Shown: positions 1 through 64,000 of the stretch, piece by piece | How the letters are laid out: each line of letters opens with the position of its first letter | Position numbering within the stretch: the first letter of the stretch is position 1 | Assembly (NCBI RefSeq): GCF_051903065.1 | Contig: NZ_CP178438.1 | Source: Escherichia coli | Lineage (GTDB): Bacteria; Pseudomonadota; Gammaproteobacteria; Enterobacterales; Enterobacteriaceae | Length of the DNA stretch: 64,000 nt | Reading direction: 5' to 3' (one strand) | Notes under the pieces: generated by a model | What the model was told of the DNA's origin: nothing | The model's database searches: none | The model's input: the letters and a program-made list of their open reading frames with translations, nothing else | Program-made: the position numbers and the translations under genes

Positions 1-2271
1 ATGGCCGTTAAAGCCTCCGGGCGTTTTGTCCCTCCGTCAGCATTTGCCGCAGGCACCGGTAAGGCGTTTACCGGTGCTTATGCATGGAACGCGCCACGCG
101 AGGCTGTAGGGCGCGAAAGACCTCTTACACGTGACGAGATGCGTCAGGTGCAAGGTGTTTTATCCACGATTAATCGCCTGCCTTACTTTTTGCGTTCGCT
201 GTTTACTTCACGCTATGACTACATCCGGCGCAATAAAAGCCCGGTGCACGGGTTTTATTTTCTCACATCCACTTTTCAGCGTCGTTTATGGCCGCGCATT
301 GAGCGTGTGAATCAGCGCCATGAAATGAACACCGACGCGTCGTTGCTGTTTCTGGCAGAGCGTGACCACTATGCGCGCCTGCCTGGAATGAATGACAAGG
401 AGCTGAAAAAGTTTGCCGCCCGTATTTCATCGCAGCTTTTCATGATGTATGAGGAACTCAGCGATGCCTGGGTGGATGCGCATGGCGAAAAAGAATCGCT
501 GTTTACGGATGAGGCGCAGGCTCACCTCTATGGTCATGTTGCTGGCGCTGCACGTGCTTTCAATATTTCCCCTCTCTACTGGAAAAAATACCGTAAAGGG
601 CAGATGACCACGAGGCAGGCATATTCTGCCATTGCCCGTCTGTTTAACGATGAGTGGTGGACTCATCAGCTTAAAGGCCAGCGTATGCGCTGGCATGAAG
701 CGTTACTGATAGCTGTCGGGGAGGTCAATAAAGACCGTTCTCCTTATGCCAGTAAACACGCCATTCGTGATGTGCGTGCGCGCCGCCAGGCAAATCTGGA
801 ATTTCTTAAATCGTGTGACCTTGAAAACAGGGAAACCGGCGAGCGCATCGACCTTATCAGTAAGGTGATGGGCAGTATTTCTAATCCTGAAATTCGCCGG
901 ATGGAGCTGATGAACACCATTGCCGGTATTGAGCGTTACGCCGCCGCAGAGGGTGATGTGGGGATGTTTATCACGCTGACCGCGCCGTCAAAGTATCACC
1001 CGACTCGTCAGGTCAGAAAAGGCGAAAGTAAAACCGTTCAGCTTAATCACGGCTGGAACGATGAGGCATTTAATCCAAAGGATGCGCAGCGTTATCTCTG
1101 CCGCATCTGGAGCCTGATGCGCACGGCATTCAAGGATAATGATTTACAGGTCTACGGTTTGCGTGTCGTCGAGCCACACCACGACGGAACGCCACACTGG
1201 CATATGATGCTTTTTTGTAATCCACGCCAGCGTAACCAGATTATCGAAATCATGCGTCGCTATGCGCTCAAAGAGGATGGTGACGAAAGAGGAGCCGCGC
1301 GAAACCGTTTTCAGGCAAAGCACCTTAACCGGGGCGGTGCTGCGGGATATATCGCGAAATACATTTCAAAAAATATCGACGGCTATGCACTGGATGGTCA
1401 GCTCGATAACGATACCGGCAGACCGCTGAAAGACACTGCTGCGGCTGTTACCGCATGGGCGTCAACGTGGCGCATCCCACAATTTAAAACGGTTGGACTG
1501 CCGACAATGGGGGCTTACCGTGAACTACGCAAATTGCCTCGCGGCGTCAGTATTGCTGATGAGTTTGACGAACGCGTCGAGGCTGCTCGCGCTGCCGCAG
1601 ACAGTGGTGATTTTGCGTTGTATATCAGCGCGCAGGGTGGGGCAAATGTCCCGCGCGATTGTCAGACTGTCAGGGTTGCCCGTAGCCCGTCGGATGACGT
1701 TAACGAGTACGAGGAAGAAGTCGAGAGAGTGGTCGGCATTTACGCGCCGCATCTCGGCGCGCGTCATATTCATATCACCAGAACGACGGACTGGCGCATT
1801 GTGCCGAAAGTTCCGGTCGTTGAGCCTTTGACTTTAAAAAGCGGAATCGCCGCGCCTCGGAGTCCTGTCAATAACTGTGGAAAGCTCACCGGTGGTGATA
1901 CTTCGTTACCGGCTCCCACACCTTCTGAACACGCCGCAGCAGTGCTTAATCTGGTTGATGACGGTGTTATCGAATGGAATGACCAGGAGGTCGTGAGGGC
2001 GCTCAGAAGCGCATTAAAACACGGCCTGAGAAGACCAAACCGTCAGCAAAGAAACGGAAGTCCGTTAAAACCGCATGAAATAGCGCCATCGGCCAGACTG
2101 ACCAGGTCGGAACGAATGCAAATTACCCGTATCCGTGTTGACCTTGCTCAGAACGGTATCAGGCCGCAGCGATGGGAGATTGAGACGCTGGCGCGTGGCG
2201 CGACCGTAAATTATGGCGGGAAAGGATTCACGTATCCGGTCGCTGATGAGTGGCCGGAATTTGTAGTATAA
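1..2271 (+). CDS. A: P2-type replication initiation endonuclease gpA (rolling-circle, HUH family)
   Basis: 756-aa ORF starting at position 1; N-terminus MAVKASGRFVPPSAF matches my recollection of P2 gpA; HxH-like motif HWHMMLF and Tyr-rich YIAKYISK segment; followed by cos and Q/P as in P2 prophage order. Confidence 0.9.
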   Translation: MAVKASGRFVPPSAFAAGTGKAFTGAYAWNAPREAVGRERPLTRDEMRQVQGVLSTINRLPYFLRSLFTSRYDYIRRNKSPVHGFYFLTSTFQRRLWPRIERVNQRHEMNTDASLLFLAERDHYARLPGMNDKELKKFAARISSQLFMMYEELSDAWVDAHGEKESLFTDEAQAHLYGHVAGAARAFNISPLYWKKYRKGQMTTRQAYSAIARLFNDEWWTHQLKGQRMRWHEALLIAVGEVNKDRSPYASKHAIRDVRARRQANLEFLKSCDLENRETGERIDLISKVMGSISNPEIRRMELMNTIAGIERYAAAEGDVGMFITLTAPSKYHPTRQVRKGESKTVQLNHGWNDEAFNPKDAQRYLCRIWSLMRTAFKDNDLQVYGLRVVEPHHDGTPHWHMMLFCNPRQRNQIIEIMRRYALKEDGDERGAARNRFQAKHLNRGGAAGYIAKYISKNIDGYALDGQLDNDTGRPLKDTAAAVTAWASTWRIPQFKTVGLPTMGAYRELRKLPRGVSIADEFDERVEAARAAADSGDFALYISAQGGANVPRDCQTVRVARSPSDDVNEYEEEVERVVGIYAPHLGARHIHITRTTDWRIVPKVPVVEPLTLKSGIAAPRSPVNNCGKLTGGDTSLPAPTPSEHAAAVLNLVDDGVIEWNDQEVVRALRSALKHGLRRPNRQQRNGSPLKPHEIAPSARLTRSERMQITRIRVDLAQNGIRPQRWEIETLARGATVNYGGKGFTYPVADEWPEFVV

Positions 2272-2510
2272 GATAGCGCTTCAGGCTGTAATGCATTGTT
2301 TTGTATAGCATACTACATTTTTTGTAACATCTGTTCATGTTTTCTTTTCTATGCGTCATACTACGGCTATGGGTGGTCAGAGAAACAGGTTGCTGCTTAA
2401 ATGTATAAAAAGAGATGCTTTCATTTTTGATGAGATTTGCCATAACGTGGAGTATATATGGTAAAACTTATGAGACATAACATTTATACTATTATTAAAA
2501 AGGAGATTAT

Positions 2511-4178
2511 ATGCTGAGAACTTTTACAGGACAAAATTATAAAGCATACGAAAGCTTTAAGTTAGATTTAAAGCCATTGACAATATTGTTAGGTGCAAAT
2601 AGTTGTGGAAAAAGTGCACTAATTAACTCTTTGTTGATGTTTTCTCAGACAGTTGATTCAATGTCATTGTCTGACTCTGCTCTACGGCTGAATGGACCTA
2701 AAGTGGGAATGGGGGAAGCATTAAATATTATAAAAAATAAAGATGACTCCAAAACACTTAACTTTAGCTTTGATTTTTCTGATAATAGCGTAGTTAAAAA
2801 TGGCATTGATACTCTGAGAAGAGAAACTTTAGAATCATTTGCTATGATTATGCGATTCACTATACAGACAGTAAAAAATAATGATGAGTTGGTCGCGAAG
2901 GCCAATAATTTGATAAATGAATCTTTGAATGCTATTGTTAATTTTGATGAGTTTGAGGAGGCTAAATTAAATATTATTGCTGATAAATTGTGCCAGTTGA
3001 TTATGCTTTTTAGAGATGCTGGCAATAATATTATGTTTAGCCGGGCTACCTCAGAAAACTTACGCAGATTTATATATGAATGCCCATTGAAGAGAATCAA
3101 AGATTGCCTAACTAAAGTTGTTTCTATTTCAGGAAATAAATTGTCTGCATCTAAAATAAGTTATGACTTCAGATATGATAAAAATAAAGGTGTGGTAAAG
3201 GTTTCGAGATTTGTTCTTCTAAATAAGAATGATGAAAGAATAGTTGAACTGTTACCCAAAAAGAATAATGTCGTTGTATTGTCGGATGTTATCCCTCAAG
3301 AAGTATTTAGAGGATGTAAGTCTGATATCTTAGAAATCATGAATCCTTATTCTTTGGGGCTATTCCCTGTCAATGAAGGACGTGGTTTTTATGTTTTTTT
3401 TGGAAATTCCTACAACCCTGTTGTTAACTTTTTGTCACATGTTGTTTCTCTGGGAGTATTAATGCTTTCAAAAATGTTTGATGGCGAAAATGTTAATCAT
3501 GTCAGCCCGTTGAGGGCATTTCCTCAGCGTTATTATTTATTAGATAAAACAGTCAATCATGCTCAGTTAAATTCTGCTGATGGCTCTGAGTTGGCGGAGA
3601 TTCTGAAGAAAAATACAAAAATAACAGAAAACATAAACCTTCTTCTCGCTGAATTTAACTTAGCGGTTGATATAGTTAGAGTTAATGACATAATTCATAA
3701 GATAGTTATAAACCAAGATGCTGTTAATTTAGAATTGACAGATGTAGGGTTTGGAATATCACAAGTGTTGCCTGTCTTGGTTCAAGCTTATTTGTCACCA
3801 AAGGGCTCGATTACAATAATAGAACAACCAGAAATACATTTGCATCCTAAAATGCAGGCATGGTTAACTGACGCATTAATTAAAATATCTATGCAAGAAA
3901 AGAAAATTTTTATTATTGAAACACATAGTGATGCATTAGTTAGACGGATTAGATTAAGAATTGTTGATGAATCAAGCGAACTTACTGAGGACCATGTGGC
4001 AATCTATCATCTTGAGCGAGATGAAGAGGGAACATCAACCTTACTAAATAGAGTGGCTGTGAATTCTGATGGAGATATCACATGGCCAAATGAGTTTATG
4101 GATGTTGAGATTCAGGATACAATTAGAATACAGGAATTAAAGATACAAAAAATAATGAACTCAAAGGGAGTTCATTGA
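2511..4178 (+). CDS. ABC/OLD-type (AAA_15/AAA_21-like) ATPase, cargo gene 1 of A-Q hotspot; candidate defence ATPase (AriA/AbiLi/PtuA-like)
   Basis: 555 aa; Walker A GANSCGKS near N-terminus; Walker B/D-loop-like IIEQPEIHLHP and H-loop-like ETHSD near C-terminus with ~400-aa insertion between; very AT-rich; strong RBS AGGAG upstream. Confidence 0.75.
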   Translation: MLRTFTGQNYKAYESFKLDLKPLTILLGANSCGKSALINSLLMFSQTVDSMSLSDSALRLNGPKVGMGEALNIIKNKDDSKTLNFSFDFSDNSVVKNGIDTLRRETLESFAMIMRFTIQTVKNNDELVAKANNLINESLNAIVNFDEFEEAKLNIIADKLCQLIMLFRDAGNNIMFSRATSENLRRFIYECPLKRIKDCLTKVVSISGNKLSASKISYDFRYDKNKGVVKVSRFVLLNKNDERIVELLPKKNNVVVLSDVIPQEVFRGCKSDILEIMNPYSLGLFPVNEGRGFYVFFGNSYNPVVNFLSHVVSLGVLMLSKMFDGENVNHVSPLRAFPQRYYLLDKTVNHAQLNSADGSELAEILKKNTKITENINLLLAEFNLAVDIVRVNDIIHKIVINQDAVNLELTDVGFGISQVLPVLVQAYLSPKGSITIIEQPEIHLHPKMQAWLTDALIKISMQEKKIFIIETHSDALVRRIRLRIVDESSELTEDHVAIYHLERDEEGTSTLLNRVAVNSDGDITWPNEFMDVEIQDTIRIQELKIQKIMNSKGVH

Positions 4179-4179
4179 T

Positions 4180-5181
4180 ATGCTTTGTGCTGTTTGTTTG
4201 TGTCCTGAATTTGTTGCTGCTAATATTTCTGATGTTAAAGTTTTTAGCGGTTTTTTTATTGAAACCATTGTTAATGGTGAAAATGAGTTGATTCTTGATG
4301 CTGATGGAAAAATTCGCTTAGGTTATTTAAAGTCTTGCGGAAACAACAAGGATTCTTTTTTGTTTTTTAAGAAGTGGGAGTCTGAGTTATCTAAAGCTCC
4401 TTCAGGCAAGATATTGCGTACACCAGTGCCGAATAGTTCTGAGGATATTAAGGATATAGTTGTTTGTGCAGTTGCTAATGCAGCCACTACTTTTGATAAG
4501 CATATCGTAGTGTTAGATAATAATAGTTACTCTGGATATATTGATGAATTAATCAGGCAAAGGATTAATTTGTTAAATCTTAATAGTATAAGCTTAATAT
4601 CAAAGGATGGTCGAGTGCAGCGTCCTTTGAATTTTATAAAGTTTGATAGTGATTTATCTTGGGTGCTTCAAAGATTGGGGCGTCGCTCTGCTAAAGGATA
4701 TGGTGAAGATGATTTTAATGATTTTATACGGGATATGTTATTAGCTAAGAATTATGAGGTAAAAGATCAAACTAGAGAGGGAGAGTCTCAATCTGGTAAA
4801 AGTGCGGGTGAATTAGATCTTGTTATTGAAGATAAAGGAAATCTATTTGCTATAATAGAAGCATTGATTTTAAAATCTCTAGATCAAGCTAACATATTAA
4901 AGCATTATTCAAAGCTAATTAGTAACTATAATCCTATTAATGTTAAACGCTTGTTTTTAATTGCTTATTATACTGGTGCAAAATTTGATGCTTGGTGTGA
5001 GAGATACATTGATTATCTAAAAGAGATTACTCCGGTAGATATTGGTGTAGAATCTCATGAGATAGTTGGGATTAAAGAAGTGGAGACTCCATATATAGGT
5101 TTGAGAAAAATTGAACATCATTTTAGATATGCGGGAGAACATTATTTTTGTGTTCATTATGCAGTCAAGATGGCTCGGTGA
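4180..5181 (+). CDS. Partner protein of hotspot ATPase, putative nuclease effector (PD-(D/E)xK-like or TOPRIM/DUF4435-like)
   Basis: 333 aa; ATG 1 nt after upstream TGA (translational coupling); motifs GELDLVIEDKG (D-x3-E-x-K) and IETIV..LDADG (E...DxD); AT-rich. Confidence 0.6.
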   Translation: MLCAVCLCPEFVAANISDVKVFSGFFIETIVNGENELILDADGKIRLGYLKSCGNNKDSFLFFKKWESELSKAPSGKILRTPVPNSSEDIKDIVVCAVANAATTFDKHIVVLDNNSYSGYIDELIRQRINLLNLNSISLISKDGRVQRPLNFIKFDSDLSWVLQRLGRRSAKGYGEDDFNDFIRDMLLAKNYEVKDQTREGESQSGKSAGELDLVIEDKGNLFAIIEALILKSLDQANILKHYSKLISNYNPINVKRLFLIAYYTGAKFDAWCERYIDYLKEITPVDIGVESHEIVGIKEVETPYIGLRKIEHHFRYAGEHYFCVHYAVKMAR

Positions 5182-5193
5182 TGTTTAATATGA

Positions 5194-5218
5194 ATGCACC
5201 TATAGGGTGCATCATTTT
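5194..5218 (+). terminator. Putative terminator of the hotspot operon
   Basis: Hairpin ATGCACC-TATA-GGGTGCAT followed by CATTTTG directly after the stop at 5181. Confidence 0.45.
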
Positions 5219-5318
5219 GCATGTTTAAATACGTTCTCTATGTATGTGCGCTAGGCTTGACTGGCGCGCTTGTACTATGTTTATGCAACTGCATTAAAAC
5301 CGACCCATGAAGCGGGCG

Positions 5319-5337
5319 GGCGAGGCGGGGAAAGCAC
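5319..5337. other. cos: P2-type cos site (19-nt cohesive end sequence)
   Basis: GGCGAGGCGGGGAAAGCAC matches the P2 cohesive-end sequence as I recall it; lies between the A-side cargo and portal gene Q, where P2 cos sits. Confidence 0.6.
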
Positions 5338-5478
5338 TGCGCGCTGGCGGTGGTGCTGATTTTATTTTTTCAGCGTCTGAGCGCGTCGTGATGGCGTTTA
5401 GTCGGCCTGCCGGGGCGTTGGTGTGTCTGCGGGGTGTTTTGTACAGTGGCGAACGTGTGAGGGCGTGATGACGGGGTG

Positions 5479-5501
5479 TAAAAAAGCCGCCCGCAGGCGG
5501 C
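5479..5501 (-). terminator. Rho-independent terminator downstream of Q (minus strand)
   Basis: Minus-strand hairpin GCCGCC-TGCG-GGCGGC followed by a T-run, immediately 3' of the Q stop. Confidence 0.5.
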
Positions 5502-5506
5502 GATGT

Positions 5507-6541
5507 TCAGCCGTTGTCAGTGTCCAGTGAGTAGTTTTTAAATCGGATGACCTCCTGACCGAGCCAGCCGTTTATCTCGCGGATCCTGTCCTGTAACGGG
5601 ATAAGCTCATTGCGGACAAAGACCTTTGCTACTTTCTCAATATCGCCCAGCGACCCGACGTTCTCCGGCTTGCCGCCCATCAACTGAAAGGGGATGCGGT
5701 GCGCGTCCAGCAGGTCTGCGGCACTGGCTTTTTTGATATTAAAAAAATCGTCCTTCGTCGCCACTTCACTGAGCGGGATAATTTTAATGCCGTCGGCTTT
5801 TCCCTGCGGGGCATAGAGAAACAGGTTTTTAAAGTTGTTGCGGCCTTTCGACTTCACCATGTTTTCGCGAAGCATTTCGATATCGTTGCGATCCTGCACG
5901 GCATCCGTGACGTACATGATGTATCCGGCATGTGCGCCGTTTTCGTAATACTTGCGGCGGAACAGAGTGGCCGACTCATTCAGCCAGGCAGAGTTAAGGG
6001 CGCTGAGATATTCCGGCAGGCCGTACAGCTCCTGATTAATATCCGGCTCCAGCAGGTGAAACACGGAGCCGGGCGCGAAAGGTGTCGGCTCGTTGAAGGA
6101 CGGCACCCACCAGTAAACATCCTCTTCCACGCCACGGCGGGTATATTTTGCCGGTGAGGTTTCCAGTCTGATGACCTTACCGGTGGTGCTGTAACGCTTT
6201 TCCAGAAACGCATTGCCGAACACCAGAAAATCCAGCACAAAGCGGCTGAAATCCTGCTGGGAAAGCCACGGGTGCGGAATAAACGTTGAAGCCAGAATAT
6301 TACGTTTGACGTAAATCGGTGAGCTGTGATGTACGGCAGCACGCAGGCTTTTTGCCAGACCGGTAAAGCTGACCGGTGGCTCATACCATCTGCCGTTACT
6401 GATGCACTCGACGTAATCCAGAATGTCACGGCGGTCGAGTACCGGCACCGGTTCACCAAAGGTGAATGCCTCCATTTTCGGGGCGCTGGCGGTCATTTTT
6501 TTTGCCGCTAGTCGCGGTGTTTTCCCTTTTTTCTTGCTCAT
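5507..6541 (-). CDS. Q: Portal protein gpQ
   Basis: 344 aa, size and sequence character of P2 Q; overlaps start of P; conserved position next to cos. Confidence 0.9.
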   Translation of the reverse strand: MSKKKGKTPRLAAKKMTASAPKMEAFTFGEPVPVLDRRDILDYVECISNGRWYEPPVSFTGLAKSLRAAVHHSSPIYVKRNILASTFIPHPWLSQQDFSRFVLDFLVFGNAFLEKRYSTTGKVIRLETSPAKYTRRGVEEDVYWWVPSFNEPTPFAPGSVFHLLEPDINQELYGLPEYLSALNSAWLNESATLFRRKYYENGAHAGYIMYVTDAVQDRNDIEMLRENMVKSKGRNNFKNLFLYAPQGKADGIKIIPLSEVATKDDFFNIKKASAADLLDAHRIPFQLMGGKPENVGSLGDIEKVAKVFVRNELIPLQDRIREINGWLGQEVIRFKNYSLDTDNG

Positions 6542-8313
6542 CAGTAAAACTCCAGAATGGTGGATGTCAGCGGAGTGCTGATACCCGCGGTGAGTGGCTC
6601 ATTTAACAGGGCGTGCATGGTCGCCCAGGCGAGGTCGGCGTGGCTGGCTTCCTCGCTGCGGCTGGCCTCATAGGTGGCACTGCGTCCGCTGCTGGTCATG
6701 GTCTTGCGGATAGCCATAAACGAGCTGGTGATGTCGGTGGCGCTGACGTCGTATTCCAGACAGCCACGGCGGATGACGTCTTTTGCCTTGAGCACCATTG
6801 CGGTTTTCATTTCCGGCGTGTAGCGGATGTCGCGCGCGGCGGGATAGAACGAGCGCACGAGCTGGAACACGCCGACACCGAGGCCGGTGGCATCAATACC
6901 GATGTATTCGACGTTGTATTTTTCGGTGAGTTTGCGGATGGATTCAGCCTGGGTGGCAAAGTCCATGCCTTTCCACTGGTGACGCTCAAGTATTCTGAAT
7001 TTGCCACCGGCCACCACCGGCGGTGCCAGCACCACGCATCCGGCACTGTCGCCACGGTGTGACGGGTCGTAACCAATCCAGACCGGGCGGGAGCCGAACG
7101 GATTCGCGGCAAACGGCGTATAGTCTTCCCATTCTTCCAGCGTGTCGACCATGCAGCGTTGCAGCTCCTCGAACGGGAATACCGACGCCTTGTCGTCAAC
7201 AAATTCACACATGAACAGGTTTTTAAAATCGTCGGCGCTGTTTTCGCGTTTAAGCTGCTCAATGTCGAACAGCGTGCAGCCACCTTTCAGGGCGTCCTCA
7301 ATGGTGACAATCTGCCGCCACTGGCCGTCCGCACAGAGAAGCCCACCGGCAAGGGCGTTATGACTGACGTCGATTTCCACGCGTTCGGCGGCGCTGGCGC
7401 GTCCCCGGTTGAACAGTTCACCCGACCAGAACGGATAGGCGTCGTGCGCCAGCGTGGACGGGGTGGAGAAATAGGTCGAGCGCAGGTGACTCTGTGAGGC
7501 CATACCTGATGCCACCTTACGCAGTACCTGAAAATTCGGGATCCAGAAAATCTCATCGACGTACAGGTCGCCGTTATGGCTCTGCGCGGTGTTGGAGTTG
7601 GTGCCGAGAAAAATCAGTTTTGCGCCGTTATTGCCCAGGACAATCGGGTCACCGGTCAGGTCAACGTCAACCAGCCGGGCAAAGGCGATGATGTATTCGC
7701 GGAACACATACGCCTGCGTTTTACTGGCCGACAGAAAAATCTGGTTATGACCGGTTTTCAGGGCGCGCAGCAGCGCCTCGCGGGAAAAATAAAACGTCGC
7801 GCCAATCTGGCGGGATTTCAGGATATCGCGGATGCGGTGCTCAAGCCCGGCGCGATACCAGTGCAACTGATAGTCGAAAGACTGCTCAAAGAAAATCTGC
7901 TCCAGCTTTTCGATGGCCTCGTCACTGAAAAAATTCTTTTTCGGTTTGCGACGCCCGCCTTTGTTGCGGTTAGCGACGTTCGGATTAAGGTCTGCCTCGT
8001 TGCCGGTCTGACTGTAGCGGTTGACCCGCGCCAGCCGTTCAATCTGGCGTCCCAGCAGGTCAATTTCCTTGAAGTCACCGCCGGTTTTCTGCGGTTTGAT
8101 GATGAGCTGGGTCAGCCGCGCTTCCAGACTCATTTCGACACGGCTGATGGGGGCAACGCTGTCCCAGCCGTCGCGCTGTTTCCAGCTCTGCACCGTCGGG
8201 CGTTTCATCTGCAACATGGCGGCAATCTGCGGCACGGAAAACCCCTGCCAGTACAGCAGCGCCGCCTGACGACGCGGGTCGTGTAAAAGAGTGGTGTCTG
8301 TGGTGATGGTCAT
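6541..8313 (-). CDS. P: Terminase large (ATPase) subunit gpP
   Basis: ORF 6541..8343; start taken at MTITTDTTLL (ATG at 8311-8313 on minus strand) as in P2 gpP; divergent from O. Confidence 0.88.
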   Translation of the reverse strand: MTITTDTTLLHDPRRQAALLYWQGFSVPQIAAMLQMKRPTVQSWKQRDGWDSVAPISRVEMSLEARLTQLIIKPQKTGGDFKEIDLLGRQIERLARVNRYSQTGNEADLNPNVANRNKGGRRKPKKNFFSDEAIEKLEQIFFEQSFDYQLHWYRAGLEHRIRDILKSRQIGATFYFSREALLRALKTGHNQIFLSASKTQAYVFREYIIAFARLVDVDLTGDPIVLGNNGAKLIFLGTNSNTAQSHNGDLYVDEIFWIPNFQVLRKVASGMASQSHLRSTYFSTPSTLAHDAYPFWSGELFNRGRASAAERVEIDVSHNALAGGLLCADGQWRQIVTIEDALKGGCTLFDIEQLKRENSADDFKNLFMCEFVDDKASVFPFEELQRCMVDTLEEWEDYTPFAANPFGSRPVWIGYDPSHRGDSAGCVVLAPPVVAGGKFRILERHQWKGMDFATQAESIRKLTEKYNVEYIGIDATGLGVGVFQLVRSFYPAARDIRYTPEMKTAMVLKAKDVIRRGCLEYDVSATDITSSFMAIRKTMTSSGRSATYEASRSEEASHADLAWATMHALLNEPLTAGISTPLTSTILEFY

Positions 8314-8379
8314 GAATACCTCGCCGTGATGAATACACGGCAAGGCTACTGAGTCGCGCCCTGCGATTCGCTAAGGTGC

Positions 8380-8389
8380 TGTTGTGTCA
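8380..8389 (+). promoter_or_regulatory. Late-promoter-associated motif TGTTGTGTCA upstream of O (P_O region; Ogr-dependent by analogy)
   Basis: Motif about 100 bp upstream of O start; same decamer family recurs upstream of V and FI. Confidence 0.45.
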
Positions 8390-8486
8390 GTGATAAGCCA
8401 TCCGGGACTGATGGCGGAGGATGCGCATCGTCGGGAAACTGATGCCGACATGTGACTCCTCTAATCACTATTCAGGACTCCTGACA

Positions 8487-9341
8487 ATGGCAAAAAAAGT
8501 CTCAAAATTCTTTCGTATCGGCGTTGAGGGTGACACCTGTGACGGGCGTGTCATCAGTGCGCAGGATATTCAGGAAATGGCCGAAACCTTTGACCCGCGT
8601 GTCTATGGTTGCCGCATTAACCTGGAACATCTGCGCGGCATCCTGCCTGACGGCATTTTTAAACGTTATGGCGATGTGGCCGAACTGAAGGCCGAAAAGA
8701 TTGATGACGATTCGGCGCTGAAAGGCAAATGGGCGCTGTTTGCGAAAATCACCCCGACCGATGACCTTATCGCGATGAACAAGGCCGCGCAGAAGGTCTA
8801 TACCTCAATGGAAATTCAGCCGAACTTTGCCAATACCGGCAAATGTTATCTGGTGGGGCTGGCCGTCACCGATGACCCGGCAAGCCTTGGCACGGAATAC
8901 CTGGAATTCTGCCGCACGGCAAAACACAATCCCCTGAACCGCTTCAAATTAAGCCCTGAAAATCTGATTTCAGTGGCAACGCCCGTTGAGCTGGAATTTG
9001 AAGACCTGCCTGAAACCGTGTTCACCGCCCTGACCGAAAAGGTGAAGTCCATTTTTGGCCGCAAACAGGCCAGCGATGATGCCCGTCTGAATGACGTGCA
9101 TGAAGCGGTGACCGCTGTTGCTGAACATGTGCAGGAAAAACTGAGCGCCACTGAGCAGCGCCTCGCTGAGATGGAAACCGCCTTTTCCGCACTTAAGCAG
9201 GAGGTGACTGACAGGGCGGATGAAACCAGCCAGGCATTCACCCGCCTGAAAAACAGCCTCGACCACACCGAAAGTCTGACCCAGCAGCGCCGCAGCAAGG
9301 CCACCGGCGGTGGCGGTGACGCCCTGATGACGAACTGCTGA
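8487..9341 (+). CDS. O: Capsid scaffolding protein gpO
   Basis: Start at MAKKVSKFFRIG (ATG 8487) inside ORF 8421..9341; 284 aa as P2 gpO. Confidence 0.88.
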   Translation: MAKKVSKFFRIGVEGDTCDGRVISAQDIQEMAETFDPRVYGCRINLEHLRGILPDGIFKRYGDVAELKAEKIDDDSALKGKWALFAKITPTDDLIAMNKAAQKVYTSMEIQPNFANTGKCYLVGLAVTDDPASLGTEYLEFCRTAKHNPLNRFKLSPENLISVATPVELEFEDLPETVFTALTEKVKSIFGRKQASDDARLNDVHEAVTAVAEHVQEKLSATEQRLAEMETAFSALKQEVTDRADETSQAFTRLKNSLDHTESLTQQRRSKATGGGGDALMTNC

Positions 9342-9400
9342 CCGGCGTCAGTCAGTCCGGGAAAACCTTCACGATTAACCCTTAATTTTCAGGAAAAACT

Positions 9401-10474
9401 ATGCGCCAGGAAACCCGCTTTAAATTTAATGCTTACCTGTCCCGTGTTGCCGAATTGAACGGCATCGACGCCGGTGATGTGTCGAAAAAATTCACCGTTG
9501 AACCGTCGGTCACCCAGACCCTGATGAACACCATGCAGGAGTCCTCTGACTTTCTGACCCGCATCAACATTGTGCCGGTCAGCGAAATGAAAGGGGAAAA
9601 AATTGGTATTGGTGTCACCGGCTCCATCGCCAGCACCACCGACACCGCCGGTGGCACCGAGCGTCAGCCGAAGGACTTCTCGAAGCTGGCGTCAAACAAG
9701 TACGAATGCGACCAGATTAACTTCGATTTTTATATCCGCTACAAAACGCTGGACCTGTGGGCGCGTTATCAGGATTTCCAGCTCCGTGTCCGTAACGCCA
9801 TTATCAAACGCCAGTCCCTTGATTTAATCATGGCCGGTTTTAACGGCGTGAGGCGTGCCGAAACCTCTGACCGCAGCAGTAACCCGATGCTGCAGGATGT
9901 GGCGGTCGGCTGGCTGCAGAAATACCGCAATGAAGCTCCGGCGCGCGTGATGAGCAAGGTCACTGACGAGGAAGGGCACACCACCTCTGAGGTCATCCGC
10001 GTGGGTAAGGGCGGTGATTATGCCAGCCTTGATGCACTGGTGATGGATGCGACCAACAACCTGATTGAGCCGTGGTATCAGGAAGACCCTGACCTTGTGG
10101 TGATTGTGGGACGTCAGCTACTGGCGGACAAGTATTTTCCCATCGTCAACAAGGAGCAGGACAACAGCGAAATGCTGGCCGCTGACGTCATCATCAGCCA
10201 GAAACGCATCGGCAACCTGCCAGCGGTACGCGTCCCGTACTTCCCGGCTGATGCGATGCTCATCACGAAGCTGGAAAACCTGTCCATCTACTACATGGAT
10301 GACAGCCATCGCCGCGTGATTGAGGAAAACCCGAAACTCGATCGCGTGGAGAACTACGAGTCAATGAACATTGATTACGTGGTGGAGGACTACGCCGCCG
10401 GTTGTCTGGTGGAAAAAATTAAGGTCGGTGATTTCTCCACACCGGCTAAAGCGACCGCAGAGCCGGGAGCGTAA
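9401..10474 (+). CDS. N: Major capsid protein gpN
   Basis: 357 aa, P2 gpN size and position. Confidence 0.9.
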   Translation: MRQETRFKFNAYLSRVAELNGIDAGDVSKKFTVEPSVTQTLMNTMQESSDFLTRINIVPVSEMKGEKIGIGVTGSIASTTDTAGGTERQPKDFSKLASNKYECDQINFDFYIRYKTLDLWARYQDFQLRVRNAIIKRQSLDLIMAGFNGVRRAETSDRSSNPMLQDVAVGWLQKYRNEAPARVMSKVTDEEGHTTSEVIRVGKGGDYASLDALVMDATNNLIEPWYQEDPDLVVIVGRQLLADKYFPIVNKEQDNSEMLAADVIISQKRIGNLPAVRVPYFPADAMLITKLENLSIYYMDDSHRRVIEENPKLDRVENYESMNIDYVVEDYAAGCLVEKIKVGDFSTPAKATAEPGA

Positions 10475-10477
10475 CCG

Positions 10478-11221
10478 ATGACGAGTCCCGCACAGCGCCA
10501 CATGATGCGGGTCTCGGCAGCGATGACCGCGCAGCGGGAAGCCGCCCCGCTGCGACATGCAACTGTCTATGAGCAGATGCTGGTTAAGCTGGCCGCAGAC
10601 CAGCGCACACTGAAAGCGATTTATTCAAAAGAGCTGAAGGCCGCGAAAAAACGCGAACTGCTGCCGTTCTGGTTGCCGTGGGTGAACGGCGTGCTGGAGC
10701 AGGGCAAAGGTGCACAGGATGACATTCTGATGACGGTCATGCTGTGGCGTCTGGATACCGGCGATATTGGCGGTGCGCTGGAGATTGCCCGTTATGCCCT
10801 GAAGTACGGTCTGACCATGCCGGGTAAACACCGCCGTACCCCGCCGTACATGTTCACCGAGGAGGTGGCGCTCGCGGCCATGCGCGCCCACGCTGCCGGT
10901 GAGTCTGTGGATACCCGCCTGCTGACGGAGACCCTTGAACTGACCGCCACGGCTGACATGCCTGATGAAGTGCGCGCAAAGCTGCACAAAATCACCGGTC
11001 TGCTTCTGCGTGATGGTGGTGATGCCGCCGGTGCGCTGGCTCACCTGCAACGTGCGACACAGCTCGACTGTCAGGCAGGTGTCAAAAAAGAGATTGAACG
11101 ACTGGAGCGGGAGCTGAAACCGAAGCCGGAGCCGCAGCCCAAAGCGGCCACCCGCGCCCCGCGTAAGACCCGGAGCGTGACACCGGCAAAACGTGGACGC
11201 CCGAAAAAGAAAGCCAGTTAA
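10478..11221 (+). CDS. M: Terminase small (endonuclease) subunit gpM
   Basis: 247 aa, position after N, basic C-terminus. Confidence 0.88.
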   Translation: MTSPAQRHMMRVSAAMTAQREAAPLRHATVYEQMLVKLAADQRTLKAIYSKELKAAKKRELLPFWLPWVNGVLEQGKGAQDDILMTVMLWRLDTGDIGGALEIARYALKYGLTMPGKHRRTPPYMFTEEVALAAMRAHAAGESVDTRLLTETLELTATADMPDEVRAKLHKITGLLLRDGGDAAGALAHLQRATQLDCQAGVKKEIERLERELKPKPEPQPKAATRAPRKTRSVTPAKRGRPKKKAS

Positions 11222-11320
11222 CAACCGAATGCGCCCCGCGCCAGGGCGGCACGCCGGTCAGTGTGGGTGAATCACCTGACACTGTACCGGCGTCCACCGC
11301 CCGACTTTTCTGAGGTAGTC

Positions 11321-11830
11321 ATGATGACGCTGATTATTCCGCGAAAGGAGGCTCCCGTGTCCGGTGAGGGTACGGTGGTCATCCCGCAACCGGCAGGCGA
11401 CGAGCCGGTGATTAAAAACACGTTCTTTTTTCCCGATATCGACCCGAAGCGCGTCCGGGAACGTATGCGCCTTGAGCAGACCGTCGCCCCCGCCCGTCTG
11501 CGTGAGGCCATCAAGTCAGGCATGGCGGAGACGAATGCGGAGCTGTACGAGTACCGCGAACAGAAAATTGCCGCCGGTTTTACGCGTCTGGCTGACGTCC
11601 CGGCAGACGATATCGACGGTGAAAGCATCAAGGTTTTTTACTACGAGCGCGCCGTGTGTGCGATGGCGACCGCGTCGCTTTATGAGCGTTATCGCGGCGT
11701 GGATGCCAGTGCGAAAGGCGACAAGAAGGCCGACAGCATTGACAGCACCATTGATGAACTGTGGCGGGATATGCGCTGGGCGGTGGCGCGTATCCAGGAC
11801 AAGCCGCGCTGCATCGTGAGTCAAATCTGA
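11321..11830 (+). CDS. L: Head completion/stabilisation protein gpL
   Basis: Start at MMTLIIPRKEAP (ATG 11321) inside ORF 11261..11830; 169 aa. Confidence 0.85.
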   Translation: MMTLIIPRKEAPVSGEGTVVIPQPAGDEPVIKNTFFFPDIDPKRVRERMRLEQTVAPARLREAIKSGMAETNAELYEYREQKIAAGFTRLADVPADDIDGESIKVFYYERAVCAMATASLYERYRGVDASAKGDKKADSIDSTIDELWRDMRWAVARIQDKPRCIVSQI

Positions 11831-12033
11831 TGAAGACCTTTGCGCTACAGGGCGACACGCTCGACGCCATTTGTGTCCGGTATTACGGGCGCACTGAGGG
11901 CGTGGTCGAGGCCGTGCTCGCCGCAAATCCGGGACTGGCTGAACTGGGCGCGGTGCTGCCACACGGCACCGCCGTCGAACTGCCCGACGTTCAGACCGCG
12001 CCCGTGGCTGAAACTGTCAATCTGTGGGAGTAA
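11830..12033 (+). CDS. X: Tail protein gpX
   Basis: 67 aa MKTFALQGDTLDAI; ATG overlaps L stop. Confidence 0.8.
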   Translation: MKTFALQGDTLDAICVRYYGRTEGVVEAVLAANPGLAELGAVLPHGTAVELPDVQTAPVAETVNLWE

Positions 12034-12036
12034 CGC

Positions 12037-12318
12037 ATGACAGCAGAAGAAAAAAGCGTCCTGTCGCTTTTCATGATTGGGGTGCTGATTGTTGTCGGCA
12101 AGGTGCTTGCCGGTGGTGAACCCATCACCCCGCGTCTGTTTATCGGGCGCATGTTGCTCGGTGGTTTTGTCTCGATGGTTGCCGGTGTTGTTCTGGTGCA
12201 GTTTCCTGACCTGTCACTGCCTGCGGTGTGCGGCATCGGCTCCATGCTGGGTATCGCCGGTTATCAGGTGATTGAGATTGCCATTCAGCGCCGCTTTAAG
12301 GGCAGGGGGAAACCGTAA
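12037..12318 (+). CDS. Y: Holin gpY
   Basis: 93 aa with hydrophobic transmembrane segments, directly precedes endolysin. Confidence 0.85.
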   Translation: MTAEEKSVLSLFMIGVLIVVGKVLAGGEPITPRLFIGRMLLGGFVSMVAGVVLVQFPDLSLPAVCGIGSMLGIAGYQVIEIAIQRRFKGRGKP

Positions 12319-12815
12319 TGCCGGTTATTAACACGCATCAGAATATCGCCGCCTTTCTCGACATGCTGGCCGTGTCCGAAGGGACGGCGAACCATCCGCT
12401 GACGAAAAACCGGGGCTATGACGTGATAGTCACCGGACTGGACGGAAAGCCGGAAATTTTCACCGACTACAGTGACCACCCGTTCGCACATGGCCGACCG
12501 GCGAAAGTGTTTAACCGTCGCGGTGAAAAATCCACGGCATCCGGTCGCTATCAGCAGCTTTACCTGTTCTGGCCGCACTACCGCAAACAGCTTGCCCTGC
12601 CGGATTTCAGTCCGTTGTCACAGGACAGACTCGCCATTCAGTTGATCCGCGAACGCGGTGCACTGGATGACATCCGGGCGGGACGCATTGAGCGCGCCAT
12701 TTCACGCTGTCGCAATATCTGGGCGTCCCTGCCGGGTGCCGGTTACGGTCAGCGTGAGCATTCACTGGAAAAACTGGTCACCGTCTGGCGTACCGCTGGC
12801 GGCGTACCGGCTTAA
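12318..12815 (+). CDS. K: Endolysin (lysozyme) gpK
   Basis: 165 aa, P2 K-like sequence. Confidence 0.88.
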   Translation: MPVINTHQNIAAFLDMLAVSEGTANHPLTKNRGYDVIVTGLDGKPEIFTDYSDHPFAHGRPAKVFNRRGEKSTASGRYQQLYLFWPHYRKQLALPDFSPLSQDRLAIQLIRERGALDDIRAGRIERAISRCRNIWASLPGAGYGQREHSLEKLVTVWRTAGGVPA

Positions 12816-12829
12816 ACGGAGTAAACACC

Positions 12830-13255
12830 ATGAAGAAATTATCCCTTTCACTGATGCTGAACGTGTCGCTGGCGCTGATGCTGGCACTGTCCCTGATTTA
12901 CCCGCAGAGCGTGGCCGTCAGTTTTGTCGCCACCTGGGCGATTCTGGCGACGGTTATCTGTGTGGTTGCCTGTGGTGTCGGCGTGTATGCCACTGAGTAT
13001 GTACTGGAGCGCTACGGGCGGGAGCTGCCGCCGGAATCGATGGTCGTGAAGATTGTCACGTCGCTGTTTTTGCAGCCGGTGCTGTGGCGCAGACGGGCGG
13101 TGGGTCTGGTGGTGATGGTGGCGACGTTTATCTCGCTGGTCGCTGCCGGGTGGATTTTTACCGCACTGATTTATCTCGTGGCATCGCTGTTTTTCCGGCT
13201 GATACGTAAAGCCTGTCGTCAGCGTCTTGAGGGGCGGGAACTATGTCAAAGCTGA
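12830..13255 (+). CDS. lysA: Lysis accessory membrane protein LysA
   Basis: 141 aa, multiple hydrophobic helices, position after K. Confidence 0.8.
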   Translation: MKKLSLSLMLNVSLALMLALSLIYPQSVAVSFVATWAILATVICVVACGVGVYATEYVLERYGRELPPESMVVKIVTSLFLQPVLWRRRAVGLVVMVATFISLVAAGWIFTALIYLVASLFFRLIRKACRQRLEGRELCQS

Positions 13256-13668
13256 TGATTGTGCTGGTCGTGTTGTTATCGCTGGCGGTGACCGGTCTGT
13301 TTCTGGTGAAACACAAAAATGCCAGCCTGCGCGCCTCGCTGGACAGGGCGAACAACGTCGCCAGCGGTCAGCAGACGACCATCACCATGCTGAAAAACCA
13401 GCTTCATGTTGCCCTTACCAGGGCAGACAAAAACGAGCTGGCGCAGGTGGCACTGCGTCAGGAGCTGGAGAACGCCGCGAAGCGTGAAGCACAGCGCGAG
13501 AAAACCATCACGAGGTTACTCAATGAAAACGAAGATTTTCGCCGCTGGTACGGTGCTGACCTGCCTGATGCTGTGCGCCGGTTGCACCAGCGCCCGGCCT
13601 GCGCCGACGCCAGTGATTGTCCACAACGCCTGCCCGAAAGTGAGTCTTTGCCCGATGCCGGGCAGTGA
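13243..13668 (+). CDS. lysB: i-spanin LysB (Rz-like)
   Basis: 141 aa, N-terminal TM helix then coiled-coil-like region. Confidence 0.8.
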   Translation: MSKLMIVLVVLLSLAVTGLFLVKHKNASLRASLDRANNVASGQQTTITMLKNQLHVALTRADKNELAQVALRQELENAAKREAQREKTITRLLNENEDFRRWYGADLPDAVRRLHQRPACADASDCPQRLPESESLPDAGQ

Positions 13669-13813
13669 CCCAGAGAAGAACGGCGATTTAAGTGCCGATA
13701 TCCGGCAGCTTGAGAACGCGCTGGCACACTGTGCCAGCCAGATAAAAATGATTAAACACTGTCAGGACGAAAACGATGCTCAAACCCGACAGCCTGCGCA
13801 GGGCGCTGACTGA
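13523..13813 (+). CDS. lysC: o-spanin lipoprotein LysC (Rz1-like), embedded/overlapping in lysB in +1 frame
   Basis: MKTKIFAAGTVLTCLMLCAGC: signal peptide with lipobox LCAGC; overlaps lysB 3' end in a different frame. Confidence 0.75.
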   Translation: MKTKIFAAGTVLTCLMLCAGCTSARPAPTPVIVHNACPKVSLCPMPGSDPEKNGDLSADIRQLENALAHCASQIKMIKHCQDENDAQTRQPAQGAD

Positions 13814-14243
13814 TGCCGTCACGGTGCTGAAAACCAGTCCAGAGATGCTGCGGATATTCGTGGATAACGGGAGTATTGCTTCCACACTGGCGACGTCGCT
13901 GTCATTCGAAAAGCGTTACACGCTCAATGTGATTGTGACCGACTTTACCGGTGATTTTGACCTGCTCATCGTGCCGGTGCTGGCGTGGCTGCGGGAAAAT
14001 CAGCCCGACATCATGACCACCGACGAAGGCCAGAAAAAGGGCTTCACGTTTTATGCAGACATCAACAATGACAGCAGCTTTGATATCAGTATCAGCCTGA
14101 TGCTGACCGAGCGCACGCTGGTCAGTGAGGTTGACGGTGCGCTGCATGTGAAGAATATCCCGGAACCTCCGCCGCCGGAGCCGGTCACCCGCCCGGTGGA
14201 GCTTTATATCAATGGCGAACTGGTGAGCAAGTGGGATGAATGA
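13776..14243 (+). CDS. R: Tail completion protein gpR
   Basis: 155 aa, P2 gpR size and position. Confidence 0.85.
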   Translation: MLKPDSLRRALTDAVTVLKTSPEMLRIFVDNGSIASTLATSLSFEKRYTLNVIVTDFTGDFDLLIVPVLAWLRENQPDIMTTDEGQKKGFTFYADINNDSSFDISISLMLTERTLVSEVDGALHVKNIPEPPPPEPVTRPVELYINGELVSKWDE

Positions 14244-14694
14244 GTTTAAGCGTTTTGAAGACCGGCTGACCGGACTGATTGAATCGCTGTCACCGTCAGG
14301 GCGTCGGCGACTGAGCGCCGAACTGGCGAAACGTCTGCGGCAGAGTCAGCAGCAGCGAATTAAATTACAAAAAGGCCCGGATGGTACGCCGTATGTACCG
14401 AGAAAAAACCAGCCAGTGCGAAATAAGAAAGGCCGGATAAAGCGGGAAATGTTTGTGAAATTACGCACTAACCGGTTTATGAAAGCAACAGGTAGCGAGA
14501 GTGCGGCGGTGGTGGAGTTTGCCAGCGGAGTGCAACGAATTGCGCGAGTACATCAATTAGGGCTTAAGGATAAGCCGGGGCGTAATAGTGCTGTGGTGGA
14601 ATATCCTGTTCGTGAGTTATTTGGTTTTGACAAGGAATCTATACAATTGATAGAAAGGGAGTTATTAGTGATTCTATCGAAAGATGTTATATGA
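14236..14694 (+). CDS. S: Tail completion protein gpS (3' end AT-rich, possibly chimeric)
   Basis: 152 aa; N-terminus MNEFKRFEDRLTGL P2 S-like; last ~35 codons are AT-rich and join the downstream cargo gene. Confidence 0.8.
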   Translation: MNEFKRFEDRLTGLIESLSPSGRRRLSAELAKRLRQSQQQRIKLQKGPDGTPYVPRKNQPVRNKKGRIKREMFVKLRTNRFMKATGSESAAVVEFASGVQRIARVHQLGLKDKPGRNSAVVEYPVRELFGFDKESIQLIERELLVILSKDVI

Positions 14695-15446
14695 GACGGG
14701 TGTTTATGGATGAAAAGTTTACTATTTTGAGAAAAAGAGTAAAGCACTCTCAAAAGAAAGTTATGGATTGTATTATTGCTGACCATAATGCTGATATATG
14801 TGTGTTATGCGGGAGTCCTGACGATATTACTCGTGAGCACATTATTCCTCAGTGGGCCTTTGAGTCAAATGCTGAAAAATCTTTAATTAATAAAAAGAAT
14901 AATCAGTCAACTCATTACATTAAAGCCACTGTACCAGCATGCAGAGTGTGCAATTCTGATTTGCTGGGAGTGTTTGAGTATAACCTGAAGAAATTTCTTA
15001 CGGAAAAGAGGGGAGAGGAGTTAACAGATTATGAGTATGATTGCATCATATGGTGGTTGCAATACATGGGTTTTAAGTTGCAATTAATGGATTTGCGGAA
15101 CCGCTTTCTCAGGTATAAAGGTGGTGATTATATCCCGTTCCTTGCAAACTTCCCGGTTGCAATGTTTTGGGGGAATGTCGATACGACGCCGGGGGATGTC
15201 TTCAGGATTATACGAAAATCGCGACGCAATCTGATGTCGAAATGGAAGGATAAAAAACATAATTCTTTGATGGTTTTTGAAACATCAAACAAGAGTTTTC
15301 ATTTCTTTCATAAGGTTGATGAATTTATTTTTATTGAAATGCCTCTGGTTAAGAAGGCGTTTTTCTTCTTTTTTAATAAAGAATTTGACAGCCATGATTT
15401 AGCTCATGAGGAGTGTATGAAGATTATAGAGAAGTGCTACAACTAA
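14691..15446 (+). CDS. HNH-motif nuclease-like cargo protein between S and V (P2 orf30 position); candidate defence or accessory gene
   Basis: 251 aa; CVLCGSPDDITREHIIPQW ... PACRVCNSD (CxxC...H...CxxCN His-Me finger pattern); strongly AT-rich; start may instead be ATG at 14706. Confidence 0.6.
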   Translation: MRRVFMDEKFTILRKRVKHSQKKVMDCIIADHNADICVLCGSPDDITREHIIPQWAFESNAEKSLINKKNNQSTHYIKATVPACRVCNSDLLGVFEYNLKKFLTEKRGEELTDYEYDCIIWWLQYMGFKLQLMDLRNRFLRYKGGDYIPFLANFPVAMFWGNVDTTPGDVFRIIRKSRRNLMSKWKDKKHNSLMVFETSNKSFHFFHKVDEFIFIEMPLVKKAFFFFFNKEFDSHDLAHEECMKIIEKCYN

Positions 15447-15455
15447 TATTTATTA

Positions 15456-15465
15456 TGTTGTGTCA
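15456..15465 (+). promoter_or_regulatory. Late-promoter-associated motif TGTTGTGTCA upstream of V (P_V region), part of palindrome TGTCACAGCTGACA
   Basis: ~68 bp upstream of V start; same motif as upstream of O and FI. Confidence 0.45.
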
Positions 15466-15523
15466 CAGCTGACAGAATCCTCCATGATTGCTGCTGGTAT
15501 CGTCCAGCGGCATCCTTCCCGTT

Positions 15524-16159
15524 ATGAACACTCTCGCAAATATTCAGGAACTCGCGCGCGCACTGCGCAACATGATTCGTACCGGCCTTGTCGTCGAAAC
15601 CAACCTTAAAGCCGGTCGCTGCCGTGTGCAGACCGGCGGCATGTGCACCGACTGGCTTCAGTGGCTGACCCATCGCGCCGGACGTTCGTGCACATGGTGG
15701 GCACCTTCCGTGGGGGAGCAGGTGCTGATTCTGGCCGTGGGCGGTGAACTTGACACGGCGTTTGTTCTGCCGGGGATTTATTCCGGCGATAACCCTCCGC
15801 CGTCTGCGTCGGCGGATGCCCTGCATATCCGTTTCCCTGACGGGGCGGTGATTGAGTATGAACCCGAAACCAGTGCACTTACGGTAAGCGGAATTAAAAC
15901 GGCCAGCGTGACGGCTTCTGATTCTGTTACCGCCACGGTGCCGGTGGTCATGGTGAAAGCATCAACCCGCGTCACCCTGGACACACCGGAGGTGGTCTGC
16001 ACCAACAGGCTGATTACCGGCACGCTGGAAGTGCAGAAGGGCGGGACGATGCGCGGCAACATTGAACACACCGGCGGTGAACTCTCATCAAACGGTAAGG
16101 TACTTCATACCCATAAACACCCCGGCGACAGCGGCGGCACAACAGGGGGACCTCTATGA
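15524..16159 (+). CDS. V: Baseplate spike/assembly protein gpV
   Basis: Start at MNTLANIQELARALRNM (ATG 15524) inside ORF 15488..16159. Confidence 0.88.
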   Translation: MNTLANIQELARALRNMIRTGLVVETNLKAGRCRVQTGGMCTDWLQWLTHRAGRSCTWWAPSVGEQVLILAVGGELDTAFVLPGIYSGDNPPPSASADALHIRFPDGAVIEYEPETSALTVSGIKTASVTASDSVTATVPVVMVKASTRVTLDTPEVVCTNRLITGTLEVQKGGTMRGNIEHTGGELSSNGKVLHTHKHPGDSGGTTGGPL

Positions 16160-16503
16160 CTGCGCGTTATCTCGGAATGAATCGCAGTGATGGCCTGACT
16201 GTCACTGACCTTGAGCATATCAGCCAGAGTATCGGCGATATCCTGCGCACACCGGTCGGCTCGCGGGTGATGCGTCGTGATTACGGCTCGTTGCTGGCGT
16301 CAATGATTGACCAGCCGCAGACCCCGGCGCTTGAGTTGCAGATTAAGGTCGCCTGTTACATGGCGGTGCTGAAATGGGAACCCCGCGTCACCCTGTCATC
16401 CGTCACCACTGAGCGCAGTTTTGACGGGCGAATGACGGTCACGTTAACCGGCCAGCACAACGACACCGGCCAGCCACTTTCGTTAACCATTCCTGTGAGT
16501 TGA
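16156..16503 (+). CDS. W: Baseplate protein gpW
   Basis: 115 aa, position. Confidence 0.88.
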   Translation: MTARYLGMNRSDGLTVTDLEHISQSIGDILRTPVGSRVMRRDYGSLLASMIDQPQTPALELQIKVACYMAVLKWEPRVTLSSVTTERSFDGRMTVTLTGQHNDTGQPLSLTIPVS

Positions 16504-16507
16504 AACC

Positions 16508-17416
16508 ATGCCGATTATCGACCTGAACCAGCTACCCGCACCGGATGTGGTTGAGGAGCTGGACTTTGAAACCATTCTTGCCGAACGCAAGGCGACACTG
16601 ATTTCCCTTTACCCGGAAGACCAGCAGGAGGCGGTCGCCCGTACCCTGACGCTGGAATCTGAGCCTCTCGTCAAACTGCTGGAGGAAAATGCTTATCGTG
16701 AGCTTATCTGGCGTCAGCGTGTGAATGAGGCCGCACGGGCGGTGATGCTGGCCTGTGCTGCCGGTAATGACCTTGATGTGATTGGTGCCAATTACAACAC
16801 CACGCGCCTGATTATCACCCTGGAAGATGATTCGACCATCCCGCCGACACCGGCAGTGATGGAATCTGACACGGATTATCGTCTGCGTATTCAGCAGGCG
16901 TTTGAAGGTTTAAGCGTCGCCGGGTCGGTGGGGGCCTATCAGTATCATGGTCGCAGTGCCGACGGGCGTGTCGCGGATATTTCTGTAACCAGTCCGTCTC
17001 CGGCCTGCGTCACCATCTCTGTGCTGTCACGTGAAAATAACGGCGTCGCATCCGAAGACCTGCTGGCCGTGGTGCGTAACGCCCTTAATGGTGAGGACGT
17101 CAGACCGGTGGCCGACCGCGTGACCGTGCAGTCTGCCGCCATCGTTGAATACCAGATAAACGCCACGCTTTACCTTTACCCTGGTCCCGAAAGCGAACCC
17201 ATACGCGCTGCTGCCGTGAAAAAACTGGAAGCGTACATCACGGCACAGCACCGGCTGGGGCGCGACATCCGTCTGTCTGCCATTTATGCCGCTTTGCATG
17301 TGGAAGGCGTGCAGCGTGTCGAACTGACTGCACCGCTGGCCGACATCGTGCTCAACAGTACGCAGGCGTCTTTCTGTACCGAATACCGCGTCGTGACCGG
17401 AGGCTCGGATGAGTGA
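16508..17416 (+). CDS. J: Baseplate protein gpJ
   Basis: 302 aa, position. Confidence 0.88.
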   Translation: MPIIDLNQLPAPDVVEELDFETILAERKATLISLYPEDQQEAVARTLTLESEPLVKLLEENAYRELIWRQRVNEAARAVMLACAAGNDLDVIGANYNTTRLIITLEDDSTIPPTPAVMESDTDYRLRIQQAFEGLSVAGSVGAYQYHGRSADGRVADISVTSPSPACVTISVLSRENNGVASEDLLAVVRNALNGEDVRPVADRVTVQSAAIVEYQINATLYLYPGPESEPIRAAAVKKLEAYITAQHRLGRDIRLSAIYAALHVEGVQRVELTAPLADIVLNSTQASFCTEYRVVTGGSDE

Positions 17417-17939
17417 TTCGCGACTGCTGCCGACCGGCTCATCACCGCTTGAAGTTGCCGCCGCAAAAGCCTGTGCGGAAATTGAAAAAACGCCGGTCAG
17501 GATTCGTGAACTGTGGAACCCGGATACCTGTCCGGCAAATCTGCTGCCGTGGCTGGCGTGGGCGTTTTCGGTCGACAGGTGGGATGAAAAGTGGCCGGAA
17601 GCGACAAAACGCGCCGTTATCCGCGATGCCTATTTCATCCACTGTCATAAGGGCACTATCGGTGCAATCCGGCGTGTGGTGGAGCCGCTCGGCTATCTCA
17701 TCAACGTGACGGAGTGGTGGGAAAACAGTGACCCGCCCGGCACCTTCCGGCTTGATATTGGTGTACTGGAAAGTGGCATCACAGAGGCAATGTATCAGGA
17801 AATGGAACGGCTGATTGCTGATGCCAAACCTGCAAGCCGTCATCTTATTGGCCTGAACATTACCCGGGACATTCCCGGCTACCTGTTCGCCGGTGGTGTG
17901 GCTTACGACGGCGATGTAATTACGGTTTACCCCGGATAA
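17409..17939 (+). CDS. I: Baseplate protein gpI
   Basis: 176 aa, position. Confidence 0.85.
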   Translation: MSDSRLLPTGSSPLEVAAAKACAEIEKTPVRIRELWNPDTCPANLLPWLAWAFSVDRWDEKWPEATKRAVIRDAYFIHCHKGTIGAIRRVVEPLGYLINVTEWWENSDPPGTFRLDIGVLESGITEAMYQEMERLIADAKPASRHLIGLNITRDIPGYLFAGGVAYDGDVITVYPG

Positions 17940-17949
17940 GTGAGGAATA

Positions 17950-19827
17950 ATGAGCACAAAATTCAAAACCGTTATCACCACTGCCGGTGCAGCAAAGCTG
18001 GCAGCGGCAACCGCACCGGGAGGGCGGAAGGTCAACATTACCACGATGGCCGTCGGGGATGGCGGTGGTAAATTGCCTGTCCCGGATGCCGGACAGACCG
18101 GGCTTATCCACGAAGTCTGGCGACATACGCTGAACAAAATCAGCCAGGACAAACGAAACAGTAATTATATTATCGCAGAGCTGGTTATTCCGCCGGAGGT
18201 GGGCGGTTTCTGGATGCGTGAGCTTGGCCTGTACGATGATGCGGGAACGTTAATTGCCGTGGCGAACATGGCCGAAAGTTATAAGCCTGCCCTTGCCGAA
18301 GGCTCAGGGCGTTCGCAGACCTGCCGCATGGTCATCATCGTCAGCAGTGTGGCCTCAGTGGCGCTGACCATTGACACCACAACGGTGATGGCAACGCAGG
18401 ATTACGTTGATGACAAAATTGCAGAACATGAACAGTCACGACGTCACCCTGACGCCTCGCTGACCGCAAAAGGTTTTACTCAGTTAAGCAGTGCGACCAA
18501 CAGCACGTCTGAAACGCTCGCCGCAACACCAAAAGCTGTTAAGACGGTAATGGATGAAGCGAACAAAAAAGCGCCATTAAACAGCCCTGCACTGACCGGA
18601 ACGCCAACGACGCCAACTGCGCGACAGGGAACGAATAATACTCAGATCGCAAACACGGCTTTCGTTATGGCCGCGATTGCCGCCCTTGTAGACTCGTCGC
18701 CTGACGCACTGAATACGCTGAACGAGCTGGCGGCGGCGCTGGGCAATGACCCGAATTTTGCTACCTCCATGACTAATGCGCTTGCGGGTAAGCAACCGAA
18801 AGATGCCACTCTGACGGCGCTGGCGGGGCTTGCTACTGCGGCAGACAGCTTTCCGTATTTTACGGGGAATGATGTTGCCAGTTTGGCAACCCTGACAAAA
18901 GTCGGGCGGGATATTCTGGCTAAAGCGACCATTGCTGCCGTTATCGAATACCTCGGTTTGCAGGAAACGGTAAACAGGGCCAGGAACGCGGTGCAAAAGA
19001 ATGGCGATACCTTGTCCGGCGGGATTACTTTTGAAAACGACTCAATCCTTGCCTGGATTCGAAATACTGACTGGGCGAAGATTGGATTTAAAAATGATGC
19101 CGATGGTGACGCTGATTCATACATGTGGTTTGAAACGGGGGATAACGGCAATGAATATTTCAAATGGAGAAGCCGCCAGAGTACCACAACAAAAGACCTG
19201 ATGACGCTGAAATGGGATGCACTAAATATTCTTGTTAATGCCGTCATTAATGGCTGTCTTGGAGTTGGTACGACGAATGCACTAGGTGGTAGCTCTATTG
19301 TCCTTGGTGATAATGATACCGGATTTAAACAGAATGGAGACGGTATTCTTGATGTTTATGCTAACAGTCAGCGTGTATTCCGTTTTCAGAATGGAGTGGC
19401 TATTGCTTTTAAAAATATTCAGGCAGGGGATAGTAAAAAGTTCTCGCTATCCAGCTCTAACACATCCACGAAGAATATTATCTTTAATTTATGGGGTGCT
19501 TCCAACCGTCCAGTGGTTGCAGAGTTAGGCGATGAGTCCGGATGGCATTTCTATAGCCAGCGAAATACAGATAACTCGGTAATATTTGCTGTTAACGGTC
19601 AGATGCAACCCAGCAACTGGGGGAATTTTGATTCCCGCTATGTGAAAGATGTTCGCCTGGGTACGCGAGTTGTTCAATTGATGGCGCGAGGTGGTCGTTA
19701 TGAAAAAGCCGGACACACGATTACCGGATTAAGAATCATTGGTGAAGTAGATGGCGATGATGAGGCCATCTTCAGGCCGATACAAAAATACATCAATGGC
19801 ACATGGTATAACGTTGCGCAGGTGTAA
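17950..19827 (+). CDS. H: Tail fibre protein gpH
   Basis: 625 aa; MSTKFKTVITTAGAAKLAAATAPG N-terminus as recalled for P2 H; C-terminal part AT-richer. Confidence 0.88.
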   Translation: MSTKFKTVITTAGAAKLAAATAPGGRKVNITTMAVGDGGGKLPVPDAGQTGLIHEVWRHTLNKISQDKRNSNYIIAELVIPPEVGGFWMRELGLYDDAGTLIAVANMAESYKPALAEGSGRSQTCRMVIIVSSVASVALTIDTTTVMATQDYVDDKIAEHEQSRRHPDASLTAKGFTQLSSATNSTSETLAATPKAVKTVMDEANKKAPLNSPALTGTPTTPTARQGTNNTQIANTAFVMAAIAALVDSSPDALNTLNELAAALGNDPNFATSMTNALAGKQPKDATLTALAGLATAADSFPYFTGNDVASLATLTKVGRDILAKATIAAVIEYLGLQETVNRARNAVQKNGDTLSGGITFENDSILAWIRNTDWAKIGFKNDADGDADSYMWFETGDNGNEYFKWRSRQSTTTKDLMTLKWDALNILVNAVINGCLGVGTTNALGGSSIVLGDNDTGFKQNGDGILDVYANSQRVFRFQNGVAIAFKNIQAGDSKKFSLSSSNTSTKNIIFNLWGASNRPVVAELGDESGWHFYSQRNTDNSVIFAVNGQMQPSNWGNFDSRYVKDVRLGTRVVQLMARGGRYEKAGHTITGLRIIGEVDGDDEAIFRPIQKYINGTWYNVAQV

Positions 19828-19830
19828 GTA

Positions 19831-20358
19831 ATGCAGCATTTAAAGAACATTAAGTCAGGTAATCCAAAAACAAAAGAGCAATATCAGCTAACAAAGAATT
19901 TTGATGTTATCTGGTTATGGTCCGAAGACGGAAAAAACTGGTATGAGGAAGTAAGTAATTTTCAGCCAGACACAATAAAGATTGTTTACGATGAAAATAA
20001 TATTATTGTCGCCATCACCAGAGATGCTTCAACGCTTAATCCTGAAGGTTTTAGCGTCGTTGAGGTTCCTGATATTACTGCCAACCGGCGTGCTGATGAC
20101 TCAGGTAAATGGATGTTTAAGGATGGTGCCGTGATTAAGCGGATTTATACGGCAGACGAACAGCAGAAACTGGCGGAATTACATAAGGCAGCTTTGCTTT
20201 CCGAAGCTGAATCCGTGATTTTGCCGCTGGAGCGCGCGGTCAGGCTGAATATGGCAACAGATGAGGAGCGTAGTCGACTGGAGGCATGGGAACGCTATAG
20301 TGTTCTGGTCAGTCGTGTGGATCCTGCAAATCCTGAATGGCCGGAAATGCCGCAATAA
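19831..20358 (+). CDS. G: Tail fibre assembly chaperone gpG
   Basis: 175 aa [21 protein letters not shown]2 G-like. Confidence 0.88.
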
Positions 20359-20457
20359 GTTGTATGAGCTCTGGTGTGAGCTTACATATCTATGGCACAG
20401 AGTAAAGCCTAATCTGACAGTCCGTTCTGTGCCAGTAGCGGACGTTTGAATAAATTA

Positions 20458-20486
20458 TTGACTAACTAAAGTTTTTGGCATTAAAT
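20458..20486 (+). promoter_or_regulatory. Putative sigma70 promoter for the HEPN-motif cargo gene
   Basis: TTGACT, 17-bp spacer, TTAAAT; ~35 bp upstream of GGAG RBS and ATG 20527. Confidence 0.35.
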
Positions 20487-20526
20487 TTTCAATTAAAATG
20501 TTCGCATTGATTTATTGGAGTAAATA

Positions 20527-21480
20527 ATGGATATACATGCAAAAAGAGTTGGCAGTCCACTTTATAAAATTATTATGTACTTAAATAAGTATGAAGAAGA
20601 TACACTGGAAGACATAAAACTTCAGTTTCTTTTAAAAAATTTAAAAACTCATTTCAAGAAACTGTTTTATATGATTACTTACATTAATAAAATTCAAAAA
20701 GATGCTGAGTTCATCAGAAAACATGATGCAACATCAATTGTCAGCATTAGTGCTATTGAGTATTGCTATTATAAAATCAGCACGATATGGGATATTGCAT
20801 ATCAGATAGCTGATAAATTAATTTTCCCAACTAAAAAAAATGGCAATAAATATGATTACCTTGAAAATCATTTCCAGCAATATGCACAGGAATTTCCAGA
20901 TTTGAATTTAAAATGGTATAAGGACTTTAATAAAATAAGAAATAAGATAGTTCATGGAGGGATAACAGTAAATCCTTATTATGTCAACGATGATAATATT
21001 AAAACAAAGATTTGTTTCCAAGCATATGACTCTGATCTAAACGATCTGATTCAACCTCATATGATGTATTCAAATAGATTCAATAACAATATTAATTTTG
21101 CTGATTACTATTTTACCTTTTATACTCATCTTCTCTATTCATATCTTTTTGATTTTTTTGATTTTGTACTTCTTGAGCTAAACAAAGATAAATCACATGA
21201 TTTAGACAATCTTATTCTTGATGATATACCGCACAAATTGTTTGGTGCTCATCATGAAACATGGTTGTTATCTGATGTTGATCAATTTATGAAAATTACA
21301 AGAGAAATGATTTCCCTACAAATAGCTGATGGTTGTTTAAATAAAATTGAGAAAATACCCTCAAGTGATATTGAACATTTTTTTAACAACTTTCCATTTT
21401 GTCTTATGACAAAGGTTAGCTCCGGAGATTGGGTATTGGTTGAGGATAAAGCGGCTGAAACAAAGTCATCGGACACTTAA
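20527..21480 (+). CDS. HEPN-motif (Rx4H) protein, Abi-like candidate, cargo in the G-FI (Z/fun) hotspot
   Basis: 317 aa; very AT-rich, Lys/Asn/Tyr/Phe-rich; motif RNKIVHGG (R-x4-H); own promoter-like elements. Confidence 0.55.
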   Translation: MDIHAKRVGSPLYKIIMYLNKYEEDTLEDIKLQFLLKNLKTHFKKLFYMITYINKIQKDAEFIRKHDATSIVSISAIEYCYYKISTIWDIAYQIADKLIFPTKKNGNKYDYLENHFQQYAQEFPDLNLKWYKDFNKIRNKIVHGGITVNPYYVNDDNIKTKICFQAYDSDLNDLIQPHMMYSNRFNNNINFADYYFTFYTHLLYSYLFDFFDFVLLELNKDKSHDLDNLILDDIPHKLFGAHHETWLLSDVDQFMKITREMISLQIADGCLNKIEKIPSSDIEHFFNNFPFCLMTKVSSGDWVLVEDKAAETKSSDT

Positions 21481-21774
21481 ATTTTTTTTGTGCCAAAGTC
21501 TACTCCTCGCTCGTCACAGGCTTTGGCATTCGTTTCAACAACCAAGTGATAGCATATATTGTGACCTGCACCCCGTTGATTCATACATCCTCGATGTAAG
21601 CAATCCCTTGAGAACGTCCACTCCTCGCTCTTAGCAGATCACACGGTTCTTCAAACGATCCGCTTCGTACCAGAAACGAACTTTTATCTCAAATTTGAAC
21701 CTTTTAGTGGATGACGACGTTTGTGTCTTCAAGTAGTCTTAAAAGCATGCGGATAGTGCATAGGAAAAGCAGAA

Positions 21775-22611
21775 GTGATCGATGACCCACTACCAGAAAA
21801 CTGGCAAGACCTCCAGACAGGGGTCCAACGTATATTCCGTAATGTTGGCTTGTTTGCAGAAGTCGAGGTCGATTTAGAAACCCCGCGTGGCTCGGTGAAT
21901 GTGGATGTTCTTGCTACAGATGTTAGGAGCGTGGACAAAATCAGATACATTGTGGAATGCAAAAACTGGGGTAGTTCTATACCACAGACGGTGGTCCATT
22001 CGTTCACCACGGTAATGCATGAAACCGGGGCTAATATTGGATTTATTATTTCAAAGCACGGGCTTCAGCAGGGTGCTAAACAGTACACTCAAAACACCAA
22101 TATTATTGGGATGACATACCTTGAGTTCCAAAAAAGGTATTTTGAGGCTTGGTGGAATAGATACTTTTGTCCACGTATCGGTGATGCTGCAGACGAACCG
22201 CTTCAGTACGTCGAACCAATCAACTCTAAACGAGATCGCGAATACGCCAAGCTAAGCCTTCAAGCACAAGAGAAGTTCGATCAGTTAAGGCAAGAGAAAG
22301 GTGTATCAGTAGTGGTTCTCTCTATGCTCAATTACAAGTTTATGTCGAAAGCATTAAACACTGGTAACTTGCTGGAAGTCCCAAATAATCTGGATGATTT
22401 TAAGAACAGAGTTCTCTCCCGAATATGTCCTCACATTGAATGGCATTGTGATACGTACAGAGAGCTGCTAGAGCTCATCTTGCAATACTTATCAGTCACA
22501 AAAGCAGAGTTTGATGCAATATTTGGTCGGGCCATCTTTGAACCGCCAAGTAGTATCACGGGGGTTACGGCTGAAGGTCCCCCTTTAGACGATGGTATTT
22601 ATCATCATTAG
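21775..22611 (+). CDS. PD-(D/E)xK restriction-endonuclease-like (Mrr_cat-like) protein, cargo in the G-FI hotspot
   Basis: 278 aa, GTG start; N-terminal VNVDVLATD ... YIVECKNW (D ... E-x-K nuclease signature). Confidence 0.55.
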   Translation: MIDDPLPENWQDLQTGVQRIFRNVGLFAEVEVDLETPRGSVNVDVLATDVRSVDKIRYIVECKNWGSSIPQTVVHSFTTVMHETGANIGFIISKHGLQQGAKQYTQNTNIIGMTYLEFQKRYFEAWWNRYFCPRIGDAADEPLQYVEPINSKRDREYAKLSLQAQEKFDQLRQEKGVSVVVLSMLNYKFMSKALNTGNLLEVPNNLDDFKNRVLSRICPHIEWHCDTYRELLELILQYLSVTKAEFDAIFGRAIFEPPSSITGVTAEGPPLDDGIYHH

Positions 22612-22732
22612 TTTCATACATAAACCATGCTCCCGCATGTCCGCATTTCGCTCAAAGCAGACTGTCAGATTTGATAGCGTTTGGGCTATGTAAACTGTCA
22701 GTCGGAAAATGAGTGTGTGCAAATCAGGACAG

Positions 22733-22760
22733 GCGGGCGAATTGCCCGCATTTTCTTTAT
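22733..22760 (+). terminator. Rho-independent terminator after the G-FI cargo genes
   Basis: GCGGGC-GAATT-GCCCGC followed by TTTTCTTTAT. Confidence 0.6.
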
Positions 22761-22762
22761 CT

Positions 22763-22772
22763 GTTGTTTCAT
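22763..22772 (+). promoter_or_regulatory. Late-promoter-associated motif TGTTGTTTCA upstream of FI (P_F region)
   Basis: ~92 bp upstream of FI start; third copy of the TGTTGT(G/T)TCA motif. Confidence 0.45.
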
Positions 22773-22854
22773 CCACTGACCAGCCAGGTCAAATGGCGTC
22801 TCATGCACTGCCCAACAGAAAATAGTTGCACCCATTAACCACGGAGTTAAACGG

Positions 22855-24045
22855 ATGAGCGACTATCATCATGGCGTGCAGGTGCTGGAGATTAACGACG
22901 GCACCCGCGTCATTTCCACCGTATCCACTGCCATTGTCGGCATGGTCTGCACGGCCAGCGATGCGGATGCGGAAATCTTCCCCCTCAATAAACCGGTGCT
23001 GATTACCAATGTGCAGAGCGCAATTGCAAAGGCCGGTAAAAAAGGCACGCTGGCGGCATCGTTGCAGGCCATCGCCGACCAGTCAAAACCGGTCACAGTT
23101 GTCGTGCGCGTGGAAGACGGCACCGGCGATGACGAAGAAACGAAACTCGCGCAGACCGTTTCCAATATCATCGGCACCACCGACGAAAACGGTCAGTACA
23201 CCGGACTGAAAGCCCTGCTGGCGGCGGAGTCGGTAACCGGTGTTAAACCGCGTATTCTCGGCGTGCCGGGACTGGACACCAAAGAGGTGGCTGTTGCACT
23301 GGCATCAGTCTGTCAGAAGCTGCGCGCTTTCGGGTATATCAGCGCATGGGGCTGTAAAACCATTTCCGAGGTGAAAGCCTACCGTCAGAATTTCAGCCAG
23401 CGTGAGCTGATGGTCATCTGGCCGGATTTCCTCGCATGGGATACGGTCAGCAGCACCACCGCCACCGCGTATGCCACCGCCCGTGCGCTGGGTCTGCGCG
23501 CTAAAATCGACCAGGAGCAGGGCTGGCATAAAACGCTGTCCAATGTCGGGGTAAACGGTGTTACCGGCATCAGTGCTTCTGTATTCTGGGATTTGCAGGA
23601 GTCCGGCACCGATGCTGACCTGCTTAACGAGTCAGGCGTCACTACGCTGATTCGTCGCGACGGTTTCCGATTCTGGGGTAACCGTACCTGCTCTGATGAC
23701 CCGCTGTTCCTCTTTGAAAACTACACCCGCACCGCGCAGGTGCTGGCCGACACGATGGCTGAGGCGCACATGTGGGCGGTGGACAAGCCCATCACCGCAA
23801 CGCTGATTCGCGACATCGTTGACGGCATCAATGCCAAATTCCGTGAGCTGAAAACAAACGGCTATATCGTGGATGCGACCTGCTGGTTCAGCGAAGAATC
23901 CAACGATGCGGAAACCCTCAAGGCCGGAAAACTGTATATCGACTACGACTATACACCGGTGCCTCCTCTCGAAAACCTGACCCTGCGCCAGCGTATTACC
24001 GATAAATACCTGGCAAATCTGGTCACCTCGGTTAACAGCAATTAA
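22855..24045 (+). CDS. FI: Tail sheath protein FI
   Basis: 396 aa, P2 FI-like. Confidence 0.9.
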   Translation: MSDYHHGVQVLEINDGTRVISTVSTAIVGMVCTASDADAEIFPLNKPVLITNVQSAIAKAGKKGTLAASLQAIADQSKPVTVVVRVEDGTGDDEETKLAQTVSNIIGTTDENGQYTGLKALLAAESVTGVKPRILGVPGLDTKEVAVALASVCQKLRAFGYISAWGCKTISEVKAYRQNFSQRELMVIWPDFLAWDTVSSTTATAYATARALGLRAKIDQEQGWHKTLSNVGVNGVTGISASVFWDLQESGTDADLLNESGVTTLIRRDGFRFWGNRTCSDDPLFLFENYTRTAQVLADTMAEAHMWAVDKPITATLIRDIVDGINAKFRELKTNGYIVDATCWFSEESNDAETLKAGKLYIDYDYTPVPPLENLTLRQRITDKYLANLVTSVNSN

Positions 24046-24057
24046 GGAGCCTGACCG

Positions 24058-24576
24058 ATGGCAATGCCGCGCAAACTCAAGTTAATGAACGTCTTTCTGA
24101 ACGGCTACAGCTATCAGGGCGTTGCAAAGTCCGTCACGCTGCCAAAACTGACCCGTAAGCTCGAAAACTATCGCGGTGCGGGGATGAACGGCAGCGCACC
24201 GGTAGACCTCGGCCTTGATGATGATGCGCTGTCAATGGAGTGGTCGCTCGGGGGCTTCCCGGATTCGGTTATCTGGGAGCTTTACGCCGCAACCGGCGTG
24301 GATGCCGTGCCGATTCGTTTTGCAGGCTCTTACCAGCGCGACGATACCGGCGAAACGGTGGCCGTCGAAGTGGTCATGCGTGGACGTCAGAAAGAAATCG
24401 ACACCGGCGAGGGCAAACAGGGAGAAGACACCGAGTCGAAAATCTCCGTGGTCTGCACCTATTTCCGGCTGACGATGGACGGTAAGGAGCTGGTCGAAAT
24501 CGACACCATCAACATGATTGAGAAGGTGAACGGCGTCGACCGGCTGGAGCAACACCGCCGCAATATCGGCCTGTGA
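24058..24576 (+). CDS. FII: Tail tube protein FII
   Basis: 172 aa, follows sheath. Confidence 0.9.
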   Translation: MAMPRKLKLMNVFLNGYSYQGVAKSVTLPKLTRKLENYRGAGMNGSAPVDLGLDDDALSMEWSLGGFPDSVIWELYAATGVDAVPIRFAGSYQRDDTGETVAVEVVMRGRQKEIDTGEGKQGEDTESKISVVCTYFRLTMDGKELVEIDTINMIEKVNGVDRLEQHRRNIGL

Positions 24577-24632
24577 TTTTCATCCGGTCAGCCTGGCTGA
24601 CCGGTTAACCCCGATTCAGAAGAGAGAAAACC

Positions 24633-24908
24633 ATGAACAAAGAAAATGTGATTACCCTGGACAATCCGGTCAAGCGTGGTGAGCAGGTTATCGAACAGGT
24701 CACGCTGATGAAACCCAATGCCGGGACGCTGCGCGGTGTCAGTCTGGCTGCGGTCGCGAACTCTGAAGTCGATGCACTGATTAAGGTGCTGCCGCGCATG
24801 ACGGCACCGATGCTGACCGAGCAGGAAGTCGCCGCGCTGGAACTGCCTGACCTTGTGGCGCTGGCCGGTAAGGTGGTCGGTTTTTTGTCGCCGAACTCGG
24901 TGCAGTGA
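24633..24908 (+). CDS. E: Tail assembly chaperone gpE
   Basis: 91 aa; ends just after slippery TTTTTTG. Confidence 0.85.
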   Translation: MNKENVITLDNPVKRGEQVIEQVTLMKPNAGTLRGVSLAAVANSEVDALIKVLPRMTAPMLTEQEVAALELPDLVALAGKVVGFLSPNSVQ

Positions 24909-25060
24909 CGTTTCCGAAAAATCTCTCGGTCGATGACCTGATGGCAGATGTGGCTGTGATATTTCACTGGCCGCCATCAGAACTGTATCCCATGAGCCTG
25001 ACCGAACTCATCACATGGCGCGAAAAGGCGCTCCGGCGAAGCGGAAACACGAATGAGTAA
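24633..25060 (+). CDS. E': Tail assembly chaperone E+E' made by programmed -1 frameshift at TTTTTTG (24881-24887)
   Basis: -1 frame stays open from the slippery site to TAA at 25058-25060, giving ~142 aa; overlaps the T start. Confidence 0.7.
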
Positions 25061-27500
25061 CAATGTAAAATTACAGGTATTGCTCAGGGCTGTTGACCAG
25101 GCATCCCGCCCGTTTAAATCCATCCGTACAGCGAGCAAGTCGCTGTCGGGGGATATCCGGGAAACACAAAAATCACTGCGCGAGCTGAACGGTCAGGCGT
25201 TCCGTATTGAGGGATTTCGCAAGACCAGTGCGCAGCTCGCCGTGACTGGTCATGCACTTGAAAAGGCTCGGCAGGAAGCCGAAGCCCTTGCCACACAGTT
25301 TAAAAACACCGAACGTCCGACCCGTGCTCAGGCGAAAGTGCTGGAATCCGCAAAGCGTGCGGCGGAGGACTTACAGGCGAAATATAACCGCCTGACGGAT
25401 TCCGTTAAGCGCCAGCAGCGGGAACTGGCCGCTGTGGGAATTAATACCCGCAATCTTGCACATGATGAGCAGGGGCTGAAAAACCGTATCAGTGAAACCA
25501 CCGCACAGCTTAACCGTCAGCGCGACGCACTGGCGCGTGTCAGTGCACAACAGGCAAAACTTAACGCAGTAAAACAGCGTTATCAGGCCGGAAAGGAACT
25601 GGCAGGAAATATGGCCTCAGTGGGCGCTGCCGGTGTGGGGATTGCTGCTGCGGGAACGATGGCCGGTGTTAAGCTGCTGATGCCCGGTTATGAGTTTGCG
25701 CAGAAAAACTCAGAATTGCAGGCTGTGCTCGGTGTGGCAAAAGACTCCGCCGAAATGGCCGCATTACGCAAACAGGCGCGCCAGCTCGGCGACAATACCG
25801 CCGCCTCGGCAGATGATGCAGCCGGTGCGCAGATTATTATTGCGAAAGCCGGTGGGGATGTTGATGCCATTCAGGCGGCAACGCCGGTCACGCTGAACAT
25901 GGCGCTGGCGAACCGCCGCACGATGGAAGAAAACGCCGCCCTGCTGATGGGGATGAAATCCGCCTTTCAGCTTTCAAACGATAAGGTCGCTCATATCGGG
26001 GATGTTCTCTCCATGACGATGAACAAAACCGCCGCCGATTTTGACGGCATGAGCGATGCGCTGACCTATGCCGCACCTGTGGCAAAAAATGCCGGTGTCA
26101 GCATTGAAGAAACCGCCGCAATGGTCGGGGCGCTGCATGATGCAAAAATTACAGGCTCAATGGCGGGGACGGGAAGCCGTGCCGTGTTAAGTCGCCTGCA
26201 GGCACCAACGGGAAAAGCATGGGATGCACTCAAAGAGCTTGGCGTGAAAACCTCAGACAGCAAGGGAAACACCCGGCCAATATTTACCATTCTGAAAGAA
26301 ATGCAGGCCAGTTTTGAGAAAAACCGGCTCGGTACTGCCCAGCAGGCTGAATACATGAAAACTATTTTCGGGGAGGAGGCCAGCTCAGCCGCCGCCGTGC
26401 TGATGACTGCCGCCTCAACCGGAAAGCTGGACAAACTGACCGCTGCGTTTAAAGCCTCAGACGGGAAGACTGCCGAGCTGGTAAATATCATGCAGGACAA
26501 CCTCGGCGGTGACTTTAAGGAGTTTCAGTCCGCTTATGAGGCGGTAGGGACAGACCTGTTTGACCAGCAGGAAGGCGCACTGCGTAAGCTCACACAGACG
26601 GCCACAAAGTATGTGTTAAAACTCGACGGCTGGATACAGAAAAACAAATCACTGGCGTCAACCATTGGCATCATTGCCGGTGGCGCGCTGGCGCTTACTG
26701 GCATCATCGGTGCCATTGGTCTTGTAGCCTGGCCGGTTATCACCGGCATCAATGCCATCATCGCTGCAGCAGGCGCAATGGGGGCAATTTTCACGACGGT
26801 TGGCAGTGCCGTTATGACGGCCATCGGGGCGATTAGCTGGCCGGTAGTGGCCGTGGTGGCCGCCATTGTCGCCGGAGCGTTACTTATCCGTAAATACTGG
26901 GAGCCTGTCAGCGCATTCTTTGGCGGTGTGGTTGAAGGGCTGAAAGCGGCATTTGCGCCGGTGGGGGAGCTGTTCACGCCACTGAAACCGGTGTTTGACT
27001 GGCTGGGCGAAAAGTTACAGGCCGCGTGGCAGTGGTTTAAAAACCTGATTGCCCCGGTTAAAGCCACCCAGGACACCCTGAACCGTTGCCGTGACACGGG
27101 CGTCATGTTCGGGCAGGCACTGGCTGACGCGCTGATGCTGCCGCTTAATGCGTTCAACAAACTGCGCAGCGGTATTGACTGGGTACTGGAAAAACTCGGT
27201 GTTATCAACAAAGAGTCAGACACACTTGACCAGACCGCCGCCAGAACTCAAGCCGCCACGTATGGCAGCGTTGGTTATATTCCGGCGACCAGCTCTTATG
27301 CAGGCTATCAGGCTTATCAGCCGGTTACGGCACCGGCTGGCCGCTCTTATGTAGACCAGAGTAAAAACGAATATCACATTAACCTGACGGGTGGTTCTGC
27401 GCCGGGAACACAGCTTGACCGCCAGTTACAGGATGCGCTCGAAAAATACGAGCGGGATAAACGTGCGCGCGCCCGTGCCAGCATGATGCATGACGGTTAA
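25053..27500 (+). CDS. T: Tail tape measure protein gpT
   Basis: 815 aa, coiled-coil N-terminus and Gly/Ala-rich hydrophobic middle region. Confidence 0.9.
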   Translation: MSNNVKLQVLLRAVDQASRPFKSIRTASKSLSGDIRETQKSLRELNGQAFRIEGFRKTSAQLAVTGHALEKARQEAEALATQFKNTERPTRAQAKVLESAKRAAEDLQAKYNRLTDSVKRQQRELAAVGINTRNLAHDEQGLKNRISETTAQLNRQRDALARVSAQQAKLNAVKQRYQAGKELAGNMASVGAAGVGIAAAGTMAGVKLLMPGYEFAQKNSELQAVLGVAKDSAEMAALRKQARQLGDNTAASADDAAGAQIIIAKAGGDVDAIQAATPVTLNMALANRRTMEENAALLMGMKSAFQLSNDKVAHIGDVLSMTMNKTAADFDGMSDALTYAAPVAKNAGVSIEETAAMVGALHDAKITGSMAGTGSRAVLSRLQAPTGKAWDALKELGVKTSDSKGNTRPIFTILKEMQASFEKNRLGTAQQAEYMKTIFGEEASSAAAVLMTAASTGKLDKLTAAFKASDGKTAELVNIMQDNLGGDFKEFQSAYEAVGTDLFDQQEGALRKLTQTATKYVLKLDGWIQKNKSLASTIGIIAGGALALTGIIGAIGLVAWPVITGINAIIAAAGAMGAIFTTVGSAVMTAIGAISWPVVAVVAAIVAGALLIRKYWEPVSAFFGGVVEGLKAAFAPVGELFTPLKPVFDWLGEKLQAAWQWFKNLIAPVKATQDTLNRCRDTGVMFGQALADALMLPLNAFNKLRSGIDWVLEKLGVINKESDTLDQTAARTQAATYGSVGYIPATSSYAGYQAYQPVTAPAGRSYVDQSKNEYHINLTGGSAPGTQLDRQLQDALEKYERDKRARARASMMHDG

Positions 27501-27514
27501 GGAGGTGACGAAAA

Positions 27515-27994
27515 ATGATGCTCGCGTTAGGTATGTTTGTTTTTATGCGCCAGACGCTGCCACACCAGACCATGCAGCGTGAATCAGATTATCGCTGGCC
27601 GTCAAATTCCCGTATCGGTAAACGGGATGCCTACCAGTTTCTCGGTGTGGGTGAGGAAAACATGACGCTGGCCGGTGTGCTTTATCCCGAACTGACCGGC
27701 GGCAAGCTGACGATGACCACGCTCAGGCTGATGGCAGAGGAAGGCCGGGCGTGGCCGTTGCTGGATGGCACCGGCATGATTTACGGCATGTATGTCATCA
27801 GCAGGGTGAATGAAACAGGGAGTATTTTCTTTGCAGACGGCACACCCCGGAAAATTGATTTTACGCTGTCGCTCACCCGCGTTGATGAATCACTGGCCGC
27901 GCTTTATGGCGATATCGGTAAACAGGCGGAATCGCTCATCGGTAAGGCCGGTAGTCTGGCGACCAGATTCACGGGGATGACGGAGGCGGGATAA
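27515..27994 (+). CDS. U: Tail protein gpU
   Basis: 159 aa, position. Confidence 0.88.
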   Translation: MMLALGMFVFMRQTLPHQTMQRESDYRWPSNSRIGKRDAYQFLGVGEENMTLAGVLYPELTGGKLTMTTLRLMAEEGRAWPLLDGTGMIYGMYVISRVNETGSIFFADGTPRKIDFTLSLTRVDESLAALYGDIGKQAESLIGKAGSLATRFTGMTEAG

Positions 27995-29157
27995 TGCTGG
28001 ATGCGCTGACATTTGATGCAGGCAGTACGCTGACGCCGGATTACATGCTGATGCTCGACAGCAGGGATATTACCGGTAATATCAGCGACCGTCTGATGAG
28101 CATGACCCTGACGGATAACCGGGGCTTTGAGGCTGACCAGCTTGATATTGAACTGAACGATGCCGACGGGCAGGTCGGGCTGCCGGTTCGTGGCGCTGTC
28201 CTGACGGTGTATATCGGCTGGAAAGGTTTTGCTCTGGTATGCAAAGGGAAATTTACCGTTGATGAGGTAGAACACCGGGGCGCGCCGGATGTGGTCACCA
28301 TCCGCGCCAGGAGTGCAGATTTTCGCGGGACGCTCAATTCCCGCCGTGAAGGCTCCTGGCATGACACCACGCTCGGTGCGATTGTTGAGGCGATAGCCTC
28401 CCGTAACAGGCTGGAAGCCAGTGTCGCTCCGTCACTGGCCGGAATTAAAATCCCGCACATCGACCAGTCACAGGAGTCTGATGCAAAATTCCTGACCCGC
28501 CTTGCTGAACGCAACGGCGGTGAGGTGTCGGTAAAAATGGGAAAACTGCTGTTTCTCAAAGCGGGGCAGGGGGTGACGGCCAGCGGTAAAAAAATCCCGC
28601 AGATTACCATCACCCGCAGCGACGGCGACCGTCATCATTTTGCGATTGCTGACCGTGGAGCCTACACCGGCGTAACGGCAAAGTGGTTACACACCAAAGA
28701 CCCGAAGCCGCAAAAGCAGAAGGTAAAACTGAAACGCAAAAAGAAAGAAAAACACCTGCGCGCACTGGAGCACCCGAAAGCAAAACCGGTCAGGCAGAAG
28801 AAAGCGCCAAAAGTACCGGAAGCGCGCGAAGGTGAATACATGGCCGGTGAGGCTGACAACGTTTTTGCCCTGACCACGGTATATGCCACGAAAGCACAGG
28901 CCATGCGTGCCGCTCAGGCGAAGTGGGATAAACTGCAACGGGGCGTTGCGGAGTTCTCCATCAGCCTGGCTACCGGTCGTGCTGATATTTACACGGAAAC
29001 ACCGGTTAAAGTATCAGGCTTTAAGCGCGTCATAGACGAGCAGGGCTGGACAATCACTAAGGTGACACATTTTCTGAATAATAGCGGCTTCACGACGTCC
29101 TTAGAGCTTGAGGTCAGGCTTTCTGATGTGGAGTACGAAACAGAAGATGATGAGTGA
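27994..29157 (+). CDS. D: Tail protein gpD (late gene control D)
   Basis: 387 aa, position. Confidence 0.88.
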   Translation: MLDALTFDAGSTLTPDYMLMLDSRDITGNISDRLMSMTLTDNRGFEADQLDIELNDADGQVGLPVRGAVLTVYIGWKGFALVCKGKFTVDEVEHRGAPDVVTIRARSADFRGTLNSRREGSWHDTTLGAIVEAIASRNRLEASVAPSLAGIKIPHIDQSQESDAKFLTRLAERNGGEVSVKMGKLLFLKAGQGVTASGKKIPQITITRSDGDRHHFAIADRGAYTGVTAKWLHTKDPKPQKQKVKLKRKKKEKHLRALEHPKAKPVRQKKAPKVPEAREGEYMAGEADNVFALTTVYATKAQAMRAAQAKWDKLQRGVAEFSISLATGRADIYTETPVKVSGFKRVIDEQGWTITKVTHFLNNSGFTTSLELEVRLSDVEYETEDDE

Positions 29158-29238
29158 TGTTTTTATTTTATCTGTTTGTTTTATAAGGATAAATTAACTA
29201 AAATGGCACCATCAACAAAACCGGAAGAGGTGCTCGCG

Positions 29239-29457
29239 ATGTTTCATTGTCCTTTATGCCAGCATGCCGCACATGCGCGTACAAGCCGCTATATCACTGA
29301 CACGACAAAAGAGCGTTATCACCAGTGTCAGAACGTGAATTGCAGCGCCACATTCATCACTTATGAGTCGGTACAGCGATACATCGTGAAGCCGGGAGAA
29401 GTCCACGCCGTAAGACCGCACCCGTTGCCGTCAGGGCAGCAAATTATGTGGATGTAA
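29239..29457 (+). CDS. ogr: Late transcription activator Ogr (zinc finger)
   Basis: 72 aa from MFHCPLCQH; Cys pairs CPLC ... CQNVNC; ORF track's longer upstream start not used. Confidence 0.85.
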   Translation: MFHCPLCQHAAHARTSRYITDTTKERYHQCQNVNCSATFITYESVQRYIVKPGEVHAVRPHPLPSGQQIMWM

Positions 29458-29465
29458 TTACAAAC

Positions 29466-29496
29466 AGGAAGCCCCTCAGTCGAGGGGCTTTTTTGT
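29466..29496 (+). terminator. Rho-independent terminator after ogr
   Basis: GAAGCCCCTC-AGTC-GAGGGGCTTTTTTG. Confidence 0.75.
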
Positions 29497-29695
29497 CGAT
29501 GTGGTCAATGTGTGGACGTGACCAGAAATAAATCCTTTTATTTCATGTGATTAGATATCAAAAAATGTCACCAATAACTGACATTGCGGTGTTTCTCCAG
29601 ATGTGGCCCATCTGAGGCCGTGTTGGTGCGCAGCTCGAAGGCTACGTCGAGTCTGTTTTGGCAGTCACCTTAAAGTATAGATAGCTGACAAAAAA

Positions 29696-29738
29696 GGCTC
29701 TCGTGCTAAAAAAGGCCCCACTTTCGTGGAGCCTTTAT
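29696..29738 (-). terminator. Rho-independent terminator of pflB
   Basis: Minus-strand hairpin GGCTCCACGAAAGTGGGGCC followed by TTTTTT, just 3' of the pflB stop. Confidence 0.6.
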
Positions 29739-29775
29739 TGTACGCTTTTTACTGTACGATTTCAGTCAAATCTAA

Positions 29776-32058
<2,283 letters not shown>

Positions 32059-32112
32059 GTAACACCTACCTTCTTAAGTGGATTTTTTATTTACTGCGTA
32101 CTTCGACAACCA

Positions 32113-32970
32113 TTAATGGTGATCGTTTTCACGCAGGTAAATGACCCAGTATGTCAACCCAACCAACAAACCACCGCCGATAATATTACCGATCGTAACC
32201 GGAATCAGGTTATCAGTGATGAAGTTCATCACGGTCAGGTGAGAAAAATTTTCCGGTGCAGAACCGACAGCGGTCCAGAATTCCGGAGATGCGAAGTCGC
32301 GGATTACAATACCCATCGGGATCATAAACATGTTTGCGATACTGTGCTCAAAACCGCTGGCAACAAACATCGCGACCGGCAGCACCATAATAAACGCTTT
32401 GTCCATCAGGCTGCGGCCAGAATAACTCATCCATACTGCCAGACATACCATCAGGTTTGCCAGGATACCAAGGCAGACGGCCTCAATAAAAGTATGGTGC
32501 ACTTTGTGGTCGGCGGTTTGTAGGACGTTTAGTCCCCATTGACCATTTGCGGTCATATACTCGCCGGAAAGCCACATTAAAAGTACAAACAGCAGTGCGC
32601 CGACCAGGTTGCCAAAATAGACATTTAGCCAGTTTTTAGCCAACTGACCCCAGGTGATGCGCCCACTCGCCTTAGCAACAACAATCAACACTGTGGAAGT
32701 AAAGAGATCGGCTCCGCAGACAACACAAAGAATCAGCCCCAGAGAGAAGCAAATGCCGCCAACCAGTTTTGCCATGCCGAAGGGCATTGTGCCTGTGCCA
32801 GTGGTTGCTGTGATATAGAAGACGAATGCGATTGAGATGAAAACACCGGCGGTAATCGCCAGATAGAAAGTCTTAAGCGGATGTTTCGTTGCTTTATAGA
32901 CACCCGCCTCTTCGGCCACTTTGGCCATTGCAGCAGGAAGTAAAAGATCAAAAGGGTTGTCAGCTTTCAC
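32113..32970 (-). CDS. focA: Formate channel FocA
   Basis: 285 aa from GTG start (VKADNPFDLL); ORF-track N-terminal extension is not coding. Confidence 0.93.
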   Translation of the reverse strand: MKADNPFDLLLPAAMAKVAEEAGVYKATKHPLKTFYLAITAGVFISIAFVFYITATTGTGTMPFGMAKLVGGICFSLGLILCVVCGADLFTSTVLIVVAKASGRITWGQLAKNWLNVYFGNLVGALLFVLLMWLSGEYMTANGQWGLNVLQTADHKVHHTFIEAVCLGILANLMVCLAVWMSYSGRSLMDKAFIMVLPVAMFVASGFEHSIANMFMIPMGIVIRDFASPEFWTAVGSAPENFSHLTVMNFITDNLIPVTIGNIIGGGLLVGLTYWVIYLRENDHH

Positions 32971-33375
32971 ACTAACTCTCTCTTTATTAAGTCGGCGACG
33001 AGATACTAACAAAGCATTATAGATGAGAAATTGATATAGATCATATCTCGCCTGGCTTATAGGCCCGTAACTCGCATGGTTTTTATGCAAATACGGAGTA
33101 AATATTTGATTATCCAAATAAAAATAAATTTTAAAAATTAACAAATGAGTTGAATTTTTTCCGCATCCTCCGCTAAAACAGTTAATTAAAAGGGAGCACC
33201 AGGCGAATAAAGTAACAATATCGATCGTATTTATTAAATACAAATTACCGATATTTAACCTTATAATTACAATTATTTTATTAATGCAAATATATGTAAA
33301 GCGGGGCATTAAAAAAACGCCCCGTAATATAACTCAGACGAATCATTAAGCCTACATTGCGTAGGCTATTTGATT

Positions 33376-35136
33376 TTATTTTGCCCAGAATGCTGCTTTG
33401 GCGCGCTGCAGCTTTTCGTAGGCCTTCAACAGCGACTGATGTGCAGCAAACGCGTGCAGATCGCTATCTACTGGTTGCAAGCCATAAAACGCCGCTTCGC
33501 CGCTCATTGCCGCACTGGCGGCTTCCACGGCATCTGCGCCGTACATGCGAACAAACGCATTCAGATATTGCAGCGGCTGGCGATCTTCTTCCTGTGCCAG
33601 TAATAACAACGTTTGCAGGCAGCGATAATAGTTGGCGCGTTCCGGGCTGAATACCGATGAGTTAAACTCCATCGTCCATTCGGTCCAGACCAGAGCCTGT
33701 TCCAGATCGCCACCAGCCAGCGCCAGCATGGCTTTTAATTCACCGATACGCAGGGTGTACCAACCGTTATCCGACCCGGTCGCCAGACCCAACAGCTCAC
33801 GCACGCGGGTAAAGTCATCAAAACCTTCTTCATCCAGTTGCTCGATGAGGTTCAGGTAATCTTCTTTTTCCCACTCGCTGCCTGGTAGCGAAAGAATCGT
33901 TTCACGTAAATGGCTGCCCATACTGTTATTCGCGAGCCACAGATCTTCAGCCGGATAAATATCGGACATGCCAGGCACGATAATACGGCAAGCATAAACG
34001 CCCAGATGCTCGTAATCGGCAATATAAACTTCTTTATCTTCTTTGTTGAAGATAGCCATCAGCGTAGCAAACTCTTCTTCCGTGGTGCCGGAGAAATTCC
34101 AGTCCACAAACGGATAATCGGCATCCTGCTTGAACAGGTCCCAGGAGATTAAACCGCTGGAATCGATAAAGTGCGTTTCGAGGTTGGTATGTTCAGCGAC
34201 TTCTTCATCATCGAAGGTTGGCGGAGTAAACACATCCAAATCTTTCAGGCCACGACCTTGCAGCAGCTCGGTCACTGTACGTTCCAGTGCTACGCCAAAA
34301 TCAGGATGCGCACCGAAAGAGGCAAAGCAGGTGCCGTTAGCAGGATTAAACAGTACCACGCAAATCACCGGATACTGGCCGCCAAGGGAACCATCATATG
34401 CGAAGATCGGGAAACCTTCTGCTTCCAGTGTTTCGATCGCTTCAACCACCGCTGGGTAACGCGCCAGCACGTCTGCCGGGATTTCCGGCAAGCTGATGCT
34501 TTCAGCAATAATGCGGTTTTTCACGTAGCGTTCGAAAACTTCGGACAACCCCTGAACGCGTGCTTCGTTACGGGTATTGCCAGCAGACATACCGTTAGAA
34601 ACGTACAGGTTACCAATGATATTCATCGGAATATAAACGGTCTGATTGTCGGACTGGCGCGTAAACGGCAGACCGCAAATACCACGATCTTCGTTACCGG
34701 ATTGTAGGTCAATCAGCATACTGCCGGTCAATTCATTCTCCGGATCGTAAAATGCGCGCAGACGGTCATCGAGCAGCCCTTCTGGCACATCGTCATTTTC
34801 GGTCAGTGGGAACCATTTTTCGTTGGGATAATGCACAAATGGACCGTTGGCGATGGTTTCGCCCAGCCAGAAATCAGCAAAAAAGTAGTTGGTTGAGAGA
34901 CGCTCGAAATATTCACCGAGTGCAGAAGCCAGCGCCGCTTTCTTGGTTGCGCCTTTACCGTTGGTAAAACACAGTGCGCACTCTTTGTCGCGAATATGTA
35001 CAGACCAGACGTTAGGCACGGGATTCAGCCAGGAGGCCTCTTCAATCTGAAAGCCGAGGTCTGAAAGTTTTTGCTGGAAGCGAGCGATGGAATCTTCCAG
35101 TGCGGCATCTTTGCCGGGGATAAATGTTTGCGTCAT
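33376..35136 (-). CDS. ycaO: YcaO-domain protein (RimO accessory factor)
   Basis: 586 aa from MTQTFIPGKDAALED. Confidence 0.92.
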   Translation of the reverse strand: MTQTFIPGKDAALEDSIARFQQKLSDLGFQIEEASWLNPVPNVWSVHIRDKECALCFTNGKGATKKAALASALGEYFERLSTNYFFADFWLGETIANGPFVHYPNEKWFPLTENDDVPEGLLDDRLRAFYDPENELTGSMLIDLQSGNEDRGICGLPFTRQSDNQTVYIPMNIIGNLYVSNGMSAGNTRNEARVQGLSEVFERYVKNRIIAESISLPEIPADVLARYPAVVEAIETLEAEGFPIFAYDGSLGGQYPVICVVLFNPANGTCFASFGAHPDFGVALERTVTELLQGRGLKDLDVFTPPTFDDEEVAEHTNLETHFIDSSGLISWDLFKQDADYPFVDWNFSGTTEEEFATLMAIFNKEDKEVYIADYEHLGVYACRIIVPGMSDIYPAEDLWLANNSMGSHLRETILSLPGSEWEKEDYLNLIEQLDEEGFDDFTRVRELLGLATGSDNGWYTLRIGELKAMLALAGGDLEQALVWTEWTMEFNSSVFSPERANYYRCLQTLLLLAQEEDRQPLQYLNAFVRMYGADAVEAASAAMSGEAAFYGLQPVDSDLHAFAAHQSLLKAYEKLQRAKAAFWAK

Positions 35137-35265
35137 GAAAATCACTTTAGTCGTACGGAAAGCGCGCAATAATACGGGTTTTATCTCAAAGGCGCTATCA
35201 CCGCCGCCATGCCGATGAACTGTTGACTATGCTTTTAGCGGATAAACCACGTTAAGAGCATAAAA

Positions 35266-35958
35266 ATGAAGGCGTTCGATCTCCACCGTATGGCATTTGA
35301 TAAAGTGCCTTTTGATTTCCTTGGCGAAGTTGCACTACGTAGTCTGTATACCTTTGTACTGGTTTTTTTGTTCCTCAAAATGACCGGAAGACGCGGAGTG
35401 CGGCAGATGTCGCTGTTTGAAGTGTTAATCATTCTGACGCTGGGGTCAGCGGCGGGAGATGTGGCGTTTTATGATGATGTGCCGATGGTCCCGGTACTTA
35501 TCGTCTTTATTACTCTGGCGTTGTTATACCGCCTGGTAATGTGGTTGATGGCACACAGTGAAAAACTGGAAGATCTTCTGGAAGGTAAGCCGGTTGTCAT
35601 TATTGAAGATGGCGAGCTGGCCTGGTCGAAACTCAATAACTCCAACATGACGGAATTTGAGTTCTTTATGGAGCTACGATTGCGCGGTGTAGAGCAGTTG
35701 GGGCAAGTACGTCTGGCGATTCTCGAAACCAACGGGCAAATCAGTGTCTATTTCTTTGAAGATGACAAGGTGAAACCGGGTTTACTTATTTTACCCAGTG
35801 ATTGTACGCAGCGTTACAAAGTGGTGCCGGAGTCGGCGGACTATGCCTGTATTCGTTGTAGTGAAATCATTCATATGAAAGCGGGGGAAAAACAATTATG
35901 TCCGCGCTGTGCAAATCCAGAATGGACGAAGGCAAGTCGGGCAAAACGGGTGACCTGA
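35266..35958 (+). CDS. ycaP: DUF421 inner membrane protein YcaP
   Basis: 230 aa, conserved neighbour of serC. Confidence 0.9.
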   Translation: MKAFDLHRMAFDKVPFDFLGEVALRSLYTFVLVFLFLKMTGRRGVRQMSLFEVLIILTLGSAAGDVAFYDDVPMVPVLIVFITLALLYRLVMWLMAHSEKLEDLLEGKPVVIIEDGELAWSKLNNSNMTEFEFFMELRLRGVEQLGQVRLAILETNGQISVYFFEDDKVKPGLLILPSDCTQRYKVVPESADYACIRCSEIIHMKAGEKQLCPRCANPEWTKASRAKRVT

Positions 35959-36156
35959 CAGTAAAAACATCGGCTTTTTGCTAATAATCCGAGAGATTCT
36001 TTTGTGTGATGCAAGCCACATTTTTGCCCTCCACGGTTTTACTCATTGCGATGTGTGTCACTGAATGATAAAACCGATAGCCACAGGAATAATGTATTAC
36101 CTGTGGTCGCAATCGATTGACCGCGGGTTAATAGCAACGCAACGTGGTGAGGGGAA

Positions 36157-37245
36157 ATGGCTCAAATCTTCAATTTTAGTTCTGGTCCGGCAATGCTACC
36201 GGCAGAGGTGCTTAAACAGGCTCAACAGGAACTGCGCGACTGGAACGGTCTTGGTACGTCGGTGATGGAAGTGAGTCACCGTGGCAAAGAGTTCATTCAG
36301 GTTGCAGAGGAAGCCGAGAAGGATTTTCGCGATCTTCTTAATGTCCCCTCCAACTACAAGGTATTATTCTGCCATGGCGGTGGTCGCGGTCAGTTTGCTG
36401 CGGTACCGCTGAATATTCTCGGTGATAAAACCACCGCAGATTATGTTGATGCCGGTTACTGGGCGGCAAGTGCCATTAAAGAAGCGAAAAAATACTGCAC
36501 GCCTAATGTCTTTGACGCCAAAGTGACTGTTGATGGTCTGCGCGCGGTTAAGCCAATGCGTGAATGGCAACTCTCTGATAATGCTGCTTATATGCATTAC
36601 TGCCCGAATGAAACCATCGACGGTATCGCCATCGACGAAACGCCAGACTTCGGCAAAGATGTGGTGGTTGCCGCCGACTTCTCTTCAACCATTCTTTCCC
36701 GTCCGATTGACGTCAGCCGTTATGGCGTGATTTACGCTGGCGCGCAGAAAAATATCGGCCCGGCAGGCCTGACAATCGTCATCGTCCGTGAAGATTTGCT
36801 GGGCAAAGCGAATGTCGCGTGTCCGTCGATTCTGGATTATTCCATCCTCAACGATAATGGCTCCATGTTTAACACGCCGCCGACATTTGCCTGGTATCTG
36901 TCTGGTCTGGTCTTTAAATGGCTGAAAGCGAACGGCGGTGTAGCTGAAATGGATAAAATCAATCATCAAAAAGCAGAACTGCTATATGGGGTGATTGATA
37001 ACAGCGATTTCTACCGCAATGACGTGGCGAAAGCTAACCGTTCGCGGATGAACGTGCCGTTCCAGTTGGCGGACAGTGCGCTTGACAAATTGTTCCTTGA
37101 AGAGTCTTTTGCTGCAGGCCTTCATGCACTGAAAGGTCACCGTGTGGTCGGCGGAATGCGCGCGTCTATTTATAATGCCATGCCGCTGGAAGGCGTTAAA
37201 GCGCTGACAGACTTCATGGTTGAGTTCGAACGCCGTCACGGTTAA
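36157..37245 (+). CDS. serC: Phosphoserine aminotransferase
   Basis: 362 aa [15 protein letters not shown]. Confidence 0.97.
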
Positions 37246-37263
37246 TGCCGAAATTTTGCTTAA

Positions 37264-37296
37264 TCCCCACAGCCAGCCTGTGGGGTTTTTATTTCT
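37264..37296 (+). terminator. Terminator/attenuator between serC and aroA
   Basis: CCCCACAG-CCAGC-CTGTGGGG followed by TTTTTATTT. Confidence 0.6.
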
Positions 37297-37315
37297 GTTG
37301 TAGAGAGTTGAGTTC

Positions 37316-38599
37316 ATGGAATCCCTGACGTTACAACCCATCGCTCGTGTCGATGGCACTATTAATCTGCCCGGTTCCAAGAGCGTTTCTAACCGCGCTT
37401 TATTGCTGGCGGCATTAGCACACGGCAAAACAGTATTAACCAATCTGCTGGATAGCGATGACGTGCGCCATATGCTGAATGCATTAACAGCGTTAGGGGT
37501 AAGCTATACGCTTTCAGCCGATCGTACACGTTGCGAAATTATCGGTAACGGCGGTCCATTACACGCAGAAGGTGCCCTGGAGTTGTTCCTCGGTAACGCC
37601 GGAACGGCAATGCGTCCGCTGGCGGCAGCTCTTTGTCTGGGTAGCAATGATATTGTGCTGACCGGTGAGCCGCGTATGAAAGAGCGCCCGATTGGTCATC
37701 TGGTGGATGCGCTGCGCCTGGGCGGGGCGAAGATCACTTACCTGGAACAAGAAAATTATCCGCCGTTGCGTTTACAGGGCGGCTTTACTGGCGGCAACGT
37801 TGACGTTGATGGCTCCGTTTCCAGCCAATTCCTCACCGCACTGTTAATGACTGCGCCTCTTGCGCCGGAAGATACGGTGATTCGTATTAAAGGCGATCTG
37901 GTTTCTAAACCTTATATCGACATCACACTCAATCTGATGAAGACGTTTGGTGTTGAAATTGAAAATCAGCACTATCAACAATTTGTCGTAAAAGGCGGGC
38001 AGTCTTATCAGTCTCCGGGTACTTATTTGGTCGAAGGCGATGCATCTTCGGCTTCTTACTTTCTGGCAGCAGCAGCAATCAAAGGCGGCACTGTAAAAGT
38101 GACCGGTATTGGACGTAACAGTATGCAGGGTGATATTCGCTTTGCTGATGTGCTGGAAAAAATGGGCGCGACCATTTGCTGGGGCGATGATTATATTTCC
38201 TGTACGCGTGGTGAACTGAACGCTATTGATATGGATATGAACCATATTCCCGATGCGGCGATGACCATTGCCACCGCGGCGTTATTTGCAAAAGGCACCA
38301 CCACGCTGCGCAATATCTATAACTGGCGTGTTAAAGAGACCGATCGCCTGTTTGCGATGGCAACAGAACTGCGTAAAGTCGGTGCGGAAGTAGAAGAGGG
38401 GCACGATTACATTCGTATCACTCCACCGGAAAAACTGAACTTTGCCGAGATCGCGACATACAATGATCACCGGATGGCGATGTGTTTTTCGCTGGTGGCG
38501 TTGTCAGATACACCAGTGACGATTCTTGATCCCAAATGTACGGCCAAAACATTTCCGGATTATTTCGAGCAGCTGGCGCGGATTAGCCAGGCAGCCTGA
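37316..38599 (+). CDS. aroA: 3-phosphoshikimate 1-carboxyvinyltransferase (EPSP synthase)
   Basis: 427 aa [23 protein letters not shown]. Confidence 0.97.
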
Positions 38600-38640
38600 A
38601 TGAGCAACGGGCAATAAATAGCCAAATCTTTCTTTATCAA

Positions 38641-38672
38641 AACGCCGGCACATTGCCGGCGTTTTTTTTCGG
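38641..38672 (+). terminator. Rho-independent terminator after aroA
   Basis: GCCGGC-ACATT-GCCGGC followed by TTTTTTTT. Confidence 0.75.
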
Positions 38673-38767
38673 ACCTTGTGAGTCATTTTGATTAATGGTA
38701 GCGTCGCTTGTCAATGTAAGTTGTTGATACATAATATTTATATATGATTAATCAACGGATGATTCAC

Positions 38768-39532
38768 ATGAAGAATACTAAATTACTGCTGGCGATTGCG
38801 ACCTCTGCAGCATTACTGACAGGGTGTCAAAATACCCACGGTATTGATACCAATATGGCTATCAGCTCCGGTTTAAATGCCTATAAAGCAGCAACGTTAA
38901 GCGATGCCGATGCAAAAGCGATTGCCAATCAGGGCTGTGCCGAAATGGACAGCGGCAATCAAGTCGCAAGTAAATCCAGCAAGTACGGTAAACGTCTGGC
39001 AAAAATCGCCAAAGCATTGGGTAACAATATTAATGGCACGCCGGTCAACTATAAGGTTTATATGACCAGCGACGTCAACGCATGGGCGATGGCGAACGGC
39101 TGTGTTCGTGTTTACAGTGGCCTGATGGACATGATGAACGATAACGAAATTGAAGGCGTTCTGGGCCATGAACTGGGCCACGTCGCGTTGGGTCACTCGC
39201 TGGCTGAAATGAAAGCTTCTTATGCGATCGTTGCCGCACGCGATGCCATTTCAGCTACCAGCGGTGTGGCTTCCCAGCTTTCCCGCTCACAATTAGGCGA
39301 TATCGCAGAAGGCGCTATCAATGCTAAATACTCCCGTGATAAAGAGTCCGAAGCAGATGATTTCTCCTTTGATCTGTTGAAGAAACGTGGCATCAGCACC
39401 CAGGGGCTGGTTGGCAGCTTTGAAAAACTGGCTAGCCTGGATGGCGGTCGCACCCAGTCCATGTTTGACTCTCACCCACCATCAACAGAGCGTGCGCAAC
39501 ACATCCGTGATCGTATCGCCTCTGGTAAGTAA
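38768..39532 (+). CDS. ycaL: M48-family metalloprotease lipoprotein YcaL
   Basis: 254 aa from MKNTKLLLAIATSAALLTGC (lipobox); HELGH zinc motif. Confidence 0.92.
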   Translation: MKNTKLLLAIATSAALLTGCQNTHGIDTNMAISSGLNAYKAATLSDADAKAIANQGCAEMDSGNQVASKSSKYGKRLAKIAKALGNNINGTPVNYKVYMTSDVNAWAMANGCVRVYSGLMDMMNDNEIEGVLGHELGHVALGHSLAEMKASYAIVAARDAISATSGVASQLSRSQLGDIAEGAINAKYSRDKESEADDFSFDLLKKRGISTQGLVGSFEKLASLDGGRTQSMFDSHPPSTERAQHIRDRIASGK

Positions 39533-39704
39533 ATCATTGTCATCTTTCGGGCTGGTCTTCTGCCAGCCCGCTATAATTGCGCAATAAATCCCCATCTGAA
39601 TACAGACAAAACTGGTTTTTGCACACAACGTTAACGATTTGTGGCGTCGGCGCGTATAATGCGCGCGGTTATGTTAACGGTACGCCTGTTTTAAGGAGAT
39701 AAAG

Positions 39705-40388
39705 ATGACGGCAATTGCCCCGGTTATTACCATTGATGGCCCAAGCGGTGCAGGGAAAGGCACCTTGTGTAAGGCTATGGCGGAAGCGTTGCAATGGCAT
39801 CTGCTGGACTCGGGTGCAATTTATCGCGTACTGGCACTAGCGGCATTACATCACCATGTTGATGTTGCTTCGGAAGATGCGCTGGTGCCGCTGGCATCCC
39901 ATCTGGATGTACGTTTTGTGTCGACCAATGGCAATCTGGAAGTGATCCTCGAAGGGGAAGATGTCAGCGGCGAAATTCGTACTCAGGAAGTGGCGAATGC
40001 TGCTTCACAAGTCGCGGCATTCCCACGCGTTCGTGAAGCATTATTGCGTCGCCAACGCGCGTTTCGCGAATTACCAGGCCTGATTGCCGATGGCCGCGAC
40101 ATGGGAACGGTGGTATTCCCTGATGCGCCAGTGAAAATTTTCCTTGACGCCTCCTCGGAAGAACGTGCGCATCGCCGCATGCTACAGTTGCAGGAGAAGG
40201 GCTTTAGTGTTAACTTTGAGCGCCTTTTGGCCGAGATCAAAGAACGCGACGACCGCGATCGTAACCGAGCGGTAGCGCCACTGGTTCCGGCAGCCGATGC
40301 TTTAGTGTTGGATTCCACCACCTTAAGCATTGAGCAAGTGATTGAAAAAACGCTACAATACGCGCGCCAGAAATTGGCTCTCGCATAA
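39705..40388 (+). CDS. cmk: Cytidylate kinase
   Basis: 227 aa; P-loop GPSGAGKGT. Confidence 0.96.
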
Positions 40389-40498
40389 GCGACCGAATTT
40401 GCAGTACCCCCGTTGCAATGGAATGACAGCGGGTATGTTAAACAACCCCATCCGGCATGGAGCCAGGTGGACGTTAAATATAAACCTGAAGATTAAAC

Positions 40499-42172
40499 AT
40501 GACTGAATCTTTTGCTCAACTCTTTGAAGAGTCCTTAAAAGAAATCGAAACCCGCCCGGGTTCTATCGTTCGTGGCGTTGTTGTTGCTATCGACAAAGAT
40601 GTAGTACTGGTTGACGCTGGTCTGAAATCTGAGTCCGCCATCCCGGCTGAGCAGTTCAAAAACGCCCAGGGCGAGCTGGAAATCCAGGTAGGTGACGAAG
40701 TTGACGTTGCTCTGGACGCAGTAGAAGACGGCTTCGGTGAAACTCTGCTGTCCCGTGAGAAAGCTAAACGTCACGAAGCCTGGATCACGCTGGAAAAAGC
40801 TTACGAAGATGCTGAAACTGTTACCGGTGTTATCAACGGCAAAGTTAAGGGCGGCTTCACTGTTGAGCTGAACGGTATTCGTGCGTTCCTGCCAGGTTCT
40901 CTGGTAGACGTTCGTCCGGTGCGTGACACTCTGCACCTGGAAGGCAAAGAGCTTGAATTTAAAGTAATCAAGCTGGATCAGAAGCGCAACAACGTTGTTG
41001 TTTCTCGTCGTGCCGTTATCGAATCCGAAAACAGCGCAGAGCGCGATCAGCTGCTGGAAAACCTGCAGGAAGGCATGGAAGTTAAAGGTATCGTTAAGAA
41101 CCTCACTGACTACGGTGCATTCGTTGATCTGGGCGGCGTTGACGGCCTGCTGCACATCACTGACATGGCCTGGAAACGCGTTAAGCATCCGAGCGAAATC
41201 GTCAACGTGGGCGACGAAATCACTGTTAAAGTGCTGAAGTTCGACCGCGAACGTACCCGTGTATCCCTGGGCCTGAAACAGCTGGGCGAAGATCCGTGGG
41301 TAGCTATCGCTAAACGTTATCCGGAAGGTACCAAACTGACTGGTCGCGTGACCAACCTGACCGACTACGGCTGCTTCGTTGAAATCGAAGAAGGCGTTGA
41401 AGGCCTGGTACACGTTTCCGAAATGGATTGGACCAACAAAAACATCCACCCGTCCAAAGTTGTTAACGTTGGCGATGTAGTGGAAGTTATGGTTCTGGAT
41501 ATCGACGAAGAACGTCGTCGTATCTCCCTGGGTCTGAAACAGTGCAAAGCTAACCCGTGGCAGCAGTTCGCGGAAACCCACAATAAGGGCGACCGTGTTG
41601 AAGGTAAAATCAAGTCTATCACTGACTTCGGTATCTTCATCGGCCTGGACGGCGGCATCGACGGCCTGGTTCACCTGTCTGACATCTCCTGGAACGTTGC
41701 AGGCGAAGAAGCAGTTCGTGAATACAAAAAAGGCGACGAAATCGCTGCAGTTGTTCTGCAGGTTGACGCAGAACGTGAACGTATCTCCCTGGGCGTTAAA
41801 CAGCTCGCAGAAGATCCGTTCAACAACTGGGTTGCTCTGAACAAGAAAGGCGCTATCGTAACCGGTAAAGTAACTGCAGTTGACGCTAAAGGCGCAACCG
41901 TAGAACTGGCTGACGGCGTTGAAGGTTACCTGCGTGCTTCTGAAGCATCCCGTGACCGCGTTGAAGACGCTACCCTGGTTCTGAGCGTTGGCGACGAAGT
42001 TGAAGCTAAATTCACCGGCGTTGATCGTAAAAACCGTGCAATCAGCCTGTCTGTTCGTGCGAAAGACGAAGCTGACGAGAAAGATGCAATCGCAACTGTT
42101 AACAAACAGGAAGATGCAAACTTCTCCAACAACGCAATGGCTGAAGCTTTCAAAGCAGCTAAAGGCGAGTAA
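40499..42172 (+). CDS. rpsA: 30S ribosomal protein S1
   Basis: 557 aa, repeated S1 domains. Confidence 0.98.
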
Positions 42173-42331
42173 TTCTCTGACTCTTCGGGATTTTTATTCC
42201 GAAGTTTGTTGAGTTTACTTGACAGATTGCAGGTTTCGTCCTGTAATCAAGCACTAAGGGCGGCTACGGCCGCCCTTAATCAATGCAGCAACAGCAGCCG
42301 CTTAATTTGCCTTTAAGGAACCGGAGGAATC

Positions 42332-42616
42332 ATGACCAAGTCAGAATTGATAGAAAGACTTGCCACCCAGCAATCGCACATTCCCGCCAAGACGGTTGAA
42401 GATGCAGTAAAAGAGATGCTGGAGCATATGGCCTCGACTCTTGCGCAGGGCGAGCGTATTGAAATCCGCGGTTTCGGCAGTTTCTCTTTGCACTACCGCG
42501 CACCACGTACCGGACGTAATCCGAAGACTGGCGATAAAGTAGAACTGGAAGGAAAATACGTTCCTCACTTTAAACCAGGTAAAGAACTGCGCGATCGCGC
42601 CAATATTTACGGTTAA
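42332..42616 (+). CDS. ihfB: Integration host factor beta subunit
   Basis: 94 aa [11 protein letters not shown]. Confidence 0.97.
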
Positions 42617-42641
42617 GTTTTTACTCAAACTTGAACGCGAG

Positions 42642-42668
42642 AAAAGCACCTGTCGGGTGCTTTTTTCA
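42642..42668 (+). terminator. Rho-independent terminator after ihfB
   Basis: AGCACC-TGTC-GGGTGCT followed by TTTTTTC. Confidence 0.7.
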
Positions 42669-42822
42669 TTTCTCTAATCAGGAACTGGAAGCTGCCTCGC
42701 AGAGTTTTGAGCAGTTTTCACCCTTTCGTTAAATTCTTCTGAATGTGCCTCGGGGAACGCAAAATTCCCACCAGACAACCGCTCAACAAAGTTGCACACT
42801 TTCCATAAACAGGGAGGGGTGC

Positions 42823-45087
42823 ATGAAAATAACGACAGTCGGCGTATGCATAATTTGCGGAATTTTTCCGTTGCTGATTTTGCCCCAATTGCCTGGGACA
42901 TTAACCCTTGCGTTTCTGACTCTCTTCGCCTGCGTACTGGCATTTATCCCTGTTAAAACCGTCCGTTATATCGCGCTGACGTTGCTGTTTTTCGTTTGGG
43001 GCATATTATCAGCAAAGCAAATTTTGTTGGCAGGAGAAACCTTAACTGGCGCGACGCAGGATGCAATTGTTGAGATCACTGCTACTGACGGCATGACCAC
43101 TCATTACGGTCAAATTACTTATCTACAAGGTCGACGTATATTCCCTGCGCCAGGCCTTGTGCTGTATGGCGAATATCTTCCGCAAGCGGTTTGTGCCGGA
43201 CAACTGTGGTCAATGAAACTCAAAGTTCGTGCCGTTCATGGTCAACTTAATGATGGCGGCTTTGATAGCCAGCGTTATGCCATTGCCCAGCATCAGCCGC
43301 TCACCGGCCGCTTTCTGCAGGCAAGTGTTATTGAACCGAATTGTAGCCTGCGTGCACAGTATCTGGCGTCACTACAAACAACGCTGCAACCCTATCCGTG
43401 GAATGCGGTTATTCTTGGTTTAGGTATGGGGGAACGGTTATCCGTCCCTAAAGAAATCAAAAATATCATGCGTGATACTGGAACGGCGCATTTAATGGCG
43501 ATATCGGGATTGCACATCGCTTTTGCGGCGTTGCTGGCTGCCGGACTCATTCGCAGTGGACAAATTTTTCTGCCTGGGCGCTGGATCCACTGGCAAATGC
43601 CATTAATTGGCGGAATCTGCTGTGCTGCTTTTTATGCCTGGCTGACGGGAATGCAACCTCCTGCATTGCGTACCGTTGTGGCGCTTGCTACGTGGGGAAT
43701 GCTTAAGTTAAGTGGGCGACAGTGGAGTGGCTGGGATGTATGGATATGTTGTCTGGCGGCAATTTTGCTGATGGATCCTGTTGCCATTCTCTCGCAAAGT
43801 TTATGGCTCTCTGCCGCTGCGGTCGCGGCATTGATATTTTGGTATCAGTGGTTTCCCTGTCCTGAGTGGCAACTGCCGCCGGTATTGCGTGCAGTTGTTT
43901 CCCTCATTCATTTGCAACTGGGAATCACACTTCTGCTTATGCCCGTGCAAATCGTCATATTTCATGGCATTAGTCTGACCTCGTTTATTGCAAATCTATT
44001 AGCAATTCCCTTGGTGACATTTATCACGGTTCCGTTGATCCTCGCCGCGATGGTTGTGCATTTAAGCGGGCCGTTAATCCTGGAGCAAGGGTTATGGTTT
44101 CTTGCCGACCGGTCTTTGGCTTTACTTTTCTGGGGGTTAAAGAGTTTGCCAGAAGGGTGGATCAACATTGCTGAACGTTGACAATGGCTATCATTTTCCC
44201 CATGGTTCTTACTGGTGGTATGGCGATTAAACGCCTGGCGAACGTTGCCAGCAATGTGTGTGGCTGTAGGCTTGCTGATGTGCTGGCCGCTGTGGCAAAA
44301 ACCTCGACCTGACGAGTGGCAAGTGTACATGCTTGATGTCGGGCAAGGGCTGGCAATGGTGATAGCCAGAAACGGCAAAGCGATTCTCTATGACACGGGA
44401 CTGGCCTGGCCCGAAGGGGATAGTGGGCAACAACTGATTATCCCCTGGCTCCACTGGCATAATCTTGAACCGGAAGGCGTTATTCTGAGCCATGAACATC
44501 TGGATCACCGGGGAGGGCTGGACTCAATATTACACACATGGCCGATGTTATGGATCAGAAGTCCGTTAAACTGGGAACATCATCAGCCCTGTGTGCGTGG
44601 CGAAGTGTGGCAATGGCAAGGATTGCGTTTCAGCGCGCACTGGCCTTTACAAGGTAGCAACGATAAAGGAAATAACCATTCCTGTGTGGTTAAGGTTGAT
44701 GACGGGACGAATAGCATTCTTCTAACCGGTGATATTGAAGCCCCAGCTGAACAAAAGATGCTAAGCCGTTACTGGCAGCAAGTGCAGGCAACATTGCTTC
44801 AGGTACCTCACCATGGCAGTAATACCTCATCATCGTTGCCATTAATTCAGCGAGTGAATGGAAAAGTGGCACTCGCATCGGCATCGCGCTATAACGCATG
44901 GCGACTGCCCTCTAACAAAGTTAAGCATCGCTATCAACAACAAGGTTATACGTGGCTTGATACTCCTCATCAGGGGCAAGTAACGGTCGATTTTTCAGCG
45001 CAAGGCTGGCGGATTAGCAGCCTCAGGGAGCAAATTTTACCTCGTTGGTATCATCAGTGGTTTGGCGTGCCAGTGGATAACGGGTAG
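42823..45087 (+). pseudogene. ycaI: ComEC/Rec2-family inner membrane protein YcaI, interrupted by an in-frame TGA at 44179-44181
   Basis: ORFs 42745..44181 and 44215..45087 are in the same frame, separated only by one TGA; total span from MKITTVG is 755 codons; C-terminal part has metallo-beta-lactamase motif HEHLDHRGG. Confidence 0.7.
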
Positions 45088-45123
45088 AATATGCGGCTAT
45101 TTCAACAAATGCTGGTTTTTTGA

Positions 45124-46872
45124 ATGCATAACGACAAAGATCTCTCTACGTGGCAGACATTCCGCCGACTGTGGCCAACCATTGCGCCTTTTAAAGCGGG
45201 TCTGATCGTGGCGGGCGTAGCGTTAATCCTCAACGCAGCCAGCGATACCTTCATGTTATCGCTCCTTAAGCCACTTCTTGATGATGGCTTTGGTAAAACA
45301 GATCGCTCCGTGCTGGTGTGGATGCCGCTGGTGGTGATCGGGCTGATGATTTTGCGTGGTATCACCAGCTATGTCTCCAGCTACTGTATCTCCTGGGTAT
45401 CAGGAAAGGTGGTAATGACCATGCGTCGCCGCCTGTTTGGTCACATGATGGGAATGCCGGTTTCATTCTTTGACAAACAGTCAACGGGTACGCTGTTGTC
45501 ACGTATCACCTACGATTCCGAACAGGTTGCTTCTTCCTCTTCCGGCGCACTGATTACTGTTGTGCGTGAAGGTGCGTCGATCATCGGCCTGTTCATCATG
45601 ATGTTCTATTACAGTTGGCAATTGTCGATCATTTTGATTGTGCTGGCACCGATTGTTTCGATTGCGATTCGCGTAGTATCGAAGCGTTTTCGCAACATCA
45701 GTAAAAACATGCAGAACACCATGGGGCAGGTGACCACCAGCGCTGAACAAATGCTGAAAGGCCATAAAGAAGTATTGATTTTCGGTGGTCAGGAAGTGGA
45801 AACGAAACGCTTCGATAAAGTCAGCAACCGAATGCGTCTTCAGGGGATGAAAATGGTTTCAGCCTCTTCCATCTCTGATCCGATCATTCAGCTGATCGCC
45901 TCTTTGGCGCTGGCGTTTGTTCTGTATGCGGCGAGCTTCCCAAGTGTCATGGATAGCCTGACTGCCGGTACGATTACCGTTGTTTTCTCTTCAATGATTG
46001 CACTGATGCGTCCGCTGAAATCGCTGACTAACGTTAACGCCCAGTTCCAGCGCGGTATGGCGGCTTGTCAGACGCTGTTTACCATTCTGGACAGTGAGCA
46101 GGAGAAAGACGAAGGTAAGCGCGTGATCGAGCGTGCGACTGGCGACGTGGAATTCCGCAATGTCACCTTTACTTATCCGGGACGTGACGTACCCGCCTTG
46201 CGTAACATCAACCTGAAAATTCCGGCAGGGAAGACGGTTGCTCTGGTTGGACGCTCTGGTTCAGGTAAATCAACCATCGCCAGCCTGATCACGCGTTTTT
46301 ACGATATTGATGAAGGCGAAATCCTGATGGATGGTCACGATCTGCGCGAGTATACCCTGGCGTCGTTACGTAACCAGGTTGCTCTGGTGTCGCAGAATGT
46401 CCATCTGTTTAACGATACGGTTGCTAACAACATTGCTTACGCACGGACTGAACAGTACAGCCGTGAGCAAATTGAAGAAGCGGCGCGTATGGCCTACGCC
46501 ATGGACTTCATCAATAAGATGGATAACGGTCTCGATACAGTGATTGGTGAAAACGGCGTGCTGCTCTCTGGCGGTCAGCGTCAGCGTATTGCTATCGCTC
46601 GAGCCTTGCTGCGTGATAGCCCGATTCTGATTATGGATGAAGCTACCTCGGCTCTGGATACCGAATCCGAACGTGCGATTCAGGCGGCACTGGATGAGTT
46701 GCAGAAAAACCGTACCTCTCTGGTGATTGCCCACCGCTTGTCTACCATTGAAAAGGCAGACGAAATCGTGGTCGTCGAGGATGGTGTCATTGTGGAACGC
46801 GGTACGCATAACGATTTGCTTGAGCACCGCGGCGTTTACGCGCAACTTCACAAAATGCAGTTTGGCCAATGA
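45124..46872 (+). CDS. msbA: Lipid A export ABC transporter (permease/ATPase)
   Basis: 582 aa; Walker [10 protein letters not shown] and ABC signature LSGGQRQR. Confidence 0.97.
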
Positions 46873-47855
46873 TCGAAAAAATCTGGTCTGGTGAATCCCC
46901 TTTGTGGCGGCTATTGCTGCCACTCTCCTGGTTGTATGGCCTGGTGAGTGGCGCGATCCGTCTTTGCTATAAACTAAAACTGAAGCGCGCCTGGCGTGCC
47001 CCCGTACCGGTTGTCGTGGTTGGTAATCTCACCGCAGGCGGCAACGGAAAAACCCCGGTCGTTGTCTGGCTGGTGGAACAGTTGCAACAGCGCGGTATTC
47101 GCGTGGGGGTCGTATCGCGGGGATATGGTGGTAAGGCTGAATCTTATCCGCTGTTATTGTCGGCAGATACCACCACAGCACAGGCGGGTGATGAACCTGT
47201 GTTGATTTATCAACGCACTGATGCGCCTGTTGCGGTTTCTCCCGTTCGTTCTGATGCGGTAAAAGCCATTCTGGCGCAACACCCTGATGTGCAGATCATC
47301 GTAACCGACGACGGTTTACAGCATTACCGTCTGGCGCGTGATGTGGAAATTGTCGTTATTGATGGTGTGCGTCGCTTTGGCAATGGCTGGTGGTTGCCGG
47401 CGGGGCCAATGCGTGAGCGAGCGGGGCGCTTAAAGTCAGTTGATGCGGTAATCGTCAACGGCGGTGTCCCCCGCAGCGGTGAAATCCCCATGCATCTGCT
47501 GCCGGGTCAGGCGGTGAATTTACGTACCGGTACGCGTTGTGACGTTGCTCAGCTTGAACATGTGGTGGCGATGGCAGGGATTGGGCATCCGCCGCGCTTT
47601 TTTGCCACGCTGAAGATGTGCGGCGTACAACCGGAAAAATGTGTACCGCTGGCCGATCATCAGTCTTTGAACCATGCGGATGTCAGCGCGTTGGTAAGCA
47701 CCGGGCAAACGCTGGTAATGACTGAAAAAGATGCGGTGAAATGCCGGGCCTTTGCAGAAGAAAATTGGTGGTATTTGCCCGTTGACGCACAGCTTTCAGG
47801 TGATGAACCAGCGAAACTGCTTGCGCAACTAACCTCGCTGGCTTCTGGCAACTAG
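46869..47855 (+). CDS. lpxK: Tetraacyldisaccharide 4'-kinase
   Basis: 328 aa; overlaps msbA stop; P-loop [11 protein letters not shown]. Confidence 0.95.
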
Positions 47856-47891
47856 TTACGCCGCGGCAGCGTTCGATTGATGGAGTCATGA

Positions 47892-49124
47892 ATGTCGCTG
47901 CCGCACCTCTCCCTTGCTGATGCGCGTAATCTTCACCTTGCCGCGCAAGGCCTGTTAAACAAACCCCGCCGTCGAGCGTCGTTGGAGGATATTCCGGCAA
48001 CGATCTCCCGCATGTCCTTGCTGCAAATCGATACCATTAATATTGTTGCCCGTAGTCCATATCTGGTGCTTTTCAGTCGTCTGGGAAATTATCCTGCCCA
48101 GTGGCTGGATGAGTCTCTGGCGCGTGGCGAATTAATGGAATACTGGGCGCATGAAGCCTGCTTTATGCCACGCAGCGACTTTCGTCTTATTCGCCACCGC
48201 ATGCTGGCACCTGAAAAAATGGGCTGGAAATACAAAGACGCCTGGATGCAGGAACATGAGGCGGAAATTGCACAGTTAATTCAGCATATTCATGATAAGG
48301 GGCCGGTACGTTCAGCCGATTTTGAGCATCCTCGTAAAGGTGCAAGCGGCTGGTGGGAATGGAAGCCGCATAAACGGCATCTGGAAGGTTTATTTACTGC
48401 CGGAAAGGTGATGGTGATTGAACGGCGCAACTTCCAGCGCGTTTATGATTTAACCCACCGTGTCATGCCTGACTGGGATGATGAGCGCGATCTCGTTTCG
48501 CAAACAGAAGCAGAAATCATCATGCTGGATAACAGTGCGCGTAGCCTGGGAATATTCCGCGAACAGTGGCTGGCAGATTACTATCGGCTGAAACGTCCGG
48601 CACTGGCAGCGTGGCGCGAAGCGAGGGCTGAACAGCGGCAAATCATTGCTGTGCATGTTGAAAAATTGGGCAATCTTTGGCTGCATGCTGATTTGCTGCC
48701 GCTACTCGAGCGAGCGCTGGCCGGAAAGCTCACTGCAACGCACAGCGCGGTACTTTCGCCTTTTGATCCTGTTGTCTGGGATCGCAAACGCGCAGAGCAG
48801 CTTTTTGATTTTAGCTACCGGCTGGAGTGCTATACCCCAGCGCCGAAACGCCAGTATGGCTATTTTGTACTGCCGTTATTACATCGTGGGCAATTAGTTG
48901 GGCGAATGGATGCCAAAATGCATCGCCAGACAGGCATCCTTGAAGTTATCTCTCTGTGGTTACAGGAAGGTATTAAACCAACGACAACGCTGCAAAAAGG
49001 GTTACGTCAGGCGATTACTGATTTCGCTAACTGGCAGCAGGCAACGCGGGTGACATTAGGACACTGCCCGCAAGGTCTCTTTACGGATTGCCGCACCGGC
49101 TGGGAAATAGACCCCGTCGCATAA
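47892..49124 (+). CDS. ycaQ: Winged-helix DNA-glycosylase-like protein YcaQ
   Basis: 410 aa, conserved synteny. Confidence 0.88.
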   Translation: MSLPHLSLADARNLHLAAQGLLNKPRRRASLEDIPATISRMSLLQIDTINIVARSPYLVLFSRLGNYPAQWLDESLARGELMEYWAHEACFMPRSDFRLIRHRMLAPEKMGWKYKDAWMQEHEAEIAQLIQHIHDKGPVRSADFEHPRKGASGWWEWKPHKRHLEGLFTAGKVMVIERRNFQRVYDLTHRVMPDWDDERDLVSQTEAEIIMLDNSARSLGIFREQWLADYYRLKRPALAAWREARAEQRQIIAVHVEKLGNLWLHADLLPLLERALAGKLTATHSAVLSPFDPVVWDRKRAEQLFDFSYRLECYTPAPKRQYGYFVLPLLHRGQLVGRMDAKMHRQTGILEVISLWLQEGIKPTTTLQKGLRQAITDFANWQQATRVTLGHCPQGLFTDCRTGWEIDPVA

Positions 49125-49175
49125 ATGATTATGATAAGATTTATGCATTCATAACCCGATCCATCTGGAGGAACT

Positions 49176-50101
<926 letters not shown>

Positions 50102-50254
50102 TTTCACTTCACGACACTCCAGCCAATTTTGGGAGGAGTGTCGTACCGTTACGATTTTCCTCAATTTTTCTTTTCAACAATTGATCTCATTCAGGTGACA
50201 TCTTTTATATTGGCGCTCATTATGAAAGCAGTAGCTTTTATGAGGGTAATCTGA

Positions 50255-51148
50255 ATGGAACAGCTGCGTGCCGAATTAAGCCATTTACTGGGCGAAAAAC
50301 TCAGTCGTATTGAGTGCGTCAATGAAAAAGCGGATACGGCGTTGTGGGCTTTGTATGACAGCCAGGGAAACCCAATGCCGCTAATGGCAAGAAGCTTTAG
50401 TACGCCCGGAAAAGCCCGACAACTGGCATGGAAAACCACCATGCTGGCAAGAAGTGGGACTGTCCGTATGCCGACTATTTATGGTGTGATGACGCATGAA
50501 GAACACCCCGGCCCTGATGTCCTGCTACTGGAGCGGATGCGTGGTGTTTCGGTGGAGGCACCAGCCCGAACACCAGAACGCTGGGAACAGCTCAAAGACC
50601 AAATCGTTGAAGCCTTACTGGCCTGGCACCGTCAGGACAGTCGCGGTTGCGTCGGCGCGGTCGACAATACTCAGGAAAATTTCTGGCCCTCATGGTACCG
50701 GCAACATGTTGAAGTGCTATGGACCACGCTCAATCAGTTCAATAACACCGGTCTGACGATGCAGGATAAGCGGATCCTGTTTCGCACTCGCGAATGTCTC
50801 CCGGCATTATTTGAAGGCTTTAACGACAATTGTGTGTTGATTCACGGTAACTTCTGTTTACGCAGCATGCTGAAAGATTCGCGCAGCGATCAGTTACTGG
50901 CGATGGTCGGGCCGGGACTAATGCTTTGGGCACCGCGAGAATACGAACTGTTCCGACTAATGGATAATTCTCTGGCGGAAGATTTGCTCTGGAGTTACCT
51001 GCAACGCGCGCCAGTGGCGGAGTCGTTCATCTGGCGGCGTTGGTTGTATGTGTTATGGGATGAAGTTGCGCAACTGGTTAATACCGGACGATTTAGTCGG
51101 CGCAACTTCGATCTGGCATCAAAATCACTCTTGCCGTGGCTCGCCTGA
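50255..51148 (+). CDS. ycbJ: Phosphotransferase-family protein YcbJ
   Basis: 297 aa, synteny. Confidence 0.85.
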   Translation: MEQLRAELSHLLGEKLSRIECVNEKADTALWALYDSQGNPMPLMARSFSTPGKARQLAWKTTMLARSGTVRMPTIYGVMTHEEHPGPDVLLLERMRGVSVEAPARTPERWEQLKDQIVEALLAWHRQDSRGCVGAVDNTQENFWPSWYRQHVEVLWTTLNQFNNTGLTMQDKRILFRTRECLPALFEGFNDNCVLIHGNFCLRSMLKDSRSDQLLAMVGPGLMLWAPREYELFRLMDNSLAEDLLWSYLQRAPVAESFIWRRWLYVLWDEVAQLVNTGRFSRRNFDLASKSLLPWLA

Positions 51149-51904
51149 CGGACCTTTCAGCCACTGCCAGATGCGGCCAAGCGTTTCATAGCCAACACGA
51201 TCGCTATGCATCAGCCAGACCGGAGAAGGGATTGCCCGTTCCCACGGATTAAGCGGCGAGTCGATGGCCAACTGATTCGCCGGGGCTGGTAGCGGATTTA
51301 ACCCTTCCTGCTGAAAAAAGATCATCGCCCGCGGCAGATGTGATGCGGAGGTCACCAGCAGGAAAGGGGCGTCACCAATCGCCTGTTTCACTGCCGCAGC
51401 TTCTTCTTCGGTATCTTTTGGCAAATCCAGGGTGATAATTTGCTCGCGCGGTACGCCCAGCGATTGCGCAACTCTGGCACCTACTTCCGCTGTACTCACC
51501 GTATTGGTTTTTGCTACGCCTCCCGTGAAGATCAGTTTTGAACCCGGATTATCGCGCCATAAACGGATACCCTCATTCAGGCGTGGCAGACTGTTATTGA
51601 TTAAATTAGAGCTCGGTGCCCACTGCGGGTTCCAGGTATAACCACCTCCGAGCACCACGATATAGTCCACTTTTTGCGAATTATTCCATGTCGGATAGGT
51701 GCTTTCGATGGGACGCAGCAGGCGGTCGGCTACCGGTTGCAAACTCAATAACAAGAGTGACAGCCACCCAATGCTAATAAAAATCTTCCCGGTTTTTTGA
51801 AAACGGCTAAACCACAGCAGCGCCAGGCCAGCGCCAATAATTAACAACATCAGCGGAAGTGGCAGCAACATATTGCCAATCACTTTTTTCAGTGTAAAAA
51901 GCAT
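51125..51904 (-). CDS. elyC: Envelope biogenesis factor ElyC (YcbC, DUF218)
   Basis: 259 aa, N-terminal TM helices. Confidence 0.88.
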   Translation of the reverse strand: MLFTLKKVIGNMLLPLPLMLLIIGAGLALLWFSRFQKTGKIFISIGWLSLLLLSLQPVADRLLRPIESTYPTWNNSQKVDYIVVLGGGYTWNPQWAPSSNLINNSLPRLNEGIRLWRDNPGSKLIFTGGVAKTNTVSTAEVGARVAQSLGVPREQIITLDLPKDTEEEAAAVKQAIGDAPFLLVTSASHLPRAMIFFQQEGLNPLPAPANQLAIDSPLNPWERAIPSPVWLMHSDRVGYETLGRIWQWLKGPSGEPRQE

Positions 51905-52039
51905 CCTTTCTGGTTCCTTTTTTAACCATATAGCAAGGGATCGCCAGCGATATTACACCAGACGGGTTCATTCTCGCCGTGGCTGTGACAAAATAGCGTC
52001 TTTATCAGAAAACGTCTTAGCCAACCGGTGGAGAAAGCA

Positions 52040-52825
52040 ATGCAGGATCGCAATTTTGATGATATTGCGGAAAAGTTTTCCCGTAACATTTACGGCACCA
52101 CCAAAGGGCAGCTTCGACAGGCTATTCTGTGGCAGGATCTCGATCGCGTGCTGGCGGAAATGGGTCCGCAAAAACTGCGTGTGCTGGATGCGGGCGGTGG
52201 AGAAGGGCAGACCGCAATCAAAATGGCCGAGCGCGGGCATCAGGTCATTTTATGCGATCTTTCTGCGCAGATGATCGACCGCGCAAAACAGGCGGCAGAA
52301 GCAAAAGGTGTGAGCGACAACATGCAATTTATACATTGCGCCGCTCAGGATGTTGCTTCGCATTTGGAAACGCCCGTTGATCTGATATTGTTCCATGCGG
52401 TGCTCGAGTGGGTGGCTGATCCCCGCAGCGTATTGCAGACCCTGTGGTCAGTGTTGCTTCCAGGCGGCGTGTTGTCGTTAATGTTCTACAATGCGCATGG
52501 TTTGTTGATGCATAACATGGTCGCCGGGAATTTTGATTACGTGCAGGCGGGAATGCCGAAAAAGAAAAAACGGACGCTTTCGCCAGATTATCCACGCGAC
52601 CCGGCGCAGGTTTATCTGTGGCTGGAAGAAGCTGGTTGGCAAATTATGGGTAAGACAGGCGTTCGCGTGTTTCATGATTATCTGCGCGAGAAGCACCAGC
52701 AGCGCGACTGCTATGAAGCATTACTTGAATTAGAAACGCGTTATTGCCGTCAGGAACCGTATATTACCCTGGGGCGTTATATTCATGTCACCGCGCGCAA
52801 ACCGCAGAGCAAGGATAAAGTATGA
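52040..52825 (+). CDS. cmoM: SAM-dependent methyltransferase (tRNA cmo5U methyltransferase, SmtA)
   Basis: 261 aa from MQDRNFDD; SAM motif VLDAGGGEG. Confidence 0.9.
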
Positions 52826-54144
52826 GTGAATTTTCCCAGACAGTCCCCGAACTGGTTGCCTGGGCCAGAAAAAATGACTTCTCCATCTCGCTGCCGGTAG
52901 ACCGACTCTCTTTTCTGCTGGCGGTTGCCACGCTGAACGGCGAGCGTCTGGATGGTGAGATGAGTGAAGGCGAGCTGGTGGATGCATTCCGCCATGTGAG
53001 TGATGCGTTTGAGCAAACCAGCGAAACCATCGGCGTGCGCGCCAATAACGCGATCAACGACATGGTGCGTCAACGTCTGCTGAACCGCTTTACCAGCGAG
53101 CAGGCAGAAGGGAACGCAATTTACCGTCTGACGCCGCTCGGCATCGGCATTACTGACTATTACATCCGTCAGCGCGAGTTTTCTACGCTGCGCCTTTCTA
53201 TGCAGTTGTCGATTGTGGCGGGTGAGCTCAAACGCGCAGCAGATGCCGCCGAAGAGGGCGGTGATGAATTTCACTGGCACCGTAATGTCTATGCGCCACT
53301 GAAATATTCGGTAGCAGAAATTTTCGACAGTATCGACCTGACGCAACGTCTGATGGACGAACAGCAGCAGCAGGTGAAGGACGATATCGCCCAGTTGCTG
53401 AACAAAGACTGGCGGGCGGCGATTTCCAGCTGTGAATTGTTGCTTTCGGAAACTTCCGGAACGCTGCGTGAATTGCAGGATACACTGGAAGCGGCAGGCG
53501 ACAAATTGCAGGCTAATCTGTTGCGCATTCAGGATGCGACGATGACTCATGACGATCTGCATTTTGTCGATCGTCTGGTGTTCGATCTGCAGAGCAAACT
53601 CGACCGTATTATCAGTTGGGGCCAGCAATCCATCGACTTGTGGATTGGCTACGACCGCCACGTACACAAATTTATTCGTACCGCGATCGATATGGATAAA
53701 AACCGCGTCTTTGCTCAGCGGTTACGTCAGTCGGTACAAACCTATTTTGATGAGCCGTGGGCGCTAACTTATGCCAATGCCGATCGTCTGCTGGATATGC
53801 GTGACGAAGAGATGGCACTGCGCGATGAAGAAGTGACTGGGGAACTTCCTGAGGATCTGGAATACGAAGAGTTTAACGAGATCCGCGAACAGCTGGCGGC
53901 GATCATCGAAGAACAACTTGCTGTGTACAAAACCAGACAAGTGCCGCTGGATCTTGGTCTGGTGGTACGCGAATATCTGTCACAGTATCCGCGTGCACGT
54001 CACTTTGACGTTGCGCGCATTGTTATTGATCAGGCGGTACGTCTTGGCGTAGCGCAAGCAGATTTCACCGGACTGCCAGCGAAATGGCAGCCGATTAATG
54101 ATTACGGAGCCAAGGTACAGGCGCATGTCATCGACAAATATTGA
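52822..54144 (+). CDS. mukF: Condensin kleisin subunit MukF
   Basis: 440 aa [20 protein letters not shown]. Confidence 0.96.
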
Positions 54145-54829
54145 ACAAGTGATGCCGGTTAAGCTGGCGCAGGCGCTGGCGAATCCGTTATTTCCGGCGC
54201 TGGACAGCGCCTTACGTTCAGGCCGCCATATTGGCCTCGACGAACTGGATAATCATGCATTCCTGATGGATTTTCAGGAATATCTGGAAGAGTTTTACGC
54301 GCGTTATAACGTTGAGCTTATTCGTGCACCGGAAGGGTTCTTCTATTTACGTCCACGTTCCACCACGCTGATCCCTCGTTCCGTCTTGTCGGAACTGGAT
54401 ATGATGGTCGGGAAAATCCTCTGCTATCTCTATCTCAGCCCGGAACGGCTGGCGAATGAGGGGATTTTTACTCAACAGGAACTGTACGACGAACTGCTCA
54501 CCTTGGCCGATGAAGCGAAACTGCTGAAACTGGTGAACAACCGTTCAACCGGTTCAGACGTTGACCGTCAGAAGTTGCAGGAAAAAGTACGTTCTTCGCT
54601 CAACCGTCTGCGTCGTTTAGGCATGGTGTGGTTTATGGGCCACGACAGCAGCAAGTTCCGCATTACCGAATCGGTGTTCCGCTTCGGAGCCGATGTGCGT
54701 GCTGGCGACGATCCCCGTGAAGCACAGCGTCGCCTGATTCGTGATGGCGAAGCAATGCCGATTGAAAATCATCTGCAACTCAACGATGAAACCGAAGAGA
54801 ATCAGCCAGATAGCGGAGAGGAAGAATAA
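54125..54829 (+). CDS. mukE: Condensin subunit MukE
   Basis: 234 aa from [16 protein letters not shown]; overlaps mukF 3' end. Confidence 0.93.
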
Positions 54830-57800
54830 TGATTGAACGCGGTAAATTTCGCTCACTGACGCTGATTAACTGGAACGGCTTTTTTGCCCGAACTTTTGAC
54901 CTTGACGAGCTGGTCACGACGCTTTCTGGCGGTAACGGGGCGGGTAAATCCACCACCATGGCGGCGTTCGTTACGGCGCTGATCCCCGACCTGACCCTGC
55001 TGCATTTCCGTAACACTACGGAAGCCGGGGCCACCAGCGGTTCGCGCGATAAAGGTCTGCACGGTAAGCTGAAAGCAGGTGTCTGTTATTCGATGCTCGA
55101 CACCATTAACTCGCGCCACCAGCGCGTGGTGGTCGGTGTGCGTCTGCAACAGGTTGCCGGACGCGATCGTAAAGTGGATATCAAACCATTTGCCATTCAG
55201 GGACTGCCGATGTCGGTGCAGCCGACACAGCTGGTGACCGAAACTCTGAACGAACGCCAGGCGCGCGTGCTGCCGCTTAACGAGCTGAAAGACAAGCTCG
55301 AGGCGATGGAAGGCGTGCAGTTTAAACAGTTCAACTCCATTACCGATTACCACTCGCTGATGTTCGATCTGGGCATCATCGCGCGTCGTCTGCGCTCCGC
55401 ATCTGACCGTAGCAAATTCTATCGTCTGATCGAAGCTTCGCTGTATGGCGGGATCTCCAGTGCCATTACCCGTTCTCTGCGCGACTACCTGTTGCCGGAA
55501 AACAGCGGCGTGCGTAAAGCGTTCCAGGACATGGAAGCGGCGCTGCGTGAAAACCGCATGACGCTGGAAGCGATTCGTGTCACCCAATCGGACCGTGACC
55601 TGTTTAAGCATCTGATCAGCGAAGCTACCAACTACGTGGCGGCGGACTACATGCGTCACGCCAACGAGCGCCGTGTCCATCTCGACAAAGCGCTGGAGTT
55701 TCGTCGCGAGCTACATACTTCGCGTCAGCAACTGGCGGCTGAGCAGTACAAACACGTCGATATGGCGCGTGAGCTGGCAGAGCACAACGGTGCCGAAGGC
55801 GATCTGGAAGCGGATTATCAGGCGGCCAGCGATCACCTGAACCTGGTGCAAACCGCACTGCGTCAGCAGGAGAAGATCGAACGCTACGAAGCGGATCTCG
55901 ATGAGCTGCAGATCCGTCTGGAAGAGCAAAACGAAGTGGTGGCAGAAGCCATCGAACGCCAGGAAGAGAACGAGGCTCGTGCGGAAGCTGCCGAACTGGA
56001 AGTGGACGAGCTGAAAAGCCAGCTTGCTGACTACCAGCAGGCGCTGGACGTCCAGCAAACGCGCGCGATCCAGTATAACCAGGCGATTGCTGCGCTTAAT
56101 CGTGCCAAAGAACTGTGCCATCTGCCGGACTTAACCGCCGACAGCGCCGCCGAATGGCTGGAAACCTTCCAGGCGAAAGAGCTGGAAGCGACTGAAAAAA
56201 TGCTCTCTCTTGAGCAGAAAATGAGCATGGCGCAAACCGCGCACAGCCAGTTTGAGCAGGCTTATCAGCTGGTGGTGGCAATCAACGGCCCGCTGGCGCG
56301 TAACGAGGCGTGGGATGTCGCCCGCGAACTGCTGCGCGAAGGGGTCGAGCAGCGTCACCTGGCAGATCAGGTTCAACCGTTGCGGATGCGCTTAAGTGAA
56401 CTGGAACAGCGTCTGCGCGAGCAGCAAGAAGCCGAACGCCTGCTGGCAGATTTCTGCAAACGTCAGGGCAAGAATTTTGATATCGACGAACTGGAAGCCC
56501 TGCATCAGGAGCTGGAAGCGCGTATTGCCTCTCTTTCCGATAGCGTGTCTAACGCCCGCGAAGAGCGTATGGCACTGCGCCAGGAGCAGGAACAGCTGCA
56601 GTCTCGCATTCAGAGTTTGATGCAGCGTGCACCGGTTTGGCTGGCAGCGCAAAACAGTCTCAACCAGTTGAGTGAACAGTGCGGCGAAGAGTTCTCCTCC
56701 AGCCAGGACGTCACTGAATATCTGCAACAGTTGCTGGAGCGTGAGCGCGAGGCGATTGTTGAACGCGATGAAGTAGGCGCGCGCAAAAACGCCGTCGATG
56801 AAGAGATCGAACGTTTAAGCCAGCCTGGCGGCTCTGAAGATCAGCGTCTGAACGCGCTGGCGGAGCGTTTTGGTGGTGTGCTGCTGTCAGAAATTTATGA
56901 TGACGTTAGCCTGGAAGATGCGCCGTACTTCTCAGCGCTGTATGGCCCGTCACGCCACGCCATCGTGGTGCCAGATCTATCACAGGTAACTGAACACCTG
57001 GAGGGCTTGACCGATTGCCCGGAAGATCTCTATTTGATCGAAGGGGATCCGCAGTCATTCGATGACAGCGTGTTCAGCGTTGATGAGCTGGAAAAAGCGG
57101 TGGTGGTGAAAATCGCCGATCGTCAGTGGCGTTATTCACGTTTCCCGGAAGTGCCGCTGTTTGGTCGTGCTGCGCGTGAAAGCCGTATTGAAAGCCTCCA
57201 TGCCGAGCGTGAAGTGCTTTCCGAACGCTTCGCCACGCTCTCCTTTGATGTACAGAAAACTCAGCGTCTGCATCAGGCGTTCAGCCGCTTTATCGGCAGT
57301 CATCTGGCGGTGGCGTTTGAGTCTGACCCGGAAGCAGAAATCCGTCAACTGAACAGCCGTCGCGTCGAACTGGAGCGGGCGTTGAGTAATCATGAAAATG
57401 ATAACCAGCAGCAGCGTATTCAGTTTGAGCAGGCGAAAGAGGGCGTTACGGCGCTGAACCGCATTCTGCCGCGTCTCAACCTGTTGGCTGATGACAGCCT
57501 GGCGGATCGCGTCGATGAAATCCGCGAACGTCTGGATGAAGCCCAGGAAGCCGCGCGTTTTGTTCAGCAGTTTGGCAATCAACTGGCGAAACTGGAACCG
57601 ATCGTTTCGGTATTGCAGAGCGACCCGGAACAGTTCGAACAGTTAAAAGAAGATTACGCGTACTCTCAGCAGATGCAGCGCGATGCCCGTCAGCAGGCGT
57701 TTGCCCTGACGGAAGTGGTGCAGCGTCGTGCGCACTTTAGCTATTCTGACTCGGCAGAAATGCTTAGCGGTAACAGCGATCTCAACGAAAAACTGCGTGA

Positions 57801-59289
57801 ACGTCTGGAACAGGCGGAAGCGGAGCGTACCCGCGCTCGCGAAGCGTTGCGCGGTCACGCAGCGCAGTTGAGTCAGTACAACCAGGTGCTGGCTTCGCTG
57901 AAAAGTTCTTACGACACCAAAAAAGAGCTACTCAACGATCTGCAACGTGAATTGCAGGATATCGGCGTGCGTGCTGATAGCGGGGCAGAAGAGCGGGCAC
58001 GTATTCGCCGTGACGAGCTGCATGCACAACTGAGCAATAACCGTTCGCGCCGCAATCAACTGGAAAAAGCGCTCACCTTCTGCGAAGCGGAGATGGACAA
58101 CCTGACCCGCAAACTGCGCAAGCTGGAGCGTGATTACTTTGAGATGCGCGAGCAGGTAGTGACCGCGAAAGCGGGCTGGTGTGCAGTCATGCGCATGGTG
58201 AAAGATAACGGCGTTGAACGCCGCTTACACCGTCGTGAGCTGGCTTATCTCTCCGCTGATGATTTGCGTTCCATGTCGGATAAGGCGTTAGGTGCGCTGC
58301 GTCTGGCGGTGGCGGATAACGAACATCTGCGCGACGTGCTGCGCATGTCGGAAGATCCGAAACGTCCGGAGCGTAAAATTCAGTTCTTCGTGGCGGTTTA
58401 TCAGCATCTGCGTGAACGTATTCGTCAGGATATTATTCGTACCGATGATCCGGTGGAAGCTATCGAACAGATGGAGATCGAACTTAGCCGTCTGACCGAA
58501 GAATTAACCTCCCGTGAACAGAAACTGGCGATCAGTTCCCGCAGCGTGGCGAACATCATTCGCAAAACCATTCAGCGCGAGCAGAACCGTATCCGTATGC
58601 TCAACCAGGGGTTGCAGAACGTATCGTTTGGTCAGGTGAACAGCGTGCGCCTCAACGTGAACGTGCGTGAAACACACGCCATGCTGCTGGATGTGCTCTC
58701 TGAACAGCATGAGCAGCATCAGGATCTGTTTAACAGCAACCGTCTGACCTTCTCGGAAGCGCTGGCGAAATTGTATCAGCGTCTTAATCCGCAGATTGAT
58801 ATGGGGCAGCGCACGCCGCAGACCATTGGCGAAGAACTGCTGGATTACCGCAACTATCTGGAAATGGAAGTTGAGGTTAACCGTGGTTCCGATGGCTGGT
58901 TGCGCGCAGAGTCTGGTGCATTGTCGACCGGTGAGGCGATTGGTACCGGTATGTCGATTCTGGTGATGGTGGTACAAAGCTGGGAAGATGAATCTCGCCG
59001 CCTGCGCGGTAAAGATATCTCTCCTTGCCGCCTGCTGTTCCTCGATGAAGCAGCGCGACTGGATGCTCGTTCTATCGCCACGCTGTTTGAATTGTGTGAA
59101 CGTTTGCAAATGCAGCTCATCATCGCAGCGCCGGAAAATATCAGCCCGGAGAAAGGCACCACCTATAAACTGGTGCGTAAAGTCTTCCAGAATACCGAAC
59201 ACGTTCACGTCGTCGGCCTGCGAGGATTTGCGCCGCAACTCCCTGAAACGCTTCCAGGAAGTGACGAAGCGCCTTCTCAGGCGAGTTAA
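54829..59289 (+). CDS. mukB: Condensin SMC-like ATPase MukB
   Basis: 1486 aa; Walker [10 protein letters not shown]; long coiled coils. Confidence 0.98.
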
Positions 59290-59290
59290 A

Positions 59291-59325
59291 ATTAAGGCGG
59301 CAGCAATGCCGCCTTTTCTTTTTCC
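59291..59325 (+). terminator. Rho-independent terminator after mukB
   Basis: GGCGGCA-GCAA-TGCCGCC followed by TTTTCTTTTT. Confidence 0.7.
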
Positions 59326-59549
59326 GAAAACTCCGTTTCTGCACTAAAAAAGTGGCACATTACGGCGCGCTTTTCTTTAAACTTCTTTACATTAGGTTAT
59401 GTAAAAACGTATCGGCGTTTATATACTGAAGATAAGCCTGATGAGTAACAGGCTTGCTCGTCATACTTTCGTGAGTATTGGCGTTGTACAGGCAAGTCGT
59501 AAAATAACAGCCTGGCTATTCAGAGTATGATAAAAACAGGGGGCAAGGG

Positions 59550-61397
59550 ATGTTGCTTAATATGATGTGTGGTCGTCGGCTGTCGGCAATCAGTTTGTGC
59601 CTGGCCGTAACATTCGCTCCACTGTTCAATGCGCAGGCCGATGAGCCTGAAGTAATCCCTGGCGACAGCCCGGTGGCTGTCAGTGAACAGGGCGAGGCAC
59701 TGCCGCAGGCGCAAGCCACGGCAATAATGGCGGGGATCCTGCCATTGCCTGAAGGTGCGGCAGAAAAAGCCCGCACGCAAATCGAATCTCAATTACCCGC
59801 AGGTTACAAGCCGGTTTATCTTAACCAGCTTCAACTGTTGTATGCCGCACGCGATATGCAACCCATGTGGGAAAACCGTGATGCTGTTAAAGCCTTCCAG
59901 CAACAGCTGGCAGAGGTGGCGATTGCCGGTTTCCAGCCGCAGTTTAATAAATGGGTAGAGTTACTGACCGATCCTGGTGTTAACGGGATGGCACGCGACG
60001 TGGTGCTCTCTGATGCGATGATGGGCTATCTCCATTTCATTGCAAATATTCCGGTCAAAGGCACTCGCTGGCTATATAGCAGTAAACCTTATGCGCTTGC
60101 AACGCCGCCGCTTTCGGTGATTAACCAATGGCAGCAGGCGCTGGATAAAGGTCAATTGCCTACGTTTGTTGCAGGACTGGCACCGCAGCATCCGCAATAT
60201 GCGGCGATGCATGAATCGTTACTGGCCTTACTCAGTGACACCAAACCGTGGCCCCAACTGACCGGCAAAGCAACGTTGCGCCCAGGGCAGTGGAGTAACG
60301 ACGTACCGGCGTTGCGTGAAATATTGCAACGCACAGGCATGTTGGACGGGGGGCCGAAAATTACTCTACCTGGCGATGACACGCCAACTGACGCGGTAGT
60401 CAGCCCATCCGCTGTTACTGTTGAAACAGCAGAAACTAAGCCGATGGACAAGCAAACGACGTCTCGTAGTAAACCTGCGCCTGCCGTTCGTGCCGCCTAC
60501 GATAATGAACTGGTGGAAGCCGTTAAACGTTTTCAGGCATGGCAAGGATTGGGGGCAGATGGTGCTATTGGCCCGGCAACGCGGGACTGGTTAAACGTAA
60601 CGCCCGCCCAGCGTGCTGGCGTGTTGGCACTCAACATCCAGCGATTGCGCTTGCTGCCAACAGAGCTTTCTACCGGGATCATGGTTAACATTCCGGCCTA
60701 TTCGCTGGTCTACTATCAGAACGGCAATCAGGTGCTGGATTCGCGAGTCATTGTCGGTCGCCCCGATCGCAAAACGCCGATGATGAGCAGTGCCCTTAAC
60801 AACGTAGTGGTAAACCCGCCGTGGAACGTACCACCAACTCTGGCACGCAAAGATATTCTGCCGAAAGTGCGCAACGATCCGGGATATCTCGAAAGCCATG
60901 GCTATACGGTGATGCGCGGCTGGAACAGCAGTGAAGCGATTGACCCATGGCAGGTTGACTGGTCTACAATCACGGCCTCGAATTTACCGTTTCGCTTCCA
61001 GCAGGCTCCAGGCCCACGGAACTCGCTGGGGCGCTATAAATTCAATATGCCGAGTTCAGAGGCCATTTATTTGCATGACACGCCGAACCACAATCTGTTC
61101 AAGCGTGATACACGCGCATTGAGCTCAGGCTGTGTACGAGTGAATAAAGCTTCCGATCTGGCGAATATGCTGTTGCAGGATGCAGGCTGGAATGACAAAC
61201 GTATTTCTGATGCGCTGAAGCAGGGTGATACACGTTACGTCAATATTCGGCAGTCGATTCCGGTGAATCTCTACTACCTGACGGCCTTTGTTGGTGCAGA
61301 TGGTCGTACCCAGTATCGTACAGATATTTACAATTATGATCTGCCTGCGCGATCCAGCTCGCAAATCGTATCGAAAGCGGAACAATTAATCAGGTAA
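59550..61397 (+). CDS. ldtD: L,D-transpeptidase LdtD (YcbB)
   Basis: 615 aa, signal peptide, YkuD-type catalytic region near C-terminus (HDTP ... SSGCVR). Confidence 0.93.
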
Positions 61398-61577
61398 ATG
61401 AAGTAGTTCGGGGAAATCAGTTGTCGTAATAATTAGCATGATTGGGGACAATTCTCTGCAGCCCCCGTCACTGCTGGGGTTGAGTCATCTTGACGTCTGC
61501 TTTACGGGCGGTTAAGGTGCCTCTTGTGCGCCAGAAGTGCATATAAACGATAACATTGACCTGTAGACTTGATTATC

Positions 61578-62126
61578 ATGGACAAATTCGACGCTAATCG
61601 CCGCAAATTGCTGGCGCTTGGTGGCGTTGCACTCGGTGCCGCCATCCTGCCGACCCCTGCGTTTGCAACACTCTCTACCCCACGCCCGCGCATTTTGACA
61701 CTCAATAATCTTCATACCGGAGAGTCAATCAAAGCGGAGTTTTTCGATGGCAGAGGCTATATTCAGGAAGAATTGGCAAAACTTAACCATTTTTTCCGCG
61801 ATTACCGCGCGAACAAAATAAAGTCCATCGACCCAGGATTATTCGACCAGTTGTATCGCCTGCAAGGGTTGTTAGGCACGCGCAAACCGGTGCAACTCAT
61901 TTCCGGTTATCGTTCCATTGATACCAACAATGAACTACGCGCCCGCAGCCGTGGAGTAGCGAAGAAAAGCTATCACACTAAAGGCCAGGCGATGGATTTC
62001 CATATTGAAGGTATCGCGTTAAGCAATATTCGCAAAGCCGCGTTATCTATGCGCGCAGGTGGTGTAGGATATTACCCACGTAGTAACTTTGTGCATATTG
62101 ATACCGGGCCAGCACGGCACTGGTAG
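61578..62126 (+). CDS. mepK: Tat-exported M15 peptidase MepK (YcbK)
   Basis: 182 aa from MDKFDANRRKLLALGG (twin-arginine signal). Confidence 0.9.
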   Translation: MDKFDANRRKLLALGGVALGAAILPTPAFATLSTPRPRILTLNNLHTGESIKAEFFDGRGYIQEELAKLNHFFRDYRANKIKSIDPGLFDQLYRLQGLLGTRKPVQLISGYRSIDTNNELRARSRGVAKKSYHTKGQAMDFHIEGIALSNIRKAALSMRAGGVGYYPRSNFVHIDTGPARHW

Positions 62127-62152
62127 TAATTGCTTAACGAAACAGGGGCAGT

Positions 62153-62800
62153 ATGAACTATCGTATTATTCCGGTCACCGCATTCTCCCAGAACTGTTCA
62201 TTGATCTGGTGTGAACAAACCCGCCTGGCCGCACTGGTCGATCCTGGCGGCGATGCGGAAAAAATCAAACAGGAAGTTGATGACAGCGGCCTGACACTGA
62301 TGCAGATCCTGCTGACGCATGGTCATCTGGACCACGTTGGCGCAGCGGCGGAACTGGCGCAACATTACGGCGTGCCGGTTTTTGGTCCGGAAAAAGAAGA
62401 TGAGTTCTGGCTGCAAGGCTTGCCTGCGCAAAGTCGTATGTTTGGTCTGGAAGAGTGCCAGCCGCTGACGCCAGATCGTTGGCTGAACGAAGGCGATACC
62501 ATCAGCATAGGGAATGTGACTTTACAGGTGTTACATTGCCCTGGGCATACGCCGGGTCATGTCGTGTTTTTTGATGATCGGGCAAAGCTGCTGATTTCTG
62601 GCGATGTTATTTTCAAAGGCGGAGTAGGGCGCAGTGACTTCCCGCGTGGCGATCATAATCAACTGATTTCTTCAATCAAAGATAAGTTGCTGCCACTGGG
62701 GGATGACGTGACATTTATTCCGGGTCACGGACCATTATCCACACTTGGTTATGAGCGCCTGCATAATCCCTTCCTGCAAGACGAAATGCCCGTCTGGTAA
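62153..62800 (+). CDS. gloC: Hydroxyacylglutathione hydrolase GloC (YcbL), MBL fold
   Basis: 215 aa; THGHLDH motif. Confidence 0.92.
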
Positions 62801-62809
62801 AGGCGCATA

Positions 62810-62845
62810 AAAAAGCCCGCTTTTCAGCGGGCTTCATTGTTTTTA
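62810..62845. terminator. Bidirectional terminator between gloC and aspC
   Basis: AAAAAAGCCCGC-TTTTCA-GCGGGCTTCATTGTTTTT. Confidence 0.7.
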
Positions 62846-62849
62846 ACGC

Positions 62850-64000
62850 TTACAGCACTGCCACAATCGCTTCGCACAGCGGAGCCATATTATCTGGTGT
62901 CATCCCGGCCACGTTTACGCGACCAGAAGCAACAGCATACACGCCAAACTCTTCGCGCAGACGCAGCACTTGTTCTTTTGTCAGGCCACTGAAGGAGAAC
63001 ATGCCGTTCTGTTTGATGATAAAGCTGAAGTCGCGGTTTGCGCCTTTTTCCTGCAGCGTATTGACGAACAACTGACGCATACGCTGAATACGCTGGCGCA
63101 TATCAGTCAGCTCTTGTTCCCAAATCGCACGTAACGCATCGTTGCTCAGGATGGTGGCAACAACAGAAGCGCCGTGTGCTGGTGGGTTAGAGTAGTTAGC
63201 GCGAATCGCCGCTTTCATTTGGCTGAATGCGCGATCAACGGTTTCACTGTCGGCAGCAACCAGAGTACAAGCGCCAACACGCTCGTTGTACAGGCCAAAG
63301 TTTTTAGAGTAGGAACTGGCAACAATCAGCTCTTTATGCATAGCCGCGAAAGCGCGCAGTCCTTCAGCATCTTCTTCCAGACCACGGGCAAAACCCTGGT
63401 AAGCGAAGTCAAACAGCGGTAACCAGCCTTTCTCAACGGAGAGTTGTGCCAGTGTCTGCCATTGTTCCAGCGTAGGGTCGATACCGGTTGGGTTGTGGCA
63501 GCAGCCATGGAACAGCACTACGTCGCCAGCCTGAGCTTCGTTCAGGCTGTTAATCAGTGCATCGAAGTCAAGGGTGTGGTTTTCCGCATCATAATAAGCG
63601 TATTCACGAACTTCCAGACCTGCAGAGTTAAAGACGCTCTTATGGTTCGGCCAGCTTGGGTTGCTCACCCACACTCGCTTAACGCTGGTATTTTTTGCCA
63701 GGAAATCGGCAGCTACGCGTAGTGCGCCAGTGCCACCCGGAGTCTGTGCCGTGCGAGCACGTTTGTCATTGATCAGGGCGCTACCTTTACCAAACAGCAG
63801 TTCCTGAGTGCAGCGACCAAATTCAGGGATGCCGTCAATGCCGAGGTAATTTTTGGTGGTTTCATTTTCGAGCAGATACTGTTCAGCCTTTTTCACGCTG
63901 GTCAGTACCGGGGTTTTGCCCGTCTCATCTTTATAGACACCAATCCCGAGGTTAATTTTGCCGGGACGTTCATCGGCACGAAACAGATCGGCCAGGCCCA
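62850..64000 (-). CDS. aspC: Aspartate aminotransferase (partial; N-terminus beyond window end)
   Basis: C-terminal ~383 aa of AspC ending ...CEAIVAVL; reading frame open to window edge. Confidence 0.95.

Follow-up and report, generated by a model that had tools for sequence, protein, structure and literature searches.

A pflB-adjacent P2-family prophage of Escherichia coli with low-GC cargo of predicted nucleases at its three moron sites

The stretch of Escherichia coli DNA analyzed here (64,000 bp of contig NZ_CP178438.1, assembly GCF_051903065.1; hereafter, the window) is best explained, with a probability that we put at roughly 80%, by a pflB-adjacent prophage of the P2 family whose three moron sites are filled with foreign, low-GC cargo of predicted nuclease type. 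The cargo islands lie after genes A, S, and G, the places of orf91/tin/old, orf30, and fun(Z) in P2, all three of which are already known as moron sites in P2-like phages. The layout is therefore not new; it is textbook for these phages and the phenomenon is already well described, while the cargo genes found here are uncharacterized. The cargo DNA is horizontally acquired; it bears no relation to the cargo of P2 itself and is seldom present in related prophages. All four modules that it makes up are probably anti-phage or competitor-exclusion nucleases, a role that is inferred.

Prophage backbone and insertion site

Positions 1-29550 of the window are the A-to-ogr portion of a P2-family (Peduovirus) prophage adjoining pflB, and it is the right-hand part of the prophage that the window covers. 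The collinear P2-like backbone of the original prediction is borne out: in blastn comparison, the backbone is approximately 97% identical to phage P2 (96-98% across all backbone segments), and the gene order from A to ogr is the same as that of P2 throughout these segments.

The window begins at the ATG of gene A (1..2271, + strand), a 756-aa ORF for the replication nickase that is conserved, at 96.5% identity to P2 A, and bounds hotspot 1 on the left. The right flank of this hotspot comprises the cos site, with its 19-nt cohesive end (5319..5337), and the portal gene Q (5507..6541, - strand); positions 5290-5337 align with P2 33546-33593, and 5319 onward aligns with P2 position 1. Hotspot 2 is flanked on the left by gene S and on the right by the baseplate gene V (15524..16159, + strand), where homology restarts, position 15524 corresponding to P2 10308. 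Hotspot 3 is enclosed by the tail fiber assembly gene G (19831..20358, + strand) and the tail sheath gene FI (22855..24045, + strand). The ogr gene and the right prophage end occupy 29176..29554 (+ strand), with attR near 29545-29554; homology to P2 and phage R18C stops at 29545/29554, and the host gene pflB (29776-32058, - strand) lies just beyond. A prophage is found at the same pflB-adjacent site in E. coli PSJ-12.

Composition and limits of the islands

Three AT-rich islands at gene-order boundaries within a GC-richer backbone had been predicted, and both comparison with P2 and a sliding GC profile with exact statistics agree. The GC content of the backbone is 0.551, whereas it falls to 0.332 (z = -9.1) in island 1 (2262..5289), which occupies the TO (tin/old) site bordered by A and cos/Q; to 0.390 (z = -4.8) in island 2 (14461..15523), at the S-V (orf30) site; and to 0.363 (z = -6.9) in island 3 (20447..22639), which fills the Z/fun site from G to FI and whose two halves stand at 0.280 and 0.441. 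Each z-score is relative to backbone windows of equal length. A uniform composition, which would have spoken against the islands, is thereby rejected. At third codon positions, the cargo genes have a GC content of 0.22-0.44, compared with 0.53-0.72 in the backbone genes once S, H, and G are set aside; these three (0.42-0.51) belong to AT-richer stretches. A fourth AT-richer stretch, made up of the C-terminus of H together with G (18900-20446, GC 0.447), is common to P2 and was not accepted as such an island.

The island limits are set by breaks in blastn homology to P2 at 2261/5290, 14460/15524, and 20446/22640. The coordinates first proposed were near these limits, with two corrections: island 2 begins within gene S, and island 3 ends at 22639 rather than 22760. 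The suggestion that islands carry promoters or terminators of their own fared less well, as promoter-like matches were no more numerous there than in shuffled controls, and the one hairpin found 3' of the island 1 genes is modest (5194..5212, + strand; eight pairs, four of them G-C, with a poor T tail), lying directly 3' of ORF333 and only weakly terminator-like. A good hairpin, rich in G+C and with a run of T after it (22733..22749, + strand), lies upstream of the pF promoter but belongs to the conserved backbone outside the cargo, P2 homology having restarted at 22640.

Cargo variability at the moron sites

In a set of 5,426 complete E. coli genomes, island 1 is present in 5, island 2 in about 75, and island 3 in 7; the flanks of sites 1, 2, and 3 are present in 2,155, 1,625, and 1,020 genomes, respectively. 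Cargo also differs among P2, R18C, Wphi, HQ103, and pro147; it varies between phages that are otherwise near-identical. As the cargo varies between relatives at all three positions, the objection that the same genes might be found there in every P2-like phage fails. Exchange of cargo may proceed through recombination in the conserved flanks, with a crossover within gene S in the case of island 2.

The insertion points are the same as those of P2, with boundaries within tens of bases of P2's cargo boundaries, and the cargo is low in GC in both. Island 1 also recalls P2 Old in coupling an ABC ATPase to a nuclease. However, P2's cargo has no homology to the present cargo genes, Old having only Walker motifs in common. 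The present cargo is on the same strand as the operons that flank it; in P2, the opposite strand carries old, tin, orf30, and fun(Z). The P2 annotation gives old-tin transcript starts of their own. The present cargo genes all point the way of the early or late operon beside them and yielded no convincing promoter of their own, and expression in the lysogen, which defense would need, is therefore only putative.

Island 1: an ATPase-nuclease pair

Judged by motifs and profile matches, ORF555 and ORF333 are a conserved two-gene cassette that resembles the NsnB-NsnC core of Menshen, without NsnA. The island is 99.6% identical to GenBank AM157364 ('P2-EC5 ORF555 and ORF333'), deposited in 2006. ORF555 (2511..4178, + strand) encodes an NsnB-like ABC ATPase (AAA_15/AAA_21), for which the best PADLOC model is NsnB (2.3e-51) and the Pfam AAA_15 score is 5.5e-15. 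Its Walker A (G28-x4-GK34S), Walker B (IIE438-Q439), signature (G-F-G), and H-loop (H472) motifs are invariant in the Pseudomonas, Enterobacter, and E. coli copies. ORF333 (4180..5181, + strand; 333 aa) begins 1 nt past the ATPase stop, and the pair is kept together in Pseudomonas and Enterobacter. The protein has a PIN-like N-terminal domain (about residues 1-140) and a C-terminal domain of restriction-endonuclease fold; its invariant residues include E200, D213, E227, and K245. No PADLOC model, those for NsnC included, and no NCBIfam model matched it.

Menshen consists of NsnA-NsnB-NsnC (Millman 2022; Li et al. 2025, PMC12065111), and its NsnB is described with an atypical Walker B (EN) and a GxG signature. 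The invariant IIEQ and GFG of ORF555 are atypical in the same manner, ORF333 resembles NsnC in that an inactive-PIN-like domain precedes the nuclease domain, and the two genes are adjacent, as in Menshen. The points of difference are that NsnA (a ParB-DUF262 and ParBDB sensor) was not found at island 1, where the gap between gene A and ORF555 is only 239 bp, nor in the Pseudomonas and Enterobacter loci; that Pfam gave no DUF3696 at the C-terminus of ORF555 even at E <= 10, in a search at the sequence level to which a structural equivalent might be invisible; and that the restriction-endonuclease fold of ORF333 is absent from the 15 listed NsnC C-terminal families. An oligomer of the ABC ATPase would probably hold the effector, ORF333, by a PIN-like domain that lacks catalytic activity until a phage cue released or activated its PD-(D/E)xK nuclease domain. 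Because there is no NsnA, the ORF555 ATPase would itself have to be the sensor.

Island 2: a mosaic gene S and a Cys4-HNH-like gene

Gene S (14236..14694, + strand) is a mosaic in which nucleotides 1-118 (approximately 118 nt) are identical to P2 and the remainder is only about 55-60% identical. It is followed by a gene for a 251-aa Cys4-HNH-like protein (14691..15446, + strand), which matches phrog_10503 over its full length (3.9e-178). No terminator or promoter was predicted between S and this ORF, which is appended to the late O operon. The island is common to phage R18C, whereas the S-V site is empty in Wphi, HQ103, pro147, and most E. coli P2-like prophages. The same gene is R18C ORF16 (hypothetical), at the same site and within a 13-kb stretch that is 97.5% identical to R18C; the R18C authors reported no motif, unlike the invariant Cys4-HNH pattern recognized here. 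In the R18C annotation, the gene starts at the ATG at 14706.

The pattern consists of C37xxC40, E49-H50, N70, and C84xxC87-N88, and these eight residues are invariant or nearly so among 22 full-length homologues; among a further 30 domains that are more distant, Cys, Glu, and Asn never vary at their positions and the His is retained in at least 90%. The putative HNH assignment is drawn from this motif, profile scores being only marginal (PHROG HNH, 0.002; Pfam HNH_5, 0.39, or 0.004 for one member). The best profile match in the PDB is the HNH endonuclease 4h9d (E = 0.018), with both Cys pairs aligned, and there is no match among PADLOC or NCBIfam models. The C-terminal 150 or so residues are without assigned function. 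Presumably transcribed with the late O operon, the protein may attack competitor or host DNA in lytic growth, or it may be a homing endonuclease.

Island 3: HEPN and Mrr_cat genes

Both genes of island 3 occur at the same site in all 7 of the E. coli genomes that carry it, other genomes having SIR2, Shedu, or HNH genes between G and FI; the island had no match in the phage collection. The upstream gene (20527..21480, + strand) encodes a 317-aa Apea-like HEPN protein with the four-helix HEPN fold. In its Rx4-6H motif (R138-N-x3-H143-G-G), R138 and H143 are invariant and N139 is nearly so among 45 homologues. PADLOC ApeA gave no match at E <= 10, nor did any other PADLOC or NCBIfam model. HepS (of the Gifsy-1 prophage) and ApeA are single-protein HEPN defenses, from which the present protein differs in its length of 317 aa and its extra helical and beta elements; it would probably act, like them, as a single-protein abortive-infection RNase. 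An A8 run lies inside the gene at 20833-20840.

The downstream gene (21775..22611, + strand) encodes a 278-aa PD-(D/E)xK protein with a Pfam Mrr_cat domain (7.4e-11, residues 9-111), in which D44 and E61-x-K63 can be read from the sequence. The core, with an intact D...ExK, is that of Mrr and type IV restriction endonucleases, but the catalytic domain is N-terminal and is followed by approximately 170 aa with no Pfam or PDB match, instead of being preceded by Mrr's usual N-terminal DNA-binding domain. Its family is spread over the Proteobacteria in at least 360 clusters that are uniform in length, and the protein itself has only a weak match to the PADLOC candidate PDC-S02 (3e-5). The protein would probably cut foreign, perhaps modified, DNA.

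Modules, function, and alternative readings

One two-gene and three single-gene modules, all associated with nucleases, had been proposed. Conservation of the island 1 pair, the GC split in island 3, a solo Mrr gene, and the differing neighbors of HEPN genes all agree with that count, and a nuclease motif or fold is seen for all four effectors, with the caveat of marginal scores for HNH. All four would work to the advantage of the lysogen or the phage, by blocking competitor phages. Island 1 could instead be PARIS, Septu, or Gabija, that is, a generic OLD-type ABC ATPase with a nuclease outside the NsnB-NsnC lineage. ORF555 does match AriA (3.3e-28), GajA, and PtuA models and solved PtuA and OLD chains, and PARIS (AriA/AriB) and Septu (PtuA/PtuB) are cassettes of the same two-gene layout on P4 and P2 hotspots, with a likely shared logic in which an ATPase oligomer would sequester the nuclease until triggered. 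We nevertheless consider this reading unlikely, as NsnB is by far the best model for ORF555, whose Walker B and signature deviate in the fashion of NsnB, and ORF333 has no DUF4435 or TOPRIM match as expected of AriB and no HNH match as expected of PtuB, its fold being PIN plus restriction endonuclease with the PIN-like N-terminal domain that defines NsnC. Even less probable is a single two-gene system in island 3 (a HEPN RNase with a PD-(D/E)xK DNase, or a toxin-antitoxin pair), despite the adjacency, shared orientation, and joint occurrence of its genes in the 7 genomes. A gap of 295 bp lies between them, and their GC contents are far apart (0.28 and 0.44); the Mrr gene exists in many genera as a uniform family with a single domain and stands by itself in a lambdoid prophage (96% identity); the neighbors of HEPN homologues differ in every genus examined (Vibrio, Dickeya, Pantoea, Pseudomonas, and Aeromonas) and are never Mrr; and, of the 7 genomes, one that was checked (L003) has its HEPN gene broken by a frameshift of 1 nt and four others have it annotated as two ORFs, Mrr being intact.

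The alternative to which we give most room, though still doubtful, is that island 2 holds a free-standing homing endonuclease gene of HNH type instead of a defense gene, the product of which would cut the empty S-V junction of co-infecting P2-like phages, the gene being copied in by repair and dragging the adjoining part of S with it. An HNH-like N-terminal domain joined to an uncharacterized C-terminal domain of some 150 aa, the position between two essential conserved genes in the direction of the late operon with no promoter of its own, and a homologue that adjoins a phage terminase gene are consistent with homing; the site is empty in most relatives, and target sites therefore exist; and the replaced 3' two-thirds of S resembles a co-conversion tract. 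Yet spread is what one would expect of a homing element, and the gene is in only approximately 4.6% of E. coli P2-like prophages; the divergence of S goes far beyond the recoding expected at a homing site and agrees with mosaic recombination of the ordinary kind, the partner being a distant P2-like phage; a second homologue lies beside integrases in a chromosomal island; and any cleavage is putative. The cargo as a whole might also play no part in phage defense and persist only because insertions are tolerated at these sites, its genes being selfish (addiction or toxin modules) or passengers in decay. Pointing that way are the frameshifted HEPN gene of relatives, the truncated ATPase copies in Enterobacter, the scrambled PSJ-12 prophage that bears island 1, and the inferential basis of the defense assignment. 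This is improbable against the evidence for nuclease-type defense cargo: all five cargo ORFs are intact in the window, the catalytic residues are invariant across distant homologues, other P2-like phages have experimentally validated defenses at the same sites, and the Mrr family holds 60-97% identity across genera, which implies selection.

Prophage Backbone and Island Limits

The prophage preserves the gene order of phage P2 throughout (A, Q, P, O, N, M, L, X, Y, K, lysA/B, R, S, V, W, J, I, H, G, FI, FII, E, T, U, D, and ogr), which agrees with the P2-collinear backbone of the original prediction. A total of 236 phage records match window positions 1–25000, and the best of these (R18C, HQ103, P2, and Wphi) show ~97% identity over 70–79% of the query. 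Position 1 is the ATG of gene A, so that the int-C-cox-B side falls outside the window; the 19-nt cos site is located at 5319–5337, and homology to P2 and R18C stops at attR (29545–29554). Beyond attR, the minus-strand gene pflB, which extends to 32058, abuts the prophage end. In Escherichia coli PSJ-12, the pflB/pflA site likewise houses a P2-like prophage, there in scrambled form, whose island 1 is 100% identical. Rfam and tRNA scans covering the entire window gave no matches.

In a 400-nt sliding profile, the backbone lies at 0.52–0.63 GC and is broken by three deep troughs, and blastn against P2 (NC_001895) shows homology interrupted at 2261/5290, 14460/15524, and 20446/22640. The two approaches confirm the predicted three AT-rich islands in a GC-richer backbone, with small corrections to the coordinates first proposed for islands 2 and 3. 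Mean backbone GC is 0.551; compared with backbone windows of equal length, island 1 (2262–5289; GC 0.332) has a z-score of −9.1, island 2 (14461–15523; GC 0.390) of −4.8, and island 3 (20447–22639; GC 0.363) of −6.9. The GC3 of the cargo genes is 0.22–0.44 versus 0.53–0.72 for backbone genes, apart from S, H, and G (0.42–0.51). The C-terminal half of H together with G (18900–20446; GC 0.447, z = −3.4) is 95% identical to P2 and yet AT-richer, and is an older foreign segment common to the lineage; H itself encodes 625 aa here versus 669 aa in P2. Downstream of pflB, the host flank shows a further sharp AT-rich dip at 33000–33400 (GC 0.31), probably the focA-pflB upstream regulatory region.

It had also been proposed that two islands carry promoters or terminators of their own. 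A sigma-70 promoter scan scored no island above shuffled sequence, and the promoter claims were therefore dropped. The hairpin at 22733–22749 was ruled out as a cargo terminator, as blastn against P2 places it in the backbone.

Cargo Variability at the Three Hotspots

The three moron sites of P2 were recognized some two decades ago, and systematic searches for defense systems now target them. The islands follow genes A, S, and G, and these predicted gene-order boundaries coincide with those sites, at which P2 itself carries orf91/tin/old, orf30, and fun(Z), respectively. The original observation and its interpretation are thus correct but describe a known property of P2-like phages; the layout itself is nothing new, and the value lies in the cargo. 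Direct comparison of the cargo with P2's own orf30 and Old revealed no homology beyond Walker motifs.

Rousset et al. catalogued 1,650 gene arrangements among 18,150 A–Q loci and validated defense systems there (PMC9122126), and later surveys added more defense hotspots in the late genes. Among 5,426 complete E. coli genomes, the cos-proximal flank of hotspot 1 is found in 2,155, and island 1 in only 5. The R-S-V region of hotspot 2 is present in 1,625 of these genomes and our HNH-like gene in ~75; of 40 genomes with this region, sampled at even spacing, ~22 had an empty site, ~8 an orf30-type gene, and 2 the HNH-like gene. Hotspot 3 flanks occur in 1,020 genomes and the complete cargo pair in 7; SIR2, Shedu, or HNH genes take this position in other genomes.

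Isolated phages have different cargo at every site. R18C encodes Fic at hotspot 1, the same gene as island 2 between S and V, and small ORFs at hotspot 3; Wphi has a methylase cluster at hotspot 1 and orf44 at hotspot 3, and pro147 has retron Ec48 with a second reverse transcriptase and a metal-binding protein, the S-V site being empty in both. Islands 1 and 3 had no match in the isolated-phage collection except a 3-kb P2-EC5 fragment. Composition, then, is not uniform, and since cargo at all three hotspots varies between relatives, these genes are not a fixture of every P2-like phage; the prediction of accessory modules stands on both counts.

What is new is the annotation: island 1 as an ATPase/PIN-REase pair that is Menshen-like but NsnA-less, the S-V gene as a late-operon moron of Cys4-HNH-like type, and the two genes of island 3 as an Apea-like HEPN protein and an Mrr_cat protein. 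All cargo ORFs are intact in the window, so that one prophage holds four intact, rare candidate nuclease modules, and a fold or motif can now be assigned to two former "hypothetical proteins", ORF333 and the S-V gene product. The sites and domains make defense the most likely candidate role of all four. A peptide search of the supplementary tables of Rousset et al. did not find the N-termini of any of the five cargo proteins, and nothing there places the cassette among the tested systems. Accession searches of the available papers also gave no result.

The ORF555/ORF333 Pair of Island 1

ORF555 (2511–4178) encodes an AAA_15/AAA_21 ABC ATPase, and ORF333 (4180–5181) begins 1 nt after it. The best defense-model match of ORF555 is Menshen NsnB (2.3e-51), followed by HEC-03B, PDC-M55A, and AriA (3.3e-28). 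The Walker A (GxxxxGK34S), Walker B (IIE438-Q439, atypical), signature (G-F-G), and H-loop motifs do not vary among the Pseudomonas, Enterobacter, and E. coli copies; the kind of deviation seen here is the same as in NsnB, which has EN for the Walker B DE and GxG for SGG (Li et al., PMC12065111). ORF333 gave no usable match in Pfam, NCBIfam, PADLOC, or PHROGs. Its architecture is that of NsnC, an inactive N-terminal PIN domain followed by a C-terminal nuclease domain (PMC12065111), but its restriction-endonuclease fold is outside the 15 C-terminal families that Li et al. list for NsnC. No NsnA (ParB-DUF262) gene was found in island 1 or next to the homologous pairs of a Pseudomonas veronii island and an Enterobacter chromosomal site, and Pfam detected no DUF3696 on ORF555. 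Island 1 therefore most resembles an NsnB-NsnC core and falls outside Menshen in the strict sense.

By analogy with the predicted NsnB4-NsnC2 complex, PARIS, and Septu, an ORF555 oligomer would likely grip the effector ORF333 through its PIN-like domain, and a phage cue would then likely cause the ATPase to free or activate the ORF333 DNase. We give a probability of about 45% to the pair being a distinct, self-sufficient two-component defense, in which a sensor-less NsnB-type ATPase would sense the cue itself and control an unlisted effector class joining an inactive PIN to a PD-(D/E)xK DNase, the whole being mobile among P2 prophages, an island in Pseudomonas, and sites on chromosomes. If true, an NsnB-NsnC core works without NsnA, which bears on phage sensing by Menshen.

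The sequence of island 1 is already known, being 99.6% identical to AM157364, "P2-EC5 proviral ORF555 and ORF333", from ECOR5. P2-EC5 was reportedly deposited by Odegrip et al. in 2006. Table S5 of Rousset et al. describes the pair as "AAA_15/AAA_21 + hypothetical" (PMC9122126). In chromosomal copies of the cassette from Enterobacter roggenkampii and gut metagenomes (L008–L010), the ATPase lacks its N-terminus and Walker A, and the ORF333 homologue is intact; in E. roggenkampii L008, the ATPase adjoins an IS remnant. These cassettes may represent a decaying or rewired system.

The S-V Gene of Island 2

The 251-aa ORF at 14691–15446 (R18C annotates the ATG at 14706) corresponds to phrog_10503 over its full length and to R18C gp15/ORF16. 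A search of 1.8 billion representatives returned ~25 full-length clusters; in 22 of them, C37xxC40, E49-H50, N70, and C84xxC87-N88 show little or no variation, and the Cys4-HNH pattern is kept in 30 more distant N-terminal domains. With a profile of these distant domains, the best solved relative is the HNH endonuclease 4h9d (E = 0.018), with both Cys pairs and the (D/E)H aligned. Given this motif and profile match, and marginal Pfam and PHROG HNH scores, we call the protein a putative HNH-like nuclease with moderate confidence.

The start of the ORF overlaps the stop codon of S (ATGA), and neither a terminator nor a promoter was predicted at this junction; the gene is therefore probably the last of the late O operon. 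Gene S (14236–14694) is a mosaic, with its first 118 nt identical to P2 and the remaining two-thirds ~55–60% identical and AT-richer. The cargo thus came together with the 3′ end of a foreign S, and the recombination joint is inside S, an essential tail gene. Both the mosaic and the operon-end position are compatible with a homing endonuclease, a reading that we consider unlikely. The gene offers a simple test case for late-operon morons as defenses versus homing elements.

The HEPN and Mrr_cat Genes of Island 3

The Apea-like HEPN ORF (20527–21480, plus strand; 317 aa) had no usable match in Pfam, NCBIfam, PADLOC, or PHROGs. The Mrr ORF (21775–22611, plus strand; 278 aa) has an N-terminal Mrr_cat domain (7.4e-11) with D44 and E61-x-K63; its family is large and uniform, comprising at least 360 clusters with 60–97% identity across genera. 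The two had been predicted to be independent modules, which is supported by their composition (0.280 GC in the HEPN half, 0.441 in the Mrr half), a 295-bp spacer, and one checked relative, E. coli NZ_CP099752, in which HEPN is split and Mrr intact. That split reflects an A7 run in place of the A8 at 20833–20840, a difference that could be phase variation, decay, or a homopolymer assembly error; four more of the seven E. coli genomes carrying island 3 are annotated with two hypothetical ORFs at HEPN. The 239-aa gene following a Vibrio HEPN homologue was rejected as a partner, since it has no relationship to the Mrr gene and other genera lack it.

The Mrr gene also occurs alone (96% identity) beside replication gene P of a lambdoid prophage. 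In the lambdoid prophage of E. coli 210205630 (497748–510849), the gap that holds the Mrr_cat gene beside P also encodes a SEC-C-domain protein and a HEPN-domain protein of a different kind, and resembles a further cargo hotspot. The 8-nt unit CCGCATGT lies at the right-hand junction of island 3 (22626–22645); NZ_CP099752 has two additional copies of it (16 nt), precisely where cargo meets backbone.

Follow-up and report, generated by a model that had tools for sequence, protein, structure and literature searches.

The slot between replication gene A and cos of a P2-like prophage in Escherichia coli carries two adjacent genes, here called ORF555 and ORF333, which by sequence comparison belong to a divergent branch of the HEC-03 defense system and of the NsnB-NsnC core of the Menshen system, with a predicted role in defense. 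We consider it likely that the two genes form a self-contained anti-phage cassette built on this shared core and carried as cargo in the P2 gpA-cos slot.

Foreign Cargo in a P2 Defense Hotspot

We analyzed a stretch of 64,000 nucleotides from E. coli (NZ_CP178438.1), hereafter called the window, in which positions are counted from the first letter. The cargo block (approximately 2272-5260, 33% GC) lies between P2 replication gene A, which is the immediate upstream neighbor of the cassette, and cos and portal gene Q (Table 1). GC content is 0.33 over 2272-5230 versus 0.53 and 0.55 in the flanks. With gpA and Q on either side and a composition foreign to the phage backbone, the block is cargo in the P2 gpA-cos hotspot. 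Its right border is an exact match to GGCGAGGCGGGGAAAGCAC, which we take to be the P2 cohesive end. The same string is found in P4 cos-proximal clones in Table S2 of Rousset et al. 2022, the study that showed the gpA-cos-gpQ slot of P2-like prophages to be a defense hotspot (PMC9122126).

A preliminary description of this DNA, made from the sequence alone, had proposed an AT-rich block in this recognized hotspot with two coupled genes, an upstream ribosome-binding site (RBS) and a downstream hairpin, and all of these features are borne out. The ORF555 RBS lies five bases before the ATG at 2511. The ORF555 stop codon (TGA, 4176-4178) and the ORF333 ATG at 4180 imply translational coupling, and the RBS of ORF333 is embedded in the end of ORF555. 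The hairpin that follows ORF333 has a weak T tract (CATTTTGCAT). A promoter search of 2272-2510 gave weak sigma-70-like matches only and no convincing consensus. Another P2-like prophage carries the second E. coli allele of the cassette in the opposite orientation, an arrangement that speaks for a promoter of the cassette's own. The cassette measures 2.7 kb.

Table 1. Features of the cargo block and its borders in the window
Feature	Position	Strand	Remark
P2 gpA replication endonuclease	1-2271		Left flank; so annotated in identical E. coli locus
AT-rich upstream region of cassette	2272-2510	+	Presumed promoter region
RBS AAGGAG of ORF555	2500-2505	+	Read in sequence; RBS also annotated in GenBank AM157364
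ORF555, ABC ATPase of NsnB/HEC-03 clade (AAA_15/AAA_21)	2511-4178	+	555 aa
Walker A GANSCGKS, residues 28-35	2592-2615	+	G28, N30, S31, G33, K34, S35 invariant in A3
Hypervariable insert, residues 91-325 (~235 residues)	2781-3485	+	Helical bundle and four-stranded sheet
SPLRAFPQRYY motif, residues 332-342	3504-3536	+	Invariant in A3
TDVGFGISQ, ABC signature as GxG (G413-F414-G415)	3738-3764	+	Invariant in A3
Walker B IIEQPEIHLHP, residues 436-446	3816-3848	+	E438, Q439, P440, E441 invariant
H-loop ETHSD (H472), residues 470-474	3918-3932	+	E470, H472, S473 invariant
C-terminal segment and long helix, residues 521-552, DUF3696-like	4071-4166	+	Helix 534-552 in model
RBS AAGGGAG of ORF333, within end of ORF555	4164-4170	+	Read in sequence
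ORF333	4180-5181	+	333 aa
N-terminal domain of ORF333, residues 1-145	4180-4614	+	PIN-like fold, degenerate active site (AlphaFold model)
C-terminal domain of ORF333, residues ~150-333	4628-5181	+	Restriction-endonuclease (PD-(D/E)XK-like) fold; predicted effector nuclease
Core motif GELDLVIE...IIEA, residues 210-228	4807-4863	+	E211, D213, E217, E227 candidate metal ligands
Hairpin ATGCACCTATAGGGTGCAT 3' of ORF333	5194-5222	+	Possible terminator; 8-bp stem at 5194-5212
P2 cos cohesive-end sequence	5319-5337	.	Exact match; right border of cargo slot
Portal Q	5507-6541	minus	Right flank, beyond cos

The gene pair has been in GenBank since 2006 as part of P2-EC5 from E. coli ECOR5 (AM157364), which is the same locus (99.6% identical over 2946 bases). 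Table S5 of Rousset et al. 2022 (PMC9122126) lists the pair as “AAA_15/AAA_21 + hypothetical” for the P2 gpA-gpQ slot. Its entries for this slot include the RefSeq proteins WP_024249463 and WP_032259585, each with another allele of its partner gene as neighbor, and both proteins of the second allele (WP_071290099/WP_071290100) together as a pair. The AM157364 and Rousset 2022 records give the genes as hypothetical only; we found no family assignment, fold, or function in them, and our literature search found no paper testing the pair. As far as active P2 loci are named in the main text of Rousset et al. (PMC9122126), they include no AAA_15 pair; the P2 loci cloned in that study may include a negative test of ORF555 and ORF333.

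An NsnB/HEC-03-Type ABC ATPase Encoded by ORF555

The ABC ATPase encoded by ORF555 is of the NsnB/HEC-03 type; its head is Rad50/SMC-like, and it lacks a coiled coil. Its best PADLOC match is NsnB (2.3e-51), and the PADLOC model for the HEC-03 ATPase (HEC-03B) matches in two stretches (5.2e-43, 146 bits). Pfam AAA_15/AAA_21 also match in two halves, residues 6-146 and 359-477, in agreement with the preliminary description, which had recognized a 555-residue ABC-type ATPase of this split layout from its GANSCGKS, IIEQPEIHLHP, and ETHSD motifs. The closest structural neighbors are Rad50 and SMC heads.

Several nucleotide-binding motifs take unusual forms in the family alignment (A3, 38 sequences). 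Specifically, an invariant arginine (R335) replaces glutamine at the Q-loop position, in a SPLRAFPQRYY segment that is modeled with low confidence (pLDDT 30-47). The Walker B motif has E438-Q439 where D-E is usual, with glutamine replacing the catalytic glutamate; HEC-03 ATPases carry EQPE at Walker B, and the TDVGFGISQ motif is also present in bona fide HEC-03 ATPases.

Mean identity in the insert is 24%, as compared with 63-75% for the ATPase core, and we regard this hypervariable region as a candidate sensor surface. The C-terminal segment is a candidate docking site for ORF333, by analogy with AF3 models in which C-terminal helices of NsnB are predicted to clamp NsnC (PMC12065111). At E ≤ 0.001 the Pfam DUF3696 model matches 5 of the 38 family members, and relaxing the threshold to E ≤ 0.1 brings the number to 18. 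ORF555 itself gives no Pfam match to DUF3696; its model has a long C-terminal helix (534-552).

ORF333 Joins a PIN-Like Domain to a Restriction-Endonuclease Fold

Direct searches assigned ORF333 to no family. There was no PADLOC match even at E ≤ 10 and none to PHROG or NCBIfam models, and searches of Pfam and PDB sequences gave nothing or marginal PD-(D/E)XK matches only. The profile-HMM check named in the preliminary description has thus led to the NsnB/HEC-03 ATPases and AAA_15/AAA_21 for ORF555, and to no family model for ORF333.

In the AlphaFold model, the N-terminal domain of ORF333 is PIN-like with the catalytic aspartate lost: the Asp of DTNV aligns to L/I7 in the ORF333 family, and no conserved acid follows strand 1. 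Direct profile comparison with the PIN domain of HEC-03A is weak (33% probability over 27 columns). When an intermediate group of Bacteroidota proteins that consist of the N-domain only is used as a bridge, the two steps score 89.9% and 95.4%, which suggests that the ORF333 N-domain is remotely, and transitively, homologous to the HEC-03A PIN.

The restriction-endonuclease (REase)-like C-domain, which has no Pfam model, contains three acidic residues (E211, D213, and E227) that are invariant in the ORF333 family and whose counterparts are fully or almost fully conserved in 69 distant homologues of the domain from other architectures. These residues, together with E217, are candidate metal ligands, and the catalytic assignment is provisional. 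The putative active site is non-canonical, in that position 229 lacks the (D/E)xK lysine and residue 230 is not conserved. The domain forms the C-terminus of LRR-Roc-COR proteins in 12 of the 69 homologues, and is also C-terminal in an LmuA-like (Lamassu) protein and in AbiTii and nSTAND3 proteins. One copy stands by itself within a type I R-M operon, and about 800 representative clusters carry the domain in immune-type architectures.

It is improbable, in our view, that the REase fold of ORF333 is an inactive DNA-binding sensor and that toxicity instead comes from residual PIN activity or from the ATPase with its insert. The missing lysine is consistent with such a role, and inactive, DNA-binding REase folds are known from the sensor domains of some NsnA proteins (PMC12065111). 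In Bacteroidota, the partners of the long ATPases consist of the N-domain only and lack an effector domain. If functional, these relatives act with such a partner, which is at odds with the degenerate PIN being purely an adaptor. We continue to treat the C-domain as a predicted effector nuclease.

Relationship to HEC-03 and Other Systems with Related ATPases

HEC-03 (Hma-embedded candidate 3; Payne et al.) is an experimentally validated pair of an ABC ATPase and a PIN protein, in which protection needs both genes and induction is toxic (bioRxiv 10.1101/2024.01.29.577857). Like ORF555 and ORF333, it is a two-gene operon in which the ABC ATPase is directly followed by a PIN-family protein. The ATPases of the two systems are homologous, with common TDVGFGISQ and EQPEIHLHP motifs, and the ORF555 family used as a query retrieved bona fide HEC-03 loci (HEC-03B, 8e-127; HEC-03A, 7e-37). 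A bona fide HEC-03B member scores 8e-127 and 422 bits over its full length, as compared with the 146 bits in two stretches for ORF555. Judged by such scores, the ATPases are of the same clade but of different subfamilies.

The differences extend to both proteins. ORF555 is approximately 90-100 residues longer than its HEC-03 counterpart and has a larger hypervariable insert. ORF333 has no HEC-03A model match, has lost the DTN aspartate, and has an extra 180-residue REase-fold domain. Because of this loss and gain, the predicted effector chemistry is DNA cleavage rather than VapC-like RNA cleavage.

Menshen, likewise a validated anti-phage system, comprises NsnA, NsnB, and NsnC (Millman 2022; analyzed in PMC12065111). 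In NsnB the Q motif is replaced by arginine, the signature is GxG, and Walker B has E-N (PMC12065111), so that NsnB and ORF555 both have an amide residue at the Walker B glutamate position, an arginine at the Q-loop glutamine position, and the GxG signature. A DUF3696 C-terminal helix belongs to the Menshen ATPase, and a DUF3696 tail is also found in some members of the ORF555 family. At the level of predicted fold, NsnC resembles ORF333 in combining an inactive PIN-like N-domain with a C-terminal effector. In contrast to Menshen, no NsnA (ParB-DUF262) gene lies beside ORF555 and ORF333, and the ORF555 insert amounts to approximately 170-200 residues relative to the 345-position NsnB model. 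Moreover, ORF333 has no match to the PADLOC NsnC model, and its REase-fold effector is not among the 15 described NsnC C-terminal families (9 BECR, 2 Toprim, PLD, DUF4160, PB-UF1, and DUF2103-like; PMC12065111). HEC-03 is not mentioned in that analysis of Menshen, and our placement links two defense systems that are separate in the literature consulted.

PARIS, AbiL, Septu, and Gabija were also considered and rejected as assignments. ORF555 matches AriA of PARIS at 3e-28, AbiLi at 1.1e-9, PtuA of Septu at 4.4e-10, and GajA of Gabija at ~1e-10. The AriB (DUF4435/Toprim) partner of PARIS and the GajB-type helicase that defines Gabija are absent, and ORF333 has no AbiLii match and neither a match nor a fold of the HNH (PtuB) type. 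PARIS, Septu, Gabija, and OLD resemble the pair in that an OLD-type ABC ATPase holds or regulates a nuclease, and PARIS and OLD are likewise cargo of P2/P4 hotspots. In contrast, their effectors are Toprim (AriB, GajA, OLD) or HNH (PtuB) rather than PIN-like plus REase.

The preliminary description had left undecided whether the pair is a PARIS or AbiL variant, naming Septu as a related system, or an undescribed family. The general architectural class, an ABC-type ATPase coupled to a nuclease-fold protein, is upheld by the REase-fold domain of ORF333. That an AAA_15/21 ATPase here releases a Toprim or HNH effector, as a variant of PARIS, AbiL, or Septu would do, is exceedingly unlikely, given that these ATPases score far below NsnB and HEC-03B, that the defining second component is absent, and that ORF333 is predicted to fold otherwise. 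Nor is the family undescribed in the strong sense, because the pair belongs to the divergent HEC-03/NsnB-NsnC branch.

Conserved Pairing, Distribution, and Selection

The ATPase gene is directly followed by an ORF333 homologue in all 12 relatives checked, with a gap of -17 to +12 nt. These relatives comprise the second allele of the window cassette (L003), six loci from protein look-ups (L004, L006-L009, and L012), and five from a genome scan (L015-L018 and L020). Their ATPases are 33-50% identical to ORF555 and their partners 28-43% identical to ORF333. The pair is found in the P2 hotspot in both orientations, in a lambdoid prophage, on a conjugative element, and at chromosomal sites; every look-up relative lies on mobile or island DNA. 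Thus, ORF555 and ORF333 move together between mobile elements as a two-gene cassette. Where partner proteins have a different C-terminal half, a Pfam scan of that half found no family save one RNA-ligase match (L050), which may reflect a fusion or an ORF-calling artifact.

Approximately 10 of 5426 complete E. coli genomes carry the cassette, as two alleles with 88% identical DNA in five genomes each. Between the alleles, dN/dS is 0.05 for ORF555 and 0.14 for ORF333, which indicates that both genes are real and under purifying selection.

The resemblance to Menshen, including NsnB as the best PADLOC match of ORF555 and the NsnC architecture of ORF333, raises the question of whether the pair is part of a Menshen system of three components, with the NsnA (ParB-DUF262) sensor encoded at another site in the genome and acting in trans. 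The surroundings of the relatives make this very unlikely. Pfam finds no DUF262-family gene among the called neighbors at the six look-up loci. In the five close scan loci the ATPase is not immediately preceded by any ORF of appreciable size, and no upstream ORF carrying both DUF262 motifs was found anywhere in the genome scan. HEC-03-type relatives adjoin HmaB, PglX, and LmuB-like genes, and the upstream proteins tested are not NsnA. In addition, HEC-03 works with two genes, and movement of the two-gene cassette among the P2 hotspot, a lambdoid prophage, a conjugative element, and the chromosome argues against reliance on a fixed partner in trans.

A rather unlikely reading is that the pair is not immune at all, but an addiction or toxin-antitoxin-like module that keeps the prophage stable, or a Rad50/SbcC-like ATPase and nuclease that serve the phage in replication, recombination, or P2-only superinfection exclusion. 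The Rad50 and SMC heads among the top structural neighbors, the constant location on mobile or island DNA, and the occurrence of AAA_21 in an AbiEii-type toxin-antitoxin context (Pfam description) are compatible with such functions. However, ORF555 has no coiled coil and no Mre11-type partner, the cassette is rare, and unrelated defense cargo can replace it at the same P2 slot (PMC9122126). Furthermore, HEC-03, a homologous system, gives protection from phages and needs both genes for it, and copies of the nuclease domain occur in Lamassu-like, Abi, and STAND contexts.

A Possible Mechanism and Its Implications

We infer the physical interaction between ORF555 and ORF333, the trigger, and the substrate in the following model. 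ORF555 would oligomerize and hold ORF333 inactive by clamping the degenerate PIN with its C-terminal helices, as in the modeled NsnB-NsnC complex. The hypervariable insert may sense a phage product or phage DNA, in which case a separate NsnA sensor would be unnecessary. Given the E-Q pair at Walker B, ORF555 probably acts as a slow switch that binds ATP, and not as a motor. Once the trigger is sensed, the nuclease domain of ORF333 would be released or activated to cut the DNA of the phage, the host, or both. Phage production would stop, and the cell would probably pay a cost.

We speculate, while regarding the idea as somewhat less probable than not, that HEC-03 and Menshen form one modular family in which an NsnB-type ATP switch docks a PIN-fold adaptor. 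The PIN would have been the ancestral effector, as in HEC-03, and in lineages such as the one described here it would have been inactivated, retained solely as a docking handle, and joined to interchangeable nucleases, in this case the REase-fold domain common to Roc-COR, STAND, and Lamassu-like proteins. Menshen would have added the NsnA DNA sensor, whereas two-gene forms would sense through the ATPase insert. If this is true, the P2 cassette is a minimal Menshen with its sensor in the ATPase, killing by DNA cleavage. Among the relatives, the partner may be a lone active PIN, a lone degenerate PIN, or a degenerate PIN joined to one of at least two C-terminal domains that are unrelated to each other. 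Such a natural series allows one to ask what role the PIN fold plays, and whether NsnA becomes dispensable when the ATPase insert diversifies. The cassette is tractable for such questions, being a small E. coli unit in a phage that can be lysogenized.

The pair also exemplifies hotspot cargo that is left unannotated by current models: PADLOC models catch the ATPase only, and no PADLOC system rule would call the pair. The REase-like C-domain is worth defining as a named effector domain.

Organization and Distribution of the Cassette

The preliminary description of an AT-rich block with two coupled ORFs and a ribosome-binding site was confirmed by its base composition (33% GC in the cassette block vs. 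53 to 55% in both flanks), the ORF coordinates, and an AAGGAG element 5′ of ORF555, the ABC ATPase gene. The start of its partner, ORF333, lies one base past the ORF555 TGA, with AAGGGAG just 5′ of it. The proposed hairpin terminator is present 3′ of ORF333, though its T tract is weak. A convincing sigma-70 promoter was not found 5′ of ORF555. Between the window allele and an E. coli allele that is 88% identical in DNA, dN/dS is 0.05 for ORF555 and 0.14 for ORF333, and these low values indicate that both genes are real. A 71-aa antisense ORF that overlaps the upstream region of the cassette is probably spurious, a product of AT-rich DNA.

Coordinates of features in the window
Feature	Position	Strand	Remarks
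P2 replication gene A (gpA)	1..2271		Window begins inside gene; labeled "replication endonuclease" in an identical E. coli locus
Antisense ORF	2228-2443	minus	71 aa; also overlaps end of gpA
AAGGAG	2500-2505
ORF555	2511..4178	+	555 aa
Stretch within ORF555	3498-3587		Residues 330-359
ORF333	4180..5181	+	333 aa; same strand as ORF555
Hairpin	5194-5212
P2 cohesive-end sequence	5319-5337
Portal gene Q	5507..6541	minus
Tail-fibre assembly gene	19831..20358
Second AT-rich island	20400-22700		GC 0.36-0.42; same prophage
Island ORF	20527..21480		317 aa
Island ORF	21775..22611		278 aa
Overlapping ORFs	29776-32058	minus and plus	760 aa (minus), 750 aa (plus)

The two genes are not new, having been in GenBank since 2006 and catalogued in hotspot tables. 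An entry from E. coli ECOR5, GenBank AM157364 ("Bacteriophage P2-EC5 proviral ORF555 and ORF333"), matches the cassette block at 99.6% identity. Of 5426 complete E. coli genomes, 5 carry the window allele and 5 others carry a second allele, whose products share 48% and 42% identity with ORF555 and ORF333. This second allele (L004:1987-4689, E. coli GCA_044695805) occupies the gpA-gpQ slot of another P2-like prophage and is inverted relative to the gpA/Q backbone, opposite to the window cassette. Such opposite orientations in the same slot point to independent insertions and to a promoter belonging to the cassette itself. At the locus of the 88%-identical allele in E. coli strain 7CC, an IS3 element (L003:2245-3407) separates the cassette from a truncated gpA; this prophage is probably defective, with its cassette intact.

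The claim that this slot is a recognized hotspot for defence cargo is borne out by Rousset et al. 2022 (PMC9122126), who defined it as a defence hotspot and whose Table S5 enters these proteins as "AAA_15/AAA_21 + hypothetical." In their text we found no sign of the pair among the validated systems, and it is unmentioned in a 2026 preprint on P2/P4 hotspots.

In every relative checked, the ATPase gene is followed immediately by an ORF333 homologue. These relatives comprise the second E. coli allele, Pseudomonas fluorescens, Shewanella, a lambdoid prophage, Proteus, a conjugative element, and five species from a genome scan. The flanking genes vary from relative to relative; the two genes form a unit that is both conserved and mobile.

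Relationship of the ATPase to NsnB and HEC-03

The Pfam families AAA_15 and AAA_21 match ORF555 as split halves. Its best PADLOC models are NsnB of the three-gene system Menshen (2.3e-51), the HEC-03 ATPase (5.2e-43), and PDC-M55A (4.7e-41), with much weaker scores for AriA (3.3e-28) and for GajA, PtuA, and AbiLi (about 1e-10). A relationship to PARIS, AbiL, or Septu had been suggested. Although AriA, AbiLi, and PtuA models do detect ORF555, their scores fall so far under that of NsnB that we regard a variant of any of these systems as extremely improbable.

Invariant features in a 38-member alignment of the ATPase family are the Walker A motif, SPLRAFPQRYY, TDVGFGISQ, the Walker B sequence IIEQPE, and the H-loop. 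Li et al. 2025 (PMC12065111) describe three peculiarities of NsnB, namely replacement of the Walker B glutamate by an amide, of the Q-loop glutamine by arginine, and of the SGG signature by GxG, and ORF555 shares all three. The resulting E-Q Walker B sequence suggests slow hydrolysis, and thus that ORF555 may act as an ATP-binding switch.

Residues 91-325 form an insert consisting of a helical bundle and a small sheet, whose mean identity across the family is 24% vs. 63 to 75% for the ATPase core. For a surface that acts as a sensor or confers specificity, this insert is the obvious candidate. Conservation is highest in INHVSPLRAFPQRYYLLDK (residues 329-347), the run that opens the stretch of residues 330-359, yet residues 334-359 are the lowest-confidence part of the AlphaFold model (pLDDT 30-47). 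Order in this stretch may depend on dimerization, on bound nucleotide, or on the partner protein.

The DUF3696 tail that defines NsnB was detected in some members of the family, but not in ORF555 itself. The likeness to NsnB would accommodate a Menshen system whose NsnA, a ParB-DUF262 protein, is supplied in trans. A DUF262 protein is absent among the neighbors of the six loci whose called genes were marked with Pfam families (L004, L006-L009, and L012), and the five genome-scan loci (L015-L018 and L020) have no sizeable ORF directly upstream of the ATPase. We therefore consider supply in trans very unlikely.

A Two-Domain Partner Protein

No match to ORF333 was obtained in PADLOC, PHROG, NCBIfam, or PDB sequence searches, and its sole Pfam result is PDDEXK_4 (E 0.12). 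Full-length homologues form 53 clusters at 90% identity, from Enterobacterales, Pseudomonas, and Shewanella. The AlphaFold model (pLDDT 87) shows two domains. Catalytic acids of the PIN type are missing from the N-domain, and in the family strand 1 is followed by C-I-C-P with no conserved acid. In the C-domain, E211, D213, and E227 are invariant, together with Q197, H242, and K245, and across 69 distant homologues of different architecture the counterpart positions are invariant or almost invariant. Because the protein has no canonical (D/E)xK lysine, the assignment of the E211/D213/E227-type residues as the predicted catalytic site is provisional.

An exhaustive search found 836 representative proteins with this C-domain, which is usually C-terminal in proteins of 150-1700 residues. 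LRR-Roc-COR proteins account for 12 of 69 sampled carriers; the others include one AbiTii protein, one nSTAND3 protein, and one that matches Lamassu LmuA over its N-terminal 440 residues. A type I R-M operon contains a stand-alone version of 294 residues. This distribution is as expected for an effector domain. The missing lysine would also suit an inactive sensor domain, with toxicity located elsewhere, a reading that we find improbable.

A Series of Partner Architectures

When 100,044 species genomes were scanned with the family of ATPases as query, 80 loci were recovered and subjected to ORF analysis. Genes for short ATPases (about 450-470 aa) precede genes for PIN proteins of 160-180 residues with a canonical vvDTNV start, and these loci are bona fide HEC-03 (PADLOC: ATPase 8e-127; PIN 7e-37 and 1e-27). 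Long ATPases of Bacteroidota (520-580 aa) have two types of partner. One, found in Bacteroidota and others (L019, L023-L027, L029-L031, L033, and L035-L039), has 140-190 residues homologous only to the ORF333 N-domain, and no effector domain. The other, encoded downstream of the ATPase in L021 and L028 (about 313 residues; 313-315), joins an ORF333-type N-domain to an unrelated C-terminal half. This half matches no Pfam or PADLOC family and contains GPVDF...VE(M/I)KF, which by eye looks like a PD-ExK site. In Gammaproteobacteria, the gene after the long ATPase encodes a full ORF333 homologue. In L050, a HEC-03-type PIN ORF downstream of the ATPase continues into a Pfam RNA_ligase match (5.8e-20), which is either a real fusion or an ORF-calling artefact.

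Profile-profile comparisons connect the N-domain-only group both to the ORF333 N-domain (89.9%, E 1.7e-6, 119 columns) and to the HEC-03 PIN (95.4%, E 1.9e-8, 143 columns), whereas the direct comparison of the ORF333 N-domain with the HEC-03 PIN is weak. In the two linking alignments, the DTNV aspartate, which is catalytic and kept in the HEC-03 PIN, corresponds to a hydrophobic L7/I7 in ORF333. NsnC of Menshen consists of an inactive PIN and a variable C-terminal effector, and AF3 models predict that NsnB tetramers clamp this PIN domain via their DUF3696 tails (PMC12065111). The survey in that paper was seeded on NsnA, which put pairs without NsnA beyond its reach, and no active REase is among its 15 effector families. 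HEC-03 has been validated by Payne et al. (bioRxiv 10.1101/2024.01.29.577857), with both genes required and induction toxic.

Proposed Function

Given the folds and motifs, the coupling and co-inheritance of the genes, their place in a hotspot, and their homology to a validated system, we consider it probable that the cassette is an anti-phage system working by an ATPase-controlled nuclease. ORF555 oligomers would hold ORF333 by its degenerate PIN domain, with the C-terminal helices of an ORF555 dimer as the predicted clamp, the variable insert would sense infection, ATP binding with slow hydrolysis would switch the complex, and the REase-fold domain would then cut DNA. Each of these steps is put forward with less confidence than the whole. 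HEC-03-type relatives adjoin HmaB, PglX, or LmuB-like genes, which are defence neighborhoods. A non-immune role in addiction or DNA processing could also fit a mobile pair; we judge such a role unlikely. The main point that an ATPase-controlled nuclease leaves unexplained is the Bacteroidota partners without any effector domain, which suggest that the degenerate PIN may do more than dock.

An ABC ATPase and nuclease as defence cargo in a P2 hotspot would not surprise specialists. What is new here is the assignment of the pair to the HEC-03/NsnBC clade, the partner architecture of degenerate PIN plus REase, the two-gene organization without NsnA and with a hypervariable ATPase insert, and the series of partner architectures. 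Connecting HEC-03 with Menshen is useful, as is the effector swap, and both lend themselves to direct testing.

Other Features of the Window

The second AT-rich island, directly 3′ of the tail-fibre assembly gene, lies at the Z/fun position, the second place where P2-like phages carry variable cargo. Neither of its ORFs has a convincing PADLOC or PHROG family, and the island may house another unannotated system. Just beyond the prophage end, two opposite-strand ORFs overlap over nearly their full length. In size, the ORF on the minus strand corresponds to pyruvate formate-lyase PflB, its putative identity; this would agree with the P2 integrase adjoining pflA at the related locus L002.

Follow-up and report, generated by a model that had tools for sequence, protein, structure and literature searches.

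The 333-amino acid protein encoded directly downstream of an ABC ATPase gene in the window (the whole 64,000-nucleotide stretch of Escherichia coli contig NZ_CP178438.1 that was analyzed) is probably the nuclease effector of a two-gene anti-phage cassette in the gpA-gpQ hotspot of a P2-like prophage, acting by the mechanism proposed below. Its predicted structure combines an N-terminal PIN-like domain with a C-terminal domain of the PD-(D/E)xK type, and its closest analogue is the NsnB-NsnC module of Menshen without NsnA, with an effector head outside the 15 that have been described.

The window begins within the gpA gene, and gpA and the portal gene gpQ border a 2.7-kb island with about 32% GC, compared to about 55% GC for the backbone (Table 1). 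The island contains exactly two genes, those for the ATPase and the 333-amino acid partner. Only one base separates the ATPase stop codon from the partner ATG, and this layout suggests that the two genes are translationally coupled. The leader upstream of the ATPase gene presumably carries the cassette promoter; a promoter scan of 2200-5600 gave no score above shuffle expectation. In P2 the gpA-gpQ interval is a defence hotspot, occupied by old and tin in P2 itself, and the cargo found there is mostly validated defence systems (PMC9122126). The same pair is present in the supplementary table of that study (Rousset et al., PMC9122126), where WP_024249463 is listed with WP_032259585 or WP_024249462 as "AAA_15/AAA_21 + hypothetical"; the pair is catalogued there, and no statement that it was assayed was found. 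No paper on the ATPase-partner pair was found, the unannotated supplementary row being the sole appearance that was located.

Table 1. Coordinates of the cassette and its borders in the window, and conservation of residues in the partner protein (close family, 35 members; wider family, about 200 representatives of the domain at 50% identity clustering).
Feature	Position	Strand	Remarks
Replication endonuclease gpA (P2-type)	1-2271	+	Left hotspot border; PHROG 91, E = 0; RefSeq "replication endonuclease"
AT-rich intergenic leader	2272-2510	+	Strong Shine-Dalgarno AAGGAG, 2500-2505
ABC ATPase, 555 aa	2511-4178	+	Putative regulator or sensor of partner; Pfam AAA_15 and AAA_21
Gene junction	4163-4182	+	Shine-Dalgarno-like AAAGGGAG, 4163-4170, within end of ATPase gene; TGA 4176-4178; partner ATG 4180-4182
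Two-domain partner (putative effector), 333 aa	4180-5181	+	ORF; AF2 model pLDDT 85.9
PIN-like domain, residues 1 to about 140	4180-4599	+	Canonical PIN acidic tetrad absent
PD-(D/E)xK (restriction-endonuclease or Mrr-like) domain, residues about 152-333	4633-5178	+	Fold predicted by AF2
GELDLVIEDKG, residues 210-220	4807-4839	+	G210, E211, D213 conserved; E217 within family only; K219 variable
E227 through K245	4858-4914	+	Invariant E227, H242, K245
Hairpin directly 3' of partner stop	5194-5212	+	Terminator-like, weak T tract
Portal protein gpQ (P2-type)	5507-6541	-	Right hotspot border; PHROG 68, 4.8e-176; RefSeq "phage portal protein"
Large terminase	6541-8343	-	Beyond gpQ
E28			Close 7/35, usually Gly
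D40			Close 35/35
D42			Close 5/35
E176			Close 34/35; wider 196/197; opens first core helix
D196			Close 35/35; wider 198/201
Q197			Close 35/35; wider 201/201
D213			Close 35/35; wider 200/201; start of core strand 2
E217			Close 34/35; wider 78/203
K219			Close 5/35; wider 31/203
E227	4858-4860		Close 35/35; wider 200/200; core strand 3
H242			Close 35/35; wider 198/199; helix after strand 3
K245	4912-4914		Close 35/35; wider 197/199; helix after strand 3

The cassette adjoins gpA and the cos-proximal region, a position that could suit a housekeeping nuclease and ATPase involved in replication, recombination, or cos processing of P2-like phage, but such a role is highly improbable. The pair is rare, found in five of 5426 complete E. 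coli genomes, while the last ~240 bases of the query, adjoining gpQ, have matches in more than 2000 genomes, and almost all P2-like prophages lack the cassette. It is also found in both orientations and outside phages, in Budviciaceae and Pseudomonas, and has a GC content foreign to the backbone. Distribution, orientation, and composition all speak against a phage housekeeping role.

Two other regions of the prophage deserve mention. The ~240 bp upstream of gpQ (5259-5500) are 90-93% conserved in more than 2000 E. coli records, some of which are plasmids; this conservation fits a cos-proximal backbone common to P2-like phages and possibly also to P4-like satellites. A second low-GC island (19000-22700, 36-42% GC) follows a 625-amino acid ORF (17950-19827) in the tail-fibre position. 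One ORF in this island (20527-21480, 317 amino acids) has no significant family match, and another (21775-22611, 278 amino acids) begins with an Mrr_cat restriction-endonuclease domain (i-E 7e-11) and matches PDC-S02 of PADLOC weakly (3e-5). The second island may be a further defence cargo locus, at the P2 Z/fun position.

The two genes of the cassette are consistently found together. At all 17 loci recovered with a full-length partner homologue (eleven IMG/VR contigs, an E. coli chromosome hit, two Pseudomonas, one Budviciaceae chromosome, and two short metagenome contigs), an AAA_15/AAA_21 ATPase gene is immediately upstream, abutting or overlapping, and the pairing is still seen where the partner is only 38-40% identical and at an HMM E-value as weak as 8e-34. 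Ten of the loci have a P2-type gpA on one side and gpQ or terminase on the other, with five oriented as in the window, five inverted, and no third gene between the flanks. Other loci are in an AlpA-type island in Pseudomonas and an ordinary chromosomal neighbourhood in Budviciaceae, neither with a DUF262 neighbour. No third conserved gene, and no NsnA (ParB-DUF262) gene, accompanies the pair at any of the 17 loci. With constant pairing, varied locations, and no third gene, the pair behaves as a self-contained, horizontally mobile two-gene cassette.

Individual copies show some irregularities. In one IMG/VR P2-like contig (L015:4242-6000), the ATPase is split into ORFs 4242-4562 and 4582-6000 next to an intact partner gene; the split is either a pseudogenised gene or a sequencing error and, if real, would speak against lethal toxicity of the effector on its own. 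E. coli PSJ-12 (NZ_AP027622.1 1270902-1286102) carries the same cassette in a rearranged or degraded P2-like prophage, in whose annotation tail protein X and the terminase (labelled "oxidoreductase") are truncated and the integrase adjoins pflA. The AFDB entry A0A921K2K5 is 100% identical to the E. coli partner protein and is labelled Ligilactobacillus acidipiscis in UniProt/AFDB, most likely due to contamination of a metagenome-derived assembly.

The best PADLOC match of the ATPase is NsnB (2.3e-51), followed by the HEC-03 model (5.2e-43), PDC-M55A (4.7e-41), and AriA (3.3e-28). The sequence has Walker A GANSCGKS (28-35), GFG (413-415), IIEQPE (436-441), and the H-loop ETHS (470-473), and in 12 homologues the Walker A GxNSxGKS, the GFG that replaces the ABC signature SGG, the Walker B IIEQPE, and ETHS are all invariant. 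The natural E-Q of the Walker B is like the EQ substitution that has been engineered into ABC ATPases to abolish hydrolysis. Taken with GFG, these motifs suggest that the ATPase may act as an ATP-binding switch. An insert at residues 73-325 (2727-3485 of the window) is 28% identical between homologues, compared to 70-76% for the ABC core; such divergence fits diversifying pressure and makes the insert a candidate phage-sensing surface. The AF2 model (pLDDT 79.9, pTM 0.81) ends in a helix at 534-551, and the closest solved folds in Foldseek are GajA, the retron-Eco8 effector, Rad50, OLD, and PtuA, all with low TM-scores (0.31-0.37). The fold search places the ATPase among the defence and SMC/Rad50 ABC ATPases and cannot tell oligomeric models apart; the top 50 Foldseek PDB matches do not include AriA. 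Pfam DUF3696, the tail of NsnB, is marginal, with three of the 12 homologues matching at E <= 0.1 and none at <= 0.001.

The partner has no match in PHROGs, none in the PDB by sequence profile, and none to DUF4435. Its best Pfam (PDDEXK_4, i-E 0.12) and PADLOC (CARF_PDDEXK, E 0.02) matches are not significant, and in NCBIfam only purC appears, below threshold (E 0.005, 16 bits against a cutoff of 190). About 50 homologue clusters from Enterobacterales and Pseudomonas are all annotated as hypothetical. The domains were resolved by structure prediction only, and not by sequence-library searches: the AF2 model, built on a 35-sequence alignment, has two domains with a low-confidence linker between them. 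In the model the C-terminal domain has the alpha-beta-beta-beta-alpha-beta core of restriction endonucleases (helix 176-189, strands 193-195, 214-218, and 221-231, helix 236-249, and strand 257-264), followed by three extra C-terminal strands. Its restriction-fold matches are BamHI (8.6), BstYI (8.3), BglII (8.1), OkrAI (8.1), and CdiA-CT(EC869) (7.9), with McrC (7.2), SwaI (7.2), HamA (6.2), and NucC (6.0) further down. In AFDB50, Foldseek returned the same family and then proteins with the C-terminal domain only, named "restriction endonuclease" or "Mrr domain-containing." A sequence-only reading of the partner had offered two alternative nuclease signatures and proposed searching with the predicted structure for either fold; one of them, the restriction-endonuclease fold, was found, so the outcome of neither fold was not seen.

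The first of those signatures, GELDLVIEDKG, is present as described and had been taken as the D-h-h-h-E-x-K of a PD-(D/E)xK nuclease, although its residues were numbered six too low (D207, E211, and K213 are actually D213, E217, and K219). The assignment to PD-(D/E)xK agrees with the predicted fold and with the invariance of D213, but not with the other two residues: E217 is not retained in the wider family and K219 is variable even in the close family. The apparent ExK, E217-D-K219, is a coincidence in a hairpin. Among 20,000 composition-preserving shuffles of the partner protein, the strict D-h-h-h-E-x-K pattern occurs in 0.7%, and a looser D-x3-[DE]-x-K occurs in 21%.

Conservation mapped on the predicted fold suggests a different set of residues. 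The active site is probably formed by E176, D213, E227, and K245, with D196, Q197, and H242 nearby. Two residues after E227, where a canonical ExK has its lysine, the residue is hydrophobic in every case (Leu, Met, or another), and the catalytic lysine appears to be K245, supplied by the helix after strand 3. With Leu or Met at the canonical position, the predicted catalytic competence hinges on this putative relocated lysine. Core strands 1 and 2 are joined by the loop TREGxSxSGxxAG (residues 198-210, 4771-4809), which ranks with the most conserved parts of the domain family; it is beside the active site, and no other segment of the model has a pLDDT below 50. It may serve, as a flexible loop, in substrate binding or regulation. 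With the nuclease reading settled, the targets for mutagenesis become D213, E227, K245, and E176, rather than E217 and K219 or E28 and D42.

The last two residues belong to the second signature, IETIV...LDADG near the N-terminus, which is also present, with E28, D40, and D42 correctly numbered. It had been read as TOPRIM-like, and in that case an AriA-like ATPase would release the partner as a TOPRIM nuclease of the AriB kind, as in PARIS. A PARIS-type system would be consistent with the secondary AriA match of the ATPase, with E28...D40-x-D42 in the partner, and with the niche, as PARIS also occupies P2 and P4 hotspots (PMC9122126). This reading is contradicted by the partner fold, Pfam, and residue conservation: no TOPRIM protein is among the 60 listed structure matches, DUF4435 is lacking, and only D40 of the three residues is invariant. 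The string itself has no statistical weight, because 50% of the shuffles contain its pattern, E-x(8-16)-DxD. The partner as a TOPRIM or PARIS protein is ruled out by fold, Pfam, and conservation, and the likelihood that the pair is PARIS-type is negligible.

The best description of the N-terminal domain is a PIN that is catalytically degenerate. Its invariant residues are C6, P9, D40, G76, K77, T103, and N114; strand 1 has invariant C6, C8, and P9 in place of the essential Asp of PIN RNases, and a conserved acid after strand 3 is absent. The only remnants of the PIN acids are D40 at the end of strand 2 and D113 (25/35) or N114 after strand 4, so that the D-E-D-D tetrad of VapC-like PIN domains is not present. 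A role as a docking or adaptor domain, or as an RNA-binding domain, is proposed. In a word-index-limited search with a profile of the N-terminal domain, no PIN-like domain on other heads was found, only truncated copies from the same family.

Since HEC-03 couples a related ATPase with a VapC-like PIN protein, the PIN-like domain might instead be the true RNase effector, as proposed for HEC-03, with the restriction-fold domain as a non-catalytic nucleic-acid binder or sensor. The absence of the canonical ExK lysine from the C-terminal domain, the placement of D40 and D113/N114 where two of the four PIN acids are expected, and the inactive restriction-fold domains that serve as sensors in NsnA would all suit this arrangement. 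The loss of the strand 1 Asp and the strand 3 acid makes it unlikely, however, as does the fact that the N-terminal domain is the less conserved half of the protein (38% identity between homologues, compared to 52% for the C-terminal domain). Moreover, the acidic, Lys, and His set of the C-terminal domain is near-invariant in about 200 distant relatives, and that domain takes the effector position in other immune proteins.

[quoted passage not shown] An exhaustive profile search recovered 1110 representative proteins (50% clustering), 752 of them at E <= 1e-10, and most of the 1110 matches cover only residues about 140-331. In a sample of 28 carriers, the Pfam domains upstream include Roc-COR-LRR GTPase architectures in seven, nSTAND3 in one, and Schlafen AlbA_2 in one. 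One 558-amino acid carrier matches PADLOC LmuA (2.2e-30), another adjoins a 1271-amino acid nSTAND3 gene, and a third is encoded alone on a conjugative element. The domain family is outside every Pfam, NCBIfam, PHROG, and PADLOC model. Judged from these sequences, the distribution is as would be expected of a toxic output domain in immune or conflict systems.

Of the known systems, Menshen (Millman 2022; Li et al. NAR 2025, PMC12065111) is the most similar. NsnB has GxG and a substituted Walker B, EN; NsnC has an N-terminal inactive PIN, classed in families inPIN1-35, and a C-terminal effector from one of 15 families, including BECR, Toprim, PLD, DUF4160, PB-UF1, and DUF2103-like, none with a restriction-endonuclease fold; and an AlphaFold3 prediction has the C-terminal helices of NsnB clamping the inactive PIN of NsnC (PMC12065111). 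The ATPase in the window, for which NsnB is the top HMM, has the AAA_15 match, the GxG in place of SGG, and the substituted Walker B of an NsnB-type OLD-ABC ATPase, as well as a C-terminal helix. The partner has the architecture of NsnC, a degenerate PIN-like domain followed by a nuclease head, and its gene is directly downstream of the ATPase. The differences are the lack of the NsnA sensor gene at the 17 loci, the restriction-endonuclease-fold head, the ~250-residue hypervariable insert in the ATPase, and the marginal DUF3696 tail.

Other systems are comparable in part. HEC-03, an ABC ATPase with a PIN protein, confers protection on E. coli that depends on both genes (Payne et al., bioRxiv 10.1101/2024.01.29.577857). 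It resembles this pair in having two genes in the same order, a PIN fold, and a related ATPase, but its partner is described as a VapC-like PIN, whereas here the PIN-like domain is without catalytic acids and is fused to PD-(D/E)xK; the partner has no match to the HEC models in PADLOC. HEC-02 (ABC ATPase and NERD) and Lamassu (Cap4, PDDEXK, or Mrr effectors) also combine an ABC-type ATPase with a nuclease of the PD-(D/E)xK superfamily, although with other families of that superfamily, without a PIN-like adaptor, and with ATPases from other clades, including the long coiled-coil SMC of Lamassu. Because HEC-02 pairs an ABC ATPase with a NERD-type protein, the combination of ATPase and PD-(D/E)xK is not new as such. 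PARIS is likewise a two-gene ABC ATPase and nuclease system of the same hotspot niche, but NsnB and HEC-03 models far outscore AriA models, and the family is excluded by the DUF4435 TOPRIM character of AriB; PARIS is still a useful mechanistic analogy, and its logic of an ATPase that sequesters and then releases the effector is the working model adopted here. Compared to BamHI, BglII, BstYI, OkrAI, and Mrr-type catalytic domains, to which it is 9-12% identical, the partner has a hydrophobic residue two positions after the strand 3 Glu and an invariant HxxK on the next helix, and it gives no indication of elements for sequence-specific DNA recognition or of a methyltransferase working with it.

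In the mechanism proposed, the PIN-like domain would tether the effector to the ATPase oligomer, by analogy with the NsnB helices clamping the inactive PIN of NsnC. The variable insert of the ATPase would sense a phage cue and the nucleotide state would change, the E-Q Walker B suggesting slow hydrolysis or switch-like behaviour. The ATPase would then release or allosterically activate the restriction-fold nuclease, and the nuclease would cut nucleic acid, either DNA or RNA, to stop the infection, perhaps abortively.

The same two proteins could also be a toxin-antitoxin or addiction module that stabilises the prophage or island, in which the ATPase would neutralise a toxic nuclease and the pair would have no dedicated anti-phage role. 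The genes are tightly coupled and on mobile elements, Pfam AAA_21 is named for the AbiEii toxin, and HEC-03 is toxic when induced. Such a module is improbable given that validated defence systems dominate the cargo of the hotspot (PMC9122126), that the closest ATPase families (NsnB, HEC-03, AriA, GajA, and PtuA) are all anti-phage, and that loss of either gene is non-toxic in the related PARIS; toxin-antitoxin and defence roles are also not mutually exclusive.

A more specific form of the preferred reading, a nuclease effector in a defence cassette, can be put forward tentatively. The pair may be a free-standing module of the NsnBC type that does without NsnA, in which the ATPase insert itself senses the phage. 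The head would then belong to an unnamed Mrr-like family with a relocated lysine (E...D...E...HxxK), reused as a death or effector domain by ROCO GTPases, STAND NTPases, and Schlafen-like and Lamassu-like proteins. With a profile of the C-terminal domain, many effectors in immune proteins of the ROCO, STAND, and Lamassu-like kinds could be annotated. If the pair functions as proposed, the restriction-fold head joins the repertoire of PIN-adaptor effectors, a pair of the NsnB-NsnC type can exist without a ParB-like sensor, and a compact two-gene cassette native to E. coli would allow direct tests of how such ABC ATPases sense phage.

Follow-up and report, generated by a model that had tools for sequence, protein, structure and literature searches.

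The 19-nucleotide sequence at positions 5319-5337 of the analysed DNA (64,000 nucleotides, hereafter referred to as the window) lies next to two genes of foreign composition in a P2-like prophage; this raises the question whether the sequence is the packaging site of the element and, if so, what its position implies for the adjoining cargo. The window is part of an Escherichia coli chromosome: over positions 30000-54000 it matches the pflB-ycaO-rpsA-msbA region of several strains at 100% identity, and a P2-collinear prophage begins before position 1 and ends at approximately 29563. On the basis of sequence comparison, positions 5319-5337 very probably represent the cos cleavage site of this chromosomal P2-type (Peduovirus) prophage, which looks complete.

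The sequence GGCGAGGCGGGGAAAGCAC is read directly from the plus strand at 5319-5337 and is the single match on both strands of the 64-kb window with up to three mismatches allowed (0.02 matches expected from shuffled sequences); the chance of an exact 19-mer was calculated by our own arithmetic for 128,000 positions as approximately 128,000/4^19, i.e. about 5e-7. All 19 positions are identical to the features "cosL; left cohesive end" (bases 1-19) and "cosR; right cohesive end" (bases 33575-33593) of the P2 reference (NC_001895/AF063097), and the first 19 bases of P4 (NC_001609) are the same; it is this identity to the annotated P2 cosL/cosR and the P4 left end by which positions 5319-5337 (no strand assigned) are designated the 19-nt cohesive-end sequence and cos cleavage core, and the 19/19 agreement places the site, as to its cohesive-end sequence, among those of the P2/P4/186 type (Peduoviridae). 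The BLASTN match to P2 has base 1 of the phage as its exact starting point, at window position 5319, and extends over 9.1 kb at 97% identity, while the terminal 48 bases of P2 align to window positions 5290-5337 with 46 matches. Several other phage records have their termini at the same points in the BLAST comparison: OU784549/NC_070904 and S164 start or end at window position 5319, whereas those of L-413C, P37, MET_P1_103_31, vB_YpM_476B and fiAA91-ss (the last with an annotated cosR) end at 5337.

The position of the site conforms to that of P2/P4/186-type cos sites as well: it is located beyond the 3' end of Q and beside tQ, the intrinsic terminator of the P-Q operon (5486..5501, minus strand; detected by a terminator scan and homologous to the annotated tQ of P2 at 160-181), with P and M nearby. 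The portal protein gpQ (5507..6541, minus strand; Pfam Phage_portal) is full length with 98.5% amino acid identity to P2 Q, the terminase large subunit gpP, which acts at cos (6544..8313, minus strand; Pfam Terminase_6N/6C/Terminase_5), is full length with 99.8% identity to P2 P, and the terminase small subunit gpM (10478..11221, plus strand) is full length with 98.8% identity to P2 M; with Q, P and M intact in the vicinity, the site thus has its cognate machinery beside it. The first-pass annotation had taken the 19-mer for the P2 cohesive end, had located it in the A-Q intergenic region and had placed the packaging site right next to the A-side cargo. The alignment to the P2 reference cos, which has now been run, upholds the first of these claims (the reference does not differ at any of the 19 positions), and the last one is equally correct, as cos adjoins the cargo that follows gene A; the second is accurate in so far as the site does lie between A and Q, but the interval is not a bare gap, since 3 kb of cargo separate the site from A. 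The actual gap comprises 325 bp, from the stop of the cargo gene ORF333 (5181) to the stop of Q (5507).

The sequence conservation is not confined to the 19-mer. The circularised cos junctions of eight elements, the window, P2, P4, 186 and Klebsiella, Erwinia and Salmonella peduoviruses among them, were aligned; in this alignment a core is kept from approximately 37 bp left of the 19-mer (ATGCAACTGCATTAAAACC...AAGCGGGCG) to 7 bp right of it, corresponding to window positions ~5282-5344 (~62 bp). Matching core limits (5283-5344) were obtained by BLAST against distant phages, and homology to other P2-like phages begins at 5276-5284. By its conserved flanks in the eight-junction alignment, the window site again belongs to the P2/P4/186 type. 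Judged from the aligned sequences, the extent of the core agrees with the 55-bp cos sequence with 19-nt ends for which a passage of PMC2231350 quotes Ziermann and Calendar.

The two flanks differ markedly in length. The left cos flank, which would become the right end of the virion DNA (5283..5318, no strand assigned), consists of TGCATTAAAACCGACCCATGAAGCGGGCG and a few bases upstream and is kept in P2, P4, 186 and the Klebsiella, Erwinia and Salmonella peduoviruses; the right flank TGCGCGC, the future virion left end (5338..5344, no strand assigned), occurs as (T/C)GCGCGC in all eight aligned junctions. Directly after position +7 right of the 19-mer, P4 parts from P2 in the junction alignment, which argues that the requirements of the P2 terminase reside mostly on the virion right-end side. 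Two bases of the left flank in the window deviate from P2; the same bases are present in 186 and in the isolate vB_EcoM-12474III, and these variants are thus regarded as functional variation.

A hairpin in the left flank (CCGCCC...GGGCGG, terminator-like, minus strand) was considered as a conserved structure and rejected: its base pairs are disrupted, and not compensated, by substitutions found in the window, in 186 and in other phages, and the hairpin-like flank is consequently read as a protein-recognition sequence. An Rfam scan of positions 5100-5560 yielded no RNA family, and a repeat scan around cos detected nothing but short, probably chance repeats. A 53-amino-acid open reading frame across cos (5307-5468) was likewise discarded as a gene, because its start codon is missing in 186 and the virion DNA would split the frame. 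Within 5312-5345, the seven bases 5' of the predicted nicks agree at five of seven positions between the top (GCGGGCG^G) and the bottom strand (GCGCGCA^G), a weak two-fold symmetry such as a dimeric nicking enzyme would be expected to use. Further to the right, the element CAGCGTCTGAGCGCGTCGTGATGGCG (~5365-5396, i.e. 47-72 bp right of cos) is kept in P2, 186 and the Klebsiella and Salmonella peduoviruses and is not found in P4; from its absence in P4 it would be dispensable for packaging by the P2 terminase.

The mechanism by which such a site is used is known for the family and would, by analogy, apply to the present prophage as follows. The prophage would excise and replicate as a circle, and the terminase composed of gpM and gpP (encoded within 6 kb) would recognise the ~55-62 bp core, i.e. 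~36 bp on the left, the 19-mer and 7 bp on the right; in the presence of proheads, the enzyme would cut closed circular monomers at cos, closed circles being the packaging substrate (PMC2231350). The nicks are predicted between 5318 and 5319 on the top strand and between 5337 and 5338 on the bottom strand, with the polarity taken from the note in the 186 record ("top strand cut at 5' end and bottom strand cut at 3' end"), and this staggered cleavage, to which the P2 record annotations and the phage records with termini at 5319 or 5337 also point, would leave 19-nt 5' overhangs in the present prophage. The resulting linear genome would have the order Q, P, O, N ... ogr, att, int, C, cox, B, A, ORF555, ORF333 and the 36-bp flank; its left end would open with the portal and terminase genes, and after ejection the ends would anneal and be ligated to restore the circle. 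P2-type prophages are not SOS-inducible. The site fixes both the ends of the virion genome that the prophage would make and the right boundary of the cargo cassette, approximately 36 bp from the nick.

The cassette itself extends from 2262 to ~5282 (~3 kb) and differs in its G+C content from the backbone (31-35% versus 52-59%); in the nucleotide alignment, P2 homology stops at 2261 and restarts at 5290. Its left anchor is the replication protein gpA (1..2271, plus strand; Pfam Phage_GPA), which shows 97% amino acid identity to P2 A over residues 1-754. The first cargo gene, ORF555 (2511..4178, plus strand), encodes an AAA_15/AAA_21 ATPase according to Pfam and equals ORF555 of P2-EC5 (AM157364); it has a Walker A motif, its best PADLOC matches were NsnB, HEC-03B, PDC-M55A and AriA-like, and none of its reported hits was a TOPRIM domain. 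The second, ORF333 (4180..5181, plus strand), has a predicted two-domain nuclease-fold structure with the conserved residues D213 and E227 in its sequence, and searches of Pfam, PADLOC, NCBIfam and PHROGs gave no family match for it; its stop codon ends at 5181, 137 bp from the predicted top-strand nick, and is followed by a terminator-like hairpin (5194..5212, plus strand), a candidate from a consensus scan alone, 106 bp before that nick. Domain content and the modelled fold suggest both genes to be putative defence genes.

The cassette has been recorded before: it is 99.6% identical to the GenBank entry AM157364 ("Bacteriophage P2-EC5 proviral ORF555 and ORF333", E. coli ECOR5), and supplementary file 6 of PMC9122126, which comprises hotspot gene arrangements, lists both proteins (WP_024249463 and WP_032259585) as "AAA_15/AAA_21 + hypothetical". 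According to Rousset et al. 2022 (PMC9122126), the gpA-gpQ hotspot of P2-like phages adjoins cos; the present locus has the properties of this hotspot, namely a cassette of foreign composition between gpA and cos/gpQ and an arrangement catalogued for the locus. It is thus because the A-to-Q interval is a documented defence/cargo hotspot of P2-like phages that cos is found beside variable cargo. According to PMC9122126, the hotspot cargo genes presumably exert their action from a resident prophage. Among complete E. coli genomes, the cos-proximal end of the query was present in 2155 of 5426, and just five of these 2155 contained the cargo. The closest E. coli genome with respect to the cargo is PSJ-12 (99.6%; NZ_AP027622.1, 1270874-1286108), in which the P2-like remnant is rearranged and truncated: capsid, M, L and a partial X border directly on the segment from cox to A, after which come the cargo, Q, a truncated P, int and pflA. 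With the cargo present in this remnant and in the present prophage, the cassette occurs in decayed and intact prophages alike.

After cos cleavage, positions 2262-5282 would constitute the last ~3 kb of the linear molecule, and the first-pass annotation was right in placing the cargo at the far right of the packaged linear DNA; old, tin and orf91 of P2 hold the equivalent right-end place. From this geometry it had further been concluded that the cargo would be one of the last parts of the genome to reach a new host cell. The entry order is nothing that a sequence can show, and we regard this reading as doubtful: the claim is unsupported, and the direction may be reversed. In its favour, the cargo does indeed lie in the outermost ~3 kb on the right, the cos core common to P2 and P4 is skewed to the right-end side (~36 bp versus 7 bp), and by analogy to cosB of lambda, where the terminase-bound end is packaged first, the right end could go into the capsid first and leave it last. 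However, the terminase genes occupy the left end, an arrangement shared with lambda, whose DNA is packaged from left to right, and circularisation needs both genome ends inside the cell. In electron microscopy by Chattoraj and Inman in 1974, the right end of P2 DNA was reportedly attached to the tail, in which case the cargo would be among the first DNA to enter. A passage of PMC3367193, which cites Chattoraj and Inman (1974), states for P2/P4 that the trailing packaged end is held in the tail; the cargo would then come last only if packaging of P2 DNA started with the right end, and a literature search for the P2 DNA end that is packaged last or attached to the tail retrieved just a general statement of the trailing end in the tail. 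In lambda, it is the last-packaged right end that is linked to the tail, but strict ejection polarity is disputed even for this phage, as in a 2023 study either end of lambda DNA could leave first (PMC10287942). Moreover, the cargo of P4 is located on the other side of the same cos: given the same terminase, core and orientation with variable genes at the opposite position, entry order cannot be a design rule common to both.

That the adjacency to cos matters in itself, be it that cohesive ends, laid bare by the terminase or shortly after ejection, seed recombination which swaps the cassettes, or that the entry order gives P2-type (right) and P4-type (left) cargo opposite timing, is a proposal to which we attach little probability. 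The swapping of cargo by cohesive-end-seeded recombination has already been raised as speculation by Rousset et al. 2022 (PMC9122126); if the end-entry order held, P2-type and P4-type cargo would be timed oppositely relative to the remaining genome. The cos site and the cargo arrangement are already known, and no new biology is raised by their occurrence here; the value of the assignment lies in annotation, where it also shows the cargo to be a P2 hotspot arrangement that had been catalogued earlier.

The assignment as the cos site of a packageable prophage has to be weighed against the possibility that the sequence is a relic in a defective element that can no longer be packaged. The rearranged, truncated remnant of PSJ-12 and the fact that the window does not reach the left third of the prophage, which includes the int-C-cox-B segment, are compatible with this; on the whole it is improbable, since gpA and the 26 late-region proteins encoded from Q to ogr all have their full length, with 59-100% amino acid identity to P2, replacements are confined to known variable slots, and an attR junction is present (~29546-29563). 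The collinearity with P2 is evident from the aligned segments, in addition to the terminal 48 bases: P2 28034-30294 (gene A) corresponds to window positions 1-2261, P2 1-9139 to 5319-14460 (97%), P2 10308-15361 to 15524-20446, and P2 17433-24342 to 22640-29545; the first base of the window coincides exactly with the ATG of gene A (P2 base 28034).

Other variable slots of the prophage are occupied by different genes. The P2 orf30 slot (14461-15523) is replaced by an open reading frame of 251 amino acids (14691-15446, plus strand) with no match in Pfam or PADLOC, and the tail gene S beside it is 59% identical to P2 S versus more than 95% for its neighbours. The Z/fun slot of P2 (20447-22639) holds other cargo, a frame of 317 amino acids (20527-21480) without a domain and a second one of 278 amino acids (21775-22611) with an Mrr_cat restriction-endonuclease domain. 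The right prophage junction (attR, in the region 29546-29584) is situated approximately 20 bp inside the 5' end of pflA, and the host sequence is resumed at 29564 within this 5' end; the main part of the gene has to be located past the left prophage end and thus outside the window. The annotation of PSJ-12 shows a longer pflA beside the phage integrase, which suggests that the phage supplies a replacement N-terminus.

A chance match or an origin from a P4-type satellite, for which only the identical 19-mer of P4 could be adduced, is practically negligible in view of the chance expectation of ~5e-7, the P2-type rather than P4-type right flank past +7, the neighbouring P2 genes A and Q, and the lack of a second cos-like site in the window.

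In comparison with the known systems, the cos site of this prophage is closest to that of P2: the 19-mer is identical, the adjoining 9.1 kb to the right are 97% identical, the position near the Q terminator is equivalent and the terminase is alike. It differs from P2 in two left-flank bases (CCGACCCAT versus CCGCCCCGT) and in the cargo on the left, which comprises ORF555 and ORF333 on the plus strand in the window and orf91, tin and old in P2 (tin and old on the minus strand). The P4 site resembles that of the window in the identical 19-mer, ~31-37 bp of the left flank and six of the seven right-flank bases (YGCGCGC), and is cut by the helper's terminase (PMC2231350; PMC9122126); unlike the window, it diverges fully past +7, and its variable genes gop, beta and cII (bases 247-2540) flank cos on the left-end side. 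With the variable genes on the left-end side in P4 and on the right in the P2 type, the cargo would be carried at opposite ends of the packaged molecule. The phage 186 (NC_001317) shares the site architecture with 19-nt 5' ends and the left-flank variants with the window, whereas its 19-mer differs at two positions (GGCGTGGCGGGGAAAGCAT). From the gpA-gpQ (TO region) hotspot described in PMC9122126 and AM157364 the locus shows no material difference, since location, low G+C content and protein pair are all shared. Indeed, the juxtaposition of cos and cargo is the published standard architecture of these phages and not a special feature of the present element.

What the first reader, a model, noticed from the sequence alone, without database searches (positions are those of the whole stretch)
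14560..15470. AT-rich HNH-motif gene between tail genes S and V, with a chimeric 3' end of S
Seen in sequence: composition drops sharply inside the last ~35 codons of S and stays AT-rich through a 251-aa ORF that ends ~10 bp before the late-promoter motif of V. The ORF has CxxC...H...CxxCN spacing (CVLCGSPDDITREH ... PACRVCNSD) consistent with an HNH/His-Me finger nuclease, plus an uncharacterised C-terminal half. Established knowledge (from memory, moderate certainty): P2 carries an AT-rich accessory orf30 at this S-V position. Inference: cargo acquired by recombination inside S; function could be defence or homing-endonuclease-like.
Basis: partly seen in the sequence, partly recalled or inferred. 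Interest (0 to 1): 0.7.

Follow-up and report, generated by a model that had tools for sequence, protein, structure and literature searches.

The report
HNH-like cargo gene in P2 prophage
An AT-rich accessory gene for a predicted zinc-braced HNH-type nuclease sits between tail genes S and V of a P2-like E. coli prophage, in a swap-prone slot that elsewhere carries the known anti-phage system Pycsar, so it is a plausible but untested phage-conflict nuclease.

Summary
An ORF at 14691-15446 (251 aa; probable true start 14706, 246 aa) lies between S and V at 31-44% GC against 55-63% flanks. It carries invariant CxxC...EH...CxxCN residues.

S is chimeric, but the homology break with P2 is at about 14340, roughly 350 nt before the S stop. 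The composition break in the last 20-30 codons of S is separate, older, and present in every lineage that has the gene.

The gene is already recorded as hypothetical ORF16 of phage R18C (2019) and as phrog_10503. It is unrelated to P2 orf30, which lies on the other strand.

Homologues (54-100% aa) in more than 45 P2-like loci always sit 7-19 nt after S and about 81 nt before V. They stay AT-rich, and their phylogeny is decoupled from the flanks. dN/dS is 0.16.

In E. coli the slot is empty in most of a 60-record sample of 1668 genomes with P2-type flanks. The gene is in 78 genomes. Other occupants include Pycsar, a PDC-S59-like ATPase and a PCRF-domain protein, several sharing the same S' allele with different breakpoints.

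Best reading: swap-prone hotspot cargo encoding an uncharacterised HNH_5-like nuclease plus a novel C-terminal domain, probably for inter-phage conflict. A homing-endonuclease reading is not excluded. Function is untested.

The parts
14236..14694 (+). Tail-completion gene S (152 aa), chimeric. 14236 to about 14340 is P2-type (97-100% nt identity to P2). About 14341-14694 is a divergent S' allele (33-75% nt identity to P2 in 30-40-nt bins). The last 60-90 nt are AT-rich (GC 0.27-0.40).
   Evidence: phrog_26 tail completion, E 1.2e-44. Sliding identity to P2 and fiAA91-ss. GC bins.
14691..15446 (+). Cargo ORF 'X'. 251 aa from the first ATG, which overlaps the S stop (ATGA). The probable true start is ATG 14706 (246 aa). 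It encodes an HNH_5-like nuclease domain plus a conserved C-terminal alpha/beta domain.
   Evidence: phrog_10503 at 1-251/251, E 3.9e-178, function unknown. 98.4% identical to R18C ORF16. dN/dS 0.16 among 15 E. coli alleles.
14787..15005 (+). Predicted zinc-ribbon-braced HNH (beta-beta-alpha-metal) domain, residues about 33-105. Key codons: C37 (14799), C40 (14808), E49-H50 (14835-14840), C84 (14940), C87 (14949), N88 (14952).
   Evidence: Invariant columns. HNH_5 PF14279 matches 20 of 38 relatives at E<=0.1, best 2.4e-5. Motif-register alignments to the PDB HNH chain 4h9d and to chains named 'HNH nuclease domain-containing protein'. AF2 pLDDT 85-93 here, with strand-strand-helix order.
15027..15443 (+). 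C-terminal half, residues about 113-251: a long helix, a low-confidence linker (140-171), a four-stranded sheet with the FHFFHK motif, and a terminal helix. No solved-structure homologue was found.
15456..15475 (+). Late-promoter (Ogr-type) activator-site-like motif TGTTGTGTCACAGCTGACAG upstream of V.
   Evidence: Read from sequence. A conserved GTTGTG...ACA block sits at the same place in 12 other lineages and in the empty-slot phage fiAA91-ss. P2 has an annotated activator site at the equivalent distance from V.
15490..15513 (+). Conserved GC-rich hairpin (GCTGCTGG-N6-CCAGCGGC) 11 nt before the V start. It is a candidate end of the upstream late (O) operon transcript. X lies upstream of it.
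   Evidence: RNA fold of 15440-15535: -25.2 kcal/mol, z -2.65. Conserved in all lineages and in fiAA91-ss. A terminator role is inferred; there is no U-tract.
15524..16159 (+). Baseplate spike gene V, P2-type. This is the right flank of the slot. Homology with empty-slot phages resumes at about 15487.
   Evidence: phrog_6142, phrog_9992 and phrog_11. blastn 15487-16503 is 96.5% identical to fiAA91-ss.

Best explanation
X is an accessory ('moron') gene in the third variable slot of P2-like phages, the S-V or 'orf30' locus.

Protein. It has two domains. The first is an N-terminal HNH/His-Me-finger nuclease domain braced by a CxxC...CxxC zinc site (E49-H50 general base, N88 metal ligand). The second is a conserved C-terminal alpha/beta domain of unknown fold. 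That domain is shared with a large uncharacterised superfamily of solitary 'HNH endonuclease' genes.

Proposed mechanism (inferred). The protein is a metal-dependent DNA nuclease used in conflict between mobile elements, either prophage-encoded exclusion or defence. It would cut or nick the DNA of a competing phage. The C-terminal domain would supply target or trigger specificity.

The chimeric, AT-rich 3' end of S. This is not specific to X. It is the left flank of cargo cassettes that are swapped in this slot by homologous recombination inside S and in the V promoter region.

Shown: location, composition, conservation, mosaic junctions, purifying selection, and defence systems in the same slot.

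Inferred: nuclease activity, DNA target, defence role, and time of expression.
For: HNH residues:
- The catalytic and zinc residues are invariant across 17 family members and 38 distant relatives.
- HNH_5 is the only recurring Pfam match.
- PDB profile hits align both half-motifs in register.

Slot behaviour in E. coli:
- 1668 of 5426 genomes have P2-type flanks. In a 60-record sample spread across the ranking, 37 had the empty-slot span and 2 carried X. X is in 78 genomes.
- Other cargos are orf30-like, a 247-aa hypothetical protein, a PCRF-domain protein, a PDC-S59-like ATPase, and a full Pycsar system. For Pycsar, PycC scores E 1.2e-128 and PycTM 6.4e-29, and it sits on the + strand 15 nt after S, like X.
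- The S' allele is found in 96 genomes. Right-hand breakpoints without X lie at about 14520, 14555, 14562 and 14630.
- The left breakpoint differs between the window (about 14340) and the other carriers examined (about 14300).

Evolution of X:
- Its pairwise identities correlate at about 0 with S and at 0.13-0.46 with R, V and W. Those structural genes correlate with each other at 0.44-0.76 among the non-E. coli-type loci (0.34-0.76 over all pairs).
- dN/dS is 0.16.
- Two of four homologues found outside P2-like phages sit beside type I restriction-modification components. One match is strong (HsdM-like, E 4e-184) and one is weak (REase, E 4e-5).
- A distant superfamily member is cargo inside the conjugation-gene (ICE-type) region of a Vibrio plasmid.
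Against: - X matches no known defence model. PADLOC gives only PDC-M01B at E 0.049, and NCBIfam gives nothing.
- X itself does not reach Pfam significance for HNH_5 (E 0.39).
- No fold match to solved HNH structures was found.
- No sigma-70-like promoter lies upstream of X in the window, nor in 9 of 17 lineages at a lax threshold. The S-X gap is only 7-19 nt. X therefore looks like the last cistron of the late operon, which is not obviously expressed in a lysogen.
- Among close relatives (54% identity or more), every context examined is this one slot of P2-like phages. There are none on plasmids and one among 50,697 phage records. Typical defence genes roam between elements.
- There is no phenotype data.
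Confidence: 0.5

Rival explanations
1. X is a free-standing HNH homing endonuclease. It would be expressed with the late genes during mixed infection or induction, cut the X-less S-V allele of related P2-like phages, and be copied in by repair. That repair would co-convert part of S, and the divergent S' allele would make the carrier immune to cleavage.
For: - The site is fixed. All 45+ P2-like loci have X 7-19 nt after S and about 81 nt before V.
- There is presence/absence polymorphism against a precise empty site.
- The X phylogeny is decoupled from adjacent S (Spearman about 0).
- Left tract ends vary (about 14300 versus about 14340).
- There is no promoter of its own, and the gene is appended to a late operon, as in T4 seg/mob genes (the T4 comparison is from my own knowledge).
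- Composition is deviant.
- It is absent from plasmids.
Against: - The S' allele is not exclusive to X. It flanks Pycsar, ATPase and PCRF cargos with several breakpoints, so ordinary cassette recombination explains the chimera.
- No NUMOD, IENR1 or AP2-type DNA-binding modules were found. Instead the C-terminal domain is conserved across about 900 clusters, many of them not in phages.
- Purifying selection is strong and disrupted copies are few, unlike the usual invasion-and-decay cycle.
- Relatives occur as solitary chromosomal or plasmid-borne genes.
Confidence: 0.22
2. X is a late-operon phage function that is switched on only when the late activator is present: Ogr from P2-like phages, or delta from the P4 satellite. 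Examples would be a nuclease directed at a hijacking satellite or a heteroimmune co-infecting phage, or a host-DNA or processing nuclease in lytic growth. It would not be a constitutive lysogen defence.
For: - Same strand as S, a 7-19-nt gap, and an ATGA overlap for the longer ORF.
- No terminator-like site lies between S and X, and no conserved sigma-70 promoter.
- X lies upstream of the conserved hairpin that is the only candidate end of the O-operon transcript in empty-slot phages.
- The viable phage R18C, described by its authors as virulent/lytic, keeps the gene intact.
Against: - Pycsar occupies the same position and orientation with a 15-nt gap. By established knowledge Pycsar must be present before infection to protect, so this arrangement does not exclude expression in the lysogen.
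- Most P2-like phages lack X, so it is not needed for lytic growth.
- There are no expression data.
- The target is purely speculative.
Confidence: 0.18
3. The HNH-like motif is a structural zinc-ribbon or DNA-binding module without nuclease activity. X would then act as a regulator or binding protein, or have no current function.
For: - Matches to HNH models are weak for X itself (E 0.39).
- There is no structural match in the PDB.
- There is a 30-residue insert between the His strand and the CxxCN helix.
Against: - E49-H50 and N88 are invariant together with the four cysteines across very distant relatives. That is expected for catalysis, not only for folding.
- dN/dS of 0.16 excludes a dead gene.
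Confidence: 0.1

Closest known systems
ORF16 of bacteriophage R18C (MN016939; Svab et al. 2019, PMC6823313) and PHROG phrog_10503
   Same: It is the same gene: 98.4% aa identity, same slot between S and V, same 741-bp annotated length. It is described there as a rare moron found only in E. coli prophages.
   Different: That paper found no motif or function (PSI-BLAST gave nothing). The HNH-type residues, the wider family, the S chimera and the slot's defence cargo were not described there.
P2 orf30 and the S-V 'orf30 region' of P2-like phages (Nilsson and Haggard-Ljungquist, as cited in PMC3091744)
   Same: Same insertion slot, a known site of horizontally acquired, non-essential genes. The cargo is AT-rich.
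   Different: orf30 is on the opposite strand, follows a terminator placed right after a P2-type S, and shows no sequence similarity to X (E 0.51).
Pfam HNH_5 (PF14279) and HNH nucleases of defence systems such as PADLOC candidate PDC-M01B
   Same: CxxC...(D/E)H..P...CxxCN arrangement. It is the only recurrent Pfam hit among relatives. There are weak PDC-M01B hits for X and relatives.
   Different: X is below every family threshold. It has a roughly 30-residue insert inside the finger and a C-terminal domain that the HNH_5 model (56 positions) does not cover. It is a single gene with no ATPase partner next to it.
Free-standing HNH homing endonucleases of phages (T4 Mob proteins, I-HmuI type; from my own knowledge)
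   Same: An HNH-type gene wedged between conserved genes without disturbing them, read from the upstream operon. Presence/absence polymorphism, deviant composition, and divergent flanking sequence.
   Different: No NUMOD, IENR1 or AP2 DNA-binding modules. The flank allele is shared with unrelated cargos. The gene is long-lived and under purifying selection. No cleavage data exist.
Defence hotspots of P2-like prophages: A-Q (old/tin) and Z/fun (Rousset 2022, PMC9122126; Vassallo 2022, PMC9519451)
   Same: A variable slot between conserved phage genes that carries diverse, rapidly swapped cargo, including a validated system type (Pycsar here).
   Different: The S-V slot is not one of the hotspots analysed in those papers, in iLund4u (10.1101/2024.10.15.618418), or, by keyword search, in the 2026 preprint 10.64898/2026.02.27.708500. 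It lies inside the tail-gene block, and its cassettes overwrite the 3' end of an essential gene.

Membership tests
HNH / His-Me finger nucleases (nearest Pfam model HNH_5, PF14279) | Two CxxC pairs forming a zinc site around the finger | tested here: met
   C37, C40, C84 and C87 are invariant in 17 family members. The equivalent cysteines are invariant in 24 and 38 distant relatives.
HNH / His-Me finger nucleases (nearest Pfam model HNH_5, PF14279) | Catalytic His preceded by an acidic residue at the end of the first strand, and an Asn/His metal ligand at the start of the helix | tested here: met
   E49-H50 and N88 (in CxxCN) are invariant. The AF2 model has a strand at 46-50, a strand at 80-84 and a helix at 85-105.
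HNH / His-Me finger nucleases (nearest Pfam model HNH_5, PF14279) | Significant match to the family profile | tested here: inconclusive
   X scores E 0.39 over residues 37-54 only. Among 38 relatives, 2 reach E<=0.001 and 20 reach E<=0.1, best 2.4e-5. PDB profile search: the HNH chain 4h9d scores E 0.035 with both half-motifs in register.
HNH / His-Me finger nucleases (nearest Pfam model HNH_5, PF14279) | Beta-beta-alpha-metal fold matching solved HNH structures | tested here: inconclusive
HNH / His-Me finger nucleases (nearest Pfam model HNH_5, PF14279) | Metal-dependent nuclease activity | not testable with these tools
   This needs purified protein and H50A/N88A controls.
Morons of the P2 S-V ('orf30') slot | Lies between S and V and is absent from most relatives | tested here: met
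   The slot has the empty-slot span in 37 of 60 sampled records from 1668 E. coli genomes with P2-type flanks. X is in 78 genomes.
Morons of the P2 S-V ('orf30') slot | Homology to P2 orf30 itself | tested here: not met
   BLASTP E 0.51; opposite strand.
Known anti-phage defence systems (PADLOC-DB v2, NCBIfam) | Match to a model of a known or candidate defence protein | tested here: not met
   PADLOC gives only PDC-M01B at E 0.049, and nothing at E<=0.001. NCBIfam gives none.
Known anti-phage defence systems (PADLOC-DB v2, NCBIfam) | Sits in a locus that carries recognised defence systems in related elements | tested here: met
   Pycsar (PycTM + PycC) occupies the same slot in the same orientation in E. 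coli TUM18781. A PDC-S59-like ATPase occupies it in GB089 and 23AR0885.
Known anti-phage defence systems (PADLOC-DB v2, NCBIfam) | Protection phenotype | not testable with these tools
   Needs plaque assays.
Free-standing HNH homing endonucleases | Fixed insertion site with presence/absence polymorphism, and gene phylogeny incongruent with flanks | tested here: met
Free-standing HNH homing endonucleases | Accessory DNA-binding modules typical of the class (NUMOD, IENR1, AP2, HTH) | tested here: not met
   No such Pfam hit in X or in 24 + 38 relatives.
Free-standing HNH homing endonucleases | Flanking (immune) allele linked specifically to the endonuclease gene | tested here: not met
   S' is present in 96 genomes against 78 with X. 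It flanks Pycsar, ATPase and PCRF cargos.
Free-standing HNH homing endonucleases | Cleavage of the endonuclease-less allele and super-Mendelian inheritance | not testable with these tools
   Needs in vitro cleavage assays and phage crosses.
DUF4238 single-protein defence (Rousset 2022, pFR101) | Profile-level homology to PF14022 proteins | tested here: not met
   hhalign of the family and of its long relatives against 57 DUF4238 proteins gives probability 0.3% and 0.1%. The only hints are one Foldseek AFDB50 hit at E 1.4e-3 and one Pfam hit at E 0.039.

The most novel reading that the evidence does not exclude
X founds a new single-protein nuclease defence family, housed in a third defence hotspot of P2-like phages (S-V) that the hotspot papers checked here do not analyse. 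It is wired as the last cistron of the Ogr/delta-activated late operon and has no promoter of its own. It could therefore be a weapon that the invader switches on itself: a heteroimmune P2-like phage or a P4 satellite that transactivates the resident prophage's late genes would also induce the nuclease that attacks it.
Probability: 0.12. Interest if true: 0.8.

Novelty: new member of a known kind. Interest (0 to 1): 0.45.

Why it matters
P2-like prophages are in about a third of E. coli genomes, and two of their variable slots have already yielded many new defence systems. The evidence here shows that the long-known S-V 'orf30' slot behaves the same way. It holds Pycsar and other candidates, and its cassettes are exchanged by recombination that rewrites the end of an essential tail gene.

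X is a common, conserved and untested occupant of that slot. It is a small nuclease with a C-terminal domain that matches no solved structure, and it belongs to a superfamily of about 900 sequence clusters with no known function. A phenotype for X would assign a role to that whole superfamily. It would also justify a systematic survey of the slot.

If X turns out instead to be a homing endonuclease, it would, to my knowledge, be an unusual case in temperate P2-like phages.

Tried and rejected
1. Homology to P2 orf30: none.
2. Pfam, NCBIfam and PADLOC on X: nothing significant.
4. A link to the validated DUF4238 defence protein, suggested by one Foldseek hit: rejected by profile-profile comparison, probability 0.3%.
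5. A promoter for X inside the S tail. The consensus scan of the window found none upstream of X on the + strand. A laxer scan of 17 lineages found none in 9 of them and no positionally conserved site. A perfect TTGACA at 14627-14632 lacks a usable -10.
6. A terminator between S and X: none. The only terminator-like hit in 14200-15700 lies inside X and is at chance frequency.
7. 'Recent foreign acquisition' as the cause of AT-richness: rejected. All lineages down to 54% identity keep X at 0.33-0.38 GC against 0.53-0.61 flanks.
8. S' as an X-specific co-conversion tract: rejected, because S' is shared by other cargos.
9. Contexts of distant relatives in metagenome contigs were mostly uninformative.
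10. X relatives on plasmids and in other phages: essentially none.
11. Literature search for a described function: only the R18C note.
Full report
**What is there.** The window holds a P2-like prophage late region. Gene R is at 13776-14243, S at 14236-14694, and V runs from ATG 15524 to 16159, followed by W, J, I and H. Between S and V lies an ORF at 14691-15446 on the + strand, here called X. Its first ATG overlaps the S stop (ATGA). PGAP, the R18C annotation and every homologue start at the second ATG, 14706 (MDEKF..., 246 aa). GC in 200-nt windows is 0.31-0.445 across X, against 0.55-0.635 in the flanks. The ORF stops 10 nt before TGTTGTGTCACAGCTGACA (15456).

**The gene is already on record but has no assigned function.** X matches phrog_10503 end to end (E 3.9e-178; function unknown). 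It is 98.4% identical to ORF16 of phage R18C, the only hit among 50,697 phage records. The R18C paper describes that ORF as a 741-bp hypothetical moron between S and V that replaces P2 orf30, with no motif found (PMC6823313). P2 orf30 does sit in this slot. It lies on the opposite strand behind a terminator and is unrelated to X. The S-V region has long been listed as one of three P2 regions that take up foreign genes (PMC3091744).

**The protein.**
- Pfam, NCBIfam and PADLOC give nothing significant for X. The best hits are HNH_5 at E 0.39 and PDC-M01B at E 0.049.
- In 17 homologues at 41-98% identity, C37, C40, E49, H50, P53, W55, C84, C87 and N88 are invariant.
- An exhaustive profile search found 35 representatives at E<1e-30 (most of them full length) and 888 clusters at E<1e-3. 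Most of the latter are 300-360-aa proteins.
- A profile-profile comparison shows that these longer proteins are homologous to X over 229 columns, including the C-terminal half (probability 99.9%, E 9.5e-34).
- In 38 N-terminal domains the CxxC, EH, P.W and CxxCN residues remain invariant.
- HNH_5 is the only Pfam family that recurs among them: 20 of 38 at E<=0.1, best 2.4e-5.
- A PDB profile search aligns both half-motifs in register with the HNH chain 4h9d and with chains named 'HNH nuclease domain-containing protein', but at weak E-values.
- The AF2 model (pLDDT 76.8, pTM 0.80) has a strand at 46-50, a strand at 80-84 and a helix at 85-105, with a roughly 30-residue insert. It continues with a long helix, a poorly predicted linker (140-171), a four-stranded sheet and a terminal helix.
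- One DUF4238 protein in that AFDB50 list led me to test the validated DUF4238 defence protein of Rousset et al. hhalign rejects a relationship (probability 0.3%).
- In sum, X has the residues of a zinc-braced HNH nuclease and a novel C-terminal domain. Membership of HNH_5 is plausible but sits below thresholds.

**The chimeric S.**
- Against P2 and the empty-slot phage fiAA91-ss, the window's S is 97-100% identical up to about 14340. It then falls to 33-75% identity to the stop codon. Homology resumes at about 15487, just before V.
- The homology junction is therefore about 350 nt before the S stop, not in the last 35 codons.
- The other carriers examined (R18C and five E. coli strains) break about 40 nt earlier, at about 14300. 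At least two recombination events are therefore visible.
In all 17 lineages examined, the last two 30-nt bins of S average 0.33 and 0.25 GC, against 0.43-0.50 in P2-type S.

**Distribution and evolution.**
- X is in 78 of 5426 complete E. coli genomes, always chromosomal.
- Homologues at 55-73% identity in Klebsiella, Enterobacter, Yersinia, Kosakonia, Erwinia and Citrobacter, and in more than 45 IMG/VR P2-like contigs, all sit on the S strand. They lie 7-19 nt after the S stop and about 81 nt before V. In a few lineages an extra minus-strand gene of about 1 kb lies between X and V.
- X is 0.33-0.38 GC in every lineage, against 0.53-0.61 flanks. The AT-richness is therefore maintained rather than a sign of recent arrival.
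- Pairwise identities of R, S, V and W correlate with each other at 0.44-0.76 among the non-E. coli-type loci (0.34-0.76 over all pairs). X correlates at about 0 with S and at 0.13-0.46 with the others. X is therefore exchanged among backbones while keeping its slot.
- dN/dS among 15 E. coli alleles is 0.16. One of the carriers examined has a split copy of X.
- X has no close relatives on plasmids.

**The slot is a cassette-swapping hotspot that carries defence systems.**
- A probe made from P2-type R plus the 5' part of S, joined to V plus W, hits 1668 E. coli genomes. Of 60 records sampled evenly across the ranking, 37 have the empty-slot span and 2 carry X. In 1081 genomes the two halves of the probe are joined across a short gap. 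In the rest the gap is larger or the match is partial.
- Sampled occupants are orf30-like genes, a 247-aa hypothetical protein, a PCRF-domain protein, a 414-aa ATPase matching PADLOC candidate PDC-S59 (E 1.5e-31), and a complete Pycsar system (PycTM E 6.4e-29, PycC E 1.2e-128).
- Pycsar lies on the + strand 15 nt after an AT-rich S tail, exactly like X.
- The S' allele is in 96 genomes. Outside X carriers it ends at about 14520, 14555, 14562 or 14630, next to these other cargos.
- The chimeric S is therefore the shared left flank of exchangeable cassettes, not something specific to X.
- Papers on P2 defence hotspots deal with the A-Q and Z/fun loci, and with a locus near the cI repressor gene. 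I found no mention of S-V.

**Expression logic (inferred).**
- No sigma-70-like promoter lies upstream of X in the window, nor in 9 of 17 lineages. No positionally conserved site exists, and no terminator lies between S and X.
- The X-V spacer carries the conserved GTTGTG...ACA box and a GC-rich hairpin. Both also follow S directly in empty-slot phages.
- X therefore looks like the last cistron of the late O operon. This fits a homing endonuclease or a function that is activated late.
- Pycsar shares the arrangement, however, so it does not exclude expression in the lysogen.

**Verdict.** X is best read as hotspot cargo that encodes an uncharacterised HNH-type nuclease for conflict between mobile elements (confidence 0.5). 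A homing-endonuclease reading has confidence 0.22. A late-activated nuclease reading has confidence 0.18. A non-catalytic reading has confidence 0.10. The descriptive parts are solid; the function is untested. The finding is a new member of a known kind. It is moderately interesting, mainly because it points to an under-explored P2 slot and to a large orphan nuclease superfamily.

Noticed in passing
L090 2869-4771 (E. coli TUM18781, NZ_AP023205.1): A complete Pycsar system (PycTM + PycC) occupies the S-V slot of a P2-like prophage. It is on the + strand, 15 nt after a mosaic AT-rich S tail. I found no paper describing S-V as a defence hotspot.
   Followed up: partly
L088 2940-4184, L089 2940-4184, L013 2707-4158: Other S-V cargos in E. 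coli. One is a 414-aa ATP-binding protein matching PADLOC candidate PDC-S59 (E 1.5e-31), found in two strains. Another is a 483-aa PCRF-domain protein with a weak LmuA-like hit (E 1.3e-5). All are on the minus strand and all follow partial S' alleles.
   Followed up: partly
window 2511-5181: The old/tin (A-Q) slot of this prophage holds a 555-aa ABC-type ATPase plus an adjacent 333-aa protein with no hit. The ATPase scores NsnB E 2.3e-51, HEC-03B 5.2e-43, PDC-M55A 4.7e-41 and AriA 3.3e-28. This is a candidate two-gene defence system. It differs from the cargo in the closest X-carrying genome (L086).
   Followed up: partly
window 20527-21480: A 317-aa ORF lies in the Z/fun slot, after the tail-fibre assembly gene. 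It has no PADLOC match.
   Followed up: partly
window 15490-15513, and the same place in L002, L004, L038-L062: A GC-rich hairpin lies 10-12 nt before the V start codon. It is conserved across P2-like lineages with what look like paired changes, for example GCTGCTGG/CCAGCGGC versus GCCGCCGG/CCGGCGGC. It has no U-tract. It is absent from P2 itself. Its role (end of the O operon, part of the V promoter, or control of V translation) is open.
   Followed up: partly
window 14300-14340 versus L001, L014-L018: The window's S is P2-type across 14300-14340, where the other carriers examined already have the S' allele (15-19 differences per 100 nt). This prophage therefore has a shorter S' tract than the others.
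   Followed up: yes
L017 1647-2376 (E. coli 1504D004); L061; H108 (E. coli ES5): Occasional disrupted copies of X. The gene is split into two ORFs in L017, only partly matched in L061, and annotated as two hypothetical proteins in ES5.
   Followed up: no
L008, L050, L054, L058 (Klebsiella-type P2-like loci): An extra segment of about 1 kb lies between X and V. In L008-L010 it holds a minus-strand 216-aa gene with no PADLOC hit. In these lineages the variable point is therefore downstream of X.
   Followed up: partly
L087 7983-9083 (Vibrio pectenicida plasmid pLMG19642-1): A 366-aa member of the wider superfamily is inserted in the ICE-type conjugation-gene module of this plasmid, beside an IS3 element and umuD. 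An Abi-family gene and an integrase lie nearby.
   Followed up: no
L019 1-2298: A 255-aa full-length relative of X from a metagenome contig lies divergently next to a type I restriction-modification methyltransferase (E 4e-184). It is also near a Gp49/HigB-like gene.
   Followed up: no
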